Shown: one piece after another, positions 1-64,000 of the stretch | Position numbering within the stretch: position 1 is the first letter of the stretch | Layout of the letters: every line of letters begins with the position of its first letter | Position numbers and translations under genes: made by a program | Virus record (IMG/VR): IMGVR_UViG_3300036766_001333 | Coordinates: 13,881-77,880 of that record | Origin: a virus | Length of the DNA stretch: 64,000 nt | Direction: 5' to 3' (one strand) | Notes under the pieces: model-generated | What the model saw: only the letters and a program-made list of their open reading frames with translations | The model's database searches: none | What the model was told of the DNA's origin: nothing

Positions 1-558
1 GCGCTTCAGGCATATTCCACCGAACGTCCTCAATATACTTTGAACACAGGTAAGGAAATAGCAAATGCACTTATTGAATCACAAAATAGACTTGGAAAAG
101 CAGATGAAGACATAAAGAAATTAGCCGATGCTGGTCTTAAAAAAGACAGTATTTATGTTTATGATACTCATGCTGAGTTAGTTTTAGCCAAAATTTCAGA
201 AAGTATAAACAAGCTATTTGCAACACCAATATTGCCTGGACCTATAGACCCAGAGGCAGAAATAAAAAGAAGAAAACTAGAAGCAGAGGAAAGAAATAAA
301 CCTATAGTTATAGAAAATGATGACCTTTCTTCTATAGAAGAAACCAATAGAACAGTTGCAGAAAAAATAGCTATTGTTGCTGATCTCCTAAAAGACATTA
401 AGGAATCCTTAGCTCCAAGAAAAAGATATGCTGGAGATAGTGGCAGAGATGTAAGCGAAGAACCTTATAATGATGGAGTGTTAGATACAGAATGGGTACA
501 GGCAAGATTTGATGAAATGTCTCCTGGACTCGGAGGAGAATACACGGATGGAGCTTAA
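1..558 (+). CDS. 5'-truncated tail gene, probably the C-terminus of the tape-measure protein
   Basis: Frame is open from base 1 (ALQAYSTERPQYTLNTGK...). Helical/coiled-coil sequence directly upstream of the tube-initiator/LysM/hub/spike block. Confidence 0.45.
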   Translation, partial: ALQAYSTERPQYTLNTGKEIANALIESQNRLGKADEDIKKLADAGLKKDSIYVYDTHAELVLAKISESINKLFATPILPGPIDPEAEIKRRKLEAEERNKPIVIENDDLSSIEETNRTVAEKIAIVADLLKDIKESLAPRKRYAGDSGRDVSEEPYNDGVLDTEWVQARFDEMSPGLGGEYTDGA

Positions 559-570
559 TGAAAGGTAATT

Positions 571-1170
571 ATGAGGGCAACTAATTCAGACGGAACCCTA
601 AGAACATTAGAGAGATGTAAAATCATAACCCCCAATGGGACAGTTGACTTAAAAATACTCCCAGATATAAGCGATAGCAAATCGGCAAGTTGGGCCAGTG
701 AACCCATTTTTGGTCGTTCGTCTCCTATGGTAACTTTTAGTTATTCTGATGCTAGAACCATACAGACTGATTTGCATTTTATGATAACTAAATGCACAGA
801 CATCAAAGATAATTTAAAGTATCTAAGAATCCTACAAAGTTTAGTATATCCAGGAAAATCCACAGGGGATGTTCCTTTCACGCCGCCTCCTGTATCCAAA
901 ATAATTTGCGGACATCTGTTAGCTTCTCAAGGAGATGAAGGGAAGGGATGTACAGATGGCGTATGTGTAATTATGAGAAATTATAATGTAAGATATCCAA
1001 CTGACGTGGCCTGGGACGAAAATGATCCTAATGGAGTCAGTCCTAGCTACTTGCCATATAGATTTACATTAAGCTGTTCTTGGGAAGTAGTTTATGCTTG
1101 CAAGGATTTACCAACTAATAATATGATAGCAAAACAAGCATTAGATTGGTGTGGAATTGTAAAGGTTTAA
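571..1170 (+). CDS. Baseplate/tail-tube initiator-like protein (contractile-tail tube family)
   Basis: ISDSKSASW..EPIFGRSSP...YS.ART pattern and LQSLVYP...PPP motif; position before the LysM gene. Confidence 0.6.
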   Translation: MRATNSDGTLRTLERCKIITPNGTVDLKILPDISDSKSASWASEPIFGRSSPMVTFSYSDARTIQTDLHFMITKCTDIKDNLKYLRILQSLVYPGKSTGDVPFTPPPVSKIICGHLLASQGDEGKGCTDGVCVIMRNYNVRYPTDVAWDENDPNGVSPSYLPYRFTLSCSWEVVYACKDLPTNNMIAKQALDWCGIVKV

Positions 1171-1172
1171 TT

Positions 1173-1490
1173 ATGGCTCTATATACAAGATACGCAAATA
1201 TACCAGCATCTAGATTTGTTCAACCAACAAGCAGATACGCAAATTCTAAGACTATATTTTACACAGAGGATAAAAAAATAACATTTGATACTTATAAAAG
1301 AAAACCTTATGTTGGCGAGGGCAGTTGGCTAGAAATTACAAGTTCTGTTGAATATAGACCAGATTTAGTGTCTTTTGAATTCTATGGTGCCCCTGATTTT
1401 TGGTGGAAAATCATGGAAGTGAATGGGATGATGGACGTTTTGCAATTTAAACAAGGAATAAATATATTTTTGCCTAGTAATATTTTTTAG
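1173..1490 (+). CDS. LysM-like baseplate wedge protein (T4 gp53-like)
   Basis: YRPDLVSFEFYGAPDFWWKIMEVN motif; ATG at 1173 just after the upstream stop. Confidence 0.75.
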   Translation: MALYTRYANIPASRFVQPTSRYANSKTIFYTEDKKITFDTYKRKPYVGEGSWLEITSSVEYRPDLVSFEFYGAPDFWWKIMEVNGMMDVLQFKQGINIFLPSNIF

Positions 1491-1499
1491 GACATCAAA

Positions 1500-3485
1500 A
1501 TGACTGTTTTTTCAACTACGTGTGGGCCTACTATTCCAAATGAAGTTTATTGTTCTTGTAGCACTCCATATATTACTGCTGGAGAGGGTGCGGATGCGGG
1601 CAAAACATTCGTTGGAAATTGTAAAACAGGCAATCCAAAAAGTAAATTTTTTGTTAAAGATTCGGTTAAATTAAAAACTTTATTAGCAGGAACAAGAATA
1701 TCTCCGTGGGCTAAAATAGAATTTATAGAACCTTGTAGTCACTTTTTCATAACTACAGGAAATGAATCTATGGAGTGGCAACTTAAAGGCGAGCCTGTAG
1801 AAAAGAATTGTCGTGCTGTAATTAAATCATTCCAATATTCATGGGGAACCACAGGTCAAGGGAATACAGCTAAAGTTATAATTCATGACGAACAAGGAAG
1901 CTCTTTTAAGCTTTTTGTAGATAGATTGTTCAAAAACTTACCGGGCGGAGCATTGCCACAACATGGTGTATATAAAGTAGTTGCAACTTGGGGATGGTTT
2001 GTTTCTGGAATGAATGGTTGCGATAGTGGCATTGCTAATGACGACCAAATCATATGTAGTCCGCAATGTTGGTTTATTCCAATGGGCGTTCAATCTAGTA
2101 TCCAAAATGGTAAATTCATATATGAAATAGAGTTAACTGATACTTTGCAAAGAGCACAATACTCAATAAATGAACAAACTATCGGCAAGCCATCTTTTCT
2201 TGGTATAACTCCTTTAACATATTTCACTGACGCTGTAGAACAATTAGGAAGAATTTCCAGACCTCAATTTAGAGCAGCATTTAAACAAGTTGATGATAAT
2301 GGTGTAACTGTGCCGATGAAATTTCATTTACAGTCCGGTACAACTCCAAATAAATTTCATCCAGATAAAGGGCTAGGAAAACAATCGTGGAAAACAGATA
2401 GTCGTGACCCTCTTAAAACCATATGTAATTGGTTAAAAGAAGTATTAGCAGAGGGGGGGATTAAAGATCAAGGTCGTGGCATAACAATTAATTACGATCC
2501 TACGTATCATTGTAAATATTATGATGGAGCATCTGATAACACTGATAATTATGGAAACCCATGTAAAGATGATAAAATTCCAGCAAACGGACAATTATTG
2601 TTTTGGGCCGATCCTCAAGCAGCAACCAATGGAAAAAATTTAAATGTAACTAATAAATGTAAAGCTTTATACATTGTAAATGGCGGTAATTGCTCATCAG
2701 TGCTAAGTTTCCAGCCAACAATGAAATGGAATTTTCAAAGTGCCGTAAACGCTGGAGGTACAGCAACAACTAATTCGGGTGAAATGAGAAAACTATCAGC
2801 AGACAACCTTCTTAAATCTTTCGGGAATGTTATAAAATCTTATGTCCCCGTTACCGATGACGCCATAGATGCTTTGGGCAAGGAGGCTTTACCATACATA
2901 TATAAATGTATATCAAATAACCATAGGGCCAATTTTCCTATAGACTCTATAGAAGCCGAGTTAAGAGTCCAAGGCGATCCATCTCTATTTTTATGTACTC
3001 CCAGAGAAGGGACTGGAAGAACTGTGGCAATCGTAGTAGTAAACCCCTTTTATCTAGATAGCGCCGATCCGCTCGTCAACCCAAATGATTGTTTGAAATG
3101 GACGCAAGGGCCAGGCACAGCATCCACTAATAGTAGCTCTTGCAATGAAATATTAACTAATAGAGCATGGTTTATTAGGTCAGTAGACCATCAAGTAAAA
3201 GAAGGGTCATATATAACTACATTAAAAGTATGGTTGCCAGTTCCAGGATCAGAATTAGCAACATTTGGTTCGCCGTTTACTCCTTTAGGCGGCGACGAAC
3301 TTGGTTATACATTTGATGACCCAACATCAGGTGGCGTACCTATAGGGTATGGGACACAAGAATGTATACATAGATATCCCGTAGGCGGAGAAGCTGTTGA
3401 TTCACAAGGTTGTGCGTTAATACCTGGCGATGGCGGATCGGAAGGATATGGAGACTTCTGCGATGGCGATCCTCATATACCATAA
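1500..3485 (+). CDS. Baseplate hub protein (gp27/gpD-like), Cys-rich
   Basis: Lies between the LysM and spike genes; C-terminal AELRVQGDP...WFIRSVDHQVKEGSYITTLKV hub signature. Confidence 0.65.
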   Translation: MTVFSTTCGPTIPNEVYCSCSTPYITAGEGADAGKTFVGNCKTGNPKSKFFVKDSVKLKTLLAGTRISPWAKIEFIEPCSHFFITTGNESMEWQLKGEPVEKNCRAVIKSFQYSWGTTGQGNTAKVIIHDEQGSSFKLFVDRLFKNLPGGALPQHGVYKVVATWGWFVSGMNGCDSGIANDDQIICSPQCWFIPMGVQSSIQNGKFIYEIELTDTLQRAQYSINEQTIGKPSFLGITPLTYFTDAVEQLGRISRPQFRAAFKQVDDNGVTVPMKFHLQSGTTPNKFHPDKGLGKQSWKTDSRDPLKTICNWLKEVLAEGGIKDQGRGITINYDPTYHCKYYDGASDNTDNYGNPCKDDKIPANGQLLFWADPQAATNGKNLNVTNKCKALYIVNGGNCSSVLSFQPTMKWNFQSAVNAGGTATTNSGEMRKLSADNLLKSFGNVIKSYVPVTDDAIDALGKEALPYIYKCISNNHRANFPIDSIEAELRVQGDPSLFLCTPREGTGRTVAIVVVNPFYLDSADPLVNPNDCLKWTQGPGTASTNSSSCNEILTNRAWFIRSVDHQVKEGSYITTLKVWLPVPGSELATFGSPFTPLGGDELGYTFDDPTSGGVPIGYGTQECIHRYPVGGEAVDSQGCALIPGDGGSEGYGDFCDGDPHIP

Positions 3486-3498
3486 ATAGAGAACAAAA

Positions 3499-5670
3499 AT
3501 GAGACAAGAAATTGATAGAATTTGGAATATTATAAGTAGACATGAAAAAAAATTGCGTGGCATGAATGTTAACAAAGCCATCAATAAATTTTTCAAAAGA
3601 AAACGAGGATATTTTAGACAACAAGCTCCCCGTGGAGTTCATTTGGCTCTTTGCGTCGATACTCGTGATCCTTGGAAACAAAACAGAGTTAGATTTTTTA
3701 GCCCTGCTTTTAATCTTCCTAAAAATGCAATAGCTACTGTTGCTACTGCTCCTACTAGTCCTCAAAGTGTTACTACTAAAATAAGCCAATTAAGATGGGC
3801 ATCTCCAATATCATCAATGGGAGGATTTGATGATTGTGGGATGACATGGGTTCCGCCTCCAGGATCAACTGTTTGCTTATTATTTCAAAATGGCGACCCA
3901 GAGACAGCTTTCTATATTGGCACAACTTGGCATAGAGATAGAGGGCCAGTAAATAATCATAACTGGAACTACGACATTGATGAATACCAAAAAATATTCG
4001 AAGGTCATAGGCATGGTTATATGGTAGGAAAAAATGATGAATCTCAAGTTCTACCACCATTTAATACAGATAATTATCAAGGGTATGACCTAGATACTAA
4101 CTCTGATGTTAACTTAGTGCCAGATGCCCAAACCAAAACAACATGGCCGCACCAATACGGATGGAAAACTCCTGAAAAACATATGGTTCGTATGGATGAT
4201 GGCGATCCAAAATGCAATCGTCGGTGGAAGCGATTTGAAATAATGTCAAGTATGGGTCATTATTTTTTAATGAAAGACGATCCGTATCATCATTGTGGAG
4301 AATGGACTAATCCAAATTGTAAAATATCTTATATAGACATTGTTCCTAGTGTGTGTATTGGAAGTTTTATATCAACTTCCTATATCAGTCCAGTATCTTC
4401 AAATATAGTTATCAGTATAACGGATTTGCCTTATGTTTGCCTACAAGGACCAGAAAATTGTCCTACCTCACCAGAAGGATCAATAACTCCTGTAGAAGAT
4501 GAGTATCTAGGAACGGAATATCTTTGTCCAGGATTTTCTCCACCTTCAACTATTTCGACAATGCCCGTTGATTGTTTGGGAGTATTAAGAGGATTAACTG
4601 ATTTTTGTTTTTCTTTCAATAATCAAGGCAAGAATAGATATCACAAGCATAAGCAAGAATGTTTTCCATTTTTATGTAATAAATGTGCTTTACTTCAATC
4701 AGGAATGCAACTTCTATCTAGATCAGGTGCCACATTAGTTATGGACGATTCGGTAGAAGAACCTAGAGAAAGGCCAGAATGGGAAAGAGCACTAGAAGAA
4801 TTTGACATGGATGGATGCACTGGAAACTTTAAAGGAAGAACTTTTTTGAGATCAGCTACAGGTCATTACATAGAATTAAATGATACAGAAGATCAACCAA
4901 AAGTTAGAAGTATCAGAAATGGTATAAACATTGTTACTGCAAGTGGCAACGAAATATGTTTAAACGATCATTCAAAGCCATGCTGTATTGCTGGAGAGCT
5001 TAGAGGAATTCATATAAAGAGTACAGCAAACCATACTCTCGACATGGTTGATGATACCAACAGACAATGTAGTGATGAAAGAAATGGTTGTTCAAAAACT
5101 GGCCCCTATGCAAAAAAGGCATTTGTAAGACTTAGAAGCGGGTATGGAATAGCAGTAACATTAAGTGATTCTAATGACCAAACAAAAACAGATCAGCAGT
5201 ATCTTCAATTAATGGCACCTCAAAAAGATAACCTTGTAAGAGGTTCACATATATTCCACATGCAAGAAAGACCTAGTGGGCCTGGGCAAATTTTTCTCCG
5301 AGCAGGCGGAGATTTCATAGTTCAAACTTATGATAGCATGGTAGAAGTAGTAGGAGATGAAAAAGATAATCCTGCTAATAAACTTGAATTTGTATCTAGG
5401 TCGAAAATAGTAAGTGTAAAAGATGTTTATTATAATAAGGCAAAAACTCATGTTTTTTGGGCAGATGATTATATATTATTATTAGCGGGCAAAGATTGCG
5501 GGCCATATGAAGGAGATGATAAGGGGACGCCATGTGTGTTTCCAGTAGTTGTTGCCGTGCAGCCAATACCAGAGTTTGTTACTGCTGCAACAGGCATGAA
5601 AGCTTCCACACACGTTTTTGCAAGTTCTTTGCCATCAATACCATGTGAAGGCATAGCTAGTGATTTATAA
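3499..5670 (+). CDS. Baseplate central spike (gp5/VgrG-like, OB-fold plus beta-helix repeats)
   Basis: ALCVDTRDPWKQNRVR...WASP...GMTWVPPPGSTVCLLFQNGDP OB-fold; repeated S.GH.(I/L).(M/L).D units. Confidence 0.85.
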   Translation: MRQEIDRIWNIISRHEKKLRGMNVNKAINKFFKRKRGYFRQQAPRGVHLALCVDTRDPWKQNRVRFFSPAFNLPKNAIATVATAPTSPQSVTTKISQLRWASPISSMGGFDDCGMTWVPPPGSTVCLLFQNGDPETAFYIGTTWHRDRGPVNNHNWNYDIDEYQKIFEGHRHGYMVGKNDESQVLPPFNTDNYQGYDLDTNSDVNLVPDAQTKTTWPHQYGWKTPEKHMVRMDDGDPKCNRRWKRFEIMSSMGHYFLMKDDPYHHCGEWTNPNCKISYIDIVPSVCIGSFISTSYISPVSSNIVISITDLPYVCLQGPENCPTSPEGSITPVEDEYLGTEYLCPGFSPPSTISTMPVDCLGVLRGLTDFCFSFNNQGKNRYHKHKQECFPFLCNKCALLQSGMQLLSRSGATLVMDDSVEEPRERPEWERALEEFDMDGCTGNFKGRTFLRSATGHYIELNDTEDQPKVRSIRNGINIVTASGNEICLNDHSKPCCIAGELRGIHIKSTANHTLDMVDDTNRQCSDERNGCSKTGPYAKKAFVRLRSGYGIAVTLSDSNDQTKTDQQYLQLMAPQKDNLVRGSHIFHMQERPSGPGQIFLRAGGDFIVQTYDSMVEVVGDEKDNPANKLEFVSRSKIVSVKDVYYNKAKTHVFWADDYILLLAGKDCGPYEGDDKGTPCVFPVVVAVQPIPEFVTAATGMKASTHVFASSLPSIPCEGIASDL

Positions 5671-7073
5671 AACTTATCAATCATTATTTCTACATTTTCA
5701 TATTCCCAATATGGAATAATTAATAAATGAATGTTATTTTTGACACACCAATTTTTCTTTATTTTATCTTTTAATTTAATTAATTTAAAATTATCAATAG
5801 CTTTTTTGTTGGTCCATTTTTTGCCAGCAAATTTTATAGGCTTGTAATGTTGTTCTCCATTGTATTCTATTAAAAATAAATTTTCTTCTTTTTGGTTTTT
5901 AATTAAAAAATCAAATGGCAATTTGCGTTTGTATGTACATGATTTAAATGATGCCTGTCTTGTAAAAATTAAGTTTTTTCTGGACAAATGTTCTCTTATT
6001 TTTATTTCTCCTTTAGATTCATTGCATATAGGACAATTTTCTCCGTTACCTTTATTTTGAGTTCTATAAGATATCTTGGCCGACCACTCATGTCCTTTAT
6101 TGCATTGCCACCAAACCAGCTTTCCAGAATGGGCAGAATAATCATTAGGAGTAGAAATGCCATTTTTTTTAAGATGCCATTCGGCAGCTATTTTAGGGAA
6201 AATAACAGCAAGAGAATTTGTCATATTAACTCTTAATCCTCTGCAATATGGACAATCATTTTTACCACTAGTTCTAGTGTTAATTGTCGCATCCCATTCA
6301 TGCCCACATATACCTAACCACCAAACTTTTTTATGGGAACTAAAACTAACTTGATAAGGAGTTAATTTGTTTTTAATTGGATGCCATTGTTTAGCAATTT
6401 CGGGGCTTAAAGTAGCCAGACAGTTAGATAAAACTACTTTTCTTCCACAACAACATGGGCATCCTCGATTCCCATTTTTTCTAGTCCTATCGTTAGGACT
6501 GGCTTCCCATTCATGGTCCGAGGCATCACCGCACTTCCACCAAAATTTCTTCATTGATCCAGAAAATATATCATATGGGGTAAATTTCCCATTCTTAGTT
6601 GGATGCCACTGCGATACAAGGCAGGGATATTTAGTTGCCAAACAATTCGAAATATCAATTTTCCTATTGGTACAATATGGACATTTTGAATCGTTAGCAC
6701 TTCGCTCATAAACTGCCGCTTCCCATTCATGCCCACACATTCCCATCCACCAAACCTTTTTACTTGATTTAATAGAAATATTAAATGGATTTAAATTGTT
6801 TTTAGTTTGGTGCCATTCTTTAATAAGGTCAGGTCGTAAAATTGCCAAACAATTAGATAGTGAAACTTTATTTTTAGAGCAAAAAGGACAACCAGTGCCT
6901 TTCCCTATTCTTCCATCTGGTGTTGCTAGCCATTCATGGTCTATTCCATTAAAACACCGCCACCAGTATTTATTATTACTTCTATGTGCTATTTCTTCAA
7001 ATTTTACATCACCATTTTTAGTAGGATGCCACTCTTTTAACAATTCTGGATAGTCATTTAATGTTTTTCCCAT
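5469..7073 (-). CDS. Putative homing endonuclease: five zinc-ribbon repeats plus C-terminal PD-(D/E)xK-like nuclease
   Basis: Five EWHxxKN...HEW...CPxC repeats, then PFDF...LIEYNGEQHY; inserted antisense in the baseplate operon. Confidence 0.75.
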   Translation of the reverse strand: MGKTLNDYPELLKEWHPTKNGDVKFEEIAHRSNNKYWWRCFNGIDHEWLATPDGRIGKGTGCPFCSKNKVSLSNCLAILRPDLIKEWHQTKNNLNPFNISIKSSKKVWWMGMCGHEWEAAVYERSANDSKCPYCTNRKIDISNCLATKYPCLVSQWHPTKNGKFTPYDIFSGSMKKFWWKCGDASDHEWEASPNDRTRKNGNRGCPCCCGRKVVLSNCLATLSPEIAKQWHPIKNKLTPYQVSFSSHKKVWWLGICGHEWDATINTRTSGKNDCPYCRGLRVNMTNSLAVIFPKIAAEWHLKKNGISTPNDYSAHSGKLVWWQCNKGHEWSAKISYRTQNKGNGENCPICNESKGEIKIREHLSRKNLIFTRQASFKSCTYKRKLPFDFLIKNQKEENLFLIEYNGEQHYKPIKFAGKKWTNKKAIDNFKLIKLKDKIKKNWCVKNNIHLLIIPYWEYENVEIMIDKFYKSLAMPSHGIDGKELAKTCVEAFMPVAAVTNSGIGCTATTTGNTHGVPLSSPSYGPQSLPANNNI

Positions 7074-7153
7074 AAGTATTTCTCAAATATAATCTATATT
7101 AACTAAATAGATTATATAATAATATCTTTTAAAATCAAGAGAATTTAGGAAAA

Positions 7154-7549
7154 ATGCAGACATTCAAAGGAATAGAATATCCTATAAAGAAACATCCACA
7201 TGGTTATTTCCATAGCACTGATGATATTTCTCAAATAAAATCTAATATAAAAACCATTATGTTAACTGCATTTGGAGAAAGGGTGCATGAACCTCATTTT
7301 GGAAATCCATTAAGTAGATTAAAGTTAAATGAACCTCCCGAACTTTTATATGATAAAATTAAAAATGGAATAGCTTTAGCCATTAAAAAATGGGAAAAAA
7401 GAGTTCAGGTTTTAGATATAGAACTAAGCACGGAAACTGCTGAAAAATTCGATTATTTAAAAATAGTAATAACATTCACTGATCCTTCCACATTACAAAC
7501 AACACATAGCGTAACAGTGAATATACCGCTTGGAGAAAATAATGAGTGA
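7154..7549 (+). CDS. Baseplate wedge protein gp25/GpW-like
   Basis: IKSNIKTIMLTAFGERVHEPHFG...WEKRV motif. Confidence 0.85.
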   Translation: MQTFKGIEYPIKKHPHGYFHSTDDISQIKSNIKTIMLTAFGERVHEPHFGNPLSRLKLNEPPELLYDKIKNGIALAIKKWEKRVQVLDIELSTETAEKFDYLKIVITFTDPSTLQTTHSVTVNIPLGENNE

Positions 7550-9122
7550 AAATTGTCCATTTGATGTAACGCCTTATAAAAATGCTAAAGATGACAGAAA
7601 TTCTGTTATTTATAATTTAAACTACACTAGTCAAGATTATTGGTCGTTAAAGTCTAGAATGTTAGAAATGATAAAAGAAAAATTTTCAAATGATTTTAAT
7701 GATATAACTGAAGCCTCATTAGGACTTATGATAGTTGAATTATATGCATTCGTTGCGGATTTATTATCATTTAAAATAGATCAAATAGCTAATGAAGTGT
7801 ACATAGATTCGGTAACTGAACTAGAAAATGCATTCAGAATATCAAAGTTAGTAGGATTTAAACCATTGCCTCCAGTACCAGCCAGAACAATGTTGGTTGC
7901 TAAAATAAACAATCCATATTCTCACGACATTATAATTAAAACTCCAATTTTATTAGGATACAATTTAGGAAGTGCTAATAATGACTTTACATTTGAGGCA
8001 TATGCTGCTGACTCTAATGGCAATCCTATTTTTAATGAAGATATTATTATACTTTCTGGGCAGCTATCAAACAGATCAATAGTTGCAATTGAGGGACGCA
8101 CTTTTACTTCTAATTTTGAATCGACAGGCGAGCCGTGGCAACAGCATGAGATTTCAAGAGATTCAGTATTATTTAACTCTATCAGAATAATAGTCGATGG
8201 TCAACATTGGGATAAAGTAGAATACTTCTCAAACAGTCCTAAACCAGAATTCAGAATAGAATACAAATATGATTATAAACCTACAATTCTTTTGGGAGAT
8301 GGATTAACAGGTCTTGTGCCCATGAAGGGATCAAAAGTATTTGTTTCTTATAGAACTGGTACGGGATCAAATGGCAATATAATTACAGGAGCAATTGACC
8401 AAAATGTTCATGTTAATGTAGATGGTCTAGATTTTCCAGTAATAGTAAATTTCAATAATTACACAAAAGGATTGTATGGATATGGCGGTGACACTATTGA
8501 AGACATTAGAAGAAAACTCCCTACATATCTTAAAACACAAGATAGGGCAGTTACAGGTGCCGATTACAAAGCTATAATAGAGCAATTTAGTACTCAAAAC
8601 AATGGCACGGTGGGTAAAGCAACTGTATCTCTAAGAAATCATGGATGTTCTGGAAATATTATTGATGTTCACATATTAGCCAGAAATAACAATGAATTAG
8701 TTGAGCCTAATGAAAATCTTAAAAATGAATTAATTCAAGAACTTGAAACTAAAAAAATGTTTACAGATTTTATTTGTATAAAATCTGGAACCATATCCTT
8801 AGTAGATGTTCACATAGATATATTTTTAGACCGATCTCTAAAGAAATATGAGGATAGTATCAAAGAAAAAACAGATAGGAGAATAAAGCATTTCTTTTCA
8901 ATATATAATTGGGAATTTGGTCAGACTTTAAGAGAAGCAGATATTATTAAAATTTTAGCCGATATAAAAGAAATTAAAAGAATAGAGTTGAATTTTACTA
9001 CTGCTAAAAACTTAGAATCAGGAGATGGTCACAGTCAAACAATAACCGCACATCATAATGAAATTATAAGGCCGGATAACATTAATATAGCTTTTAATTA
9101 TCAAAATATTGGAGAAACATAA
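7542..9122 (+). CDS. Baseplate wedge protein gp6/baseplate J-like
   Basis: NYTSQDY..LK, LSFKIDQIANE, GDG..G..P, TQDRAVTGADY motifs; ATG 7542 has a GGAG SD. Confidence 0.85.
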   Translation: MSENCPFDVTPYKNAKDDRNSVIYNLNYTSQDYWSLKSRMLEMIKEKFSNDFNDITEASLGLMIVELYAFVADLLSFKIDQIANEVYIDSVTELENAFRISKLVGFKPLPPVPARTMLVAKINNPYSHDIIIKTPILLGYNLGSANNDFTFEAYAADSNGNPIFNEDIIILSGQLSNRSIVAIEGRTFTSNFESTGEPWQQHEISRDSVLFNSIRIIVDGQHWDKVEYFSNSPKPEFRIEYKYDYKPTILLGDGLTGLVPMKGSKVFVSYRTGTGSNGNIITGAIDQNVHVNVDGLDFPVIVNFNNYTKGLYGYGGDTIEDIRRKLPTYLKTQDRAVTGADYKAIIEQFSTQNNGTVGKATVSLRNHGCSGNIIDVHILARNNNELVEPNENLKNELIQELETKKMFTDFICIKSGTISLVDVHIDIFLDRSLKKYEDSIKEKTDRRIKHFFSIYNWEFGQTLREADIIKILADIKEIKRIELNFTTAKNLESGDGHSQTITAHHNEIIRPDNINIAFNYQNIGET

Positions 9123-9123
9123 A

Positions 9124-10863
9124 GTGACTGTTAAAAAACTTACTGATAAGCCAACTATTAATGACACGATTGTAGTAGATTTATATACTCCTGGTCCATC
9201 TATAGATTCAAACCCGTACTCTATAGAAAGTGTATTAATTTATTTTATAGAAGTTGATAGAATTAATAATTATCAATTTATTAAAAATGAAAATGCTTTT
9301 TATTACAAAGACGCTCAACTTGTATGGCGAGCAAGTAAGCCAAAAACTATAGCATGGACTGTGGAAGAACCGTCAAAAGGTTTAACTAATTTACTTACAG
9401 AGAAAGGGCAGGCTAAACTAGGACATTTTGGATTCATATGGCAGCCAAAAACATTAAGAGAAGGAAATTATGTAGTTCATTGGACTTGGAAGCCTACTAA
9501 TGAATCAAAAATTAAATCTGCTTATAAATCTTTTTCTTTATTTTCTGATCGAACTGCTAGAACAAGTTCCACTGGAAGGTATACCGTACCAGATAAATAT
9601 GAAATGTTGTTAAGCAAATATCTCCCAAATGTTTACAAAGTTCAAATAGTAAAAGATGACTTAACCCCATATGTTTTAAAAAATTTTAATGCCTGTGTAG
9701 CTCAAGGATTTACAGAATTAGAAGATTTGGCCAATCAATTAATTGAAATTCTTGATGCCGATTTAACTCATCATGTTTTTTTGCCTATATTAGCTAATAT
9801 GTTTAACATAAGGCTGAAAACCGATGACGTGTGTTTGTGGCGAAGACAAATTAGCCAAGCAATTCCTACTTTCAAGAAAAAAGGAACTTATGAAGGATTA
9901 AAGCAAGCATTAGATCAAATTGAGGTCAGTTTAAACAAAATTACAAGGTTGTGGCAATGCGTTTCCAAATACTATTGGACTGAATCCTTTCAAATAACAC
10001 AAGATACTGATAATAAATATTCAGATGATTTCGGCTTTATTATTGGCACATTAATCAATAAACCTTTTGATAATGAAATAGAAGTATCAATTAGACCTTC
10101 AGGGGCTAAAGATTATACAAGAGTTTCAAAAAATTACATATCTTTCTTGCCATGCCTACAACCTACTGATCCTATTACAGTTATATGGCATAAAGAAGCT
10201 ATTGATCCAGAAATTAATTTATTTGCTGGAGATATTGTAAAAATTACTTATAAATTACAGGAAGTGCCACCACATTATGAAGATATTGAAAAATATATAA
10301 ATGATCTTCCTACTGCCGATCAAAGAGATGAATCATTACAAAAACATCCTATAAAAAATTGGAATATAAAATTAATTGAAGAAACTGATCCTATGTTCGA
10401 GAGAATTGTATCAGAGAAACATCCATTTCAACCAATTTTAACTTATGGCAAAATAAGAACTAAGTTTTTATTTAGTGAGAACACATATAACATGGATACA
10501 TACAATGGAAGTTTAAGAGACTCCCATATTCCATGCGATATAGACAAAGATTTCTTAGATTCTTGTTCTTTGTGTTTAAGCAGTAGTTTTAATGTAGATT
10601 TAGATGTAAAAAATTTAGATGAAGATAAATTATTAGAAATTAAAAATATAATTCAAGAATATTCACCATTTCATGCAATTCTACACTCAATGTATATTAA
10701 GAACACAGTGAAGGAATTTGTTCTATCTCCCACTGAAGATATTAATTCGTCTATTAAAGCAAATAACCGACCTGATGAGTTCAAAGAAGTCATTAAGCAA
10801 GAAGAAACCATAAGATTTAAAATAAAATACAAAGATGGACGAGTAGAAGAAGGTAAAATATGA
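9124..10863 (+). CDS. Baseplate wedge protein (P2 gpI/gp7-like)
   Basis: FLPILANMF...WRRQISQAIPTFKKKGTYEGL and EYSPFHA motifs; GTG 9124 preceded by GGAG (ORF track starts at 9109). Confidence 0.65.
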   Translation: MTVKKLTDKPTINDTIVVDLYTPGPSIDSNPYSIESVLIYFIEVDRINNYQFIKNENAFYYKDAQLVWRASKPKTIAWTVEEPSKGLTNLLTEKGQAKLGHFGFIWQPKTLREGNYVVHWTWKPTNESKIKSAYKSFSLFSDRTARTSSTGRYTVPDKYEMLLSKYLPNVYKVQIVKDDLTPYVLKNFNACVAQGFTELEDLANQLIEILDADLTHHVFLPILANMFNIRLKTDDVCLWRRQISQAIPTFKKKGTYEGLKQALDQIEVSLNKITRLWQCVSKYYWTESFQITQDTDNKYSDDFGFIIGTLINKPFDNEIEVSIRPSGAKDYTRVSKNYISFLPCLQPTDPITVIWHKEAIDPEINLFAGDIVKITYKLQEVPPHYEDIEKYINDLPTADQRDESLQKHPIKNWNIKLIEETDPMFERIVSEKHPFQPILTYGKIRTKFLFSENTYNMDTYNGSLRDSHIPCDIDKDFLDSCSLCLSSSFNVDLDVKNLDEDKLLEIKNIIQEYSPFHAILHSMYIKNTVKEFVLSPTEDINSSIKANNRPDEFKEVIKQEETIRFKIKYKDGRVEEGKI

Positions 10864-11303
10864 TAGATAAAGCTCAAATTCTTGGATCAATTAAAAAAAC
10901 TACCAAATATAAAGATGGACGAGTAGAAATAGACCAATTTTGGAATATGATATTAAAAACTGGCAAAAATACAATGGCTAATCTTTTGACGAACCAAGAA
11001 GATAATTTATTCATTACCAATATGCTTTTTGGAGATGGAGGAGTAGACCAAGAATTAACGCCTGACCAAACAAGTTTATTTGGAATCACAAGAGTTAATA
11101 AAAAGGTAATAGCTCAAGTGGCAGACGAAACGAGTGCTAGTTTTACAGCAACTATCGGATTTAATGATGCAAATGGTTATACTTTGAATGAAATGGCTTT
11201 AATGTTGAATAATGAACGGTTATACAGCATGGCCCTATTCCCAGGTTTCACTAAAACGGAACAAATAGAAATAATTTGGGAATGGCAGTTGTTAATGCTA
11301 TGA
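10860..11303 (+). CDS. Baseplate/tail-fibre attachment protein
   Basis: NMILKTGK...FGDGG...DANGYTLNEMAL...FPGFTKT pattern typical of genes after gpI-like wedge proteins. Confidence 0.55.
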   Translation: MIDKAQILGSIKKTTKYKDGRVEIDQFWNMILKTGKNTMANLLTNQEDNLFITNMLFGDGGVDQELTPDQTSLFGITRVNKKVIAQVADETSASFTATIGFNDANGYTLNEMALMLNNERLYSMALFPGFTKTEQIEIIWEWQLLML

Positions 11304-11328
11304 ACTCTCACATAATATCGCCGATTAA

Positions 11329-11871
11329 ATGAATAATTCATATAAGCAAAAAAATATTAAGTTCGGATTTGTCGTTCTATCGCCAGAATGTAATATAAAA
11401 CCTTTAATTACAACTATTAATTCTATAAAAACTTATTCTTCTACCAGCAAATCAATTTGTGTGTTTTCTAAAAATTGCTCCCCAAAAATTTTAGAAGATG
11501 CAAAACAATATTGCCCTGCACATATAAGCGAAAACTCCATTACATCTATGATAAATTATGGACTCAATAATGCTCCATGCGAAGAATGGAATTTTATTAT
11601 AATAAGTGGGAGTTGGCTGACGAACCGTTTTACCGATAAGTTTTCTTGTTTTATAGAAAATTCCAAAGATATATTATTTCCTTTGGTTAATAAAAAAATG
11701 AATTTTGTAGACGGAACTATAAATGGGATGCTTATACAAAAAAGTGCTTTTAAAGATATAGGAGAGTTTCCAGAAGAGGGTTCATTGGAAGTTAATAAAT
11801 CATTTTGGGGATCAACAGCAGTAGTAAAAGGATATAAATTCAAAGCAATTTTAGGAATAAAACTAAATTAA
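11329..11871 (+). CDS. GT-A fold glycosyltransferase-like protein (degenerate)
   Basis: FVVLSPE...TTINSI, SMINYGL, GMLIQKSAFKDIGEF pattern; no clear DxD. Confidence 0.45.
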   Translation: MNNSYKQKNIKFGFVVLSPECNIKPLITTINSIKTYSSTSKSICVFSKNCSPKILEDAKQYCPAHISENSITSMINYGLNNAPCEEWNFIIISGSWLTNRFTDKFSCFIENSKDILFPLVNKKMNFVDGTINGMLIQKSAFKDIGEFPEEGSLEVNKSFWGSTAVVKGYKFKAILGIKLN

Positions 11872-12378
11872 ATTATAAGTATACCACCAACGATTATTGC
11901 CTTTATGTTGACCTGAATTTACTTCTCGTAAATAAGAATACAAGCATCCCCAATTATCAAACATAAAATCTACAGGAATAAATCCATAAAACCACACAGG
12001 AATTTTTTCCTTGCCACCATCTGAAACCAGAAGGACAGGTTTTTTGGCATTATTACTTTGAATAATCTCATGAGTAGTACCGAATGTTGAAACCTTATAA
12101 GGGAGATAAGCTACAAGAAAATCAGCACGATCACACATTGATAAATCCTTTCTGACAAAGGATTTAGCTATTTTAGCCAAAACATCATAGTCTTTCTTTT
12201 CCTGTGCGTCTTTTATTGGTTGCCGCCATTGTTGCAGAGGATCACTAAATGGGTCATATAAATTTAATTTAAATTTTTTAGTTAAAACCTCTGTGGGAGC
12301 AGTACGCCAATTGCGATTGGTACTATCGAATTCGATTGGGCCAGATAAATAGCATCGCTTGCCTTCTAAAATAGTCAT
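11863..12378 (-). CDS. Nucleoside 2-deoxyribosyltransferase-like protein
   Basis: CYLSGPIE...WR...YDP...DL..CDRADFLVA...GTTHE motif. Confidence 0.75.
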   Translation of the reverse strand: MTILEGKRCYLSGPIEFDSTNRNWRTAPTEVLTKKFKLNLYDPFSDPLQQWRQPIKDAQEKKDYDVLAKIAKSFVRKDLSMCDRADFLVAYLPYKVSTFGTTHEIIQSNNAKKPVLLVSDGGKEKIPVWFYGFIPVDFMFDNWGCLYSYLREVNSGQHKGNNRWWYTYNLI

Positions 12379-12419
12379 TTTTTAACTCCTATAGATCAAT
12401 ATTAATAAAAGGAGGAATT

Positions 12420-13115
12420 ATGTCAATAGATGTGGTTAAAATAAACAAGATGCTTCAAAAGCTGCCAGAGGCCAGGCACAGTTATTTCCAGATGAAATAT
12501 TTTATCATAGGTAAGGAGCCTACAGTACAAGCTCAATTATGGAAATGTCTAAGAGAACTTAAAGTAAAAAAAGATGCAATGGATTCTATCTACTTAGAAA
12601 TGGAGGACTTAAAGGATCAAATAGAATTATTGACTATTCATATAGAGAGAGAAGAAATTCAATATACATTCACAGATGTAAGCAATACCAAATTAATAGA
12701 CCTTGCAAATCAAGAAAAAGCTATAAAAATTAGACAAAATCAAAGAAAAGAAAGAATTTTAAAATCCGCACTGGCTAAATGTGAGGAAAATTTGAAATAT
12801 CTAGAGCAAGAAACTAGATTTTTCATTCAAACATATGAGGCTTTAGAGAAAATAGAGCCACTCAAAGATTACGATGATGAAATAGCCCAAAAAGAGTATT
12901 GGAATGAAAAACTTTCACAAGAAGTTGGACTCAAAATCTTATTACAACAACCCATAGATATAGAAGTAGCCAAAACAGTGCTTGCCTTGCATGATGATGC
13001 CCCAATTAAATTACGAGTAGTTAAATTGTTGAATGACACTCATGCTAGGCTAGAAAAAAATAATGCAATTAAAAAGGAGGCAAATGTATCGAGCATCGAA
13101 TCTAAAAGGAGTTAA
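12420..13115 (+). CDS. Hypothetical coiled-coil protein
   Basis: 231-aa ORF with AGGAGG SD and heptad-rich middle. Confidence 0.6.
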   Translation: MSIDVVKINKMLQKLPEARHSYFQMKYFIIGKEPTVQAQLWKCLRELKVKKDAMDSIYLEMEDLKDQIELLTIHIEREEIQYTFTDVSNTKLIDLANQEKAIKIRQNQRKERILKSALAKCEENLKYLEQETRFFIQTYEALEKIEPLKDYDDEIAQKEYWNEKLSQEVGLKILLQQPIDIEVAKTVLALHDDAPIKLRVVKLLNDTHARLEKNNAIKKEANVSSIESKRS

Positions 13116-13120
13116 AATCA

Positions 13121-14104
13121 ATGGTTAACAAAGTTTCTTCACACACACCAGGATACAAACACGGTATCCTCTCTGTATTTCCGCATGGTAAAGACAGTAA
13201 ACTAACTTTATACGAAGCCAAAAATAATGCTGAAACCACTTTAAAACAAAGTCTATCCTTAAACAGTAAATATATAATTTTAGAAGACGCCAATAACTTT
13301 CCAGACACAGGATTAATTAAAATAAATTTAGATAATAAAGAGTCTTCAGAGGTAGTATATTATGCAAGGAAAATAGGAAATCAACTTCACTCACTTCACA
13401 GGGCATTCAATGGATTCAAGCAAAGTAACTGGCCTGCTGGCAGTAAAGTTTCATGCCCTGTAATGGCTGACCACCATAATGCTCTAAAAGATGCCATTAT
13501 AAAAATTCAGAAAACCTTAGGATTAGCAATAAATCCAGACTCAGAATCAATAAACAGACATTTAAAGAAGTTAGAAAACAAATGGTTGTCTCCAAAAATT
13601 GCTTTTAAAGCCTATCCAACATCAGGATCAGCACCATTAACTGTTAGATTTCAAAATTTTTCTGGAGGCTATGGCACGAAATTCTTATGGGATTTTGGAG
13701 ACGGACAGACCTCCATAGAGAAAAATCCCACTCACATTTTCGAAAATGAAGGTATTTATAGAATTAAATTAAATCTAATGTCGGCAAACAACGCACATGG
13801 ATTAGCAGAAAAGCCAAATTACATAGAAGTAAATAATTCAATATTTCCATCATATTTCTATGGTTATCCGAAAGAAGGACAAATTGGAACAGAATTCACT
13901 TTTGTAGATCAAACTCAAGGAGATGTGCTTGAAAGACATTGGTTTTTTACAGATGGATGTGACGAAACAGTATCAAATCCAGATATCCATACTATAAATC
14001 ATATTTTTAATAAGACAGGCTTTTATATGCCTCAATTAATGGTCAGAATGAAAAATGGAAAAATAAGAACAATAAATATATTAGAAGGAGTAAATGTATT
14101 ATGA
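13121..14104 (+). CDS. PKD-domain virion protein (paralog 1)
   Basis: GSAPLTVRF...WDFGDG...NPTH PKD motif plus a second degenerate PKD. Confidence 0.8.
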   Translation: MVNKVSSHTPGYKHGILSVFPHGKDSKLTLYEAKNNAETTLKQSLSLNSKYIILEDANNFPDTGLIKINLDNKESSEVVYYARKIGNQLHSLHRAFNGFKQSNWPAGSKVSCPVMADHHNALKDAIIKIQKTLGLAINPDSESINRHLKKLENKWLSPKIAFKAYPTSGSAPLTVRFQNFSGGYGTKFLWDFGDGQTSIEKNPTHIFENEGIYRIKLNLMSANNAHGLAEKPNYIEVNNSIFPSYFYGYPKEGQIGTEFTFVDQTQGDVLERHWFFTDGCDETVSNPDIHTINHIFNKTGFYMPQLMVRMKNGKIRTINILEGVNVL

Positions 14105-16128
14105 TGCCTCAAGGAAGTAATTATCCAAGTCAATTCGATGATGAAAAAAATTTGCTTATAGCACATGATTCTTTACAAGTAACTTTAAAAAGAGATCATT
14201 ACATAGGAGAAAATTTTGTTTTAGTGGATGGAGATACAAATAAATTTCCTGAAAATGGAATTATAACTTTAACAGACCAATGCAGTGATCCAAATGACCG
14301 ATCAGTATCTTTCTATTATGGTAAAAAAAACAAAGAAGGATTCTTTGAATTAGAATTACTTCCAGAAAGTAGAGATGTTTTTAAATCCAAAAAACTCACT
14401 ACTGTTTCTCAGCAAGTAATGGCCGAATACCATGAAATCATTAAAAATTCAATTATAGCTATTGAAGAATTCATGGGGACAAGAAACACTATAGATACAC
14501 AACCTAATGGCTCAACTATATTTGGCAGGATTAATTTCTTAAGAAATCTTCTGTATGCACCTAAAGCATGGTTTGAAGCAGACAAAGTATTAGGACTTGC
14601 TCCATTAACAATCAAATTTAAAAGTGTGAGTAGTGGAAAAGATATTATATGCGACTGGAATTTTGGAGATGGCACTGAAGATCAAACAATAAATCCTGAA
14701 ATTATTAAAATATATACTGAGCCTGGAATATATGACGTTAGTTTAACTGTAAGTAATGCATTTGGATCAGATAATGTAATATTTCAGAAAATGATACAAG
14801 TTAAAGCAGAAGCTCCTGAAGAGGCTTTTATTGAATTTACTCCTAGCGAAAATCAAATATTAGATGCTCAACAAAAATTAAGAACTTCAATAAATGAAAT
14901 TATAAATCTAGAAGTTCCACAAGGCATAAGCCCCAAAAATGCGACAAAAAGATATTCGGGAGAGGCAGTTAATGATGAACAACAACCTTTAAATGCCATT
15001 ACTAAATACACTTGGAACCTGAGTGATGATTTGCCACATGATAATCTTCCAAAAACTGTAGCATCTTATAGTATAGGCGGATTATATGATGCCATATTAA
15101 GAGTAGATACTAAATTTGGGACTTATAGAACTACAATAATGCCCAAGTCTATTGACGTTATTGAATTTATAAATCTATGGCTGTGGACAAAAACTGACAG
15201 TGCCTATTCCGCACATGAATTTGGCCTTATATGTGAAACTTTTAAATCAAATTATAATATACCACTAATTATAAATAGAAATAATGATTCTTTAATTTCT
15301 GACAGGTCAAAAAAAGAGTTTCAATTTAACAATGGTTTTGCTCCTAAAAATAATTCTTCTGGACACAAAGGTAATGTTTTACTTTTTTGGGCTAGCGATG
15401 AGAACAAGATTGAATTTGTTGAATATAACGCTTTTTTAGATACATATAATTTTTCAATAAATCCAATGACTCGACCTTGGAATTGGGTGTCCCTAATATC
15501 CCCAACCACCATATATTTTATATTAGGAACGACAGAAGGATTGCCGCCACCAACGACTTCTCCTACAAATCAAACCAAAACCTGTTTTAGTATAGGAGAT
15601 GGATTTACAAAAAATGAACCGCTTACTTATCTAAACGGGGCACATGAATTAGGTAAAAATGCAGTTACTTATGATAAATATGGTGAACCAACTGAGGGGC
15701 ATTTTAGTATCTATAGAACTGCTTGGAAAGATCAATCTGGCTATCTTTTAAGAAGTAGCGATCAAGGAAACTTAAGTAATTTTTATAAGACAGAAGGAAC
15801 TTTAGGCTATCCTTTTATAAATTTAACAAAATTAGTAGACATGCCACATCTAAATAACAAAGACGGCCAAATGGTATCTTTAAGTGAGGGCATATATTTC
15901 TTTGGCAGTACAGGTACAGTAGCCGCTTTTAAAGATACAACCGGAACTTGGGAAGTCGGACCACAAGCTAACATAAATAATGAATTTATATTGGCTACAT
16001 CAGACGGAGATAAAAGGGCTTATTTAACTACTAAGGATAAATTAATAAAATTTAATGAAGTAGATTTAACATTTACAACAATAGCGTCAATTCCTGGAAC
16101 GGAACAATGGTTAATTGGCGTGTATTAA
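14101..16128 (+). CDS. PKD-domain virion protein (paralog 2) with probable C-terminal beta-propeller-like region
   Basis: GLAPLTIKF...WNFGDG...YTEPGIYDVSLTVSN motif. Confidence 0.8.
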   Translation: MMPQGSNYPSQFDDEKNLLIAHDSLQVTLKRDHYIGENFVLVDGDTNKFPENGIITLTDQCSDPNDRSVSFYYGKKNKEGFFELELLPESRDVFKSKKLTTVSQQVMAEYHEIIKNSIIAIEEFMGTRNTIDTQPNGSTIFGRINFLRNLLYAPKAWFEADKVLGLAPLTIKFKSVSSGKDIICDWNFGDGTEDQTINPEIIKIYTEPGIYDVSLTVSNAFGSDNVIFQKMIQVKAEAPEEAFIEFTPSENQILDAQQKLRTSINEIINLEVPQGISPKNATKRYSGEAVNDEQQPLNAITKYTWNLSDDLPHDNLPKTVASYSIGGLYDAILRVDTKFGTYRTTIMPKSIDVIEFINLWLWTKTDSAYSAHEFGLICETFKSNYNIPLIINRNNDSLISDRSKKEFQFNNGFAPKNNSSGHKGNVLLFWASDENKIEFVEYNAFLDTYNFSINPMTRPWNWVSLISPTTIYFILGTTEGLPPPTTSPTNQTKTCFSIGDGFTKNEPLTYLNGAHELGKNAVTYDKYGEPTEGHFSIYRTAWKDQSGYLLRSSDQGNLSNFYKTEGTLGYPFINLTKLVDMPHLNNKDGQMVSLSEGIYFFGSTGTVAAFKDTTGTWEVGPQANINNEFILATSDGDKRAYLTTKDKLIKFNEVDLTFTTIASIPGTEQWLIGVY

Positions 16129-16156
16129 ATCCAACATTTGTTTTTATATATATTTT

Positions 16157-18376
16157 ATGCCAGCAATCCCAGAATTATTATACCCTGTAGATTTAGATTC
16201 AGACTATACATTATTCAAAGCGTATAATAGTACGCAAGGCATCCTTTCTAAAAACATAGACTTAGAAACAGATGAAATTGAACTAATAACCAAAGATGAT
16301 TATAATTGGCCAGGTAACGGTTTTGTAACCATAGAAGAAGAGTTAATTTATTACGATCAGACTGAAAGAAATGACTTTGGAAAATTAATAAAATTAAAAA
16401 AGTGCTTAAGAGCCATAGAAGGAAAAAGAGCAGCACATTTAGCTGGATGTCCCATATATGGAAATGTAGTGGCGCAACATCACAATCGCCTAGTTGATTC
16501 AATAGTTCAAATAGAACATACAATAGGAGATTTAAGAGAATTATTAAACACGCCAGAGCAAATGTTAATTGCAAATGTAGATATGGGATTTTCGGAATCT
16601 CTCCATGCTGCTTTAGGGAATTTAACATATTGCGCACCTGTTGGAGATGATGCGTGTCCAGATGTAGAATTTGAATTTAATTTTTTGTCTCCAACAGAAG
16701 CAGAATTTTGTTTAAGAATATTTGGAGAATATACATCTTTTAAAATAGATTTTGATGATGGTAATTTTACTACAACTGAATTTGCTGGAACGCATACTTA
16801 TAGCGGAGCAGGAACATATAGTCCCACAGTTACAGTGGAATCACTAAAATGTTGTATTTTACAACAACCAACAACCCCTACAGAGGGATGTGAAGCCCCA
16901 ATATTGCCAACACCTTCAATACCGTTTTCTGTAAAAATACCAGACGTTCCAGAATTCCCATCTTTTATTAGGCCAAGTCAAACATGCCCAGGACAATTAT
17001 TTAATTTGCCGCCTATATTAATTCCGTCGATGACTGCATGTGAGCCAAGTTCTACTTTTTTATGTACTCCTATAGATTGTCCAGAAAACAGTCAAATATG
17101 CAGTTTTATAATAAGTGTTATTGGAGATGTCTTCCCAAGTATAATAAGCATAGAAGGCTGTTGTCCTCCAAGCATTATTTCAATAATTAGTTGCACTTTT
17201 CCTAGTGAAATATCAATAGTTGGCTGTTGTCCTCCTAGCGTTATTAGCATAGAAGGCTGTTGTCCTCCTAGCGTTATTAGCATAGAAGGCTGTTGTCCGC
17301 CTAGCATCATTAGCATAGTTGGTTGTTGTCCGCCTAGCATCATTAGTTTTAATTGTTGTGTCCCAAGTGAAATAACTTTCAATTGTTGTCCTCCCAGCGA
17401 AATATCAATAGTTGGCTGTTGCCCTCCTAGTGTCATCAGTTTTGATTGTTGCAATTTCCCAAGCATAATATCTTTTGCAGATTGTTGTAATTTCCCAAGC
17501 ACTATTAGCCTTATTGCAAAATGTTGTGAATTCCCTAGCGTTATTAGCATGACATGTTGTGATATACCTAGTGAAATCAAACTTGTCGGTCCTAGTGAAA
17601 TCAAACTTGTCGGTCCTAGTGAAATCAAACTTGTCGGTGCCCCTAGTGAAATCACCATTGTTGGGACAATACCTAGTGAAATTACACTTACTGGCACAGC
17701 AGCAATCCCTAGTGAAATTAAAATTATATGTTGCACTATACCTAGCGAAATTAAAGTTACTTGCTGCGAAAATCCTCCAAGTTTTGATTGTATTAAATTC
17801 TGTGACCCTCCAAGTTTTTCGCCTATACAGTTTGGTACACCACCTACAGTTAATGTTAATTGGGGAAGTCCGCCAACATTGTCTTGCATTGTTAGTGTGA
17901 ATTGTCCATCCACATCAAACATGGCTGGTCCTCTTGAAGAGTTTGAAAATGCAATAGGGGGAGGAGAAATTCCTAATATACCTGTAGCTTATGAAATACC
18001 AGAAGTAATAAAACTGGTACATAATCTACCTAGAGAATTAACCCTAAAGGTTCCTGAGAACATAGTTATAAAAACAGACATGCCTACCTCGATAAAATTA
18101 GAGGCAGCAGATTTGCCCAAAAGTATAAAGCTAGAACCGGCACCTAATTTTCCAAGTGTAATAAGGGTAGTGGATATGCCGGATACTTTGTCTGTAACTG
18201 GAATACCTAAATCAATTGAAATTATTGGTTTCCCAAGTTTTATTCAAATGGTTATGCCAGAGAATCCAGTTGTTGAAATGAAATACATGGGAGGTGCAAT
18301 GCCTCTTGATGTAAGAGTTCATCTAACAATAGACAAAATCCTTAGTGATATCATTATTGCCAATCCAGCTAACTAA
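16157..18376 (+). CDS. PKD-domain virion protein (paralog 3) with Cys-rich CCPPS and PSEI repeats
   Basis: IDFDDG...HTYSGAGTYSPTVTV PKD; ATG 16157 follows TATATATA; N-terminal domain shared with paralogs 1 and 2. Confidence 0.75.
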   Translation: MPAIPELLYPVDLDSDYTLFKAYNSTQGILSKNIDLETDEIELITKDDYNWPGNGFVTIEEELIYYDQTERNDFGKLIKLKKCLRAIEGKRAAHLAGCPIYGNVVAQHHNRLVDSIVQIEHTIGDLRELLNTPEQMLIANVDMGFSESLHAALGNLTYCAPVGDDACPDVEFEFNFLSPTEAEFCLRIFGEYTSFKIDFDDGNFTTTEFAGTHTYSGAGTYSPTVTVESLKCCILQQPTTPTEGCEAPILPTPSIPFSVKIPDVPEFPSFIRPSQTCPGQLFNLPPILIPSMTACEPSSTFLCTPIDCPENSQICSFIISVIGDVFPSIISIEGCCPPSIISIISCTFPSEISIVGCCPPSVISIEGCCPPSVISIEGCCPPSIISIVGCCPPSIISFNCCVPSEITFNCCPPSEISIVGCCPPSVISFDCCNFPSIISFADCCNFPSTISLIAKCCEFPSVISMTCCDIPSEIKLVGPSEIKLVGPSEIKLVGAPSEITIVGTIPSEITLTGTAAIPSEIKIICCTIPSEIKVTCCENPPSFDCIKFCDPPSFSPIQFGTPPTVNVNWGSPPTLSCIVSVNCPSTSNMAGPLEEFENAIGGGEIPNIPVAYEIPEVIKLVHNLPRELTLKVPENIVIKTDMPTSIKLEAADLPKSIKLEPAPNFPSVIRVVDMPDTLSVTGIPKSIEIIGFPSFIQMVMPENPVVEMKYMGGAMPLDVRVHLTIDKILSDIIIANPAN
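17130..17770 (+). repeat. Coding tandem repeats: 30-33-nt CCPPS(I/V)IS units and 24-nt PSEIKLVG units
   Basis: Exact 33-mer at 17222-17254 and 17255-17287; exact 24-mer cctagtgaaatcaaacttgtcggt three times at 17567-17638. Confidence 0.95.
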
Positions 18377-18413
18377 GTTAAAATGTGGCACAAAATATAA
18401 AAGGAATCAATAA

Positions 18414-19247
18414 ATGTTAGGAGCTATTAAAAAACATAGAAATAAAAACGATTATTGTCTCGTAGATGGCGGATTGTGGATCAGAAATTTTACTAAGAGT
18501 TCGGTAAAAGAAATTGACATTAACAATTTAATAACATCTAATGATATGGAACTGATGCTTAATAATGAAATACAAAATCATCAGAAGATATTGCAAAAAA
18601 TAGAAACAGAGTCTTTCAATCACCCAAATATTATTATAATAAGTAGCGGGTTCAAATTCGAAGAAGAACAGCATCTTCTTGAATCACTTAAAGACAACAC
18701 CATTGTTATAGGGGTTAATGAAACTTTAGATAAATGGAATGTTCCAGTTAAGATGTTTTATTATGTGATTAATAATCCATATGAAGAATGTTTAAATTTT
18801 ATTCCTAAAAATCAAAAGGTTTGGCCAAGATACATATGTTCTTCAAGGACTAATCCAAAATTTATAGAAAAAACTAAAGGACTTATTTACACATATGCTC
18901 CAGTATGTGATGAAAATTATAGTGGATTAAAGTCAGAAGCAGATTATTATATAGATGATTATAGAAATCCTATTGCTGCCGCTATCTGTTTGGCCTATAA
19001 GTTTAACGTAGAAAAGTTAATGTTACTTTTTTCAGATGAAATTTACGAAGAACAACGTCCGGCAACTGTTGAAATTTCAAAAGGAATATGGACATATCCT
19101 CAGCAAAAAATAGCACATTCAATTATAGATGGTAATTTACATTGGTTAAAAACTAAAGAAATAAAAATAAGTTATTATCCAAAATGCATAGAATATAAAA
19201 ATGCAGAATATATAGACAAAGAAGGGTTGAAAGACTTTTTTAAATAG
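18414..19247 (+). CDS. Maf/MptE-like (glycosyltransferase-related Rossmann) protein
   Basis: IIIISSG...IVIGVN...YYVINNP...AAICLAYKFNVEKLMLL pattern. Confidence 0.5.
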   Translation: MLGAIKKHRNKNDYCLVDGGLWIRNFTKSSVKEIDINNLITSNDMELMLNNEIQNHQKILQKIETESFNHPNIIIISSGFKFEEEQHLLESLKDNTIVIGVNETLDKWNVPVKMFYYVINNPYEECLNFIPKNQKVWPRYICSSRTNPKFIEKTKGLIYTYAPVCDENYSGLKSEADYYIDDYRNPIAAAICLAYKFNVEKLMLLFSDEIYEEQRPATVEISKGIWTYPQQKIAHSIIDGNLHWLKTKEIKISYYPKCIEYKNAEYIDKEGLKDFFK

Positions 19248-19260
19248 TCTTTAGATTAAA

Positions 19261-19566
19261 ATGAATACAGAACCATCTTTTTCATTAAATAATTTCAAAA
19301 AATGGATGTCAACACAAAAAGAAATATTTTTAAAACGTGAAACTATCACCAACAGTTCCAATTTAGTTGGATTACATGTAGAATCTAGACTCAGTGCCAA
19401 AAAACTACAAGACAGAATATTTAGTGAAGAAGGAAATATCCATGCTATGGCTAAGAATTTTAAAAAAAATGGAGGATTAGTAACTAACATTGATGAAGAT
19501 CACAATTTATTCATAAAAGTAGACGGTGGCACTTTCCGTATTCATAAAATATTCGTTAAAATTTAA
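19261..19566 (+). CDS. Hypothetical protein with FKKWM leader motif
   Basis: 101-aa ORF. Confidence 0.55.
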   Translation: MNTEPSFSLNNFKKWMSTQKEIFLKRETITNSSNLVGLHVESRLSAKKLQDRIFSEEGNIHAMAKNFKKNGGLVTNIDEDHNLFIKVDGGTFRIHKIFVKI

Positions 19567-19711
19567 TTTTAGACTTACTCACATAAAGTATATCAAGCAA
19601 GACATTGATAAAGTCAATCGTTTTCTTATCAATGGGTTGAAATTGATCTAAAAATTGAGCTATTGCCTCAATTCCAAGTTTAGTTTTTTCTGAATCGGAT
19701 AATTCAATCAT
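19556..19711 (-). CDS. Small hypothetical protein (51 aa), missed by ORF track
   Basis: MIELSDSEKTKLGIEAIAQFLDQFQPIDKK...; AAAGGA SD upstream; fills the gap between two plus-strand genes. Confidence 0.5.
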   Translation of the reverse strand: MIELSDSEKTKLGIEAIAQFLDQFQPIDKKTIDFINVLLDILYVSKSKIKF

Positions 19712-20033
19712 GGCTATTCCTTTCCCAAGATATAAAAAAATAAAAGATAGATATTGTATTGGATACTATGGTTATGACAAATCCATAGTATCCAAATTAA
19801 TCAAAGCAAGACCTATAATAGAAAATCAACTTCCAGGAATTATTATTTATTTATCATTTCAAAATGAAATGTATGATTCATTAAGCGAAGAAAAAAATAT
19901 AATTTATGTAACAGATTTATCTAAACATAGCGGCGAGCTAGCTTGCTTTAGAGAAATTCATGATAATATTGTCAATCCTGTAGAAAAGTTACTAGAAGAA
20001 TCAAATATTACATTTACTTTTGAAAATTTATAA
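19710..20033 (+). CDS. Hypothetical protein (possibly GT-B N-terminal-like)
   Basis: 107-aa ORF. Confidence 0.5.
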   Translation: MAIPFPRYKKIKDRYCIGYYGYDKSIVSKLIKARPIIENQLPGIIIYLSFQNEMYDSLSEEKNIIYVTDLSKHSGELACFREIHDNIVNPVEKLLEESNITFTFENL

Positions 20034-20087
20034 GAATCTGCATAGATATAAATGACAGGGACGAGTATTCACAAGGAGTGTTTAAAA

Positions 20088-20672
20088 ATGAGCGTATTTA
20101 GAGTTAAATTACAAATGTTACCAAATCAAGGTCAAATGGATATTAATCCAACTACAGGATTGCCATTTACCACAAGTATTCAACGTACTATGTACGTAGC
20201 TGGCCCAAGGCGTATTTATCGTAAGTTATTTGATGGTGAAACTTTCACTGATTGCAATTACTGGAAGCGATTTGCACAACCTCAGGCTTCCGCAGACACC
20301 GCTTTTATTGAAGTAGTAACAGACGATGGAAGTGTTTATTCTGATATAGAAGAAGAAAATACTTTCCCAAGAAGCTACTCAGTATCCGTACTTTCCAGTG
20401 ATACCTTTGACACTAACTTCATTGATATCCTTGGCGATCTTGGTGGTGCTGCTAACTTCGTTCAGATCACGAATACAGGCACGTCTTCACCTAGCCAAGA
20501 CGTAACAATAGAACTCAACGGTTCCTCTGATGCAACATTCGTATTAAAGGCAGGCGATACTCAGGTATTCAATGCTGGCGATCTTGCAGTCACAGCCCTT
20601 GCTTTTGATGGAGGATCATCTACCGCAGTAGTTAACATCCTCTTGGGCGTACACGTTCAATGTGCTAGCTAA
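20088..20672 (+). CDS. Probable abundant virion structural protein
   Basis: AAGGAG SD, upstream CATAGATA late-promoter-like motif, own terminator, beta-rich Thr/Ser/Asp sequence. Confidence 0.55.
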   Translation: MSVFRVKLQMLPNQGQMDINPTTGLPFTTSIQRTMYVAGPRRIYRKLFDGETFTDCNYWKRFAQPQASADTAFIEVVTDDGSVYSDIEEENTFPRSYSVSVLSSDTFDTNFIDILGDLGGAANFVQITNTGTSSPSQDVTIELNGSSDATFVLKAGDTQVFNAGDLAVTALAFDGGSSTAVVNILLGVHVQCAS

Positions 20673-20688
20673 ATTTAACGACTTTCAG

Positions 20689-20718
20689 GTTAAGGCCGGG
20701 TTTTCGCCCGGCCTTAAC
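20689..20718 (+). terminator. Intrinsic terminator-like hairpin
   Basis: 12-bp perfect stem gttaaggccggg/cccggccttaac with 6-nt loop. Confidence 0.8.
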
Positions 20719-20729
20719 TATTTTAAGAT

Positions 20730-21746
20730 ATGCTATTAAAAAGAACACTCTCAAAAAGAAATTTAGTTAAAGCCCCAGAAATATCCTTAAAAGATTTCCA
20801 CCGAAAAAGAAATTCAATATTGATAATAAGAAATGCCAGAGGTATAGGCGACATTCTAATGCATAGAATGATGTTTGAAGATTTTAAGCGTATTATGCCT
20901 GAATGTCGTTTAATTTTTGCTTGTCCTAAACAATATCATGATTTAGTTAAAGATCACCCTTATGTTGATGAAGTAGTAGATTCCGCAACTGTTAATCGTT
21001 TCAATTATATTGTATCTTACGATACTAGTTATTGTGATATAAGATATGAGTGTAGTATGGCTCCCTATATAGATAAACATCGAGCAGATATATGGGCAGA
21101 GCATTGTGGTGTTATTCTTACTAAACATAACATGCATTTATCATTTTTAGATGCCGAGAGTCTTCAATTTGGTATTTTACAAGTTCGACAAGCCAAAAAT
21201 ATGAACATGCAACTATATGACAAAAATAGTCCAAGCGTATTATTCTGTCCTATTGCTTTTGATAAATTGAGGTCTTTAACCAACAAACACATAGAGGATG
21301 TGGTTTCGTACTTAAGAGAAAAAGGAGTCTTTGTTTATAGTACTCACCAAACTAAGATTCCAATATTAAATGATCTTAATGTCCCAACATTTACAGGCTA
21401 CAGTACTAAAGAATGGCTAAGTTTTATTCATGCAGCAGATTATGTAATATCAGTAGATACAGCATCTTTTCACTATGCAGGGGGCATTAAAAAACCATTA
21501 GTTGGAATTTTCACTTACGCAGATGGCAAATATAGAGGCAAATACTTTGATTTTACATTGGTACAAAAGCATAGAGATAATGGGGATTGGCCATGTGGTC
21601 CATGCTATAATCATACAATGTGTACCCATCCAAAATGTAAAAATCCAAGTTCGTTAACCGAAACTAAGCCATGTTTGACAGAATTGAAATCCAGTGAGAT
21701 TATTGATGGTATAGAAAAAATGTTTGAAAAACATCCTTTTGGTTAA
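20730..21746 (+). CDS. Glycosyltransferase family 9 (heptosyltransferase-like)
   Basis: RGIGDILM...HPYVDEV and ADYVISVDTASFHYAGG motifs; C-terminal CGPC...C...C. Confidence 0.85.
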   Translation: MLLKRTLSKRNLVKAPEISLKDFHRKRNSILIIRNARGIGDILMHRMMFEDFKRIMPECRLIFACPKQYHDLVKDHPYVDEVVDSATVNRFNYIVSYDTSYCDIRYECSMAPYIDKHRADIWAEHCGVILTKHNMHLSFLDAESLQFGILQVRQAKNMNMQLYDKNSPSVLFCPIAFDKLRSLTNKHIEDVVSYLREKGVFVYSTHQTKIPILNDLNVPTFTGYSTKEWLSFIHAADYVISVDTASFHYAGGIKKPLVGIFTYADGKYRGKYFDFTLVQKHRDNGDWPCGPCYNHTMCTHPKCKNPSSLTETKPCLTELKSSEIIDGIEKMFEKHPFG

Positions 21747-21777
21747 AAATTAACCAAATGAGTAATAACTATATATT

Positions 21778-21981
21778 ATGGCATATTTAATAAAAGCTCC
21801 TATCTCAACTCAAGGAAATGAGTGTATTATTCATTTAGAAATTTCTTTAAATGTTAATGTAAATGGACAAGAACAAAAACCAGGACAAGTTCTAGAAGAA
21901 AAAAAAGAGGAAGAACATAATTGGCCAATGCCTGAATTTGATTCATCCAACAAAATAAATTTTGGAAAGGAAAAATCATGA
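21778..21981 (+). CDS. Small hypothetical protein translationally coupled to the actin-like gene
   Basis: 67 aa; ATGA overlap with the next gene. Confidence 0.6.
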   Translation: MAYLIKAPISTQGNECIIHLEISLNVNVNGQEQKPGQVLEEKKEEEHNWPMPEFDSSNKINFGKEKS

Positions 21982-23009
21982 GTATATCTGTAGATTGTGG
22001 TACTTATAATTTAGTAGCTTGCACCAGGGACGAAAACAATGGCTTCAAAAAGAAAAGAGAAGTAAATGCATTTGTTCAACTTTCATTAGAGGATAAATTT
22101 CTTTTTAATATGATGCGAGGCAAAAATGTACCAATTTTAGAAGAAAAAAGAAAAGATGGACAAAAAAATAAAGTAGGCTACTTATTAGGAGAATCAGCAA
22201 TTAGCATGGCCCTTGCATTTAATCAAGTTGAACTAAAAAGACCAATGCGTAGTGGATGTGTTAATCCTAAAGAATCAAATGCCTTTGAAATATTAAAGGT
22301 AATGATCCATAGCTTGCTTGAAGGCATGGTAAAACATGATAAAGAAATACTTTATTATACCATTCCCGCTGAAGCTTTAAACGAAAAAACTAACGTTGAA
22401 TATCACTCTAAAATACTTGAATTAATATTTAAGGCTTTTGAATCATCAGAAGGCTATAAAGTAACTCCAAATCCAATAAATGAAGGATTAGCACTTGTAT
22501 ACGCAGAATTAGAAGCTAGAAATTATACTGGATTCTCAGCTTCTTTCGGGAGCGGTATGGTAAATGTATGTTTCGCCTTATTTGGAGTGCCAGTTTTTAG
22601 TTTCGCATTAGTTAATAGTGGAGATTGGATAGATGAAACATGTGCAGAAGCAACTGGCGAATCAATAGCTTTTATTAACAAGGCTAAAACAGAAACAAGC
22701 TTAATAACTACTCCTACAAATCTAATAGAACGTGCAATTCAAACTCAATATAAAATAATGATAGAAAAAACGGTTGTAGGCATTAAAAAAGGATTAGAAA
22801 ATTCAAACAAAAAAGCTAGAGTAGACCAAGATGTTGATTTTGTTATAGCTGGGGGCACTTCTATGCCTGAAGGATTTGATACTTTATTTAAGGAAGTTAT
22901 AATGCAAGTTGACTTGCCTATAAAAATTGGAAACATTGTTAGACCGCCTGATCCTCTTTACAGCGTAAGTAGAGGGGCATTATTGGCTGCTGAGGCCGCT
23001 TCAAGGTAA
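21978..23009 (+). CDS. Actin-like (ASKHA) ATPase
   Basis: Phosphate-1 VDCGTYN, connect-1 INEGLA, phosphate-2 SFGSGMVN, adenosine IAGGTS, connect-2 YSVSRG. Confidence 0.85.
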   Translation: MSISVDCGTYNLVACTRDENNGFKKKREVNAFVQLSLEDKFLFNMMRGKNVPILEEKRKDGQKNKVGYLLGESAISMALAFNQVELKRPMRSGCVNPKESNAFEILKVMIHSLLEGMVKHDKEILYYTIPAEALNEKTNVEYHSKILELIFKAFESSEGYKVTPNPINEGLALVYAELEARNYTGFSASFGSGMVNVCFALFGVPVFSFALVNSGDWIDETCAEATGESIAFINKAKTETSLITTPTNLIERAIQTQYKIMIEKTVVGIKKGLENSNKKARVDQDVDFVIAGGTSMPEGFDTLFKEVIMQVDLPIKIGNIVRPPDPLYSVSRGALLAAEAASR

Positions 23010-23026
23010 TTTATAAAGGAGACTAC

Positions 23027-23674
23027 ATGGATAATAATCATTGTGAAGGGTGCAATTGTACTTATTGTGACGAAGAAAAACAAAAAGAATTTAAAATTCT
23101 TTTAAATGACAAAAAACAAACAATTCCTGAATTAATGTGTTGTAGCGAACAGACAATTCATACATTCATCAATCAATCTAAGGATGATGTAAAAAAACTA
23201 TTAGAGGATGAAATTAAACGTAAGACTGAAGATAAAGCAGGATTATTAATTTTAAACGTCAATAAAGAACCTAAATTAGCTTATGAAAAAGAATCTTCTG
23301 AAGTTGAAGTAAAATTAAGATCAGTTGACGGCTTAGTAAAATCTATAGAGGATACAACAACTGAACACTTAAAAGCCACATGGCGAAAATTATCTGGAGT
23401 TCTTCCAGAAAGCTATGGTATGGATGATACTAAGAGTATAGATTTAATGGCTGATGTATTAAAAGCCATACAAAAGAAATTTGCCAGTCTAAAACTTGAC
23501 TGGTCGGATGAAGGATTCTTCAAAGTATTGTTAATAAATCAAGCTAGAACCAATATAAAACAAGAATATGTTTATGACTTATATGGTTCCCTTAAATTAA
23601 TGTTTGGGGAGCATGAGTCTATAGATTTTGTAGCAGAGATAATTGGTAAAAAACTAGCATCTTTATTCTCATAG
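23027..23674 (+). CDS. Hypothetical protein
   Basis: 215 aa; AAGGAG SD; N-terminal CxxCxCxxC. Confidence 0.6.
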   Translation: MDNNHCEGCNCTYCDEEKQKEFKILLNDKKQTIPELMCCSEQTIHTFINQSKDDVKKLLEDEIKRKTEDKAGLLILNVNKEPKLAYEKESSEVEVKLRSVDGLVKSIEDTTTEHLKATWRKLSGVLPESYGMDDTKSIDLMADVLKAIQKKFASLKLDWSDEGFFKVLLINQARTNIKQEYVYDLYGSLKLMFGEHESIDFVAEIIGKKLASLFS

Positions 23675-23720
23675 TGTACTATTATAAGTATAGTCAAATT
23701 AACAATTTAGGGAAAATACT

Positions 23721-23954
23721 ATGGAATCAGATTTAGTACATAAATCCGTATCAGATTTAGGTGCAGCCGCTTACGTTATGATGCACAAGTATAAAGTAAT
23801 CGGCAGACAAGGAAAATCTATATATTTTGAAGTAGAAGAAAAAGAACAAGATGCATTTGATAATTTAGTGCTAGAATATCTATCAAGTGAATTTCACCGA
23901 TTTGATTCATGCTTAATGTCATTGAAGAAAATCGGTGAATTTATGCCAAAATAA
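23721..23954 (+). CDS. Small phage protein (DUF5659-like)
   Basis: SDLGAAAYVMM...IYFE pattern. Confidence 0.5.
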   Translation: MESDLVHKSVSDLGAAAYVMMHKYKVIGRQGKSIYFEVEEKEQDAFDNLVLEYLSSEFHRFDSCLMSLKKIGEFMPK

Positions 23955-23966
23955 ACTAAATAAATC

Positions 23967-25244
23967 ATGCAACCACAATATGAGCCAGCCGACGCACAAT
24001 CAATAGATTATTTAGATAAACAAATAGATTCTTTATTTGATGAACTTAAAAAAAGAATCTATGATTTAACGGCACCTCGTAGCACTTGGTTCGATAAGAT
24101 GAAAGGCTGGACTGGCAAGCAAATGAGAACATTTGCGGATCGTTTACAACAACCCAAACAAAATCCATTATTTGCCAAAGGACCAACTCAAGAAAACAAT
24201 TTATCACTTAATTTAGAACAATATGCTCAAATTAAGGTTTTAGTTGAAGAATTAGAAATTAAAATAAACGAAAACAATGGATTTATTGATAATATTTTAG
24301 ATCAATATAAAACAAGATTGAAAAATTTAATAAAATCGTATGTTGCAAGACCTAAAGTAGTTCCAAGAGTTATTAAAAGCGAACCTAATGTAGAAAAGTC
24401 ATTTACAGGAAGTGAGTTTGATGAAAGAATTCCTGGCGGCTATGTTCAGCATGATCCTTGGACGTTAGAGCCGCATAAGGAAGAACCAGAAGCAGAAGAA
24501 CCCCCTTCAAAAATAGAGCCTAAAGCAGAACCTACACCTATACCTAAAATAGAACCAGAAAAAACTACTCAAGCACCTACAGAACCTAGAAGAAGGAAAA
24601 GGAGAGAACGAATTCTTCCACAAACTCAAGAAGAAGCTCCTAAAGTAAGGCAAGTATCGCCAGAAGATGTAGAAAACATTAAATTAGGCTATGCTCTTGA
24701 TCTTGCCAAGCATTTATTTGGGACGCCTTCAGAAAGCGACCTTAAAATGGCAATTGAACAAACAAAAGATCATGATATAGGTCAAATTGATGCAAGTCGT
24801 TATAATGATTTTATAAAGATTGCAAAAGAATTTAAAAATAAGAATTCTGCACAACCAATGGCGGCATCAGAATCACCAACTCAACAGCCTCAAATTGGCC
24901 CTATGGACGTTCCCCCTGCACCTGCATCAAACGAAAAAACCAAAGATCAATTGCTTGCAATGACCGGAAAAGAATTAAAAGATTTCTTAAAAGATCATGA
25001 TCCAGAATTAGTAGATGCTTACAATGATAGAGAGTGGCACAGTAAACATTTAAGAAAAGAAATAGTTTTAAGTTACCTAGCTTCTAAAAATCACAAAAGA
25101 CAATCTGAATCTTTCGAAGGAAGAATTCAACTATATAAAACATTACTTAGGGAAGATGTCAGGCCCAAATTAATTCATTATCAATTACAAAATATTCCAT
25201 TTAATGAAAAACTATCTATGATTTTAAAAAGGATTAAAGATTAG
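23967..25244 (+). CDS. Hypothetical late protein with Pro/Glu-rich disordered middle
   Basis: ACTAAATA 4 nt before the ATG; EPEAEEPPSKIEPKAEPTP region. Confidence 0.6.
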   Translation: MQPQYEPADAQSIDYLDKQIDSLFDELKKRIYDLTAPRSTWFDKMKGWTGKQMRTFADRLQQPKQNPLFAKGPTQENNLSLNLEQYAQIKVLVEELEIKINENNGFIDNILDQYKTRLKNLIKSYVARPKVVPRVIKSEPNVEKSFTGSEFDERIPGGYVQHDPWTLEPHKEEPEAEEPPSKIEPKAEPTPIPKIEPEKTTQAPTEPRRRKRRERILPQTQEEAPKVRQVSPEDVENIKLGYALDLAKHLFGTPSESDLKMAIEQTKDHDIGQIDASRYNDFIKIAKEFKNKNSAQPMAASESPTQQPQIGPMDVPPAPASNEKTKDQLLAMTGKELKDFLKDHDPELVDAYNDREWHSKHLRKEIVLSYLASKNHKRQSESFEGRIQLYKTLLREDVRPKLIHYQLQNIPFNEKLSMILKRIKD

Positions 25245-25614
25245 CCTTTTTAAGCATTTTTTGAATATCTGAAGGGTTCACATAAGGAGTTTTTACAGTT
25301 TCGGGAGGTTTGTCTATAATTTTTAGTTTTTCTGCTGTTAGTGGCTTTTCTTTTTCATAATCATCAATGATTTTAGCATGATTTGGATTATCCTTATATA
25401 AAACCTGTTCTTCAGCTATAGAAACAACATGCGAAAGAAAAATATAGTTTTTGCAATTGGTAATATGATGTGTCATTAAAATCCCATCATCATCTATTGA
25501 ATCAATTTTCCCGGTAAAGTAATCCACCATTTGTTCATATTGAAATTTAAAATTTATAGCTAGTGTTGTAACAGTACAAACTTTGTTGATAAAGTATTTT
25601 AAATTTTCTTTCAT
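25234..25614 (-). CDS. Hypothetical protein (possible Sm/LSm-like fold)
   Basis: FINKVCTV...FTGKIDSIDDDGILM...YIFLSHVVSI. Confidence 0.45.
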   Translation of the reverse strand: MKENLKYFINKVCTVTTLAINFKFQYEQMVDYFTGKIDSIDDDGILMTHHITNCKNYIFLSHVVSIAEEQVLYKDNPNHAKIIDDYEKEKPLTAEKLKIIDKPPETVKTPYVNPSDIQKMLKKANL

Positions 25615-26606
25615 TTCAATAAAAACTCCTCTATTGCATCATTTATGAATTTTTCACTTTTAACAACCCATGCCTTGATTATATCAGAGTTAAGTTTAAT
25701 CAACATTTCATTCCAATCTTTAAATCCAAAGGGCGGACGTACATATGTAACTCTAATTCCACTACGTATTAATTTATCACTCATCTCTTTTAGGCCAAGC
25801 AATCCTGCCCTATCTTCATCTAAACTTAAACAAATTTGATATCCTTTTAGCATTTCTATTTGTCTTTCTGAGAGAATCTTGCCACCGCACGCAGCACTAT
25901 TAAAGCCACACAATTTAAGAGTCAAAGCATCAAATTCACCTTCAGTCAAGTAAACTTTACTTCCAGCTTGTGGCCATGAAGGGAAATAAAGAACATCGCC
26001 CTTACCAACTCCTGTAGTTTTTTCTGGGCCAAAGTATCTTAATTTAGATTTCCCGATAGCTCTGCCATTAAAATAAATCAATTTTCCAGCTATGTCATAA
26101 TAAGGGATAATTATTCTATCCCCATAATCGCCGGAAATACAATAATACAATCCATCAATAGGTAACTTCCTTCCCTGTAAATAATTTACAGGTTTACTTC
26201 TGATTTTTTCTTCTAAGTCATTAATTAGAAAGGAGTTAAGAGGCAAGGCTAATCCGATTTCTTTTTTTTCAGATTCGGCTTTCTTAACAAAGAAGTCATC
26301 TAATTTTTCTTCTAATTCTCTCATGCATATAAATTCACCTGAAAGTACCCCTTTTGCTTCATGATAAGTGCAATTGTCTACCAGCATAATCAAACCTATC
26401 AAGGTTCCTTTTTTATCTGTTTTAAAACAGTGGTAACAACCTCCTTTCCTCTTATATTTACCCCCAGATGGAGAACACCACAGATGATGGCCTTTATCCT
26501 CTGCAAAGACAGAATTTATGCGGACTTCATCACCTTTTGCAAGAACATCGCCAAATTTATCTTTGGCCCAACGCAAAAAGGAATCATAAGAACAATCTTT
26601 AGACAT
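25611..26606 (-). CDS. DNA primase (DnaG-type, TOPRIM)
   Basis: YHCFKT Zn-binding region, RIIIPY...FNGR, TOPRIM YLTEGEFDAL and LDEDRAG, KDWNE. Confidence 0.9.
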   Translation of the reverse strand: MSKDCSYDSFLRWAKDKFGDVLAKGDEVRINSVFAEDKGHHLWCSPSGGKYKRKGGCYHCFKTDKKGTLIGLIMLVDNCTYHEAKGVLSGEFICMRELEEKLDDFFVKKAESEKKEIGLALPLNSFLINDLEEKIRSKPVNYLQGRKLPIDGLYYCISGDYGDRIIIPYYDIAGKLIYFNGRAIGKSKLRYFGPEKTTGVGKGDVLYFPSWPQAGSKVYLTEGEFDALTLKLCGFNSAACGGKILSERQIEMLKGYQICLSLDEDRAGLLGLKEMSDKLIRSGIRVTYVRPPFGFKDWNEMLIKLNSDIIKAWVVKSEKFINDAIEEFLLK

Positions 26607-26831
26607 TTAAGCCCATTTTAGAAAAATGTTATACAGATTACTACTCTATAATAGCATAAAAAGGAAATAATATCAATGTTTAGGAATTATTCATTACTTT
26701 TCCAAGAGTATTCTACAAAAAACTAAAAGCAATAATATAGCTTCCACCTCAATTATACAAAATCCTCTATAGATTTTAAAGCTAACTTTCTATATGATAT
26801 GTAAATTAAATTAAATAAGAAATGGGAAATA

Positions 26832-27593
26832 ATGGAAATAGAACATATTAGCGTAAGTAGGAAGTCGATTTTTGATTTATGTGAACAAAAATACAAATTC
26901 AGGTATCATGTAAAAGCAATCTCAGATGGGCCTGAGCCTTTTTATTTTACTTATGGGAAAATTGTTCATAAGGTAGCACAAGTTTATGTTGAAAATAAAG
27001 GCAAAAATTCAATCAATAGTATTGCCAAAGATGTATTAAGTGGTAAGATAGAGTTAGAGGATAACAGAAAAGCACCACCACTTGAAGACGAATATAAATC
27101 AAAATTTCCAAATCATTTAAGGAATGTTGTAAAGATTACTGATAAGCTAGGATTTGAAGGGGAAGTTGAATATCCTTTTAAATATGATCTTGATCCACCT
27201 AATGAAAGGTATGTCAAAGGAGTTATAGATCGTTTAATTATCAAAAATGACAAATATTGGATTTTAGATTACAAAACGACAAAAAAAGGAAAGTTTAGAA
27301 AATCGGCAAGAGATATAACTGAAGATATACAGTTAAGATGTTATGCAAAAGTAGTGCAAAAAGAGTTCGGAGCAAAAGCTGAAGATATAAAAACTGCACT
27401 TTATTACTTAGATGATAATGAAATGGTAGGAGCCTGCTTTGGACAATCTTCATTAGATCAAGCTGAACAAGAACTTCTGCAAGCTTATATGGTCATCAAA
27501 AGCACTGATCCAAGTAAAGTTTTTGGAAGAACTGGCGATCACTGCCGCAGATGTGAATATAAAAACCAATGTCCTTTTTACTCGTTAACATGA
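26832..27593 (+). CDS. PD-(D/E)xK nuclease, Cas4/RecB/AddB-like with Fe-S cysteines
   Basis: N-terminal Cys, GVIDRL...ILDYKT, QLRCY, C-terminal CRRCEYKNQC. Confidence 0.85.
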   Translation: MEIEHISVSRKSIFDLCEQKYKFRYHVKAISDGPEPFYFTYGKIVHKVAQVYVENKGKNSINSIAKDVLSGKIELEDNRKAPPLEDEYKSKFPNHLRNVVKITDKLGFEGEVEYPFKYDLDPPNERYVKGVIDRLIIKNDKYWILDYKTTKKGKFRKSARDITEDIQLRCYAKVVQKEFGAKAEDIKTALYYLDDNEMVGACFGQSSLDQAEQELLQAYMVIKSTDPSKVFGRTGDHCRRCEYKNQCPFYSLT

Positions 27594-28060
27594 AAAGACT
27601 AACTATCTCACATAGCATATATCTGACCAGTGAACAGGTATATTCCCTTTATGAAGGGGGAGAAATTAGAGTTATAGGAGTCAATATACCGATATGGATT
27701 ATAGAAAATAAAACAACGGAACCAGCAAAAGAAGTGTTTGCAAAATATACAATAAGTAATCAAAATAAAGGAATTAGTATAAAATATAATGAAGAAGGAT
27801 ACGAGATAACGCTTCCAAAACACCATATCCCAAAGGGACATCTAATTCTAAAGGAAGTATATAACTCTCTTTCCGAAGAAAATCAAATTAAATATCAAGA
27901 ACCAAGATTATGTATTGAAAATTTATTAGATATTCCAGACGGATCGGGATGGCTAGCTTTTAGACAATTTAATAATATTAAAGTAGAAGATAAACTAGCA
28001 GACTTAGTACATTATGTGGAAATTAAAAAAATGAATGATTTATTAGAAAGTCTTTGTTAA
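27590..28060 (+). CDS. Hypothetical protein
   Basis: ATGA overlap with the nuclease stop. Confidence 0.55.
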   Translation: MKRLTISHSIYLTSEQVYSLYEGGEIRVIGVNIPIWIIENKTTEPAKEVFAKYTISNQNKGISIKYNEEGYEITLPKHHIPKGHLILKEVYNSLSEENQIKYQEPRLCIENLLDIPDGSGWLAFRQFNNIKVEDKLADLVHYVEIKKMNDLLESLC

Positions 28061-28077
28061 CTGCTAAATATAGCAGA

Positions 28078-28908
28078 ATGAATTTCTATCAGTTAAATTT
28101 ATTTATAGAAGAAAATCCAATTCAGGATACGCCATCTCAAACAAATGTTGATGTAAATTTCAGACAATTGAGAAAACAAGGGATATTACATGCCAAAGAC
28201 CCTTTAAATAAATATAAAATAAATCAAGATATAGAAGAAGGAATAAATGTAGTTTGGATTACTGGAATGTATTCTGGAATGTGGCCTGGAACTGGAAAAT
28301 ATGGACCATTACTAAAATCACTAGGGTATAATATTAAAGTAATAAAAACGGCTGCTGACCCCGTGGCTGCTGCGACCGGGAGAATATCAAATACTATTGA
28401 TTGGGAGCCACTTACAAGAGCAAGTCAATATTTTGCATCTAGAATAGTCAACAGAAATCAAGATAAAGTAGGAAAAGAATTAGGTGGAGTAATTCCAGAT
28501 TTAATTGTAGGAAGCAGTCAAGGAGGGGCAATTGCATTATCTTTAGCACCTAATTTTCCAGAAATTCCCATGATATTAGTAGCTCCAGCATGGAAAATTT
28601 TTCATATTAAGCCAACATATCTCAACCCAAAATCAATTATCATTCATGGCAAAAGAGACGTTTCCGTTCCAACTAATGATAGCTTAGAGTTAGCCGAAAT
28701 AACTGGTTTATCCCCTAGCAGAATCATACTAACTAACGATGGTCATATTATATCAAATGGTTTTTCTAGAATAATTGAAGCAATTTTTAATCTTACTAAA
28801 AACTTATTACATCAAAAAAAAGTAAATGCAAAAAGAAGATATGCTTTAGAAAATAAAGAAATATCAATTCATGTGCCGAAATTTAATTTTTATATGTTTG
28901 AAGCCTAA
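28078..28908 (+). CDS. Alpha/beta hydrolase with internal-protein-like leader
   Basis: GSSQGG nucleophile elbow, HGKRD, NDGH triad; GCTAAATA 7 nt before the ATG. Confidence 0.8.
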   Translation: MNFYQLNLFIEENPIQDTPSQTNVDVNFRQLRKQGILHAKDPLNKYKINQDIEEGINVVWITGMYSGMWPGTGKYGPLLKSLGYNIKVIKTAADPVAAATGRISNTIDWEPLTRASQYFASRIVNRNQDKVGKELGGVIPDLIVGSSQGGAIALSLAPNFPEIPMILVAPAWKIFHIKPTYLNPKSIIIHGKRDVSVPTNDSLELAEITGLSPSRIILTNDGHIISNGFSRIIEAIFNLTKNLLHQKKVNAKRRYALENKEISIHVPKFNFYMFEA

Positions 28909-28920
28909 TAAATAATTATT

Positions 28921-29727
28921 ATGTTGAGATTTAAAGAATATTTAGCTATTGAAGAAGTTAGTGAAAACTTATTTGAATCCGACAGAGAAGGGATTCGTAT
29001 CAAAGGAATTTGGAAGCCCTCAGAAGAACCAATGCAAAAACCTCCTTTTCAACCTGGAGTTATCGACAAGGCCGCAGATATTATAATTAACCCTATATCC
29101 AGTGCTTTTTATGAAACAGGCAAATTATATAAAGGATTATTTAACACAGCAATAAAAATGGTGTTTAGAGGTATAGGCGAAGTCTCAAAACCTTTAATAA
29201 ATCCAGTTGTTGCAGCCATAGGCGGAGCTTTAAAGATAGTTTTCGATCCGGCAACAAGGTTAATCCAAACACAAGCAAACTTTGCTCATACTACAGGCAC
29301 AGATGAAATGATGCAAATTGAAAATGAAATTAAATCTAGATTTCCTAATAATCCACAATTACAACAATCAATTATGAGAAGTATTTCCAATAACTTAAAA
29401 CAAATACAATCTCAAATTCAACAAGTTCAAAGTTCGACAAAAAATAATCCAGCATTAAATAACATCAAAAATACAATAATTCAACATTTAAATGCTACTT
29501 GGAAGGCTTTTGCAAATGAAATTAAAAATTATCCAATGGCTATTGCAAATGCCTTTACTCATAGCTTTAAATCGGAAGATTTCCATTCAAGAAGGATTCC
29601 TCAAGAATTTCAAACACAAATAGAATTTTTAGCTAGACAAATTAAAAATCCAGATAAACAACGTCAGTTTTTACAATCTATGATTGAATTAGCAAACAGA
29701 ATAATTCACGAAATTCCCAATAATTAA
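28921..29727 (+). CDS. Putative internal head protein (MLRFKEYLAIEE leader), Gln/Asn-rich helical
   Basis: Leader resembles T4 internal-protein leaders; AATAAATA 6 nt before the ATG. Confidence 0.55.
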   Translation: MLRFKEYLAIEEVSENLFESDREGIRIKGIWKPSEEPMQKPPFQPGVIDKAADIIINPISSAFYETGKLYKGLFNTAIKMVFRGIGEVSKPLINPVVAAIGGALKIVFDPATRLIQTQANFAHTTGTDEMMQIENEIKSRFPNNPQLQQSIMRSISNNLKQIQSQIQQVQSSTKNNPALNNIKNTIIQHLNATWKAFANEIKNYPMAIANAFTHSFKSEDFHSRRIPQEFQTQIEFLARQIKNPDKQRQFLQSMIELANRIIHEIPNN

Positions 29728-30470
29728 ACATATTTTATTTTTTTAATTCTAAATTTTTCTGGATTGTCATCACCCATCCACCCAAAACCATATCTGTCTC
29801 TTGAATTGTAATAATCCCAAAATCCTTGTCCTAAATTCATTTTTGCAACCATTGTTCTCCACTGACGATCAGCAGTTCCCCTATTATAAGCAGTAGCTTT
29901 TGGGTGCGCACATCTTATCCCATAATCTCTTGCAACAATTTTACCCTCTAATGCACAATAATATGCTGCTATTACCTCAATACCCCAGCCAAATAAATTG
30001 ATGTTTAAATCCATTGGCCCAACTTTGTTAGAAATACTTGTTGATAAGCTCCAAATAGTACTATCAGTTGCAGGAACTTTTTTAACCCCGTCTCCCAAAT
30101 CTTCTAACATATATGGATTATAAGTCCAAGGTGTCCAATGAAAGTTAGGAGCATATATGCCTGCTTTATCACCATGTTTTTTATAAAAGTCTGTTAATCG
30201 AACCATCAATCTATTGTAATCGAAAATAGTCACATCAGAGTTAATTAGTAAAATAACATCAGCATCGGATAATTCAAGAGCTTTATTCCAAAGACCAGAA
30301 TAATAAATATTACCATATTTTTTAATTCTATCTGTTTCTTCAAATTCAGGATCATCTTTATGATGACAATTTAATAAAAATGTATCAGCCCCAATGTTAG
30401 TTAAATTTTCATATAAATCATATGCTTTTCTAAAAATAGCATAATTAAAAATAAAAACTTGGATTCGCAT
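29724..30470 (-). CDS. GT-A/GT2-like glycosyltransferase
   Basis: YYSGLWNKAL...ILLINSD and FGWGIE motifs. Confidence 0.7.
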   Translation of the reverse strand: MRIQVFIFNYAIFRKAYDLYENLTNIGADTFLLNCHHKDDPEFEETDRIKKYGNIYYSGLWNKALELSDADVILLINSDVTIFDYNRLMVRLTDFYKKHGDKAGIYAPNFHWTPWTYNPYMLEDLGDGVKKVPATDSTIWSLSTSISNKVGPMDLNINLFGWGIEVIAAYYCALEGKIVARDYGIRCAHPKATAYNRGTADRQWRTMVAKMNLGQGFWDYYNSRDRYGFGWMGDDNPEKFRIKKIKYV

Positions 30471-30472
30471 AA

Positions 30473-30480
30473 TATAAATA
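30473..30480 (+). promoter_or_regulatory. Canonical T4-type late promoter TATAAATA in a 14-nt divergent spacer
   Basis: Exact T4 late consensus 4 nt before ATG 30485. Confidence 0.7.
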
Positions 30481-30484
30481 TAGT

Positions 30485-30643
30485 ATGAATCTAAAGCTCT
30501 CTTTTAAAAAATGGCTAGAAGCTTCAGGAGCCGAAAGGATTAATCCAGATCAAACTCCAGACCCCGATAGTCTAGGTAAATTTAGATTGGACTTAACTCC
30601 TCTGCCTGGAAATAAAAAAGGTATGAAAAAAACCAAAAATTAA
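30485..30643 (+). CDS. Small putative internal head protein (52 aa), missed by ORF track
   Basis: MNLKLSFKKWLEASGAERINPDQTPDPDSLGKFRLDLTPLPGNKKGMKKTKN. Confidence 0.65.
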   Translation: MNLKLSFKKWLEASGAERINPDQTPDPDSLGKFRLDLTPLPGNKKGMKKTKN

Positions 30644-31194
30644 CAATTCCCTTTCCCTGTATTCTTGTTTCTAAATTTCCTAACCCTTTGGTTTTTAGTT
30701 TTAATGACCTCTTGTCCTCCAGTTTTAAGGTCATTAGTCCCTTGACCTTCAGTTTTAACAATGCCTTGTCCTTCAGTTTTAAGGTCTTTAGTGCCTTGCC
30801 CTTCAGTTTTAGTAGGGGTTTGCCCTTCAGTTTTAAGGTCTTTAGTACCTTGCCCTTCAGTTTTAGTAGGGGTTTGACTAACATTCAATTCTTTATCTTG
30901 TCCTCCTAATTTAAGTTCATTTGTAGATTGACCTTGAACTTTACCTGGAGTTCGAGCAGCACTTAAATCTTTAGTGTTTTGTCCTTTAATCTTTGAAGTT
31001 TTAGTCCCTTGTCCTTCAGAAATTATAGATGTTTGATTACTTATACAATGTGGAAGTGAAGCGGTATTTAGTGGTGGCGCAGTGCTTCTAAGCTCTGCAA
31101 AGGCAGAAGCATTGAAATGTTCATTTATCTTTGCAGAGCCATCAAATATTGGAATCGTCTGCAAATTCTGCATCCTTAACTGAATTAATGGCAT
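30640..31194 (-). CDS. Low-complexity protein with KTEGQ repeats
   Basis: TPTKTEGQGTKDLKTEGQ twice plus further degenerate units; GATATATA upstream on the minus strand. Confidence 0.6.
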   Translation of the reverse strand: MPLIQLRMQNLQTIPIFDGSAKINEHFNASAFAELRSTAPPLNTASLPHCISNQTSIISEGQGTKTSKIKGQNTKDLSAARTPGKVQGQSTNELKLGGQDKELNVSQTPTKTEGQGTKDLKTEGQTPTKTEGQGTKDLKTEGQGIVKTEGQGTNDLKTGGQEVIKTKNQRVRKFRNKNTGKGNC

Positions 31195-31232
31195 AAACTC
31201 TTCAAGTATATATCAATATCTGAAATGGTTTA

Positions 31233-31330
31233 GTGAATTGCCCTACCCTAAAAGTAGATGGCTTCGTATATCATCCTTAACCAACTGAAAGTTCAATCGG
31301 GTTTCCTAAGTCCATACGCTTTAATTCCCG
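31233..31330 (-). ncRNA. Probable TnpB omega-RNA / IS200-IS605 right end
   Basis: Minus strand reads GAAGCCATCTACTTTTAGGGTAGGGCAATTCAC (subterminal hairpin ending TTCAC) just after tnpB; the 5' boundary is uncertain. Confidence 0.6.
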
Positions 31331-32432
31331 TAATTCCTACGGTACTCATTCCTTGTTTCAATATCATTCTAGATGCATTGTAATCACGGTCATGTACTTT
31401 ACCACAAACGCATGTCCAAGTGCGATCTTTAAGTTTTAGATTTTGATTTATCCATCCACAATCCTCACAAGTTTTACTAGATGGAAACCAACGATCTACC
31501 CTTCCTATAATGCGTCCGTACCAATTAGATTTATATTCTAATTGACGATTAGTTTCATAGAAGGCGGCATCTTGTATCGCTCCTGCTAGACAATGATTTT
31601 TCATCATGTTCTGCACTGCCAAATCTTCAAGAATTATTACTTGATTTTCGTTAATAATCTTTCTGGTTATTTGGTGCAGATGGTTTGTTCTGATATTCTT
31701 GATTTTCTGATGTATCTTTGTTAATTTTTTTCTTATTTTTTCTCTATTTTTGCTCCCTTTCTTTTTCCTGCAAAAATTTCTCTGGAGACGTTTCATCTTT
31801 CTCTGTAAAGTTTTATATGGTTTGATATTTTCATACTTTGTGCCATCTGAACACGTTGCGAGTGTTTTTATCCCTAAATCTATACCTACTGCTTTATCGG
31901 TTTTTGGCAACTCTGGAATTTCTCTTTCTACAGTAATACTAACATAATATTCTCCACTTTTATTTTTGCTAACCGTAGCAAATTTGATTTCTCCTTCAAT
32001 ATTACGGTGTTTGACCATTGTGATGCCTTCAAGAAACTTCGGAATATAAAGTTTATAATCGTCTACCTTGACCGATTGTGGTACTCGAAACGATTGGTAT
32101 GAGTGTTTGGACTTATATTTAGGAAACCTAGCCCTACCTGCGAAGAAATTGTTATATGCACCATCCAAACACTTCAGAGAATACTGTAAACTCTGACTAC
32201 CAACTTCTTTTAGCCACACCAAAGACTTCTTCAATTCTGTTAATTCCTTAGCATTGTCATAGTAATTGAGACTGGTCTTGTCGGCAAGGTAGGCATTTTT
32301 TCTTCTGGTCAAAAAGTAATTATAGAGATATCGTGTCGCTCCAAAGTGTTTAGCTAATAAAATACATTGGGCTTCTGTAGGATAAAGTCTAAAACGGTAA
32401 GAGCACATGAACATTCTTATGCTAGTTTCCAT
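31293..32432 (-). mobile_element. tnpB: RNA-guided endonuclease TnpB (IS200/IS605 family), no tnpA
   Basis: YRFRLYPT HTH, RuvC GIDLG / ILEDL / HDRDYNA, Zn finger CEDC...CVC. Confidence 0.92.
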
Positions 32433-32491
32433 TCTAGTATAATATAGTATACTAATAAGTTTTTTTGCTGTATATGATAAATACAATAGTT

Positions 32492-33058
32492 ATGAGCGAA
32501 ACATTTACAGAGCTAAATCCTGGTAGTGGCGGTGACGTATTTGATGAAGAACTGGTTTCCGGGTTCCCTGTCGCTCCAATAGACAGAAAAAGAGAAAGAG
32601 TTCAAATAGCTGGAGCCACAAGATTTGAAATAGCTCGTGTAATTAATACTAATCCAACTGGCACCGAATATGCAGTTGTAACACGAAATATAGCTTCTGG
32701 CATTCAATCAATTTCTTTGCCTGGTACTCCCGTAGTAGAATTTGGAACAATAGCTTTAGTTCCAGCTTCAACGGAGACTACCGTAGTTTCTTATGTTGTT
32801 CCGGCCCTTAAAGTATTTTATGGCATGGGATTTATTGCATCTGGCGACGTAGATGGCAGATATGTTTTTTATATAAATGCAACAGCAAAGATTGCAGCGA
32901 GATCATCAGTAGCAGAACCTACTGCAAACATTGATTTTAAATTTGTCTCACCAATAGCAGTGGCAGGACAAACAATAACTATAAAAGCAACCCACTATGC
33001 TACAGGAATTTTAGCAGAATTTGAAGCTACTATTTTAGGTTACTTAATAGATGTTTAG
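32492..33058 (+). CDS. Probable virion structural protein (beta-rich)
   Basis: GATAAATA 8 nt before the ATG; Thr/Ala/Val-rich. Confidence 0.5.
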   Translation: MSETFTELNPGSGGDVFDEELVSGFPVAPIDRKRERVQIAGATRFEIARVINTNPTGTEYAVVTRNIASGIQSISLPGTPVVEFGTIALVPASTETTVVSYVVPALKVFYGMGFIASGDVDGRYVFYINATAKIAARSSVAEPTANIDFKFVSPIAVAGQTITIKATHYATGILAEFEATILGYLIDV

Positions 33059-33097
33059 ACTTGATTTAAAAGTGAAAATGAAGTACAAGATTAGATT

Positions 33098-34015
33098 ATG
33101 GCTTATCGTATTCTAAGCATTGATGGCGGAGGAATTTATGGTGCAATTTCAGCCACATTAATAGAAAGAATTCATAAAAAATACCCAAATTTCTTAAACA
33201 GTGTAGATTTATACGCAGGAACTTCTATTGGTGGCGTAATTTCTCTTTTAATTGCAAACGATTTTCACCCTAATGAAATCAAACAATTCTTTCTGAGATA
33301 TCCACCAATTATTTTTGAAAATAATTTCTTAAGAAGAATATTAAATTATTTTGGCATCACGGCAAAATACTCTAACAGAAATTTAACTTATGTGCTTTCT
33401 AAATATTTTGGTGATAAAACGTTAGGCAATTTACACAAAAAAGTTTTAATTCCTGCTTTTGCAATAAATTGTTGTGCAGGGCCGTCACAATGGCGAGCAA
33501 AAATATATCACAATTTTGAAGGATCGGATTCAGATAAAAATGAGAGCATAGCAAAAGTTGCATTAAGAACCACTGCTGCTCCTGTGTATTTCCCAATATT
33601 TGAAAACTATATTGATGGCACTCTAGTAGAAAATAATCCATCAATGTGTGCGATTGCTCAAACTCAAGATAATCGTGCCATAATAAATCCTCGGCCTGCC
33701 TTGAAAGATATAAAGTTAATTTCAATTGGAAGAGAACAAACGAACCATTATATCCAAGGGAAAAATTTAGACTATGGTTTCTTAAGATGGGTGAAGCCAT
33801 TAGTTCAGATGACTTTAGATAGGGATTGTAGAGTTGTACATTATCAAGTTGAAAAAATATTAGAAGAAAATAATTATTACAGACTTGCGCCAGTCCTTTC
33901 TCCAACCTTAGATAAAGGAATTGATAATTGGAGAAAAACAAATAGTATAATAAATGTTGCAAATCAATTTAATTTGGATGATGCATTCCAGTGGATTGAA
34001 AAAAATTGGTACTAA
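33098..34015 (+). CDS. Patatin-like phospholipase
   Basis: LSIDGGG, GTSIG, TAAPVYF, YIDG motifs. Confidence 0.9.
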   Translation: MAYRILSIDGGGIYGAISATLIERIHKKYPNFLNSVDLYAGTSIGGVISLLIANDFHPNEIKQFFLRYPPIIFENNFLRRILNYFGITAKYSNRNLTYVLSKYFGDKTLGNLHKKVLIPAFAINCCAGPSQWRAKIYHNFEGSDSDKNESIAKVALRTTAAPVYFPIFENYIDGTLVENNPSMCAIAQTQDNRAIINPRPALKDIKLISIGREQTNHYIQGKNLDYGFLRWVKPLVQMTLDRDCRVVHYQVEKILEENNYYRLAPVLSPTLDKGIDNWRKTNSIINVANQFNLDDAFQWIEKNWY

Positions 34016-34443
34016 CAACCATCTGGCTTAATTTGAATTTGATTAGGTTGAAATCTTACAATGTACCCAGCTAACGCCGGAATTGGTACTAATAAAGCCC
34101 CAAAAAATAACATGTTGCCTTCACCATAATTACCATCATCTATAATGGCAATGTCAGTAATTGTTCCCCAAGTTTTTTTTGCCATAGGGAAAGAAATAAA
34201 ATTTTTATTAGTTACAAGCCCTGCTAATCCTAAATTCCAATTAATATCACCGGGATTTATTACTTGCCTGGAATAATTATTTCCAGGCTCATTTAAAACT
34301 TCTGGTATTGTAGCTCCAGTGTTACTTTTATTAGGGGATGAAGTGCATAAAGCAATAGCTATATTATTTGGTTTCGGCAAATGACCGTGTTCAAAAATAT
34401 GAGACATTACCTGATTTTCTAAATAACTACTCATTCCAGACAT
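34012..34443 (-). CDS. Phage tail-associated structural protein
   Basis: SYLEN...IALCT...YSRQ...ISFP.A...WGTIT...GNMLFFG pattern. Confidence 0.6.
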   Translation of the reverse strand: MSGMSSYLENQVMSHIFEHGHLPKPNNIAIALCTSSPNKSNTGATIPEVLNEPGNNYSRQVINPGDINWNLGLAGLVTNKNFISFPMAKKTWGTITDIAIIDDGNYGEGNMLFFGALLVPIPALAGYIVRFQPNQIQIKPDGC

Positions 34444-35963
34444 TAAAATCTTACCTTTTTAGAAACAATAGTCATCGGAATTGGATTTCCGCATTTAGAA
34501 ACAGATGCAGTCGAACAAACAGGTTTTTTCTTGCCACTACAGCTACAACCTCCATTATTTTCTGGTTTAAAAGCTTTAAGATATTCTGGCTGTCCTGGAA
34601 GTTGATTGTTATTGAAACATTTTGAAAAATGACTTCTTATCAAGTTACCATCATTTGTTAATTCAAATGGACTTAATTTATCAGGACGAATCATATCATG
34701 ATGCTTAAGAAACTCAACGCAACAATGTGCATGTTCAATTAATTCTTCAATATCAGAAGATATAATACCAACACATTCTCCAGTTCCATTGAATTCATAA
34801 AATGTATCATTGGGAGCTTCTACATTCATCATGAAATGTGGCAATGGCAATAATTCCGTTTTCTTGTTACGCACTGCAATAACATTACTTTCTTCCATAA
34901 TTTCATCTGAAGCTTCAATTGATGGTTGAAACAACATCCAATTCAAATCTATCATTGGTTTAACAGGCTCACGCAAAATACCTCTTTTAATAAACGCTTG
35001 ATTCATTATGGAATTATAAGAATAATTATTGCCTTTGTCTACAACTAACATAGATTTTGCAATTGAATCATAAAACCTAATATTTGCAGGAGCCATTCTA
35101 AGACTTCTAAAAGTATATCTGGCCATCGTATCTCTTGCCTTAATTAAAGCAGCTTTAGGAGGTAAAGTTTGTTTTTCTACTTCGTATATGCCAACTAGAA
35201 TGTCATACCATACCCCTGTAAAAACTCTACTAAAATTATGTGGCTCTGATGTTAATTGATCGTCTCTGCCTTGACGTGGTAAAGTTTCAGGCTGACTATA
35301 ATTAAAATCATTAACTGCATTCCTTAAAAACCCAGCAGAATAACCCATTCTACCTCCAGTCATATGATAAATAGCAGCACCCATTTCTTCGGCAAGACGA
35401 GTTGCAACATTAGGCTTACGCAAATCACCAGCAGTTTCTTGAATCATTGTGTCTAAAACAAGATCATGTTGAAGAAGGTTAATAATTGCATGAATGTCAC
35501 CAAATGATTCATGAAATGCCCATATTTCCATAGCTTGCACATTGTATAAATCAGGACGTAAAGCATCTAATAAGGCATGACCTAATTCATGTGCCACAAC
35601 ATCTGTTGAATTTGAAGCATAAACCATATTTTTAGTTACTGGATCGGTTGCATAAAAGAACTTTAAACCCATACGATCATAATAAGCATTTAATTGCTTG
35701 CCTGCCCTTGGCTCTACAAGCAAAGTTTGTACAGATGACCATTTCTCTACAGGTTTTAGTAAAGTTGCATTAATTAAATTAATAGCGTTAACTATAGTAT
35801 TATAACAACATGCAGCTTGATGTTCTAAAGAATAAAGAACAGTTGTAGCACCTCTATATCCATCTACTTTAAAATCTAATACGCCAGGTCTAGCTGGTAG
35901 TTGCACTTGTTCAACAAGATTAGGAGTACTAGGATCATTAAGAATATAAGTTATGTCTGCCAT
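34443..35963 (-). CDS. Zinc metallopeptidase (M4/M36 gluzincin-like)
   Basis: NAYY, VAHELGH, FHESFGD, EPH motifs; likely start MADITY at 35963. Confidence 0.85.
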   Translation of the reverse strand: MADITYILNDPSTPNLVEQVQLPARPGVLDFKVDGYRGATTVLYSLEHQAACCYNTIVNAINLINATLLKPVEKWSSVQTLLVEPRAGKQLNAYYDRMGLKFFYATDPVTKNMVYASNSTDVVAHELGHALLDALRPDLYNVQAMEIWAFHESFGDIHAIINLLQHDLVLDTMIQETAGDLRKPNVATRLAEEMGAAIYHMTGGRMGYSAGFLRNAVNDFNYSQPETLPRQGRDDQLTSEPHNFSRVFTGVWYDILVGIYEVEKQTLPPKAALIKARDTMARYTFRSLRMAPANIRFYDSIAKSMLVVDKGNNYSYNSIMNQAFIKRGILREPVKPMIDLNWMLFQPSIEASDEIMEESNVIAVRNKKTELLPLPHFMMNVEAPNDTFYEFNGTGECVGIISSDIEELIEHAHCCVEFLKHHDMIRPDKLSPFELTNDGNLIRSHFSKCFNNNQLPGQPEYLKAFKPENNGGCSCSGKKKPVCSTASVSKCGNPIPMTIVSKKVRF

Positions 35964-35983
35964 ATAACTATATATCCACATCT

Positions 35984-36520
35984 ATGTTTGAAGAAAAAGA
36001 AAAAATCATAAAAGAAAAAAGACTAGCTGAAGTCGTTGATAAAGACTTTTTAGGCTTAAGTGGCAAGTTCGGATGTATTCTTAGACATTTAGGGCATCCT
36101 GTTGTAGAACAAGGCAGTTCATGGATTACAAACTCGCCTCCAATTGATGTATGGGCGATTCCAGGGGAAGAAGAAATACCAACTTTAGATAGATATGAAT
36201 CAACAACAGAAGTAGGGAGATTCTTTGATGGCTTACCTTATGGAATGCATTTAGAAATAAAATATACAGAAGAAGAAAAAACATTGACAGTATATTACAA
36301 AGGTTATATGGTGTATTGCGAAGAAGCAAGCGATCTTAAGTGTTTTGTTCCCCACAAAGAATGGGAAGAATTAATAGAAAGATTATATCGAATAGCAAAG
36401 AAAGAAGAACCACAATACAAGGAAGATGCAGCTTTAGAAAAGAAAATGGAAGATAAAAGGGATAAATTAAACTTCTTAGAAAAGCTTAAAAAAGAATGGG
36501 GATTTAATATATGGAGCTAA
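35984..36520 (+). CDS. Hypothetical protein
   Basis: 178 aa; ACTATATA upstream. Confidence 0.6.
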   Translation: MFEEKEKIIKEKRLAEVVDKDFLGLSGKFGCILRHLGHPVVEQGSSWITNSPPIDVWAIPGEEEIPTLDRYESTTEVGRFFDGLPYGMHLEIKYTEEEKTLTVYYKGYMVYCEEASDLKCFVPHKEWEELIERLYRIAKKEEPQYKEDAALEKKMEDKRDKLNFLEKLKKEWGFNIWS

Positions 36521-36789
36521 AAATTCTATTAAAAGAACTTGCAAAATATGGGGTTCCAGAAAGCGAAGTTCTTAAGCTTATTAAACCAAAAACTCCAAAA
36601 TTCAAAGCTATTGTTAGATATAATAGAGGATTAGGTCCAGAATTCACTAATCTTAATATAATAGAAGCAGAAAACTTAACTGAAGCCAATAGATTAGCAG
36701 TTGAAGAAGCAGAGCTTTTTTTCAAAACCAAAGAAGGATTTGAAAAAGCTGTAATTATAGAAATTAGATTACAGCATGTTAAGGAGTAA
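36511..36789 (+). CDS. Hypothetical protein
   Basis: 92 aa, overlapping the upstream stop. Confidence 0.55.
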   Translation: MELKILLKELAKYGVPESEVLKLIKPKTPKFKAIVRYNRGLGPEFTNLNIIEAENLTEANRLAVEEAELFFKTKEGFEKAVIIEIRLQHVKE

Positions 36790-37603
36790 CCAAATCTAAA
36801 CTTGTCAAAACGTAAGGTTCTTCAGTAATTTGATCTGGACTTGAGTTCATGCCCGTATAAACGTATTTAATCTTTTTAGCCAACCAACCTTCCATAGCTC
36901 CTGCTGGATATTCTATAATCTCCGTTATTCTTCCTGACATATCTAATGTCATTTTTCTAAAAGTAAAGACTTCAGAACGACCACGTAACATTTGCCAATC
37001 TTCTTGAGGAGATGTATAATCAAATCCAGCATCAGTAATAATAGCTTGGTCAACAGCATCAGATGTATCCAATCCAATCAACATCCCAACGGAATCTGGA
37101 AACACAAACCGATTCGCTATTGTATGTCTTGAAAAATATACTGGTAATTCAGCAACACCAGCTTTTTTATTAAATCTTAACTTTTCTTCTGCTCCTGGAT
37201 TATCAATATAAACCCTAACCATTGGTTTTGGACGACCAGCCTTAGATTTAATTAAAACGGTCGCAGGACCAGTCGAACGAAATCGAGTAACTTCAGCAAC
37301 AAACATTTCAGAAAAAGTAAGATCAGCATTTAAAAGTGTAACTACTTCAAAAGCTGTTGTTGTTCCTGGAGAAGCACCGGCAACATTAACCGCTAATGCA
37401 GAATAATTCTTGAATTCAGTATCATAAGCATAATTTAAAGTTAATGTGGTAACTACAGAAAAATCATATGGCTCAGTATTCCAAGCTACCATAGCGTTCT
37501 GATAGTTTTTACTTCCTGGGACTATGAAGGTTAAAACGAACTTGTTATCGCCTAATATTAAAGTTCCTCTGAATTCTGAGTCAAATGGGTTCATGTAGAA
37601 CAT
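36779..37603 (-). CDS. Probable virion structural protein
   Basis: 274 aa; GCTAAATA on the minus strand at 37669-37676. Confidence 0.5.
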   Translation of the reverse strand: MFYMNPFDSEFRGTLILGDNKFVLTFIVPGSKNYQNAMVAWNTEPYDFSVVTTLTLNYAYDTEFKNYSALAVNVAGASPGTTTAFEVVTLLNADLTFSEMFVAEVTRFRSTGPATVLIKSKAGRPKPMVRVYIDNPGAEEKLRFNKKAGVAELPVYFSRHTIANRFVFPDSVGMLIGLDTSDAVDQAIITDAGFDYTSPQEDWQMLRGRSEVFTFRKMTLDMSGRITEIIEYPAGAMEGWLAKKIKYVYTGMNSSPDQITEEPYVLTSLDLVTP

Positions 37604-37678
37604 AACATTACCTTTTCTAACAAATTACGAATAAAATTACCATTCCATTTATAATCAACTTCAAATATTATTTAGCAA

Positions 37679-37975
37679 TCAAATACCAGTTTTTACTAAT
37701 TCTAATAAATTAAATCTTTGTAACGTAGACCAGTTAGGACCAGGAACACGATGTTTATTTCTACCAAGCTGACTCCATCTTGCTATTCTGGCACGATTGT
37801 AGCTTTTAACAGGAGCTACGTCTAACTTTCTAGTAATACTACCTTCCCTTAATTCGTATCCAGTAACAAAGTCTTTGTTGGACTCAATAATTAATATGGT
37901 ACGTCTTACAGGGTGGGAATGATTTCCTTTGTAATAAAACTTAGCGATTGGCGAATTTTTAACTATATCATACAT
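37679..37975 (-). CDS. Small WYL-like (SH3-fold) protein
   Basis: FYY......RRT.........GYELR...KSYNRARI resembles the WYL core; AAGGAG SD. Confidence 0.45.
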   Translation of the reverse strand: MYDIVKNSPIAKFYYKGNHSHPVRRTILIIESNKDFVTGYELREGSITRKLDVAPVKSYNRARIARWSQLGRNKHRVPGPNWSTLQRFNLLELVKTGI

Positions 37976-37985
37976 TCTAAACTCC

Positions 37986-38855
37986 TTAAACAGTAATTTT
38001 ATATGATAAACAATACCAAGGTATGCAAGGACGTATTATATCCAATAAATTATAATAAGACCTGCCCGATAAAACAAGCACAAATTGATTTTTATTATAC
38101 GTCTGCGGCTGTACATGGCTTTTTAACACAAAAGATGTATACAGTATATTTGACAAAAATTCTACCTCTCTTTTTGTAAACCCTTGAGTGCATAACGTAC
38201 AATGCTTTTGTCTTTTTTGAGGACAATTACTCCCGTCATCTAAGAACCACATTGCCAATGTTTCAGGATTTATAGTGATATCTTTGGGAACTATTTTAAT
38301 ATATTTCTTGTCGCCAGGAATATACCATTTTTGCCATAAATTTGTAAATATTGGATGTGTTATTGTATTTACTACATAACCAGATTTTTTTAAATTTCCC
38401 TTTTCGTGTGTAATTTTACCTTTTGTTAAATTTATGATTTTTGAACGGCGTTTAACCAAGTATACTTTACAATTTTTCGTATACGGTAGCAATTGATCGT
38501 GTAACCATCTGATCGGCTCTAAGTATTTTTGTTGCTTTTTAAATTTACTATCACTCCATTTCCCGTTAGGTTTTTCTAACCATGCATCGCCAAGCATAGA
38601 ACCTAAAATTAAACTTTCTTGAAATGGAGTAAAAGATGGCAAGCTCAATTTATGAGTATTTTTATAATATCTTAGATCATTTAATTTCTTATAAAGTTCT
38701 TCAGGCCGAACTATATCTTTATAAAATACTCCATTTAAAATTCTACTGACAGTTGCAGCACTTATTGAATATTTTACAGAAAGTTCAACTTGTGAATATC
38801 CATTTAAATAATCATAAATTAATTTTTTAGCTTCATTTCTTCCTATTTTTATCAT
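37986..38855 (-). CDS. LAGLIDADG homing endonuclease with N-terminal HTH
   Basis: ILGSMLGDAWL and LAMWFLDDG motifs; SQVELSVKYSISAATVSRI HTH. Confidence 0.85.
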   Translation of the reverse strand: MIKIGRNEAKKLIYDYLNGYSQVELSVKYSISAATVSRILNGVFYKDIVRPEELYKKLNDLRYYKNTHKLSLPSFTPFQESLILGSMLGDAWLEKPNGKWSDSKFKKQQKYLEPIRWLHDQLLPYTKNCKVYLVKRRSKIINLTKGKITHEKGNLKKSGYVVNTITHPIFTNLWQKWYIPGDKKYIKIVPKDITINPETLAMWFLDDGSNCPQKRQKHCTLCTQGFTKREVEFLSNILYTSFVLKSHVQPQTYNKNQFVLVLSGRSYYNLLDIIRPCIPWYCLSYKITV

Positions 38856-39420
38856 TTAATTCACAATAAATATTTGTGGCATAGCTAGGATTTCCTAAGA
38901 GTTTACTAGAAAATCTAGAATCAGACAAGGGAACTTCAAAAAGTAAATTATTTTTTATAAAATTTGGCAAACTATTGGGATAGGCTTTAGACTCTGGCAT
39001 TTCTATCTCGGCCATAGCAAAATAAGTCTTATTTGTATAATCTTTAAAATAATCAATTTCCCACAATTCATCAGAATTGTGAATTAAATATCGTATTTTA
39101 TCTAATTTATTAAGGCAAAATGGCCAAATATCATTAAAATCTCGTTTTCCTATTTTTTTCTCTATTTCTACCGTTCTTCCTCCTCCATTCACCGTAGTTT
39201 TAAAAGTCATATAAAAACTAATTTTTTTATAATTCTTTACCTTTCTAAACCTTAAGGAAATGCCTCTTCCTGCCAGCAGATATCCTTGACTTATTAATAA
39301 TTTAGCCTCTGCCATTCTTTTTATAGAAGATTCAGAGGCTAAATTTAATATAAATTTTAATTCATTTTCTGTGGGAATTTTAGGCTCCAGATTTAATAAG
39401 TTGTTTAAGATGATCGACAT
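38833..39420 (-). CDS. CYTH-domain (triphosphate tunnel) protein; true start may be ATT at 39378
   Basis: ENELKF, QGYL, KIRY, WEIDYF, AEIE motifs. Confidence 0.85.
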   Translation of the reverse strand: MSIILNNLLNLEPKIPTENELKFILNLASESSIKRMAEAKLLISQGYLLAGRGISLRFRKVKNYKKISFYMTFKTTVNGGGRTVEIEKKIGKRDFNDIWPFCLNKLDKIRYLIHNSDELWEIDYFKDYTNKTYFAMAEIEMPESKAYPNSLPNFIKNNLLFEVPLSDSRFSSKLLGNPSYATNIYCELNDKNRKK

Positions 39421-39814
39421 CTTTTCTGCTTTTCATCAGTTGGTCTTCTAAAAAGATTTCAATCCACTTTCCATCAACGCCGCCAAGCAATGCTGCATCT
39501 GCCATCCTTTGAACATAATTTTTAGTAACTTCTTCTTCCATACTTAAAGCATATGATAAAATATCTGTAGGAAAAGTAAAATCGGTACGAAATTCTTTGA
39601 CATCTGTACTTGGGATGCCGCCTAACCCTAAAATCAAATCCCCAAACTGCTGAACATGCTGCATTTCTCCTTGAGCTTCCTCCATTAGAAACTCTCTTAG
39701 TTCCTCTCGATGCAGTCCATTTATAACAATTGCACTATATAAATAAAAGTGCATATGTTTATATTCGTTCCCTAAATCAGAATTCAAAAGATCAATCATT
39801 TTTTCTTTATTCAT
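39380..39814 (-). CDS. Bacterioferritin/ferritin-like protein
   Basis: LNSDLGNEY, EEAQGEMQH...ILGLGGIP, MEEEV four-helix pattern. Confidence 0.8.
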   Translation of the reverse strand: MNKEKMIDLLNSDLGNEYKHMHFYLYSAIVINGLHREELREFLMEEAQGEMQHVQQFGDLILGLGGIPSTDVKEFRTDFTFPTDILSYALSMEEEVTKNYVQRMADAALLGGVDGKWIEIFLEDQLMKSRKDVDHLKQLIKSGA

Positions 39815-39860
39815 TATTTCTCCAACTAAAGTAATATTAAATAACTAAATATAAAATAGT

Positions 39861-41648
39861 ATGGCAGATTCAATTTGGCGTGGTAAGTATAGTACTTTGA
39901 AAGAATATTATAAAAACGAATATCCTGAGGAATATTTCGAATTAGATGCTTTCCAGCTAGAAGTTGATCCTGATGAAACTGTCGATGAGATGTCAGCATA
40001 TGATGCCGACAAACAACGACTTGAATACAGAAGGTGCATGGCAAGTTTCCCTTATTTTGCTACCAAGTATGTTAAAATTCTCCATCCAAAAAAAGGATTA
40101 GTACCCTTTATCCTTTATAAATATCAAAAAAGAGTACTTGGTTTTTATGACAAACATAGGTTTAACATTATTTCCAAATTTAGACAAGGTGGATTAACCT
40201 CATTGACAGAACTATGGGGATTATGGTTATGTTTATTTAAATTAGACCAGCAAATTCTATTCTCATCTAAAACTGATAGTGAAGCTATTACAGCCGGTGA
40301 AATAGTTAACACCGCAGAAAAATATATGCCAACTTGGATGAAACCTAATAAACAAGATGGAAAATGGAACGATCACCAAAAACACTTCCCAGAAACGGGC
40401 GGGAAAATGGTCTTCGGTACGCCAGAACGTGCTAGAGGTCTTGCCATAACCTATCTAATTTTGGACGAAGCAGCATTTATTCCAGAAATGGAAAGACATT
40501 GGAAAAGCTTGTATCCAACACTTTCTTTAGGTGGTAATTGTATTGTTATTTCCACCGTTAATGGTTTAGGTAACTGGTATGAAGAAACATTCCATGCTGC
40601 CCAAGCTGGTAAAAATAAGTTCCATGTTATAGAATTAGATTATTGGGAACATCCTGATTATAATGATCCTTTATGGGTCAAAGAACAAAAAGCACAATTA
40701 CAAGAAAAAGGATGGCTTCAGGAAGTTTTACGAAAATTCTTGGGTTCAGGTAATACTTATATTCCTTCAGACAATTTAGAATCTTTACTGAAATCAACCA
40801 AAGAAAGAATTCCAAAAAAGAGATTGTATAGGCAGCTTACTAACAAGTTTATTACAAGTTCAGAAGAAGATGCTTGGGAAGCTGAAGGAGCGATGTGGGT
40901 TTGGCAAGAACCTTTAGATGGCCACGAATATATTATGGGCGTAGATTGTGCTGATGGTGGCGGCGATGAATGTGATAACAGTTGTTTCCAAATATTCGAT
41001 ATAAATACCTTAGAACAGGTTGCAGAGTTTTACAGCAATAAAGTTTTATCTCATAAGTTTGCAGAGCTTATTACTGCTGTAGGCGCAACTTATAATCATG
41101 CTCTTGTTGTAGTAGAAAACAACGTAGGCGGAGCAGTTATTAATAACTTAGAACACAAATATTATTACGATAATTTATTTTATGATATTTCATCAAAAAG
41201 ATCAAAAGTAGGCATTAAATTAAGTTCAATTAATAGACCAGTAGTGTTAGAATCCCTTCAAAATAGAATTATTAATGGTTCTATAAAAATTAACAGCAAA
41301 AGATTAGTAAAAGAATTAACTACATTTATTTATAATGGGGCAAAAGTACAAGCAATTAAAGGGAAACATGACGATGCTATTTTGGCTGCTGCTCTTGCAA
41401 TGTATGTCAGAGATACTATTTTAAGAGATGTCCCTGTAGGCGCACAATTAACTAAGGAACAAGAGGCTCCATTAAAATCAGTATCCTATGAAGAAATTAA
41501 AAGAGAATTAATGGAATTAGTTAATGAAGAGATGGGAAAAGATAATTTCGACCCTCTTCAACTTACCGCTGAAGAGGAAACCTCTTTAGGAATGGCTTAT
41601 TCTTTCCGAAGAAAAAATGAAAAAATACTCTCTGAGTTTGGATGGTAA
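39861..41648 (+). CDS. terL: Terminase large subunit (T4 gp17-like)
   Basis: KFRQGGLT Walker A variant, LILDEAAF Walker B, ISTVNG, GVDCADG, VVENN, HDDAI nuclease motifs. Confidence 0.95.
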   Translation: MADSIWRGKYSTLKEYYKNEYPEEYFELDAFQLEVDPDETVDEMSAYDADKQRLEYRRCMASFPYFATKYVKILHPKKGLVPFILYKYQKRVLGFYDKHRFNIISKFRQGGLTSLTELWGLWLCLFKLDQQILFSSKTDSEAITAGEIVNTAEKYMPTWMKPNKQDGKWNDHQKHFPETGGKMVFGTPERARGLAITYLILDEAAFIPEMERHWKSLYPTLSLGGNCIVISTVNGLGNWYEETFHAAQAGKNKFHVIELDYWEHPDYNDPLWVKEQKAQLQEKGWLQEVLRKFLGSGNTYIPSDNLESLLKSTKERIPKKRLYRQLTNKFITSSEEDAWEAEGAMWVWQEPLDGHEYIMGVDCADGGGDECDNSCFQIFDINTLEQVAEFYSNKVLSHKFAELITAVGATYNHALVVVENNVGGAVINNLEHKYYYDNLFYDISSKRSKVGIKLSSINRPVVLESLQNRIINGSIKINSKRLVKELTTFIYNGAKVQAIKGKHDDAILAAALAMYVRDTILRDVPVGAQLTKEQEAPLKSVSYEEIKRELMELVNEEMGKDNFDPLQLTAEEETSLGMAYSFRRKNEKILSEFGW

Positions 41649-41977
41649 TGAAAAATAATACAAATCATTCTAAAGACTGTTTAATAAGAGCTTTAAATAA
41701 CTTGCCTCAAGATTTTGCCCTGCAAGAAACTAGAATTTATATCAATAAGGCCATTCAAGCAATCCAAAAAGTAGAAGAAAAAAGAAACAAACATAATGAA
41801 GCAACAAAATCAACACCTCTACAAAATTGGAACAACATGCTTAAAACCAGTTTATATAATGTTCAAACTCCAATAACTTCAAAAAGAACTCTTGATATTA
41901 TCAATCAAATGCTTGAAGAAGAAAAAAATACATTAAAACAACTAGATGACCAAACGGATCAAACTTTATTGGATTAA
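41642..41977 (+). CDS. Hypothetical helical protein
   Basis: 111 aa coupled to terL. Confidence 0.55.
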   Translation: MVMKNNTNHSKDCLIRALNNLPQDFALQETRIYINKAIQAIQKVEEKRNKHNEATKSTPLQNWNNMLKTSLYNVQTPITSKRTLDIINQMLEEEKNTLKQLDDQTDQTLLD

Positions 41978-42544
41978 ATTATTGGCTTGCAAGTAAAACA
42001 GATGTCGCTCATATGATTCTTGAGCAGCATCTATTAAATCAGAAGTCACTAAGGGATTATATTTAGGAATGTAAAATGACTCTAACTTCAAATCATCTCT
42101 TAGACTTAAATAATCTTTAATAACATGTAGCCCACGTCCCTCAGAAAGTGAGTTCCATGTTAAGCATAATCCATTAGTTAATTTAGCCATTTCACAGATT
42201 CTTCTAAGTCTATAAACATAATACCTAAACATACTATCAGCGTCTTCTTTGTTTTTAACTATAGCATTTAAAGAAGATTTGGCATCTCTTAACACAAATA
42301 TAAACTTAACAAATTTATAAACCGATTTATTTGTCAGATAATAATTTTGTAAAAGATGGTCCATCCAAATAGCAGAAGAATCTCTTAGCTTATGCAAGTT
42401 GCCAGTAAGCGTTTCTAATTTAAAAGGATGATCGTATACAACATTAGGATGAAACCATTTAATTCTAGAATTTTTATCTAGAATGTTACATAATACATCA
42501 CTTCCTGAACCTAGATGACTAACTATAAACAGTATTTTATACAT
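41966..42544 (-). CDS. Sulfotransferase-like P-loop protein
   Basis: FIVSHLGSGSDVLCNIL and KFIFVLRD patterns; the PAPS-binding loop looks degenerate. Confidence 0.55.
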   Translation of the reverse strand: MYKILFIVSHLGSGSDVLCNILDKNSRIKWFHPNVVYDHPFKLETLTGNLHKLRDSSAIWMDHLLQNYYLTNKSVYKFVKFIFVLRDAKSSLNAIVKNKEDADSMFRYYVYRLRRICEMAKLTNGLCLTWNSLSEGRGLHVIKDYLSLRDDLKLESFYIPKYNPLVTSDLIDAAQESYERHLFYLQANNLIQ

Positions 42545-42584
42545 GGTTAACTAATATATAATGAGTTAGAAAATAAGGATAATT

Positions 42585-45500
42585 ATGGCGTGGACAGATT
42601 TTTTTAAGCTTTTTAATAGTACCTTTACATTAGACCCATTATCTAAAAAATCAGATAGAAAAAATCTACCAAGCGCAGGCGTATCATCAAATGATGTTTT
42701 TCCTGATCCTAGAAATACTGATAGCTTATCTTCTGGGACAGGCGGCTTCATAAGAGTACAAAACGATTTAGTCGATCTTACAACTACAACTAATCGAGTA
42801 AACCGATATAAAGAATATGATAGATTAGTTGCAAGTATATCTGAAATTGAAATGGCAATGACAGTATTTGCCGATGAAGCTTGCGTATATGAAGATACAA
42901 TCATAAATACAGTCTTTCATGGCCCTAAAACCATTAAATGGCTACAACAAAATAAAACAGATGATAAGTTTCCAGTATATTGTTATGACTTTAAAAAAGA
43001 AGATTATACAGTTGGATGGTCCTATGCTCCAAGATTTGTTAAAAAAGCAAAAACCGTAAGGGTTATTCTTGATAATGGAGAAATAGAAATAGTAACTCCA
43101 GATCACAGAATACTAAGAAAAGATGGCGAATGGATAATGGCAGAAAATTTAAAGTTTGGTGATAAATTAATGCCATTTTACAAAATAAAAGCAAATCAAA
43201 ATTTAACTAAAGTTAAAACTAAACAATTTCCAAGAATTTTTACACATAATAAAGGCTGGATACATGAACGTCAATTTTTAGATGAATGGAGAAGTGGGAA
43301 AGATTTACCAGAATATGAAAAAGTAAACAAATTAGGCAGATTGCTAGCCCAAAAACTTCATGTAAAAGATATCGCAAAATTAATGGGAGTCGCAGCACCT
43401 ACCCTTGAATACCAGTTATCAAGTGAAGGATTTAGCTGTAAAGAATTCAGGTTATTATCTAAAAACTTATCTTACAGAAGGGTAATCAAAGTAGAACCCT
43501 GGCATGAATTAGATGTATATGATTTGTCTGTAGAAGATCATAAAAACTTTTGCACTCAGTCTTTAGTAATGCACAATTGTCAAAAAGATGAAGATGGACA
43601 AGTTTTCAAAATAACATGCAAAAATCAAGATGTAAAAGAAGAATTAGAAACTTTATTCTTTAAAGTCCTAGAATTCGATCAATTGAATATTTGGGATAAA
43701 GCTAAAAGACTATTCATAAAAGGAGATGCATTTTGGGAAATAGTAGTAGACCCGGATAATCCAAAAGATGGAATTCTAAAGATTGCCGATTTGCCCCCAG
43801 ATAATATGTATAGAATCGAATCGACTAAAGGCAAAGTTCTTGAATATCAACAAGCAAAAGAAGGTCCAGATTATCAGGCTTTACTAAAAGCTCCATTAGG
43901 AATGGCTACTGATAATGAATTAGCACAGTCTATGGCCATTAGATTTACCCCTGACCAAATCATACATTTAAGAATTGGAGATTATAGAAAATCCTTTTAT
44001 CCATATGGCGTTAGTTTAATAGAACCAGCCAGAGGACCAGCCCATCAATTAAAAATGATGGAAGATAGTATGGTCGTATATCGACTTTGCCTTGCTGGTA
44101 ATACTAGAATTAGAACGGCAGATTATTATAAGTATATTAAAGATTTAGATATTGGCGATATTGTTTATAGTTTCTCCGAATCTGGCAAACAAATGCCAAC
44201 GACAGTAGAAGCTGTTAAAAATAATGGAAAGCAAAAAGTTTATGACGTTATTTCTAGGCATGTAAGTATTCGTGGTAATGAAACGCATCCAATTTTAGTT
44301 AACAGAGATGGCGTCTATCAATATGTTGATGTTAAGAACTTAATTCCTGGTAAAGATAAATTTATATTAACCACTAAAGATGTTGGATTTATTCCTAGTA
44401 TTCCAAGGATTTACGGACCAATGTGGGCTAAGCTTAATGACGAAGCTAGAAAAGAATTTAAAAATAAACGCTTTAAAAACAAATCTCAACTAATGAGGCA
44501 ATGTTCTTCTGAATTTGGAAGAGTAAGACAATTCTTATATACTAAAGGTAAAGCATTGCCTTTAGAAAGAGCCAAAGAAATATGTAATATATTTGGCATA
44601 GATGAATCCAAATTATTGCTAGTTAATAAAGGGGAAAATAATTCTGAAAGAATAAGTTTACCTGAGCGAGTCACTGAAGAATTTGCTAAGTTATTTGGTT
44701 TTATTTGTGGTGATGGGTCTATTCATAACAACAATCAAATTTCATTTTCTTCTTCAGAAGACGACCAAATAAATCAATATTATTCTGGACTACTTCAAAA
44801 GTATTTTGGAAAGGTAAGATTCGAGTTAGATAAAAGATCAAAAAAGAAATTAGGCAAATTTGTATCTGATTCTACAACTGCATGTAAAGTATTTGGTGCT
44901 ATGGGATACATTCATAATCACCACAACACGAGAATACCAAAATGGGTGTTTAATTCTCCTAAAAATATTCGACGAGCATTCGTTGAAGGGTTGTCAGATG
45001 CAGATGGATGTGAGCGATTTACCAAGAAAGGCACTTGGTTTTCTACAATTGAATTGTGTAATGAGAAACTAATAGAAGACATTAAAGAATTATGGTCTTC
45101 TATTGGGCTTTGTTCAGGACAGTTAAAGAAAAGGACAAGAGAAAATAAGCACTTATTACTTGGTAGAAAGCTACCTGTAAAAACCACTTCTTATTTGGTT
45201 ACTATTAGTGATAATTTATTACCTAAAGAAGAAAATATAACAAAAGTAGTAGAGGTTGGAGAGGAAGATGTATATGACATCACTGTGAATTCTAATTATC
45301 ATAATTTTATAGCTAATGGCATTCCAGTTCACAATACAAGAGCGCCTGAGCGTAGAATATTTTACATAGACATCGGTGGTCTTCCCAGCTTTAAAGCTGA
45401 AGCTTTCATTAACAGAATGAAAGATCAGTTTAGGAAGAAGAAGATGACTCATAATATGAATAATAGTACGACTGGAGCTTCGGCTGTAGATGAAAGATGG

Positions 45501-46364
45501 CACGCTCCAGCCGTAGATGAGGATATTTGGATTCCAGTAAGACAAAATTCAACTACAAGAATAGACACTTTACCTGGCGCACAAAACTTAGGAGAAATAG
45601 ATGACACAGTTTATTTCAGAACCAAGTTATTTGCCGCACTTAACTTTCCACCTAACTACTTCTACTCACAAGATGCAAATGCTACTAGAATTACACTTTC
45701 AGCGAATGATGTAAAATTTGCCAAGTTAATAGAAAGATTACAAGCTTATATGGAATATGGCTATAAAGAAATAGCCATAAGACACTTAAAATTAATAGGT
45801 TATCCAGAAAATACATTTGAAGACATAAAAATAAAGATGACGCCACCTTCTGATTGGCGAGAATTAAGTCGAGCAGAAGTCATAACAAATAGAATTAATA
45901 ATGCTAATTCTCTTAAAGGCTCCCAATTGTTATCTGATTATGATATCTTAACAAAATGGATGAAATACCCAGAAGATGAAGCAAAAGAAATGATAGCTAG
46001 AATGAAAATTCAAAAATTAGAAGACTTAAAGCTTCAAGTTCTAGCTCAAAATCCTCAATTGCTTGGCGTTGGCATTCCAGGTATGGGCGAACAAGAAATT
46101 TCAGCACAGCCAGGCGGTCCTAACCCAATGCTAGGTCCAGATCAACAAATGCCACCAGGAGGTCCACCAGCAGGCCCAGAAGGTCCGCCACCTGAAGTTG
46201 CACCACAATCAATGGAGAAGTCTGAACCGGCACCTGAACCGCAATCTCAGGCCAAACCGTTACCTAATCCAACAGATGATGATATTATTAAATACGATCT
46301 TGAACTTCAGGACTACGATCAGGATCAAGATTATGAAGAACCTGACTATAGTGAAGGAGAATAA
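42585..46364 (+). CDS. Portal protein (T4 gp20-like) with two inteins; about 611 aa after splicing
   Basis: RYKEYD, YGVSLIE, MEDSMVVYRL/TRAPERRIFYIDIG, EDIWIP, IDTLPG motifs. Confidence 0.95.
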   Translation: MAWTDFFKLFNSTFTLDPLSKKSDRKNLPSAGVSSNDVFPDPRNTDSLSSGTGGFIRVQNDLVDLTTTTNRVNRYKEYDRLVASISEIEMAMTVFADEACVYEDTIINTVFHGPKTIKWLQQNKTDDKFPVYCYDFKKEDYTVGWSYAPRFVKKAKTVRVILDNGEIEIVTPDHRILRKDGEWIMAENLKFGDKLMPFYKIKANQNLTKVKTKQFPRIFTHNKGWIHERQFLDEWRSGKDLPEYEKVNKLGRLLAQKLHVKDIAKLMGVAAPTLEYQLSSEGFSCKEFRLLSKNLSYRRVIKVEPWHELDVYDLSVEDHKNFCTQSLVMHNCQKDEDGQVFKITCKNQDVKEELETLFFKVLEFDQLNIWDKAKRLFIKGDAFWEIVVDPDNPKDGILKIADLPPDNMYRIESTKGKVLEYQQAKEGPDYQALLKAPLGMATDNELAQSMAIRFTPDQIIHLRIGDYRKSFYPYGVSLIEPARGPAHQLKMMEDSMVVYRLCLAGNTRIRTADYYKYIKDLDIGDIVYSFSESGKQMPTTVEAVKNNGKQKVYDVISRHVSIRGNETHPILVNRDGVYQYVDVKNLIPGKDKFILTTKDVGFIPSIPRIYGPMWAKLNDEARKEFKNKRFKNKSQLMRQCSSEFGRVRQFLYTKGKALPLERAKEICNIFGIDESKLLLVNKGENNSERISLPERVTEEFAKLFGFICGDGSIHNNNQISFSSSEDDQINQYYSGLLQKYFGKVRFELDKRSKKKLGKFVSDSTTACKVFGAMGYIHNHHNTRIPKWVFNSPKNIRRAFVEGLSDADGCERFTKKGTWFSTIELCNEKLIEDIKELWSSIGLCSGQLKKRTRENKHLLLGRKLPVKTTSYLVTISDNLLPKEENITKVVEVGEEDVYDITVNSNYHNFIANGIPVHNTRAPERRIFYIDIGGLPSFKAEAFINRMKDQFRKKKMTHNMNNSTTGASAVDERWHAPAVDEDIWIPVRQNSTTRIDTLPGAQNLGEIDDTVYFRTKLFAALNFPPNYFYSQDANATRITLSANDVKFAKLIERLQAYMEYGYKEIAIRHLKLIGYPENTFEDIKIKMTPPSDWRELSRAEVITNRINNANSLKGSQLLSDYDILTKWMKYPEDEAKEMIARMKIQKLEDLKLQVLAQNPQLLGVGIPGMGEQEISAQPGGPNPMLGPDQQMPPGGPPAGPEGPPPEVAPQSMEKSEPAPEPQSQAKPLPNPTDDDIIKYDLELQDYDQDQDYEEPDYSEGE
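42882..43577 (+). mobile_element. Intein 1 (232 aa, no LAGLIDADG)
   Basis: ADEA|CVYEDT...VTPDHRIL...VYDLSVEDHKNF...MHN|C. Confidence 0.9.
44088..45335 (+). mobile_element. Intein 2 (416 aa) with LAGLIDADG homing endonuclease
   Basis: VYRL|CLAGNT...NETHPIL...FGFICGDG...FVEGLSDADG...VYDITV...VHN|T. Confidence 0.95.
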
Positions 46365-46735
46365 TGAATAAAAAATTTCTAGATGAAGCGATGCAACTTG
46401 AAAAACATTGGGCAAAATTCCCAAATTTATTCCCAAAAATGAAAGAAGGCCAAGTTCTTTTAGAGTCACAAAGACTTCGTAATGAATTTGATGTAGGCCA
46501 TGCTGGATTCTATGCAATTCATAATAGACTAAATCTAGAAAAAGTTAATAAATGTGGATGCTATCACTGTTTAACCATGTTTGACCCAAAAGAAATCAAA
46601 GAATGGGTTGATAATGATGACACAGCTATGTGCCCTTATTGTGAAATAGACTCAGTTATTCCAGAAAATACAGATTATTTTTTAAGCAAAGAACTTTTGA
46701 CCAAAATTAATGAACATTATTTTAAACAGGATTAA
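46364..46735 (+). CDS. Chimeric protein: major-capsid-propeptide-like N-terminus plus CGCxxC...CPxC Zn-finger domain
   Basis: FLDEAMQLEKHWA...VLLESQRLRNE matches the MCP N-terminus; TAATG coupling to the portal gene. Confidence 0.75.
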   Translation: MNKKFLDEAMQLEKHWAKFPNLFPKMKEGQVLLESQRLRNEFDVGHAGFYAIHNRLNLEKVNKCGCYHCLTMFDPKEIKEWVDNDDTAMCPYCEIDSVIPENTDYFLSKELLTKINEHYFKQD

Positions 46736-46994
46736 TTGTATCAGCAGCAGCAGGGACAACAATATCTGCCTCTTTATCTGAATCCGGCTTGTTGCTTACC
46801 GCTCCCTGATCCCTATATTTCTTCAATTCTTCGGCAATTTGCTCATCTTTTCTAGCCAAACTTCTAAAAAGCTCCACTATTGCATCTCGGTGACGCATAA
46901 CTGCCATCTGCGCAATGTTATTCAATATTTCATCTGATTCAAGATCGGCACAGGCTTCACTTCTTTGTTGATAATATTGCCGAAAACTTTTCAT
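46722..46994 (-). CDS. Small putative internal/prohead-core protein (MKSFRQYY leader)
   Basis: GAGGAG SD; TATAGATA upstream on the minus strand. Confidence 0.6.
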   Translation of the reverse strand: MKSFRQYYQQRSEACADLESDEILNNIAQMAVMRHRDAIVELFRSLARKDEQIAEELKKYRDQGAVSNKPDSDKEADIVVPAAADTINPV

Positions 46995-47090
46995 TTTTTA
47001 ACTCCTCTTGCATATCTATAAGATAGACTCATATTTTTAAGAGTCACTGTATTAATAATTGTAAGAATTCACTATAGGAGTTATCAAAAT

Positions 47091-48857
47091 ATGAAGAGAA
47101 AATTAATCAGTCATGAAGGTTTTGACAAACTTAATGAAGGTTCATTTTGTGTTGTAGAAAACGAACTCGCCCAAGCTGAAGATGTTATATCTAAAGTAGT
47201 AGGCGTTAAAGGTTTGAAGCTAAATTGCTTCAACGAATCAACCGTAATCTATGAAACCCCAAGTAAAACTTTCTTACATGCTAATTATAAAATGAATGAT
47301 AAGAAAATTGTTTTGGAGAACATAGAAGAATTAATTATTGACGAACAATCAGCAAAACAAAAATCTAAAGCCATTGTTTCGAAAATGGTTGAAGAAATGT
47401 TACAGAAAAATGATGCAAAGGCAAATGATTTATTTAAAGAATATCTCTCATTGCCAATGGTTCGCAAAAATCTTTTAGAGTCAAAAGCTCCGCCATTTGT
47501 TAAGAAAGATAAGAAAGATGGCAAAAAAGATGACGAAGACAAAAAAAATGGCTTCTTTGGCAAAAAAGATGACGACAAGAAAGATAAGAAATTCAAATTC
47601 AAGAAAGTTGCCAAAAAGAAAATCCAAGAATGGTCAACTCTTTCTGAAAATGTATTAAATTATGTTGATTTTCATAATTTCAGCCCAACAATGAAAGATA
47701 CAAAAGCCTCCCATGATGAAAAAGGCAATGTGGTAGCTTTAAGTATTCCTAATTCACATCTTCGTAATGAAGGCAAGTTACTTTCTTTCAATTGGAAGGT
47801 TTTAGACACAGAAGTTAAAGTTCTTCGTTCAAAGGCAATGAATGTGACTGAAGATACTAACTTTAGTCGTGCTATGTCTGATCTTAAGAAATGCAATAAT
47901 CTCTCAGATAATAAAGCACTTGAAACAACTCTTGCTAATGTAGTTCAAGCTTGGCCACACTTAATTTACTTAACGCAATCAGAATTGGCAGCTAAAATTA
48001 GTGAGGCTCTTGAGACAGCAGGCGAAACTAATTACGACGATCAAACTTGCGAATTTATGGCAGAAGCTATTCTCCGTACAGTAGTAGAAGCCTATTCAGA
48101 AAGAGCAAGTAAAATCATTCGTCTGTCAGGTACAACAATCAAAGATAAATCAGATGACTTCTATGAAGATTTCCAAAGAGTAACTAAGGATTTCTATAAG
48201 TCAATTGATGAATCTATGAAAACTGAAATGCAAGTATTTACTGACCTTTATAACGCTTTAGTAGAAGTTTACAGGACTGCTCAAGGCGAAAGCAATGAAG
48301 TAGTTCGCAGTGAGGCCAATGGATTCTTACATGAACTTAAATCAGTTCTTGAACAGGAATCTAAACCAACATTAGAACTTGCAGAACAAGTTGCAAGTTG
48401 GTTGGTAAATCTTGTCGAAACTAATCTTGAAGGAAATGCATGGGATGTTTCTAACTCCCCTCACATGACAATTGTAGGCGATCATCCCCAAATGGCTAAG
48501 AATGCCAGCAAGGGTTATACCCCATCATCTGACTTCTCTGGAGATTGGGGTGACAGCGCTCCAGTAAGTGACGGCAAGAGCTACAAAGGTAACTTAGCCA
48601 ATGTAATGAGAAACGATAGCTGGGGTAATTGGTCAAGCGAAGAAACTTATCCTGGCCTTACTAATCCTTATGCCAAGGGCGTTGATGCAACTTGGACTAT
48701 GAAGGGAGAAAAAGGCGTAGATAAAGAAACTGATGGTTTGGTATTCGATGCCGAAGGCGATAAGACATGGCCTGGCTTAACTAATCCATATTGTCCAAAA
48801 GCCGAAACGCCACAAAGCTACAAAGCAAAAACTGATAACTTAGTTATAGATCAGTAA
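47091..48857 (+). CDS. Large head-module protein (probable prohead core/internal protein)
   Basis: Between portal and protease; K/D-rich tract; two PGLTNPY repeats; own terminator. Confidence 0.55.
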   Translation: MKRKLISHEGFDKLNEGSFCVVENELAQAEDVISKVVGVKGLKLNCFNESTVIYETPSKTFLHANYKMNDKKIVLENIEELIIDEQSAKQKSKAIVSKMVEEMLQKNDAKANDLFKEYLSLPMVRKNLLESKAPPFVKKDKKDGKKDDEDKKNGFFGKKDDDKKDKKFKFKKVAKKKIQEWSTLSENVLNYVDFHNFSPTMKDTKASHDEKGNVVALSIPNSHLRNEGKLLSFNWKVLDTEVKVLRSKAMNVTEDTNFSRAMSDLKKCNNLSDNKALETTLANVVQAWPHLIYLTQSELAAKISEALETAGETNYDDQTCEFMAEAILRTVVEAYSERASKIIRLSGTTIKDKSDDFYEDFQRVTKDFYKSIDESMKTEMQVFTDLYNALVEVYRTAQGESNEVVRSEANGFLHELKSVLEQESKPTLELAEQVASWLVNLVETNLEGNAWDVSNSPHMTIVGDHPQMAKNASKGYTPSSDFSGDWGDSAPVSDGKSYKGNLANVMRNDSWGNWSSEETYPGLTNPYAKGVDATWTMKGEKGVDKETDGLVFDAEGDKTWPGLTNPYCPKAETPQSYKAKTDNLVIDQ

Positions 48858-48871
48858 TAAACGTTAAATAG

Positions 48872-48900
48872 AAAAGCCAGGAGTACTCCTGGCTTTTTTT
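48872..48900 (+). terminator. Intrinsic terminator
   Basis: Perfect palindrome aaaagccaggagt/actcctggctttt followed by a T-tract. Confidence 0.9.
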
Positions 48901-48961
48901 ATTTTTATTTCAAAAAACAACTATATAACCAATAGATATTTTGTTGCAAAGGAATCAATAT

Positions 48962-49642
48962 ATGAATCAAACTGTAATGTTATTAGAAGATTGTTGCGAC
49001 GGCACTTGTTTATTTGTAGACCTTAATGAATCCAATGTTGAAAAAGGTTTAATAAAATTTAGAGGTAAATTTCAAGAAGCCGAAGCTGTAAATAAAAACA
49101 AAAGAATGTATCCGTTTGCTGTTCTCGATGAGAATGTGCAAAAATTAACAGAGGTTGTAAAAGCCCGTGGATTAGTAGGCGAACTCGATCACCCAACTGA
49201 TTCTATTATCCATTTCAAAGAAGCATCACATATTATTACGAAATTAGTATGGGAAGGAAATATTCTTAATGGCGAAGGAGAAATTCTTAATACAGCACAT
49301 GGCAGACAATTAAAAGCATTAATTAGTGATGGAGTAAGAGTTGGTATTAGTAGTCGTGGTGTTGGTAATGGAAAAGTTAATGAAAATGGAATCCTTGTAA
49401 TTAGTGAAGGTTATAAATTAATTACATTTGATGCTGTAGCTGATCCCTCAACATTTGATGCTTATCAGCAACGTGTAACTGCTGCTAAAAGAGAAAATGT
49501 AATAGTTCCAAAAAATTTTGAAGATTATGTTACAAAAAATGAAACTAAGCGCATAGATAAAATAAGTAAAGAAGCAGTAGTAGCTGCTTTTAGTGGAATT
49601 ATTAAAGAACACAAAGATAAAATTTTAGAGAGGTTAAAATAA
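48962..49642 (+). CDS. Prohead protease (T4 gp21-like)
   Basis: NKNKRMYP, GELDHP, SHII, GISSRGVG, TFDAVADPS motifs; ATG 48962 with AAGGA SD. Confidence 0.95.
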   Translation: MNQTVMLLEDCCDGTCLFVDLNESNVEKGLIKFRGKFQEAEAVNKNKRMYPFAVLDENVQKLTEVVKARGLVGELDHPTDSIIHFKEASHIITKLVWEGNILNGEGEILNTAHGRQLKALISDGVRVGISSRGVGNGKVNENGILVISEGYKLITFDAVADPSTFDAYQQRVTAAKRENVIVPKNFEDYVTKNETKRIDKISKEAVVAAFSGIIKEHKDKILERLK

Positions 49643-49643
49643 A

Positions 49644-50558
49644 ATGAGTAAAGTTATCGAAGCCCTTAAGAAACTCCTTCCTGAAGAAAATCTTACTGAA
49701 GTAGCTTCTACAGTTGAAGGCATGCTGTCTGAGGCTAAGCAAGAATTAGAAACCGAGTTTAATAAGAAACTTGAAGAAGCTTACTCAGAATTAGCAAACG
49801 AATTAACCAACGCAGAAAAAACTGCTGTTGAAGGTTACGAACAAGCCTTTTCAATTATAACCGATCTTCGTAATCGCATTGATACTCAGAAGACCGAAAT
49901 GGAAAAGGTAATGTACACAGGTTTCGAAGAAGCATATCAAATGATCGAAACCGAAAAGAAAAAGACCAGTTCTCTTGAAGTAGATGTATATGACGAATAT
50001 GACAAGAAACTTCAAGAAATGACAGAATATATTGTTGATCGTGTTGACGCTTTCTTGCAAGAGAAGGGCGCTGAAATTTATGAACAAGCCAAGAAAGACG
50101 TTCTTAATGACCCACGTATGGCGGAACATAAAGTCGCTTTAGACAAGATCGTAGACATCACTGCTACCTATCTATCAGACGAAGATATGCACCTCGCTAC
50201 TTCCAGTAAGTTAGAAGAAGCTAGCAAGAACATCGAACACTTGAATGCTCAGATCAAGATGATGGAAGCTCGCAGTATTAGACTTGATAATGAAAATCGT
50301 AAACTCAACGAATCAGTTCGCAAGAGTGCAGAAATGCTTAATGAGAACAAAGTTGTTGAGAAGAAAGAAAAAGTACAGAAAGCCAAGAATGTATCGGGGA
50401 GAGGGCATGTAGTAACAGAAGAAACCGTTGTTATTGCGGAACATAACAACAAGGACGCTACAGCCAATAAAGTAGAAGATACCGATGTATTAGTAGAAGG
50501 TTTAGGAATGGATAAAGAAACCCTAAACGCTTTAGCTGGTACACAGAAAGCAAATTAA
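49644..50558 (+). CDS. Prohead core scaffolding protein (gp22-like)
   Basis: Acidic coiled coil between protease and MCP with many (L/I/V)xE sites. Confidence 0.85.
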   Translation: MSKVIEALKKLLPEENLTEVASTVEGMLSEAKQELETEFNKKLEEAYSELANELTNAEKTAVEGYEQAFSIITDLRNRIDTQKTEMEKVMYTGFEEAYQMIETEKKKTSSLEVDVYDEYDKKLQEMTEYIVDRVDAFLQEKGAEIYEQAKKDVLNDPRMAEHKVALDKIVDITATYLSDEDMHLATSSKLEEASKNIEHLNAQIKMMEARSIRLDNENRKLNESVRKSAEMLNENKVVEKKEKVQKAKNVSGRGHVVTEETVVIAEHNNKDATANKVEDTDVLVEGLGMDKETLNALAGTQKAN

Positions 50559-50589
50559 GTTTTTTAAAATAATTTTGGAGTAAAAGAAT

Positions 50590-52059
50590 ATGAATGCTAA
50601 TGCTAGATTTTTAAATGAAGCCCGTGAATTAGAGGGCAAATGGGCAAGAACAGGTTTGCTCGAAGGTATTGGGGACTACGACAAGAAGGGCGTATTCAAA
50701 GAGAACAAACATGATCGTGCTGCTGCTGCCGTCTTGTTCGAGAACCAAAGACTTATGAATGAAGTCTCCACCGATACTGGCGATATTGCACAGTTCAAGA
50801 GAATTTCTATTCCTCTTGTCCGTAGAATTTATCCTCAGTTAATCGCCAATAAGATCGTATCAGTACAGCCACTCTTAGGCCCAACTGGTTTGGTCTACTA
50901 CCTTCGTTTCCGTTATTCAAGTAACAAGGGTAGCGTTCGTGGTATGGATAATAACGGTGGCTTCCCAGGTGATGATGTAAACTCATTGATGCAGGGTGCA
51001 GATGGTACAGCACACCTCTCAAATATGTATTCTTCACAATTTGTGGAGAACGAAACTACCAGCACAGACCCAGGCGTAATCGCTATTGCAACATACGCCC
51101 CTCTCGAACACACACCAGTTCTCCCAGGAACTATGACTGGTACAGTGTTTGATGGCGCAGTCGCAATTCAGACTTTCACCGTGTCTGCTAGCACTGGTAC
51201 TTTCACCTTCAACCCAGCCGCTCCTGCTGGCGCTCATGCCACAGCCGGTTCTCTTAATGTTACAACTGGTGAAGTAACTATTACTTGGTCCGCTCCTGCT
51301 GGCCCAAATCATTTAGTTACAAGCTACGAATATAATATGGAATGCAATCAAGATTTACCAGAAATTAATCTTGTGGTCGAAAGTGAGGACATTACTGCTA
51401 AGACTCGTAAGTTGAAGGCAGTTTGGTCATACGAAGCTCAGCAAGACCTTCGCTCTCAGCACAATCTTGACGCTGAAGCCGAATTAACAGCAGTCCTTGC
51501 TCAAGAAATTAACCTTGAAATCGACCGTGAAGTATTAACCGACCTTCGTAATAATGCCGGTACAGTAGCAGCTTGGGATTACGCAACTGCCCTTGGCGAA
51601 ACCGTTAAGGAAAAGTATGAATCCCTCTATGTAAAAGTTGTAGAAGTAAGTGCAGTTATTCACAGAAAGACCTTACGTGGTGGTGCAAACTGGATCGTAA
51701 CTTCCCCTGAAGTTGCATCTATCTTTGAAACCGCAACAGCCGGTTTTGCTCCTGCACCTTCTGAAACTTTCACAAGCAGCTTGGGCATTCAGTATGTAGG
51801 CACAGTAAACAACCGTTGGAGATTATATAAAGACCCACTCTTCCTTACTAACCAAATCTTAATGGGTTATAAGGGTGATTCTTATATGGACTCTGGATAT
51901 TTTTACTGCCCATACGTTCCTCTTACTCAAACTCCAGTTGTTCTCGATCCTGAGAGCTTCTGCCCACGTAAGGGAATTTTAACTCGATACGGCAAGAAAT
52001 TATTGCGTGAAGGAGCCAAGTTCTACGCAAGAATGACAATTGCTAATTTTGTGATATGA
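50590..52059 (+). CDS. Major capsid protein (T4 gp23-like)
   Basis: PLVRR, VSVQP..GPTG, AKTRKLKA.W..E..QDL, EINLEIDRE, YCPYVPL, TRYG motifs. Confidence 0.97.
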   Translation: MNANARFLNEARELEGKWARTGLLEGIGDYDKKGVFKENKHDRAAAAVLFENQRLMNEVSTDTGDIAQFKRISIPLVRRIYPQLIANKIVSVQPLLGPTGLVYYLRFRYSSNKGSVRGMDNNGGFPGDDVNSLMQGADGTAHLSNMYSSQFVENETTSTDPGVIAIATYAPLEHTPVLPGTMTGTVFDGAVAIQTFTVSASTGTFTFNPAAPAGAHATAGSLNVTTGEVTITWSAPAGPNHLVTSYEYNMECNQDLPEINLVVESEDITAKTRKLKAVWSYEAQQDLRSQHNLDAEAELTAVLAQEINLEIDREVLTDLRNNAGTVAAWDYATALGETVKEKYESLYVKVVEVSAVIHRKTLRGGANWIVTSPEVASIFETATAGFAPAPSETFTSSLGIQYVGTVNNRWRLYKDPLFLTNQILMGYKGDSYMDSGYFYCPYVPLTQTPVVLDPESFCPRKGILTRYGKKLLREGAKFYARMTIANFVI

Positions 52060-52091
52060 TTTTTACACTGCTGCTATAATCAAGCAGACAT

Positions 52092-52122
52092 AAAACCCAA
52101 CAGGATTTTCCTGTTGGGTTTT
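52092..52122 (+). terminator. Intrinsic terminator after MCP (possibly bidirectional)
   Basis: aaaacccaacagga/tcctgttgggtttt 14-bp stem. Confidence 0.9.
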
Positions 52123-52166
52123 GTTGTTTTATTCTTTATCTTCCCACACTATAACACGATCAGAAG

Positions 52167-52424
52167 CTAATTGCCACTTTTTTTAGGCATTACATCCCCA
52201 TACTTTTCCAAGTTAGTTTTTTTAGTTTTTTCTTTAGCCGCATCTGTTTTTGCAGGGTTGGCGAGTTTAAGCCAACAAGGTCTACAGATATGCTTGCTGT
52301 CATTCTTTTTAAAGTTTTTGTCAGCGTCCTTCCATTTCAAAACATATTCTTTGCCACAACAATCGTACTTTATACGAACTTTTGTTGTAGTTAAAAGATT
52401 CTCGGAAATTTCTTCAATGTACAT
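52167..52424 (-). pseudogene. Truncated homing-endonuclease-like gene (Zn ribbon plus one KTNLEKYG unit)
   Basis: Strong AGGAGGAG SD, but the ORF stops right after the first repeat and has no nuclease domain. Confidence 0.55.
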
Positions 52425-52505
52425 AAATGCTCCTCCTTTTTGTATGTGAGTTTTCCAAATTTTGAAAAACCAATGCTTTTTTTAAAACTAAATCATAAAT
52501 ACTAC

Positions 52506-53393
52506 ATGGCTAATTTATCCCCCGCAATTACATTTCAGGTTGATATAATCAATCGTAGTAACCTTAATAGTAATTTACCTGATACTTTTGCTGATACAAT
52601 CAGTCAGCAGGGTGTTGCTACAATATGGATTGAAGGCGTACCACAAGCTTTAAAACAAGGCGATATTTTCACCTTATATGGCAAAGAAGCTGTACGTATC
52701 AAACAACTTTATATTGATGGCAATTTAGGAATGCTTAAGCTTTATACTGCACCTAAGGTAATTTATATATTTACTAACGACAATTATGTTGATTATGTGC
52801 GTGAACCTGGCGATAGTGTTTCGCATGAAGTTAATAATCTTATTGCAAGTCTTGGAACTTTTGAAATAACGCCTATTAAATTTAGAGGCATTAGTGCAGC
52901 TAGTTGGACAGCAGTAGCAGAAGCAGCAGACGTTATATTAATTCCAGAGTTAGAAGAAAATGATTTAGACCCGGACTTAAGCAGTGATTCAAAAACTATA
53001 ATTAGAAATTTCGTAAGTAATGGTGGAACTTTTGTGATGTTTGAGCCTGAAAGTGGGGATTTAATTACTGTTCTAAATGATATTTTTAGTTTTAGTTTAG
53101 ATACGAATAATGCTGATGAGCCTTTTACATTAACCACAGATGGACGCACTCTTTTCCCAGGATTATCTCCAACACTTCCAGACAACAATGGGTCTGATGC
53201 GTTAGATACTACTACATTACCTGCTGGCTCGACTACCATTTATTCTGGAGATGGCTCAAATGAGTCTATTGTAACTTTAATGCCTTATGGCAGTGGCAAA
53301 ATATATGTAATGGCATGGGATTGGTATGATGCTGCTCCGATTGGTGAGCAAGATGGGGGATGGAACTCTGTACTTCAACAAATAATCATCTAA
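52506..53393 (+). CDS. Late protein with C-terminal class-I GATase-like/DUF4350-like domain
   Basis: ADVILIPE...IRNFVSNGGTFV...YGSGKIYVMAWDW; CATAAATA 4 nt before the ATG. Confidence 0.55.
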   Translation: MANLSPAITFQVDIINRSNLNSNLPDTFADTISQQGVATIWIEGVPQALKQGDIFTLYGKEAVRIKQLYIDGNLGMLKLYTAPKVIYIFTNDNYVDYVREPGDSVSHEVNNLIASLGTFEITPIKFRGISAASWTAVAEAADVILIPELEENDLDPDLSSDSKTIIRNFVSNGGTFVMFEPESGDLITVLNDIFSFSLDTNNADEPFTLTTDGRTLFPGLSPTLPDNNGSDALDTTTLPAGSTTIYSGDGSNESIVTLMPYGSGKIYVMAWDWYDAAPIGEQDGGWNSVLQQIII

Positions 53394-53401
53394 GGAGAAT
53401 T

Positions 53402-53593
53402 ATGTTTACTCTAGAAATTTTGGCCAAAGATTTAAAAGAATTTGACGATAGGCTTAATGAGGCCAATATTGTTTACCGTATTGTTGGTAAAAGTGACGAT
53501 GGTACTAAAAAGACACTTAAGTTTAAAAAACAAGAGCAGTTAGATGCGGCTCAACTTATCTACACAGACATGACTAAACTTCCAGATAAATAA
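53402..53593 (+). CDS. Small hypothetical protein
   Basis: AAGGAG SD before ATG 53402. Confidence 0.6.
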   Translation: MFTLEILAKDLKEFDDRLNEANIVYRIVGKSDDGTKKTLKFKKQEQLDAAQLIYTDMTKLPDK

Positions 53594-53642
53594 TCATTTT
53601 TTACTCTTCCACATTTTTATAGTTGTCATTATAATCAAAATA

Positions 53643-54185
53643 ATGACAACTAAGGAATTATTAGAAATTTTAGATCGTACAAAATCAATGGATCGTTATA
53701 GGGAGGCTAAAAATCCTCCTCCAAAGCCGATTACTGCTAAACCTATCATAAATTGGAAAGTGAGAAAAGCTTTGAAAAACAGCATATTTAAGAAATATCT
53801 TATCATAATTGCCTGTCTTCTTGGAATTATAGTTTTATTTGTAATTACTCCTTTATGGGCAGTTTATCCTCCTTATGGCAAAGCTGTATTACTTACGATA
53901 CCTCCAATTCTCTTTATTTGTATTACATGGATGTTAGGCTGTTGGTGGGCCTATGATAAGGATAGACAGTTATTTTTTGCTATTAATATGGGAGGTATAG
54001 GTATTAGGCTTAGTTTTGGATTGATGTGGACTATTTTTGTTTTTAAGATTCCAGACATAGATCATGAGATGTTTGTATTTGCTTTAATGGCAATGTGGGT
54101 ACTATTCACCATACCGGAGATAGGTATGGTGAATGAATTTTCTAATAAACTGGAAGCTACTGCTGAATTAGAGCCAACTGACTAG
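53643..54185 (+). CDS. Four-TM membrane protein
   Basis: Four hydrophobic segments; TATAAT 7 nt before the ATG. Confidence 0.7.
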   Translation: MTTKELLEILDRTKSMDRYREAKNPPPKPITAKPIINWKVRKALKNSIFKKYLIIIACLLGIIVLFVITPLWAVYPPYGKAVLLTIPPILFICITWMLGCWWAYDKDRQLFFAINMGGIGIRLSFGLMWTIFVFKIPDIDHEMFVFALMAMWVLFTIPEIGMVNEFSNKLEATAELEPTD

Positions 54186-54391
54186 CACTTTTTGTCTTTG
54201 CCCTTTACGAACTTTTCGAATGGCTTTTCTTTCTTAGCCTTTTCGATTTTTTCTTTATGTTCTTCTGGTTCGCCTTCTTCATCGTCACCATCAAGGTCTT
54301 CGCCAGTTTCTTCTTCAGCATCTTCGACATCTTTTACATCTGCGTCGAACATTTTTTTCTTAGCTTCATAAAATTGTTGCCAGGTATTCAT
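54182..54391 (-). CDS. Small acidic/basic putative internal protein (MNTWQQFYE leader)
   Basis: GCTATATA 5 nt before ATG 54391; EEETGEDLDGDDEEGE tract then Lys-rich end. Confidence 0.65.
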   Translation of the reverse strand: MNTWQQFYEAKKKMFDADVKDVEDAEEETGEDLDGDDEEGEPEEHKEKIEKAKKEKPFEKFVKGKDKKC

Positions 54392-54421
54392 ATAATTATA
54401 TAGCAATTTAATAGATATTTT

Positions 54422-54577
54422 ATGCTAAATTTTATTGAATGGCTCAAGAAAGTTAAGGAAGCTTCAATCCCATATGACCCTAATTTAGATATAAGTGGTA
54501 GTGCAGGAGGATGGTGGGGTGCGCCTGGGAGTGGAGTAAAACATAAAAAACGTAAAAAGAAGAAGAAAAAGAGCTAG
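54422..54577 (+). CDS. Small putative internal protein with poly-Lys tail (51 aa), missed by ORF track
   Basis: MLNFIEWLKKVKEASIPYDPNLDISGSAGGWWGAPGSGVKHKKRKKKKKKS; AATAGATA 4 nt before the ATG. Confidence 0.7.
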   Translation: MLNFIEWLKKVKEASIPYDPNLDISGSAGGWWGAPGSGVKHKKRKKKKKKS

Positions 54578-54610
54578 TATTTTTTCCAGAAATTGATATT
54601 TTTCTGTTCT

Positions 54611-54826
54611 ATGGCGGGCTATCATTTGACTGAGATCAAGCGTGGCGAGTATGGAGAGCTTTCTAAGGTCGCTGAAGAGGTTTTAGAGGCAATTGATGCA
54701 CAAGACCAAGCAAACCCCGTAATGGTCCTTATAGAGCTTTCTGACGCTATAGGAGCAATAGAAGGCTATTTAGACAAACATTTCGATAGAAAAATTAATC
54801 TAGGTTCCGCTACCCCTGTACCGTAA
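54611..54826 (+). CDS. MazG-like all-alpha NTP pyrophosphatase, probably 3'-truncated
   Basis: SKVAEEVLE...IELSDAIGAI (EExxE...ExxD) pattern. Confidence 0.55.
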   Translation: MAGYHLTEIKRGEYGELSKVAEEVLEAIDAQDQANPVMVLIELSDAIGAIEGYLDKHFDRKINLGSATPVP

Positions 54827-54927
54827 ATCCATATAAAGCCTGAGTTTGCTAATAATCTTAAACCATATGAACCCACTTCTATCCCATTCATCATAATGTC
54901 TTTATTTACAACAGCGTTTTCCAAAAG
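54766..54927 (-). pseudogene. Fragment of a class-II aaRS-core-like phage gene
   Basis: DIMMNGIEVGSYGLR...WIYGTGVAEPRL; preceded by an in-frame TGA, N-terminal part missing. Confidence 0.45.
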
Positions 54928-55028
54928 TCAAGCATTGAGATTGGAACTGTAAAATTAAATTCTGTATTGCAAATTTCATCATAAACGTTATTTTGAATGA
55001 ACGGTTATTGTGACCAAAGGAGAGATTT

Positions 55029-55520
55029 ATGTTTCGTAGAACTTTCTTGACATCATTTCTTGTATCTTTAGTTCCCACTTCAATTTTCAACAAATTTTTG
55101 GGAAGACCTGATGAGGATTCCAAGGATGATTATTGGATTCCTTTGACTCCAATAAATCCAAAGAATTTACCTTTGGTAGAAATTGAAACATTACCTGACT
55201 CATTGGGATGGAAATTAACTAAAAAATTCGAAGGTGCTCTCGAAAATTGGAAAGTAATTAGAAATGACAAACACTTTGGCTTAGATGAATACAGATGCAC
55301 TAGAGTATGGTTAAATAAAAAGGATGCAATGGCTGGATTCTCTTCAAATGGTCGAACATGCGTGTATTGGGGAGAAGTTTCACTTAGACAATCTAGATGG
55401 ACTGACGAATATAGTCAAATAACATCTTCATTATTTTCTCCTACTGATGTCGCTAATTATATAGCTTTAGACTATCATGATTGCTATTCGTCTAAAAATG
55501 TTAAACTAAAAAACGCTTAA
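55029..55520 (+). CDS. Hypothetical protein with twin-arginine-like N-terminus
   Basis: MFRRTFL followed by a hydrophobic stretch; AAGGAG SD. Confidence 0.6.
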   Translation: MFRRTFLTSFLVSLVPTSIFNKFLGRPDEDSKDDYWIPLTPINPKNLPLVEIETLPDSLGWKLTKKFEGALENWKVIRNDKHFGLDEYRCTRVWLNKKDAMAGFSSNGRTCVYWGEVSLRQSRWTDEYSQITSSLFSPTDVANYIALDYHDCYSSKNVKLKNA

Positions 55521-55540
55521 ATTTTTGAAGGAGCATAGTT

Positions 55541-56143
55541 ATGTTAATGACTGGTTATATTCACAATATGATTGACAATAAATTGAATTTCAAGGATTTT
55601 GTATATTCATGTGCAAGAGCTTTTACGCCTTTAATATTAATGCGTGAAGACCCATTGAACGCTCCCATTCCTGATAAATTCGATCATGACGAATATCATT
55701 CTAAAGAATTAGATAAAGTAAGAAAAAAATATAAAATGTTATCTTCAATGGACTCGCAAGAACAATTGGCTTATGGTAAAAAAACTAAAGCTAAACTTGT
55801 CAAGATTTATGAAGAAAGTTTGGCTTTAGCAGAAGATAATTTTAAAAAAGTTTCAGCAATGTTGAAGAAAGTAGAAAACTGGAAGCCGCCATCTAAAGAT
55901 CATGAACCACTTAAGGCTTACATGATTAACCAGTTAAACGAGTCTAGGGATATTAAATATGAAAGAGAAGCCTTGGTAGGAGTAGAAATAAGAAGCGAGC
56001 AAAGCTTTTATGATGCAGATTTAGATATTAGCAAGCGAGATATAAAGTACCACACTGAAAAACGAATAGAAGAAATAGAACGAACTACAGCAAGAAATCT
56101 TTGGATTAAATTATTAAAGGAAAGTGTAGAAAATGAATGCTAA
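55541..56143 (+). CDS. Hypothetical phage coiled-coil protein
   Basis: TGY...F..F...CARAF...MRE N-terminus; AAGGAG SD. Confidence 0.6.
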   Translation: MLMTGYIHNMIDNKLNFKDFVYSCARAFTPLILMREDPLNAPIPDKFDHDEYHSKELDKVRKKYKMLSSMDSQEQLAYGKKTKAKLVKIYEESLALAEDNFKKVSAMLKKVENWKPPSKDHEPLKAYMINQLNESRDIKYEREALVGVEIRSEQSFYDADLDISKRDIKYHTEKRIEEIERTTARNLWIKLLKESVENEC

Positions 56144-56561
56144 TGACTTAAGAGATAAAATTAATGGATGGCTTATAAATGGGCTGAATGAAGCAGATGC
56201 AGAAGAATTTTATTCTGAACTAACCAAAGAGGAACAACAAGTTTATTATGAAATGTCGAAAGATTATCCTCCTATGGATTGGGATAAATACATGGGAAAT
56301 AATCATGAAAAAATCCCTCGATCTCACAGTTTTAAATTTGGAGGGGTTAGTTTCAAAAAACATTTAGAAAAGCCACTAAGTAAAGAATTGTGGGAGGATT
56401 TGACTAAAAAACTACAAATAAATGGCCTTTGTATTTATAAGCCTGGAGACGGCATATGGTATATAGACTTTGGTTGTGGTCATACTGATATAACTTTAGA
56501 TGAAAAAGGATTAGTTAAAGACATTGACTATTCGCCCTATATGAAAGGGAAGTTCGCATAA
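56133..56561 (+). CDS. Hypothetical protein
   Basis: 142 aa. Confidence 0.55.
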   Translation: MNANDLRDKINGWLINGLNEADAEEFYSELTKEEQQVYYEMSKDYPPMDWDKYMGNNHEKIPRSHSFKFGGVSFKKHLEKPLSKELWEDLTKKLQINGLCIYKPGDGIWYIDFGCGHTDITLDEKGLVKDIDYSPYMKGKFA

Positions 56562-56574
56562 ATGGCCTATATAA

Positions 56575-56955
56575 ATGAAAAAAGATAAATTAATAAAACT
56601 TAGTTTTGCTATGATTGATTTTCCTAATTCTCGTAGAGCTAAACATTTTAGTTTCATATTAATAAGAAATAAAGTAGTTAGTATGGGATGGAATATGGGT
56701 TTTAAAACTCATCCTTTAGCTCACAAAATGGGTCACAGATACGATTCGATTCATAGTGAATTACATTGCATTAAAAAATTTCCACATCCAGTTTCCGAGT
56801 TAGCAAGATGTAAATTATTTAATGTAAGGGTAAACAGAAAAGGCAAGGTTAGATTATCTAAGCCTTGTCTTAAATGTCAAAAGTTATTGGAAATATTCAA
56901 CTTACGGGAAGTTTGGTATACTTTAGATGGCGGAGAATTTAAACAGTTAACTTAA
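56575..56955 (+). CDS. Cytidine/dCMP deaminase-fold zinc protein
   Basis: IHSE and SKPCLKC motifs. Confidence 0.8.
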   Translation: MKKDKLIKLSFAMIDFPNSRRAKHFSFILIRNKVVSMGWNMGFKTHPLAHKMGHRYDSIHSELHCIKKFPHPVSELARCKLFNVRVNRKGKVRLSKPCLKCQKLLEIFNLREVWYTLDGGEFKQLT

Positions 56956-57608
56956 TTCTCATTTTCCAATTCAACAGACCAATAAACAGAATCTAGCCAC
57001 TGTTTCCAACTCTCATAATGAATTTCTCCGATTCTCAAGTTATAATTTGGCTTATGTGGTTCTTTGATATTAATATACCAAACTTTTTTATCATTTCTAA
57101 ATTCTACAACATAATAAGTAACTGCCTTACCATTTTCCATTATCAAATTTTTCTTAGGAACATGATTGGCTTTACAAGTGTTGCATGAAACGCAAGCAAG
57201 ACAAATGTTTTCCCATATAGTTTTGCCTCCAGCAGATTTTGGGATTATATGGTCCATGCTAAGTTCGCTTAGTGGAAATTTCTTTTTACAATATTGGCAC
57301 TTATTATTATCTCTTTTGAATATAGTTCTTCTAGAAAATTTAATTTTTTGAGAAGGAAGTTTATCGTACTTATTAAGCTTTATAATTTTAGGAATACGAA
57401 AATTATTTCCTACAGTAACAATTTTATCTTCATCATCTTTTGGCCGTATTTCTGCCCATTGCTTCCATGTATGCGGAGTATGATCGTCATCTATAACTTC
57501 GGCTTTAGCATGTCCAAAAAGCATAATTATTGCTTTTTGTAAAGTGGTCACACCAATTGCAACCATATTCTTATTAAGGACCAAAACTTTTCTTTGATTT
57601 AATTTCAT
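56952..57608 (-). CDS. HNH endonuclease (McrA-like)
   Basis: RDNNKCQYC...DHIIPKSAGG..WENICLACVSCNTCK. Confidence 0.9.
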   Translation of the reverse strand: MKLNQRKVLVLNKNMVAIGVTTLQKAIIMLFGHAKAEVIDDDHTPHTWKQWAEIRPKDDEDKIVTVGNNFRIPKIIKLNKYDKLPSQKIKFSRRTIFKRDNNKCQYCKKKFPLSELSMDHIIPKSAGGKTIWENICLACVSCNTCKANHVPKKNLIMENGKAVTYYVVEFRNDKKVWYINIKEPHKPNYNLRIGEIHYESWKQWLDSVYWSVELENEN

Positions 57609-57694
57609 TTTTCTGCCTATTTAACATGGTTTTATACATTTTATTTATTGACCATTTCATATAATTAAAAGTATATAAACTACTTTAGTATTAT

Positions 57695-57889
57695 ATGAAA
57701 AACTTTTGGTTAGATCAACTCCGAATAGGGAGATGTGTTAAATATAATGGACCTGACATTGCGATTCAGGGATTGATTGGCATGGTTACTAATATACTAA
57801 ATTCATGGGTAAATGTAACCTTTATTAAAAAAGGAAATAGCATAACTGTTACTGTAGAAAAAGAATATTTAGAAATAATACGAAATTAA
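57695..57889 (+). CDS. Small KOW/SH3-like protein
   Basis: IGRCVKY.G....GLIGMV pattern. Confidence 0.45.
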   Translation: MKNFWLDQLRIGRCVKYNGPDIAIQGLIGMVTNILNSWVNVTFIKKGNSITVTVEKEYLEIIRN

Positions 57890-57933
57890 TAAATAATATT
57901 GACATTTTAATTTTTAACTGATAGGAGAGTGGT

Positions 57934-58164
57934 ATGGAAAAAGCATATCTTCTTGTTGATTTTAGAAAGTTGAGATGCGAGAATTGTATGGTAGCTATAT
58001 CTAATGTACACGATGAATGTTGTTGGGGCTGTGGTGCTTTTTTTGAAGAAATTGATTCAAATCATATTGGCATGGCAAATAAAATCCGTAAGATAAGAGG
58101 AATTCCTGAGAAAGAAGAAACAAGGTATCCTGAAGAACTTTACCCAGAAATGGTATCCTCATGA
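57934..58164 (+). CDS. Small zinc-ribbon protein
   Basis: CENC...CWGC; AGGAG SD. Confidence 0.6.
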   Translation: MEKAYLLVDFRKLRCENCMVAISNVHDECCWGCGAFFEEIDSNHIGMANKIRKIRGIPEKEETRYPEELYPEMVSS

Positions 58165-58388
58165 ACTTTTGTCAATGTACAATGAGCAAGAATAACCTAT
58201 TCCAGACATCTTGGATTCCCGAAAGGTTCGCCAAAGTAGGTAAAATTCTAAAATTAAAAGAAAATGGCGTATGGGATGATGGCTGGAAGGTAGAAACTAT
58301 TGGCTTCCCAAGAGAAGAAAGTAAATTGCCAGATTACAGGAGCCTTATTAAATCTCATCTAAAAGCCACTGGAGATAAGGTCAAGTGA
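58161..58388 (+). CDS. Small hypothetical protein
   Basis: ATGA-coupled to the upstream gene. Confidence 0.6.
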   Translation: MNFCQCTMSKNNLFQTSWIPERFAKVGKILKLKENGVWDDGWKVETIGFPREESKLPDYRSLIKSHLKATGDKVK

Positions 58389-58564
58389 CTAATGCCAGAT
58401 GGATATCAAAAGGTAAAGATTGGTATGATGAAGGCACAGAAGCATTTTTATTATTTCCTATCACAAACGAATGTGGATTGTTCATTGGTATGAAAGACGG
58501 CAAAGAAGATGAAGAAACATGTTGTTTTGACGAATTTTATATTTTAGGTTATGGGTCTGAGTAA
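58385..58564 (+). CDS. Small hypothetical protein (59 aa), missed by ORF track
   Basis: GTGA overlap; MTNARWISKGKDWYDEGTEA...DEETCCFDEF. Confidence 0.55.
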   Translation: MTNARWISKGKDWYDEGTEAFLLFPITNECGLFIGMKDGKEDEETCCFDEFYILGYGSE

Positions 58565-58574
58565 AAATTCCAGA

Positions 58575-58602
58575 TTGACAATTCCGATTTGATTAGTATA
58601 AT
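58575..58602 (+). promoter_or_regulatory. Sigma70-type early promoter
   Basis: TTGACA-16 nt-TATAAT upstream of 58651. Confidence 0.75.
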
Positions 58603-58650
58603 AATTACAATGATTGTTTTAAAAATACGTCACTAACACAAGAGGGATTT

Positions 58651-58974
58651 ATGGTTCAGACTGAAAAAATGGCTCAATTTTGCAAGCAATTCCACCAGCA
58701 AAACAAAGTTTTGAAGCGATACGTAAGGAACAGAAAGCAACTTCCTGTAGGTGTTCTAGTTGCATTCAAACGCCCAACCGACAGTCAAATTGTAATTGGT
58801 TGGAGCAAATGTCACATGAGTATGGATACTTTTGATAAGCATATGGGCACCTATGTTGCAATTAATAGGGGTCTTGTTCACCCTATTGAAAAAGATTCGG
58901 ATGTACCACAAATTGTCAGGAAATCTCTTGAAACTTTTCGAGAAAGGGTCAAGAAATATTTCAAATTGAAGTAA
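58651..58974 (+). CDS. Hypothetical early protein
   Basis: IGWSKCH..D.FDK..G...A..R pattern. Confidence 0.6.
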   Translation: MVQTEKMAQFCKQFHQQNKVLKRYVRNRKQLPVGVLVAFKRPTDSQIVIGWSKCHMSMDTFDKHMGTYVAINRGLVHPIEKDSDVPQIVRKSLETFRERVKKYFKLK

Positions 58975-59093
58975 TACTATGAAATGTTATGGATGTGGTA
59001 TAGAAAAAGACTTGGACAAGGAAGAAATTTATCCTTATCCAGAAGATCAAAGATTAACAACTGATCCTATACCGCCATTATATAGGAGGATTT

Positions 59094-59534
59094 ATGGGGC
59101 TTCTTGATAAAGTGAATAAGGCTAAAAAAGAAAAAGAAGATTACGAGAAAGAAAAAACTCGTAAAGAAAAAGAGGAAAGAGATAGAGAGAGTAGCTATCA
59201 AAAGCAACTCTGCAAATGTGTTAGTGAAGCTTTAGACGAATTAGACGGTCATAAGGAATGTAAGGTTACAAAAAATGAAAATATGAATGAGTGGACTATC
59301 ACTAAGAAAGGCAATTGTCTTGCTAAAGTCAAAGTCACATATGGCACATGGGAAAATCCTAATTATGATTATAAAGTAGAAGAATCTGGTTATTATATTG
59401 TTTGGGAAATTAATCCTGATTCATATAGAAGTGATAATTATTCTTATAGAGATTCTGGCTATCGGCATGGGGCGGCACATTACAAGGGCTACTTCGCCGA
59501 CTCGTTTGCTAGAGATATAGCTGAATTTATTTAA
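59094..59534 (+). CDS. Hypothetical protein
   Basis: AGGAGG SD; charged N-terminal helix. Confidence 0.6.
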   Translation: MGLLDKVNKAKKEKEDYEKEKTRKEKEERDRESSYQKQLCKCVSEALDELDGHKECKVTKNENMNEWTITKKGNCLAKVKVTYGTWENPNYDYKVEESGYYIVWEINPDSYRSDNYSYRDSGYRHGAAHYKGYFADSFARDIAEFI

Positions 59535-59544
59535 GGATATATAG

Positions 59545-59675
59545 CTTGCTGGTTTTTACATGAATTAGCTGTTAATTAGTCCGAGAGCGGATTACATTTC
59601 TTACGGGCACCGCTGGAGGTTGTGGGTAATCCCACTTAACAGTGAAAAAGGTAGGGTTTGTTGCCCTACATTTTG
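59545..59675 (+). ncRNA. Candidate structured tRNA-like RNA
   Basis: Nested stems (see findings), locally higher GC, upstream GATATATA, terminal hairpin. Confidence 0.45.
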
Positions 59676-59684
59676 CAGAAGGTG

Positions 59685-60146
59685 CTATCCTAAATCTGGA
59701 TATGAAGTAGGTTCAAATCTGTTGTCTGCTACTTCTGGAAGTTGATCGAAAGGAATTCTTGGCATTAGGGAAAGCCAACAATTTTCTCCGATCCACATAT
59801 CCGGGTCAAGAAGCTGGAAACACTTATGACATACTACAACAGCCCTATATCCGCCATTTTCAGCATTGGCTTGGCACTCCTCATATTTAATTTCTTTACA
59901 CCGATCTAACAAGATAACCAAAGAAATATCGCAATTTCTGTTGTAGTTTAGGCAAAATTGTGCGGCAGACTTTAAAACAGGCAGTATATCATCTAAAGGC
60001 AAAACAGTCTTACACTTTGAACAAATAGCTTTTTCCACCGCATGTATTACACCAGAGCCAATATCTACACAACCGCCGCAACTACAACCAATCCTCCATG
60101 AATAAACCTTATGTAAAGGCACAGAAATAGTAGCTTTATCATTCAT
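59685..60146 (-). CDS. Cys-rich hypothetical protein
   Basis: CSCGGC, CSKC, CHKC. Confidence 0.55.
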   Translation of the reverse strand: MNDKATISVPLHKVYSWRIGCSCGGCVDIGSGVIHAVEKAICSKCKTVLPLDDILPVLKSAAQFCLNYNRNCDISLVILLDRCKEIKYEECQANAENGGYRAVVVCHKCFQLLDPDMWIGENCWLSLMPRIPFDQLPEVADNRFEPTSYPDLG

Positions 60147-60155
60147 CTTTTTCCC

Positions 60156-60944
60156 CTATATTTGAATAGTAGAAAGAACTTTCTTAATATGAGTTGCAGT
60201 CTCTTCTGCTTGATTCTTGGTAGCAGGAGACGTACTTTGAGCTACAGCAGCATTTCTCAATATACAATCCACATAAGTCCCATTTTCTTTACAGATAATT
60301 CCAAATTTCTTGGCAGTAATAAATGGATCGCCTTGTACGACCCCCTTCTTAGCACATGCCATTTTTAATCTTGAAACAAGTGCTTTGTAATATTGAATTA
60401 TTGCCAAGTCATAATGATCGCCTAACATCATTTCCTTGGCACGCTTCAAGGCATACATTTCTTTATCTACCAAGAATTCAATTCTACTTGCCCAATCTCT
60501 TTTGGCTAGGTGACGCCTTACAAAGAATCCACAATAAATCCACATAAATATCCAAAACAACAAGATACAAACCGTAATAACGGGAACACTAATATGATAT
60601 TTAACTAAAACTCCTTGTTGAATCAAAATCCCTTCTAATAAAGTAGATAAATACATGCCTAAATAAAAAGGTGCCGTAAGCATTGCCGCCCCATAAAAAT
60701 AATTACCTAGCTTTTGGCTTAAGGCAGATGGATTTTCATTTACAAAATCTGTAGCATAGAAATAAACAGCCAGAGCTAAGAATATACCTATAGCTATAAG
60801 GGCATAAGACAAAGGAATGACCACATCCATATAAGTAAAGCTAATTTCATCGAAGTAATGAAAAAATGGATGTAAAGCAAAAATAGTAGCTAATAAACTT
60901 AGCGTAAAATGCATTTTTGTTCGCAGATGTTCATTACCGTTCAT
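60156..60944 (-). CDS. Four-TM membrane protein with HEPN-like C-terminal domain
   Basis: Four hydrophobic helices, then AKEMM...YDLAIIQYYKAL...LRNAAV; AGGAGG SD. Confidence 0.55.
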   Translation of the reverse strand: MNGNEHLRTKMHFTLSLLATIFALHPFFHYFDEISFTYMDVVIPLSYALIAIGIFLALAVYFYATDFVNENPSALSQKLGNYFYGAAMLTAPFYLGMYLSTLLEGILIQQGVLVKYHISVPVITVCILLFWIFMWIYCGFFVRRHLAKRDWASRIEFLVDKEMYALKRAKEMMLGDHYDLAIIQYYKALVSRLKMACAKKGVVQGDPFITAKKFGIICKENGTYVDCILRNAAVAQSTSPATKNQAEETATHIKKVLSTIQI

Positions 60945-61134
60945 AAGTCCTCCTATGAATAGATTTTACCACACAATTTTGATTTTTCAATACCAATTCA
61001 ATGCTTCCATTATATTTTATTTGAAAATAAAAGCAATGTTACTATATTAATTTAACAAAATGACTAATTTTATTTTTAATTTTAGACGCACATTTCTATT
61101 TTAATAAAAGTTATTTTTTAAATAGGAGATAAAC

Positions 61135-62388
61135 ATGAAAATTGTAGAAAACGTTGCAAGAAGCCTGTGGGACATCATGAGGAACTTTGATGAAGGTAGG
61201 TGGCATCTTCCCTCTCACCAACGCAAACTAGTCTGGTATGCAGGTAAAATGAAGCAGTGGTTCAAAGATTTGATTCAACTTTACAAAGAGGGTGGAGCCA
61301 CTGTGCCTGGTTGTGTAATTATTTACGAATTACCTGGCAATCCTAAAATTTATTTAAATGATGGGGCACAAAGAGTATATTGGACTATTATGCAGTTCAT
61401 AAGTTATTGCAAGGAAAAAGACCTAAACTGGAAGGATATTTTACAATCAGTCACAATAACCGTGCAAAAAGTAGAATATCGTGATATTAGCGAGGCTATT
61501 CGATGCTTTATCCAAATTAACTATGGCACAACAGCAACGCCTTGTGAATTAACTAGAACTATGTTTTGTGAAACTTTCGATGATTTCACTACTTATTGGG
61601 AGCCAAAATTGGAAAAAATACATGAAGCAATAAAATTGGCACTATTAGAACAGGGATGTGAAATTGAAGATCGAAATGAACAACGTGAGCTAGGTCACAA
61701 AAGGAAAAGAGATGAGTATCATATGTTTTGGAAATTTATATCTGGTGATACCACTCAGTTCTCGCCACAAGTTGCACTATCTAACTTGCGTCCCGATCAG
61801 TGGGACAAACAAACCAAGCTAGAAAAAAATTTATTAGAAGAACTCAAAAAGATTAGCTACGCAGATATTGATGCCTCAATCACAGAGTTTGAAACTTTTA
61901 TCAAAAACTACGCCGCACTATACAGACAAATATGGCTAGAGAACAAGCCAGCAACGGAAGCACCTTCAAACGTTCATTTCAGATGGTGGTTAACAGTGGT
62001 TATTTATTTATACAATAACGAAATAAAGCTAGAAACAATTAGAACATTCACAGAAAAACTTATAAAACAAAGTGATGGTCGAACTACTTTGTTCTATGAA
62101 AACGAAGAAAATAAAAGATGTAATTGTAATACAGCTATGTCAAAACTTCATCAGTTAGGAATGATATCTAACATCATTGGCTTAGATGCTAGCCTCTTAG
62201 GATATACTCCAAAAAGAAGAAAAAAGAAAAAAAGGAACTTAAGAGTTGGATTTAACGAAAGTCATGTTAAAAATTTCTCAACCAATGGAAATGGAGATAC
62301 TTTGGCCGAAAACGCCGTAGAAAATATTCACAGATCGGCCCGTAACATGTCTTCTGTTGAAGAAGAAAGATTAAAAGCCATTACATAA
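61135..62388 (+). CDS. DUF262 (GmrSD/ParB-like) domain protein
   Basis: LPSHQRKLVW, LNDGAQR, FIQINYG motifs; possible degenerate His-Me finger at the C-terminus. Confidence 0.7.
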   Translation: MKIVENVARSLWDIMRNFDEGRWHLPSHQRKLVWYAGKMKQWFKDLIQLYKEGGATVPGCVIIYELPGNPKIYLNDGAQRVYWTIMQFISYCKEKDLNWKDILQSVTITVQKVEYRDISEAIRCFIQINYGTTATPCELTRTMFCETFDDFTTYWEPKLEKIHEAIKLALLEQGCEIEDRNEQRELGHKRKRDEYHMFWKFISGDTTQFSPQVALSNLRPDQWDKQTKLEKNLLEELKKISYADIDASITEFETFIKNYAALYRQIWLENKPATEAPSNVHFRWWLTVVIYLYNNEIKLETIRTFTEKLIKQSDGRTTLFYENEENKRCNCNTAMSKLHQLGMISNIIGLDASLLGYTPKRRKKKKRNLRVGFNESHVKNFSTNGNGDTLAENAVENIHRSARNMSSVEEERLKAIT

Positions 62389-62395
62389 AGTAGTA

Positions 62396-62435
62396 CAAAC
62401 ATAGAACCCTGACTTTAAGCAGGGTTCTATGTTTG
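62396..62435 (+). terminator. Intrinsic terminator-like hairpin
   Basis: 16-bp stem caaacatagaaccctg/cagggttctatgtttg. Confidence 0.8.
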
Positions 62436-62452
62436 ATTAATTAAATATTATA

Positions 62453-63112
62453 ATGAATATATCAAAAGACTTCATAGAGACAGAATACAAGAACAAGGGA
62501 ATTAATCAAATTGCTAAAGATAATAAAAAATCCGCTAAACTTATAAGAAAACTACTTATAGAGTACGGAATTAAAATAAGACCTTCTAATAAAAATAGGC
62601 ACAAAGATATAAATCTCATAGGAATGACTTTTTCTGATTGGAAAGTCATAGGAGAAGGAAAAGATAAATTTACTTACTTATGTGAATGCCAAGGTTGTAA
62701 AAAACAAAAATTAGTTAGAACTAATCATCTTATTAGTGGGGCCAGCAAGCTTTGTAAAAGCTGTTGCCATAAAGGAAGCAAAAGCACTAGATGGAAAGGA
62801 TGTGGAGAAATTACTGGCAGCTATTGGAGCAGATTACTCATTGGCGCTGAAAAAAGAAAAATTATTGTAACTATATCAATAGAGCATCTTTGGGAATTGT
62901 TTTTAATTCAAGGCAAAAGATGTATGTTATCTAAATTACCTATATCGTTTTCAGATAAAACTGCCTCTGTAGACCGAATTGACTCAGATAAAGGGTACAT
63001 AGAAGGAAACATTCAATGGGTACATAAAACAGTAAATAAAATGAAAAATGATATACAACAAGAAGAATTTATAAAATTATGCAAATTAATAACAATCAAT
63101 CAAAATATTTAG
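62453..63112 (+). CDS. HNH/His-Me homing endonuclease-like protein
   Basis: CEC..C, SVDRIDSDKGYIEGNIQWVHKTVNKMK. Confidence 0.8.
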   Translation: MNISKDFIETEYKNKGINQIAKDNKKSAKLIRKLLIEYGIKIRPSNKNRHKDINLIGMTFSDWKVIGEGKDKFTYLCECQGCKKQKLVRTNHLISGASKLCKSCCHKGSKSTRWKGCGEITGSYWSRLLIGAEKRKIIVTISIEHLWELFLIQGKRCMLSKLPISFSDKTASVDRIDSDKGYIEGNIQWVHKTVNKMKNDIQQEEFIKLCKLITINQNI

Positions 63113-64000
63113 TAGTCCCTTCCATAAGGCATCAATGTATTAAAGATTTTATTAAATCATGGGAGGACCAACTAAAAGAAGTCGAGCTTATAGTTGTCGA
63201 AGATAATCAAGAAAAAAGTTTTGATATTGATATAAAACACCACTATTCTTGGAAAGAAATTGACGAAGATTTAAAAGAAGATTCGTGGATCATTTCGAGA
63301 CGGGACAGTGCCATAAGAAGTTATGGATTTTTAATGGCATACAGAATGGGGGCAAAATATATATTTACTTTAGATGATGATTGTTACCCCATAAAAGGAG
63401 ATAACTTCTTTGACGCACATATTTCTAAGCTAGAGAATGCACAACAATGGACAGAACTAATATTAGGCGTTAGAACTAGGGGTATTCCATATAAAAATCT
63501 TGGCACACTAAAAAATGTAGTTGCAAATATAGGCGTATGGACAAATATCCCAGATCATGATGCCGTCCAAAGTCTAAGTTTAGGAGAAATAGATAAATTT
63601 TATCCTCCAAAAAACACAGATAGAATAATGCCTGTAGGACAATATTTCCCTTTTTGCGGAATGAATTTTGTTTTCAAAAGAGAAGTAGCGGTTTTGGCTT
63701 ATTTTGCATTGATGGGAGAAAAAAGTCCATTTAGACGTTTTGACGATATATGGTTCGGTATAATTTTCAAAAAAATATGCGATCATTTAAATTTACTTAT
63801 TAATTGCGGAAAACCATTTGTAGAGCATATTAAAGCAAGTAATCCATTTGTAAATTTAGTAAAAGAAGCCCCAGGTATTCAATATAACGAAACTTTTTGG
63901 GAGGTTATTGAAAAAATCAGTTTGACCAAATTTACACCAATTGAATGTATGAAAGAAGTTGGAGAATCCCTAGCTGACCAGTCTGATTCCTATTTAAAAA
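63079..64000 (+). CDS. RGP/UDP-arabinopyranose mutase-like (GT75) protein, 3'-truncated by the window; missed by ORF track
   Basis: MQINNNQSKYLVVPSIR...RSYGF...TLDDDCYP...RGIPY...PDHDA...FCGMN...RFDDIWFG...HIKASNPFVNLVKE. Confidence 0.85.
   Translation, partial: MQINNNQSKYLVVPSIRHQCIKDFIKSWEDQLKEVELIVVEDNQEKSFDIDIKHHYSWKEIDEDLKEDSWIISRRDSAIRSYGFLMAYRMGAKYIFTLDDDCYPIKGDNFFDAHISKLENAQQWTELILGVRTRGIPYKNLGTLKNVVANIGVWTNIPDHDAVQSLSLGEIDKFYPPKNTDRIMPVGQYFPFCGMNFVFKREVAVLAYFALMGEKSPFRRFDDIWFGIIFKKICDHLNLLINCGKPFVEHIKASNPFVNLVKEAPGIQYNETFWEVIEKISLTKFTPIECMKEVGESLADQSDSYLK

What the first reader, a model, noticed from the sequence alone, without database searches (positions are those of the whole stretch)
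28078..54577. Family of ORFs with T4 internal-protein-like capsid-targeting leaders, including an enzyme cargo
Leaders seen: MLRFKEYLAIEE (28921), MNLKLSFKKWLE (30485), MKSFRQYYQQRSE (46994, minus), MNTWQQFYE (54391, minus), MLNFIEWLKKVKE (54422), MNFYQLNLFIEE (28078, alpha/beta hydrolase) and possibly FKKWM (19261). They resemble the T4 capsid-targeting sequence MKTYQEFIAE, which gp21 cleaves after Glu. Each follows a late-promoter-like motif. The cargoes are unrelated: hydrolase, helical protein, acidic peptide, poly-Lys peptides. Inference: a modular set of packaged, injected effectors.
Basis: partly seen in the sequence, partly recalled or inferred. Interest (0 to 1): 0.78.

Follow-up and report, generated by a model that had tools for sequence, protein, structure and literature searches.

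The report
T4-style capsid-address tags, huge phage
A fragment of an uncultured ~500-kb phage puts a short N-terminal tag, almost the same as the one phage T4 uses to load proteins into its head, on many unrelated proteins, so the proteins this phage probably packs and injects can be read from its sequence, although packaging itself is untested.

Summary
The motif M-x-x-aromatic-x-x-aromatic-hydrophobic, then Glu, heads 6 of 97 ORFs on the 77.9-kb contig, about 0.3 expected. It heads 35 to 59 ORFs in the closest relative, LR756511.1 (595 kb), and 14 in a second complete relative.

- **T4 control:** a scoring matrix built only from the huge-phage leaders, run on all 1992 ATG starts of T4, ranks ipIII, ipII and ipI in the top four.
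- **Matching positions:** the conserved positions (4, 7, 8, then Glu) are those that experiments found to govern T4 capsid targeting and processing.
- **Head genes:** the window encodes the gp21-type head protease, a scaffold candidate, a gp23-type capsid protein and a T4-type portal.
- **Promoter:** leader genes sit 4-8 nt behind a T4-late-like TA[A/T]ATA box.
- **Cargoes:** they are mutually unrelated and include a serine hydrolase with an intact triad.

Best reading (about 0.6): capsid-targeting leaders removed by the head protease. Packaging, cleavage and injection are untested. The MNFYQLN leader is atypical and FKKWM is doubtful.

Earlier reports of this scan describe similar leaders on other T4-like phage DNA. 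I found no paper describing this expansion in huge phages.

The parts
28078..28908 (+). Leader-tagged serine alpha/beta hydrolase, 276 aa. Divergent leader MNFYQLNLFIEE at 28078-28113. TAAATA box at 28065-28070, 7 nt before the ATG.
   Evidence: 22 homologs keep an N-terminal leader and a variable linker; Ser147, Asp194 and His223 are invariant. AlphaFold2 mean pLDDT 87.4; Foldseek finds lidless alpha/beta hydrolases and esterases.
28921..29727 (+). Leader-tagged 268-aa helical protein. Leader MLRFKEYLAIEE at 28921-28956. TAAATA box at 28909-28914, 6 nt before the ATG.
   Evidence: The homolog P0027 (68% identical) keeps MLSFKEYLAIEE. No family assignment.
30485..30643 (+). Leader-tagged 52-aa basic micro-protein. 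Leader MNLKLSFKKWLE at 30485-30520, core offset by 3 residues. TAAATA box at 30475-30480, 4 nt before the ATG.
   Evidence: The LR756511.1 ortholog starts MRLDFKQWAES.
46722..46994 (-). Leader-tagged 90-aa acidic protein inside the head module. Leader MKSFRQYYQQRSE at 46956-46994. TAGATA at 47013-47018, 18 nt upstream, followed by GAGGAG.
   Evidence: The ortholog starts MKRFLDYYRFRED.
54182..54391 (-). Leader-tagged 69-aa Asp/Glu-rich micro-protein. Leader MNTWQQFYE at 54365-54391. TATATA box at 54397-54402, 5 nt before the ATG.
   Evidence: The ortholog starts MKSWKDFLEG.
54422..54577 (+). Leader-tagged 51-aa protein with a poly-Lys tail. Leader MLNFIEWLKKVKE at 54422-54460. TAGATA box at 54412-54417, 4 nt before the ATG. 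Divergent partner of the previous gene across a 30-nt spacer.
   Evidence: No ortholog found in LR756511.1.
19261..19566 (+). Doubtful member, 101 aa. The core F-K-K-W-M lies at residues 12-16. TAAATA lies 14 nt upstream.
   Evidence: The segment is conserved in the ortholog, but position and promoter spacing are atypical.
48962..49642 (+). Prohead maturation protease of the gp21 type, the presumed leader-removing enzyme.
   Evidence: phrog_207 at 3.7e-46. Pfam Peptidase_S77 at 8.9e-26. 30% identical to T4 gp21 over 220 residues.
49644..50558 (+). Scaffold (gp22-position) protein, 304 aa, helical and Glu/Lys-rich. Presumed docking partner of the leaders.
   Evidence: Lies between the protease and the capsid gene as gp22 does in T4. 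No family hit. The assignment rests on synteny and composition only.
50590..52059 (+). Major capsid protein of the gp23 type. Predicted propeptide is residues 1-58 (50590-50763), ending RLMNE|V.
   Evidence: phrog_138 at 2.8e-81. Pfam Gp23 at 3.6e-86, starting at residue 66. Aligned with T4 gp23 and gp24 around their cleavage sites.
46364..46735 (+). 123-aa protein. Residues 2-41 copy the capsid-protein propeptide up to the predicted cleavage Glu; a Cys-rich domain follows. A second, different kind of possible capsid address.
   Evidence: BLASTP against the capsid protein, E=2e-05, residues 2-41 against 4-58. The LR756511.1 homolog lacks this N-terminal part.
47091..48857 (+). 588-aa protein of unknown family between portal and protease, where T4 has core proteins gp67 and gp68. 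Possible core component.
   Evidence: Synteny. No family hit. 50% identical ortholog in LR756511.1.
42585..46364 (+). T4-type portal protein with intein insertions. Part of the head module.
   Evidence: Pfam Portal_T4, Intein_splicing and LAGLIDADG_3. The relative lacks residues 514-917.

Best explanation
The short N-terminal peptides are capsid-targeting leaders of the T4 internal-protein type.

Proposed mechanism, by analogy with T4:
1. Each tagged protein is made late in infection.
2. Its leader forms a small amphipathic helix. The aromatic residues at positions 4 and 7 and the hydrophobic residue at 8 dock it onto the scaffolding core of the assembling prohead. Candidate partners are the gp22-position protein (49644-50558) and the 588-aa protein (47091-48857).
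3. The capsid shell closes around the core.
4. The gp21-type protease (48962-49642) cuts after a Glu at about residues 9-13, freeing the mature protein inside the head.
5. The protein leaves with the DNA at the next infection.

Shown here:
- The leader family exists and is far above chance.
- It is specifically like the T4 capsid-targeting sequence.
- It is linked to a late-type promoter.
- It sits on unrelated cargoes.
- It co-occurs with a T4-type head module.

Inferred only: docking, cleavage, packaging and ejection.

Lineage-specific features:
- Most leader genes have the promoter box only 4-8 nt before the ATG. If the geometry is as in T4, their mRNAs have almost no 5' leader.
- The closest relative carries dozens of tagged proteins, T4 only three or four. 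They include a CCA-adding-type nucleotidyltransferase, two RNA-repair-type domains, a C39-like cysteine peptidase and, in this window, a serine hydrolase.
For: 1. Enrichment: 6/97 ORFs here and 35/1090 in LR756511.1 fit the strict motif, against 0.3-0.4% at internal positions. With a flexible offset the counts are 9 and 59, against about 0.5 and 11 expected.
2. Unconstrained columns give the consensus M-K-T-F-x-E-W-L-E.
3. Independent positive control: the matrix built from the huge-phage leaders ranks T4 ipIII, ipII and ipI at places 2-4 of 1992 T4 starts.
4. In T4, targeting depends on residues 4 and 7 and processing on residues 8 and 10 (PMC9026906). These are the conserved columns here.
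5. Peptidase_S77, Gp23 and Portal_T4 genes lie in the window. The predicted capsid-protein cleavage site has Met or Phe at P3 and Glu at P1, so Trp-Leu-Glu is a plausible site.
6. Unbiased test: LR756511.1 genes chosen only by TA[AT]ATA 2-10 nt before the ATG show aromatic peaks at positions 4 and 7. Both positions are aromatic in 21/71 of these genes against 25/904 of the others, p=1e-13. The same box precedes tail, baseplate-wedge-ortholog and terminase genes.
7. Orthologs keep the leader while the rest diverges. All 22 hydrolase homologs have a leader followed by a linker of variable length. The model gives the leader as a low-confidence helix (residues 3-12) detached from the domain.
8. 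Synonymous codon use at conserved leader positions roughly follows genome usage. T4 ip genes have ordinary Shine-Dalgarno 5' ends but the same peptide. Selection therefore acts on the peptide.
9. Replication: 14 hits in a second complete relative of 572 kb, promoter link p=5e-4. The exact pattern MKTFx[E/Q]W[L/F]E occurs 46 times in IMG/VR, nearly always at ORF starts. 7 of the 10 largest such contigs carry the gp21-type protease.
10. Mature parts are unrelated, and several are small and highly charged, like T4 internal proteins.
Against: - There is no virion proteomics, no N-terminal data and no RNA data. The phage is uncultured and from sediment, and no RNA run was listed.
- The Glu position varies (9, 10 or 12), and 8 of 41 strict leaders have no hydrophobic-x-Glu site within 20 residues. 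T4 uses Ile8-x-Glu10.
- Some tagged proteins are very large (949-1076 aa), or are enzymes that could just as well work in the cytoplasm without being packaged: CCA-adding type, HAD_SAK_1, tRNA_lig_CPD.
- T4 gp61.1 scores above the T4 internal proteins but is annotated only as hypothetical. The motif may therefore not be sufficient or specific for packaging.
- Lower-scoring hits include probable false positives: a DegT aminotransferase and a DnaG-type primase.
- The scaffold assignment rests on gene order only.
Confidence: 0.6

Rival explanations
1. The leader is a shared N-terminal docking helix for some other common partner, not the prohead. Candidates are a chaperone, a protease or degradation adaptor, or another late assembly such as the tail or a cytoplasmic body. 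The likeness to the T4 tag would then reflect a generic amphipathic helix.
For: Cargoes include cytoplasmic-type enzymes and very large proteins. The Glu position varies, and 8 of 41 leaders lack a hydrophobic-x-Glu site. T4 gp61.1 has the motif but is annotated only as hypothetical.
Against: The matrix picks exactly the three T4 internal proteins out of 1992 T4 starts. The conserved columns match the mapped T4 targeting residues. The family co-occurs with gp21-type protease genes. The helix is acidic, not the cationic type that binds membranes.
Confidence: 0.2
2. The conserved start is an RNA-level or translation-level feature of nearly leaderless late mRNAs, such as an initiation-enhancing codon run, and not a protein signal.
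For: Most leader genes have the promoter box 4-8 nt before the ATG, so the 5' end of the mRNA would lie at or near the start codon.
Against: About half of the genes with the same promoter spacing have no leader, including structural ones. Synonymous codons at conserved positions roughly follow genome usage. Phe, Trp and Tyr interchange at positions 4 and 7. T4 ip genes carry the same peptide behind ordinary Shine-Dalgarno sites.
Confidence: 0.05
3. The tag is the recognition site of a modifying enzyme such as a radical-SAM/SPASM maturase. An earlier report of this scan concluded this for a shared N-terminal tag in phage RB43.
For: The only support is that earlier report (e1-127136). One radical-SAM gene exists in the 572-kb relative G001.
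Against: There is no Radical_SAM match in LR756511.1, which has the most leaders, or in this contig, while the search rang in all 14 control genomes.
Confidence: 0.03
4. The resemblance is chance or composition: AT-rich coding yields Lys-, Phe-, Asn- and Glu-rich N-termini.
For: GC is only 33% in the contig.
Against: Enrichment over internal positions is 10- to 20-fold. The family persists in relatives with 40-42% GC and in IMG/VR loci with up to 55% GC. Orthologs conserve it. The promoter link has p=1e-13.
Confidence: 0.01

Closest known systems
Capsid-targeting sequence of phage T4 internal proteins IPI, IPII and IPIII, removed by the gp21 prohead protease
   Same: - An N-terminal tag of about 10 residues with an aromatic at positions 4 and 7, a hydrophobic at 8 and then Glu.
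- It sits on small, unrelated, often highly charged proteins.
- A gp21-type protease, a gp23-type capsid protein and a T4-type portal are in the same genome.
- The huge-phage matrix retrieves the T4 internal proteins.
   Different: - 35 to 59 tagged ORFs in the closest relative and at least 8 on this fragment, against 3 or 4 in T4.
- Glu is most often at position 9 or 12, not 10.
- Trp is preferred at position 7.
- Cargo includes enzymes of 170-1000 aa.
- The genes abut their promoter box, whereas T4 ip genes have Shine-Dalgarno-led mRNAs.
- Packaging is untested here.
Hypervariable internal-protein loci of T-even phages, with diverse ORFs sharing a CTS-like start (Repoila et al. 1994, as cited in PMC9026906)
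   Same: A changeable set of cargoes behind a conserved address peptide. Genes are present or absent between close relatives: the hydrolase and the 268-aa gene are missing at the syntenic place in LR756511.1.
   Different: Here the tagged genes are scattered over the whole 595-kb relative, not concentrated in one locus. The lineage is very distant from the T-evens: the capsid protein is about 32% identical to gp23.
Long propeptides of head and ejection proteins in phiKZ-like giant phages (SPN3US, 201phi2-1, phiKZ), cut by their prohead protease
   Same: A jumbo phage head holding tens of different proteins. N-terminal propeptides are proposed to target the proteins into the prohead. Cleavage is after Glu (PMC5694885).
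   Different: Those propeptides are mostly 80-160 residues long and not alike, with sites such as A-x-E or S-x-E. Here the tag is a uniform T4-length peptide of 9-13 residues.
T4 Alt, a packaged and injected enzyme processed by gp21 at both ends
   Same: An enzyme cargo with an N-terminal propeptide. The hydrolase family here also has a conserved C-terminal tail that could be a second processed end.
   Different: The enzyme class is different (ADP-ribosyltransferase against serine hydrolase). The Alt leader (MELITELFDE) does not fit the motif found here.

Membership tests
T4-type capsid-targeting sequence (internal-protein leader) | Lies at the extreme N-terminus of the precursor and is about 10-20 residues long. 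| tested here: met
   The leaders begin at the initiator Met of ORFs whose starts are fixed by an abutting promoter box and by orthologs. IMG/VR matches are almost all at ORF starts.
T4-type capsid-targeting sequence (internal-protein leader) | Aromatic or hydrophobic residues at positions 4 and 7, the targeting determinants mapped in IPIII. | tested here: met
   In genes chosen only by promoter spacing, aromatic frequency peaks at position 4 (0.35) and position 7 (0.42) against 0.13 background. The T4 mapping is from PMC9026906.
T4-type capsid-targeting sequence (internal-protein leader) | A processing site: hydrophobic at position 8 and Glu at position 10 (the L/I-x-E motif of gp21). | tested here: inconclusive
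   Position 8 was required to be hydrophobic by the search motif, so it is not an independent test. The first hydrophobic-x-Glu site falls at residues 9-13 in 30 of 41 leaders, but mostly as Ar7-hydrophobic8-Glu9. Only 4 have it at position 10, and 8 have none within 20 residues.
T4-type capsid-targeting sequence (internal-protein leader) | The genome encodes a gp21-family prohead protease and a scaffold core with a gp23-type shell. | tested here: met
   Peptidase_S77, Gp23 and Portal_T4 match. The scaffold is assigned by position only.
T4-type capsid-targeting sequence (internal-protein leader) | Sequence likeness to the T4 tags beyond the bare motif. | tested here: met
   The matrix built without any T4 sequence ranks ipIII, ipII and ipI at places 2-4 of 1992 T4 starts.
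T4-type capsid-targeting sequence (internal-protein leader) | The tagged protein is incorporated into proheads and virions, and the leader is cleaved off. | not testable with these tools
   The phage is uncultured and from a sediment metagenome, and no proteomic or RNA data could be reached.
Alpha/beta-hydrolase fold serine hydrolase (cargo at 28078-28908) | Nucleophile elbow G-x-S-x-G with a Ser-Asp-His triad on an alpha/beta-hydrolase fold. | tested here: met
   GSSQGG with Ser147, plus Asp194 and His223, are invariant in 23 sequences. AlphaFold2 mean pLDDT is 87.4. Best Foldseek matches are 2qjw, 1ycd (FSH1) and esterases, at probability 1.00 but TM only 0.4-0.65. The Pfam FSH1 match is below its cut-off. 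The substrate is unknown.
Radical-SAM-linked N-terminal tag (earlier scan report on RB43) | A radical-SAM/SPASM enzyme is encoded in the same genome. | tested here: not met
   No PF04055 match in LR756511.1 or in this contig, with all 14 controls positive.

The most novel reading that the evidence does not exclude
In this huge-phage lineage a compact cassette of about 50 bp supplies late transcription, the translation start and the capsid address in one piece. The cassette is a late promoter box, 4-8 nt, the ATG and a 9-13-codon T4-type tag. Placed in front of any gene, it has built a head-packaged arsenal of up to several dozen proteins delivered ready-made with the DNA. In the closest relative the arsenal includes an RNA-repair kit (CCA-adding-type enzyme, HAD_SAK_1 and cyclic-phosphodiesterase-type domains), a cysteine peptidase, a serine hydrolase, and acidic and poly-Lys micro-proteins. 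If so, the set of injected proteins of uncultured giant phages can be read directly from their sequence.
Probability: 0.35. Interest if true: 0.75.

Novelty: new variant of a known kind. Interest (0 to 1): 0.58.

Why it matters
What giant phages carry inside their heads besides DNA is known only for a few cultured phiKZ-like phages, from laborious proteomics.

- **A sequence-only predictor.** If this T4-type tag marks packaged proteins, it predicts the virion cargo of uncultured 500-600-kb phages.
- **First-minute biology.** It would show that these phages may bring enzymes (RNA repair, peptidase, hydrolase) and charged DNA-associated peptides into the cell before any gene is expressed. That bears on how they survive host defences.
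- **Ready for the bench.** The tag is so close to the T4 one that it can be tested in T4 packaging assays.
- **Gene expression.** The promoter-abutting gene starts suggest nearly leaderless late mRNAs, which is of interest in its own right.

Tried and rejected
- **Near-identical DNA:** megablast of 20 kb against the phage collection found no match.
- **tRNAs:** none in the window.
- **Family searches on small cargoes:** PHROGs and Pfam gave nothing reliable for the 268-aa protein or the small proteins.
- **Hydrolase in cultured phages:** tblastn of the hydrolase against the phage collection found no match, so no cultured homolog with virion proteomics was found.
- **Expression data:** no RNA holder was listed.
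- **Late transcription factors:** tblastn with T4 gp55, gp33, gp45, gp22, gp67 and gp68 found nothing in either genome at E<=1e-3. The late sigma factor and the scaffold homology remain unshown.
- **Radical-SAM tag hypothesis:** rejected for lack of the enzyme.
- **RNA-level explanation:** rejected on codon usage and on leaderless-type genes that lack the tag.
- **Literature:** searches found no paper on an expansion of capsid-targeting tags in huge phages, and none on a CTAAATA-type late promoter in such phages.
- **268-aa protein family:** only two homologs. One keeps the leader and the other starts at an internal Met on a 1.4-kb contig, so it is uninformative.
- **Failed scripts:** searches failed for technical reasons and were repeated.

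Full report
**What the window is.** The window is bases 13881-77880 of a 77.9-kb IMG/VR contig. CheckV rates the contig 15% complete, which points to a phage of roughly 500 kb. GC is 33%. DNA runs that hold it are sediment metagenomes.

The head module is of the T4 type:
- large terminase, 39861-41648
- portal with inteins, 42585-46364
- a 123-aa gene and a 588-aa gene
- Peptidase_S77 (gp21-type) prohead protease, 48962-49642
- a 304-aa helical protein in the gp22 position
- Gp23-type major capsid protein, 50590-52059

The closest public genome is LR756511.1, an unannotated uncultured phage of 595 kb. Its capsid protein is 79.5% identical, and gene order is shared across window 25.6-54.8 kb. 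I fetched all of it. I also fetched T4 as a reference and a second complete relative of 572 kb with terminal repeats.

**The observation.** I made the pattern explicit as Met, two residues, an aromatic, two residues, an aromatic, then a hydrophobic residue.
- It heads 6 of 97 ORFs on the contig and 35 of 1090 ORFs in LR756511.1.
- At internal positions the same pattern occurs at 0.3-0.4%, and at 16 of 2951 internal Met.
- Columns the pattern does not fix are also far from background: Lys or Leu at 2, Thr at 3 (18/41), Glu/Gln/Asp at 6 (32/41), Glu at 9 (17/41) and at 12.
- The consensus reads M-K-T-F-x-E-W-L-E.
- If the aromatic core may start at residue 3 to 8, the counts rise to 9 and 59, against about 0.5 and 11 expected.

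- Strict fit: 28921, 46994(-), 54391(-) and 54422.
- Offset fit: 30485, supported by its ortholog, which starts MRLDFKQWAES.
- Divergent: 28078. All 22 homologs of this hydrolase carry a leader, many of them canonical (M-[NST]-F-[RK]-E-F-[FV]-E-A), followed by a linker of very variable length.
- Doubtful: FKKWM in 19261.

Two more strict leaders and one looser candidate lie on the same contig upstream of the window. One heads a 519-aa protein whose ortholog has a PolyA_pol (CCA-adding-type) domain. Another heads a 167-aa protein. The looser candidate heads a 442-aa protein.

**Is it the T4 tag?** I built a position matrix from the huge-phage leaders only and scored all 1992 ATG starts of ORFs of at least 30 codons in the six frames of T4. 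Places 2, 3 and 4 are ipIII, ipII and ipI. Place 1 is the hypothetical 54-aa gp61.1 (sequences).

A review of T4 head assembly reports that capsid targeting by the IPIII tag depends mainly on residues 4 and 7, and processing on residues 8 and 10 (PMC9026906). These are the conserved columns here. The match is imperfect at the cut site:
- Glu is most often at position 9 or 12, not 10.
- 8 of 41 strict leaders have no hydrophobic-x-Glu site within 20 residues.

Aligning the capsid protein with T4 gp23 and gp24 places its maturation site at RLMNE|V, and at LFNE|I in the relative. This protease therefore probably accepts Met or Phe at P3, which makes Trp-Leu-Glu plausible.

**Promoter link.** In LR756511.1 the hexamer TA[AT]ATA peaks sharply 4-5 nt before start codons. 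It is usually preceded by C or A, as in the T4 late promoter core. Seventy-one ORFs have it at 2-10 nt.

I then selected genes by this DNA feature alone. Aromatic frequency peaks at residue 4 (0.35) and residue 7 (0.42), against 0.13 elsewhere. Both positions are aromatic in 21 of 71 such genes against 25 of 904 others, p=1e-13. The other genes with this spacing include tail, baseplate-wedge-ortholog and terminase genes, so the box behaves like a late promoter.

In the window the box ends 4-7 nt before five of the six leader genes. The sixth, 46994(-), has it 18 nt upstream with a GAGGAG site between. From the known T4 geometry, where transcription starts a few nucleotides after the box (my own knowledge), these mRNAs would be nearly leaderless.

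The portal and protease genes have the box farther upstream. The capsid gene, the 588-aa gene and the 123-aa gene are preceded by ordinary GGAG-type sites. T4 ip genes have Shine-Dalgarno-led 5' ends.

Divergent pairs of leader genes, 19-30 nt apart, occur once in the window (54182-54391 and 54422-54577). They occur three times in the relative.

**Peptide or RNA?** Three results argue for the peptide:
- Synonymous codons at the conserved positions roughly follow genome usage.
- Phe, Trp and Tyr interchange at positions 4 and 7.
- Roughly half of the genes with identical promoter spacing have no tag.

**Cargoes.** After removing the leaders, the 69 proteins compared show no mutual similarity at E<=1e-4, apart from orthologs between genomes and one paralog pair.
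- In the window: a serine alpha/beta hydrolase, a 268-aa helical protein, two acidic small proteins and two basic micro-proteins, one ending in a poly-Lys run.
- The hydrolase has an invariant Ser147-Asp194-His223 triad. The model is confident (mean pLDDT 87.4), and its leader is a low-confidence helix detached from the domain. Foldseek finds lidless esterase-type hydrolases.
- In the relative, recognisable cargo domains are Peptidase_C39-like, PolyA_pol (CCA-adding type), HAD_SAK_1 and tRNA_lig_CPD.
- Low-scoring hits such as a DegT aminotransferase and a DnaG-type primase are probably false positives.

**Spread.**
- The exact DNA pattern for M-K-T-F-x-[E/Q]-W-[L/F]-E occurs 46 times in 43 IMG/VR loci. 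My rough estimate of the chance expectation is below one.
- Nearly all matches are at ORF starts and often lie behind CTA[A/G]ATA plus 4 nt. The loci have 30-55% GC.
- Seven of the ten largest such contigs carry the gp21-type protease, six of them at 61-67% identity. The three without it are 40-67% complete.
- The 572-kb complete relative has 14 matrix hits at the threshold set by T4 ipI, and the promoter link holds at p=5e-4.
- Density therefore varies: about 6-8 per 100 kb here and in LR756511.1, and about 2.4 per 100 kb in that relative and in T4.

**Rivals.**
- *Recognition site of a radical-SAM enzyme.* An earlier report of this scan concluded this for a shared phage N-terminal tag. LR756511.1 and this contig have no Radical_SAM match, while all 14 control genomes rang.
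- *Chance or composition.* The statistics and the conservation in orthologs contradict this.
- *A different docking partner.* This cannot be excluded without experiments and is the main alternative.

**Related feature.** Residues 2-41 of the 123-aa protein at 46364-46735 copy the capsid-protein propeptide up to the predicted cleavage Glu, and a Cys-rich domain follows. The relative's homolog lacks this part. This looks like a second way of addressing a protein to the prohead.

**Comparison and novelty.** The mechanism I propose is the known T4 one. The review cited above already suggests that the tag may be a general way for T4-like phages to load varied proteins. In phiKZ-like giants the propeptides are long and dissimilar (PMC5694885).

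What is new here:
- the lineage, a very distant phage of about 500 kb
- the scale, with dozens of tagged proteins in the closest relative
- the enzyme cargoes
- the promoter-abutting cassette

I found no paper on this. Earlier reports of this scan describe similar leaders on other uncultured T4-like phage DNA, including RNA-repair and CCA-adding cargoes. Those are unchecked notes, not support.

**Verdict.** Packaging, cleavage and injection remain to be shown.

Noticed in passing
window 28078-28908 and homologs P0002-P0025: The hydrolase family has a conserved C-terminal tail. A Glu-Ser or Glu-Cys pair is followed, a few residues later, by [IV]-N-[ILFM]-W-[LFIV]-A at the very end; in the window it reads NFYMFEA. 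This may be a second, C-terminal propeptide or tag, as in T4 Alt, which is processed at both ends.
   Followed up: partly
window 46364-46735: The 123-aa protein starts with a copy of the capsid-protein propeptide (residues 2-41 against 4-58, E=2e-05), ending at the predicted cleavage Glu. A Cys-rich zinc-finger-like domain follows. The LR756511.1 homolog lacks the copied part.
   Followed up: partly
T4 NC_000866 18966-19130 (-), locus L016: T4 gp61.1 is a 54-aa hypothetical protein with a Lys/Glu-rich tail. It starts MKTFKEFIKED and scores higher with the huge-phage leader matrix than ipI, ipII or ipIII. It could be an overlooked T4 head protein, or a sign that the motif is not specific.
   Followed up: no
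window 42585-46364: The portal gene is 1259 aa, with two Intein_splicing stretches and a LAGLIDADG-like domain. The relative's portal lacks residues 514-917.
   Followed up: partly
LR756511.1 at 580680-582206, 582920-583582, 411779-412324 and 429897-430484; contig G000 3189-4748: Leader-tagged proteins with CCA-adding-type (PolyA_pol), HAD_SAK_1, tRNA_lig_CPD and Peptidase_C39-like domains. This gives an RNA-repair theme among the tagged proteins. The CCA-type gene has a 58% identical ortholog just upstream of the window.
   Followed up: partly
window 54392-54421; LR756511.1 near 269.3, 398.8 and 473.5 kb: Divergent pairs of leader genes separated by only 19-30 nt recur four times. Each strand has its own TA[N]ATA box 4-10 nt before its ATG, so each promoter lies beside or partly within the other gene's start region.
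   Followed up: partly
LR756511.1 526567-526121 and 242992-242543: The relative has two gp21-like protease genes. The second is much more diverged (27% identical to T4 gp21). The SPN3US paper also reports a diverged protease paralog in giant phages.
   Followed up: no
window 33098-34015: A 305-aa ORF starts with a patatin-like G-G-G-x-x-G motif (…SIDGGGIYG…). Its homolog in LR756511.1 lies at a different place in the genome. It was not checked against any family library.
   Followed up: no
window 62453-63112: A 219-aa HNH / endonuclease-VII-type nuclease sits behind a promoter box 5 nt before its ATG. Its start, MNISKDFIE, looks like a leader but lacks the aromatic at position 4.
   Followed up: partly
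window 28078-29727 against L002 3000-3022: The hydrolase gene and the 268-aa gene are absent from the syntenic position in LR756511.1. They are adjacent again on a 4.3-kb metagenomic contig (P0002 and P0027). They seem to move together as a two-gene insert.
   Followed up: partly

Follow-up and report, generated by a model that had tools for sequence, protein, structure and literature searches.

A zinc-ribbon protein encoded after the portal gene of an uncultured phage carries a homologue of the major capsid protein leader

Directly after the portal gene of an uncultured phage lies a small gene, ORF123, whose product begins with 41 residues that resemble the N-terminal leader of the major capsid protein (MCP) of the same phage and continues as a zinc ribbon. 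Why should a small zinc-ribbon protein carry a piece of a capsid propeptide, and where did that piece come from? The window, by which we mean the whole stretch of 64,000 nucleotides that was analysed, belongs to a 77.9-kb contig from a sediment metagenome. A contig made by a second assembler from the same sediment sample contains the whole stretch without differences, which is not an independent confirmation. The nearest named record is that of the uncultured phage LR756511 (595 kb), whose MCP is 79.5% identical to the MCP of the window. In IMG/VR, 341 relatives of this MCP were found, and the contigs of 80 of them reach up to 533 kb. From the occurrence of MCP relatives on very large contigs and records we conclude that the window comes from a clade of huge phages. 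The features of the window that are needed below are the following.

42585..46364, + strand: portal gene, gp20-like, 1259 aa, with two large insertions; its stop overlaps the ORF123 start
46356..46359, + strand: GGAG ribosome-binding site within the portal 3′ end, 4 nt 5′ of the ORF123 ATG
46364..46735, + strand: ORF123, leader plus zinc-ribbon protein, 123 aa (stop codon counted in)
46364..46486, + strand: ORF123 leader, residues 1-41, copy of the MCP-propeptide module, predicted helix-linker-helix
46376..46414, + strand: leader block 1, residues 5-17 (F-L-D-E-A...W-A), with invariant F5, L6, E8, A9 and W16
46454..46486, + strand: leader block 2, residues 31-41 (V-L-L-E-S-Q-R-L-R-N-E), with invariant E34, Q36, R37, L38, N40 and E41
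46487..46732, + strand: zinc-ribbon domain, residues 42-123, of an uncharacterised 'cytoplasmic protein' family, phrog_30788
46559..46570, + strand: first CxxC knuckle, C66 and C69, columns invariant in 39 family members
46631..46642, + strand: second CxxC knuckle, C90-P-Y-C93, columns invariant in 39 family members
47091-48857, + strand: 588-aa protein (p588), part of the T4-type head module
48941..49642, + strand: prohead serine protease, Peptidase_S77, the family of T4 gp21 (PF03420 9e-26; phrog_207 2e-46)
49644..50558, + strand: helical scaffold-like protein, so called from its T4 gp22 position and its conservation
50590..52059, + strand: MCP, Gp23 family (Pfam 4e-86), matches T4 gp23 structures
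50590..50763, + strand: MCP leader, residues 1-58, relative of the ORF123 leader

Similarity between the ORF123 leader and the capsid protein

The sequence-only reading had described two blocks shared between ORF123 and the MCP, and both were found as described, with 8/13 and 8/11 identical residues opposite MCP residues 7-19 and 48-58, respectively. BLASTP aligned residues 2-41 of ORF123 with MCP residues 4-58 at an E-value of 2e-5. The similarity also held against shuffled controls: the Smith-Waterman score was 61, compared to a mean of 24.6 (sd 3.7) for shuffled sequences, and none of 5000 shuffles reached 61, whichever of the two partners was shuffled. When the leader was compared with the 552 six-frame segments of the 77.9-kb contig, its best non-self match was the MCP, and it matched the MCP N-terminus in each of the approximately 80 related loci as well. 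The match sits at the N-terminus in both proteins. As had been claimed, it stops exactly at E41, and the domain that starts with F42 is without similarity to the MCP. Consistent with this, ORF123 did not match PF07068 (Gp23), its similarity to the MCP being confined to the leader. In the 77.9-kb contig the motif is confined to the MCP and ORF123, and neither a third carrier nor a multi-cargo tag family was seen there.

At the DNA level, no similarity was detected between the leader and the 5′ end of the window's own MCP gene, showing that the leader is not a recent self-duplication. The ORF123 leader is 46% identical to its own MCP leader and 46-53% identical to the MCP leaders of other phages. 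The coupling to the portal gene was observed as previously stated, with the ATG of ORF123 (46364-46735, + strand) sharing one base with the portal stop (TAATG). The portal itself is 52-82% identical to the portals of the related loci L029, L002 and L001, and its residues 517-917 are absent in the portals of L001 and L002. In L002, which encodes the closest leaderless relative with a nucleotide sequence, the identical GGAGAATAATG junction is found at the end of the portal gene.

The leader as an addition to an accessory zinc-ribbon gene

The domain downstream of the leader was said to be unrelated to the MCP, and it proved to be a four-cysteine zinc ribbon spanning residues 42-123. Residues 42-120 match phrog_30788, for which no function is annotated, at 3e-19, and no Pfam or NCBIfam model matched the domain. 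C66, C69, C90, C93 and D96 are invariant among 39 family members, and the CxxC...CPxC pattern is present together with a D-S-V motif. In the AF2 model, residues 41-120 have 10-residue block means of pLDDT 92-98. The domain has a structure match in the atlas with a TM score of 0.91, a Foldseek search against the PDB returned weak and generic zinc-ribbon or rubredoxin-like matches only, and the matches in BFVD are uncharacterised giant-virus proteins. The family is spread across bacteria, phages and giant viruses under the automatic label 'cytoplasmic protein'. Its bacterial neighbourhoods are heterogeneous, and the presence of an Imm-NTF2-2 immunity gene beside one member is not enough to suggest a function. 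A further member was seen in a small siphovirus tail module.

Stand-alone homologues of the zinc domain that lack the leader do exist: in 44 related loci (34 distinct sequences), a zinc-ribbon gene of this kind follows the portal gene. The leaderless post-portal ORFs of these loci encode 79-110 aa, and an HMM of the leader found no match on them. The same picture was obtained in 65 metagenome loci with the zinc domain, nearly all of which encode a stand-alone protein of about 80-120 aa and none of which has the leader. In the protein alignment, M1 of the leaderless homologues lies opposite F42 of ORF123 with no gap. Together with the shared L002 junction, this indicates that the leader is an exact N-terminal addition of 41 residues. 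A microhomology between TAATGAA and TAATGGAA, by which E41 would be codon 2 of the ancestral gene, was considered as well and was ruled out, since the ancestral M1 aligns gap-free opposite F42. The zinc-ribbon gene is missing after the portal in L084, L112 and L145, and is thus accessory.

Among about 15 billion proteins, the full leader was found on this zinc ribbon in one further protein only, P0002. It has the same architecture and is 73% identical to ORF123; it is a separate database sequence with a JGI source label and lies on a different contig of 6.7 kb. In its sister P0003 the leader has collapsed to ~14 residues, with M-N-E-N-F-L-D joined to G-Q-R-L-R-N-E-F. In the zinc-domain tree, the window protein groups with P0002 and P0003 (support 100/99), and the sister of this group is the leaderless protein of L002. 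This topology indicates that the leader was gained once and collapsed later in P0003.

Conserved positions, candidate cut sites and further copies of the leader

To find which positions are kept, the ORF123 leader was aligned with 13 MCP leaders and two non-MCP copies (L084 and L100). Eleven columns are invariant (F5, L6, E8, A9, W16, E34, Q36, R37, L38, N40 and E41), that is, the columns invariant in the 13 MCP leaders are also intact in ORF123 and in the copies of L084 and L100. The leader of P0002 likewise retains all 11 columns, and so does that of P0140, judged by eye. Of 42 leader positions, 13 are different between ORF123 and P0002, and all 11 invariant columns agree (P = 0.008), the linker between blocks 1 and 2 having drifted. 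The AF2 model of ORF123 has leader helices at residues 3-16 and 30-39, with block-mean pLDDT values of 66-83 over the first 40 residues. For the MCP the AF2 model was poor (pLDDT 43), and its leader alone was predicted, weakly, as helix-linker-helix with pLDDT 67-79. Prediction of a complex between the scaffold-like protein and the leader gave a score of 0.00, which speaks neither for nor against binding.

Two L-x-E motifs of the type cut by T4 gp21 fall within the invariant positions, L6-D7-E8 and L32-L33-E34. The first is followed by A and the L-L-E motif by N, G or S. The sequence-only reading had placed a plausible cut at the boundary glutamate E41 (R-N-E), which departs from the T4 rule of L or I at P3, the P3 residue there being variable. 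As the invariant Q-R-L-x-N-E breaks this rule, a cut at E41 is uncertain, and the T4 L/I-x-E rule fits E8 and E34 better. We therefore regard E8, E34 and E41 as candidate protease cut sites. The mature N-terminus of T4 gp23 would align near MCP residue 44, which favours neither E51 nor E58 of the MCP over the other. Position 35, next to E34, is N in every MCP and S in ORF123; G or S is found there in ORF123, P0002, P0003, L084, L100, L157 and the first P0140 copy.

Non-MCP proteins with the leader were searched for with the leader profile in 15 whole records of relatives plus local loci, and a second cargo fusion, minigenes and a chimera were found in relatives. The second fusion is encoded in L157 (1351-1647, minus strand), a complete 533-kb genome, at 137 kb from the MCP gene. 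This ORF of 98 aa has the leader at its extreme N-terminus, followed by a different small zinc ribbon, and it has S at position 35 like ORF123; it is a second fusion, independent of ORF123. Leader minigenes that are without globular cargo occur in L084 (14888-15085) and L100 (12653-12847, minus strand), and both begin with M-K-N-[YH]-W-L. Another minigene family, in L159, L173 and, frameshifted, in L165, consists of a partial leader and a D-E-E-Y tail. In the P0140 chimera, the leader is joined by a repeat of block 2 and by a segment that resembles the protease N-terminus. The leader-like copies are not always at the extreme N-terminus, as seen for some of those in L084, L100, L159, L173 and P0140. 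The existence of cargo-less and internal copies suggests that the leader itself can be the functional part, whether as a modulator, a decoy or an auxiliary core protein. Small ORFs with other MCP fragments were also seen close by in relatives. A leader-only profile gave 606 matches to longer proteins, and among the best 120 all but one carry PF07068. When viral contigs were scanned for the non-MCP leaders and for the L157 protein, nothing but the queries themselves came back.

These copies bear on the origin of the ORF123 leader, which had been called a copy of the MCP propeptide. The homology stands, but a direct donation by an MCP gene is unlikely: the G or S at position 35, together with the L-R-N-E-F that L165 and ORF123 have in common, suggests that the leader probably came from one of the clade's free leader minigenes rather than from an MCP gene.

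A possible capsid-targeting function and its alternatives

As the best explanation, to which we assign a probability of about one half, the ORF123 leader would be a capsid-targeting and protease-removable leader of the T4 CTS kind. ORF123 is the accessory zinc-ribbon protein that usually follows the portal in this clade, and in the lineage of the window it has acquired a 41-residue homologue of the MCP propeptide. Through its two conserved helices, the leader would bind the prohead-core partner of the MCP's own propeptide, presumably the scaffold-like protein encoded at 49644..50558, for which no family match was found and to which we infer that the leaders bind. The zinc-ribbon protein would thereby co-assemble within the prohead. 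The S77 prohead protease (48941-49642), encoded 2.2 kb 3′ of ORF123 in the same head module and presumed to be the processing enzyme for the leaders, would cut at the conserved glutamates (candidates E8, E34 and E41) and free a zinc-ribbon protein nearly equal in extent to the leaderless form. The freed cargo might possibly be ejected along with the DNA. We infer core binding, packaging, cleavage and cargo fate alike. A leader of this type would explain why an exact tag precedes a native protein, why precisely the residues invariant in the MCPs were retained together with the L-x-E motifs, and why the gene lies among the head genes beside the S77 protease. It would also explain the independent second fusion to another zinc ribbon, which is what is expected of a portable tag. 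The idea of an address tag for prohead cargo, already put forward from the sequence, thus gained in part, through the genuine add-on, the T4-type head module with its Peptidase_S77, the MCP-conserved positions that are kept and the second fusion. What speaks against it is that the architecture is rare, the approximately 15 billion proteins containing it twice in full and once in collapsed form, and that some relatives lack the zinc-ribbon gene. The leader copies without globular cargo, the poor fit of E41 to the T4 rule and the restriction of the motif to the MCP and ORF123 in the 77.9-kb contig also count against it.

Several known systems resemble this arrangement. In T4, work on the CTS of the internal proteins was reportedly done by Mullaney and Black in 1996. 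The CTS of T4 IPI, IPII, IPIII and Alt brings unrelated as well as foreign proteins into the prohead, and gp21 removes it (PMC3012670, PMC9958956, PMC5694885). Within the T4 CTS decapeptide, the sequence of which we confirmed in the T4 record, residue 7 is important for targeting, as are residues 8 and 10 for processing (PMC9026906). Like the ORF123 leader, the T4 CTS is an N-terminal propeptide on unrelated proteins in a phage with an S77 protease, and has glutamate motifs at its end. It has F-[IL]-x-E at positions 7-10, and F7-L8-x-E10 is found in register in the MCP leaders and in P0002. The same outcome would be expected, loading into the prohead core followed by removal. The differences are that the T4 CTS has 10-19 residues, whereas the ORF123 leader has 41 with two helices, and that homology to the propeptide of the capsid protein is seen for the ORF123 leader but not for the T4 CTS. 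In addition, no more than one cargo per genome has been found so far. In encapsulins, through their cargo-loading peptides, and in engineered P22 scaffold fusions, cargo is also brought in by a short peptide, which attaches to the inside of an HK97-fold shell or to its scaffold. These peptides are usually C-terminal and are not known to be cleaved or to come from the propeptide of the shell protein.

The propeptide of T4 gp23 itself (65 residues, the delta piece) is removed by gp21 cleavage (PMC9958956). Its residues 8-41 align weakly with the MCP leader of the clade (hhalign E 0.005), with W, LLEG and FENQ as aligned motifs. In T4 this propeptide is known on gp23 alone, whereas here copies occur on other proteins and as free minigenes. 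Long N-terminal propeptides are also present on head and ejection proteins of SPN3US and phiKZ, where prohead targeting and removal by a T4-related protease were inferred (PMC5694885). Their cleavage motifs are A/S/G-x-E, unlike those discussed here, and PMC5694885 does not describe them as copies of a capsid leader. Our literature search found no targeting-type leader that is paralogous to the capsid protein's own propeptide. The sequence-only reading knew of no description of such an architecture. For the principle this has to be withdrawn, as T4 is known to use cleavable propeptides for capsid targeting and giant phages are inferred to do so; the statement holds only for the origin from an MCP propeptide, which looks undescribed.

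The placement of proteins in the scaffolding core of T4 'remains mysterious' according to a review (PMC9958956). Here, a 41-residue part of a T4-type capsid propeptide has been transplanted by nature onto at least two unrelated small proteins, for which the leaderless sisters provide controls. If this module targets cargo, capsid and internal proteins can share one core-binding signal, and the part of the propeptide that bears the signal is pinpointed to two helices with 11 invariant residues. It would then also provide a longer and possibly stronger natural tag for loading T4-type capsids. The zinc-ribbon family of bacteria, phages and giant viruses is flagged as a candidate packaged protein.

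The cargo-less or chimeric leader copies in L084, L100, L159, L173, L165 and P0140, as well as the nearby small ORFs with other MCP fragments, also fit a leader that competes with the MCP propeptide for the scaffold, the protease or a host sensor, the zinc ribbon being secondary. Such a protein could tune or poison head assembly, for instance that of co-infecting relatives, or soak up the protease or capsid-sensing defences, a reading that we consider rather unlikely. In its favour, G or S in place of N at position 35 could mean altered cleavage, the MCP leader of the window is no better a match to the ORF123 leader (46%) than the MCP leaders of other phages are (46-53%), and host CBASS systems were reported to sense prohead-protease activity (PMC12991175). 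However, the leaders of ORF123 and L157 are at the extreme N-terminus and are followed by a well-folded domain, as in a tag with its cargo, the zinc domain is conserved within the leader-bearing clade (73-76% identity), and no defence-related context was found around ORF123. A broader form of this idea, which we think improbable, is that the capsid propeptide is a free-living module in the clade, and that minigenes and fusions act as molecular mimics. MCP middle and C-terminal pieces, the protease N-terminus and a p588 motif would be other such circulating pieces, which may serve as trans-acting regulators or poisons in mixed infections or as decoy substrates for hosts that sense capsid or protease. 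ORF123 would then be one mimic with a zinc-ribbon effector attached.

The position of ORF123 suggests yet another role, that of a minor prohead-core or nucleation component that acts at the portal vertex and is co-translated with the portal like T4 gp67. The leader would link the zinc-ribbon protein to the earliest capsid and scaffold subunits, and at maturation this protein would be degraded rather than delivered, as T4 gp67, a prohead core protein, is degraded by gp21 (PMC9958956). T4 gene 67 is likewise the next gene after the portal, overlaps it by one base and has a product of about 80 aa. This agrees with the single base that ORF123 shares with the portal stop and with the leaderless size of 79-81 aa, and a zinc-ribbon gene follows the portal in 44 related loci. 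Nevertheless, we hold this role to be unlikely. T4 gp67 is a helical protein with an acidic tail that lacks cysteines and a zinc site, and reading the gp67 and ORF123 translations side by side revealed no sequence resemblance. Furthermore, the zinc-ribbon gene is accessory and seems dispensable, being absent after the portal in L084, L112 and L145, and the occurrence of the family in bacteria and in a siphovirus tail module is contrary to a dedicated role in head assembly. Finally, illegitimate recombination may have set a leader minigene before the zinc-ribbon gene, giving a neutral or transient fusion in which the leader has no function. The similar ribosome-binding site and start contexts of the two genes (GGAG...AATATGAAT) would ease such a recombination, the fusion is rare, every other chimera is a singleton, and the leader of P0003 has collapsed to ~14 residues. 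We nevertheless judge a functionless leader to be very unlikely, because reading frame and start codon are preserved and the leader was kept, with all MCP-invariant positions intact, while the window protein and P0002 diverged by ~27% (P = 0.008).

Leader fusions and head-protein fragments on small ORFs

A leader of the type found in the major capsid protein (MCP) also occurs on a second zinc-ribbon protein, encoded at locus L157 in the 532,729-bp IMG/VR record behind locus L079.

L157 1351-1647, reverse strand: 98-aa ORF, MCP-type leader and zinc ribbon

Here the leader occupies the extreme N-terminus and is followed by a small CxxC...CxxC zinc ribbon, which is different from that of ORF123. 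The gene lies directly 3′ of an MscL-like gene, at a distance of 137 kb from the MCP gene. The database protein P0140 is a chimera as well, in which the MCP leader is joined to a piece similar to the N-terminus of the prohead protease. Moreover, in three relatives (L100, L084 and L077) fragments of head proteins are carried on small ORFs, one each, 4-11 kb 3′ of the MCP gene.

L100 10097-10354: fragment ORF
L100 10539-10799: fragment ORF
L084 15574-15783: fragment ORF
L077 21040-21285: fragment ORF

The fragments correspond to MCP residues 422-485, MCP residues 256-314, a C-terminal piece of MCP and an N-P-Y motif like that of p588 (the 588-aa protein described below), and all these ORFs end in a common [KR]-Y-R-S-I-D-D-x-W tail. 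Weaker matches to MCP fragments, without this tail, were found downstream in L102 and L090. No head-protein-fragment ORFs of the kind seen in L100, L084, L077 and P0140 were found in the contig of the window.

In ORF123 the two blocks of the leader are separated by a linker (residues 18-30, window 46415-46453) containing N-L-F-P-K, a pentapeptide also present at the N-terminus (M-I-N-L-F-P-K) of the leaderless zinc-ribbon proteins in another subclade.

L029 8010-8252: leaderless zinc-ribbon protein
L118 5372-5611: leaderless zinc-ribbon protein
L135 5511-5753: leaderless zinc-ribbon protein

This common pentapeptide may be due to chance or may be left over from a more complicated origin.

A hexapeptide at the start of small ORFs

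In the phage clade of the window, at least nine small unrelated ORFs start with the hexapeptide M-K-N-[YHF]-W-L.

window 57695-57889
L100 12656-12847, reverse strand
L100 12900-13124, reverse strand
L084 14888-15082
L142 12308-12523
L142 12523-12759
L083 12718-13296
L070 1931-2236, reverse strand
L001 4782-4907

Since its codons vary synonymously and the DNA 5′ of these ORFs is unrelated, the hexapeptide is conserved as a peptide. [quoted passage not shown]

Neighbours of ORF123 and other settings of the zinc ribbon

The portal gene (window 42585-46364) encodes a product of 1259 aa with two large insertions. Both are present in L029; the second (query residues 517-917) is absent from L001 and L002.

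window 46722-46994, reverse strand: 90-aa ORF, 14-nt tail-to-tail overlap with the 3′ end of ORF123
window 47091-48857: 588-aa protein (p588), between ORF123 and the protease gene

The 90-aa ORF, a reverse-strand gene within an otherwise forward head operon, is kept in LR756511 (L001 11070-11417, E 6e-13). p588 matched no family, is kept in relatives at 40-50% identity and carries repeated W/Y-P-G-L-T-N-P-Y motifs at its C-terminal end. Lying where T4 has gp68, it is a candidate for a core protein.

Genes of the zinc-ribbon family were also found in other settings.

L055 7494-8258: bacterial-looking contig, directly 3′ of an Imm-NTF2-2 immunity-protein gene
L149 5974-6228: tail module of Blautia phage NatCom_2932, a 58-kb siphovirus, between the major tail protein and tape measure genes
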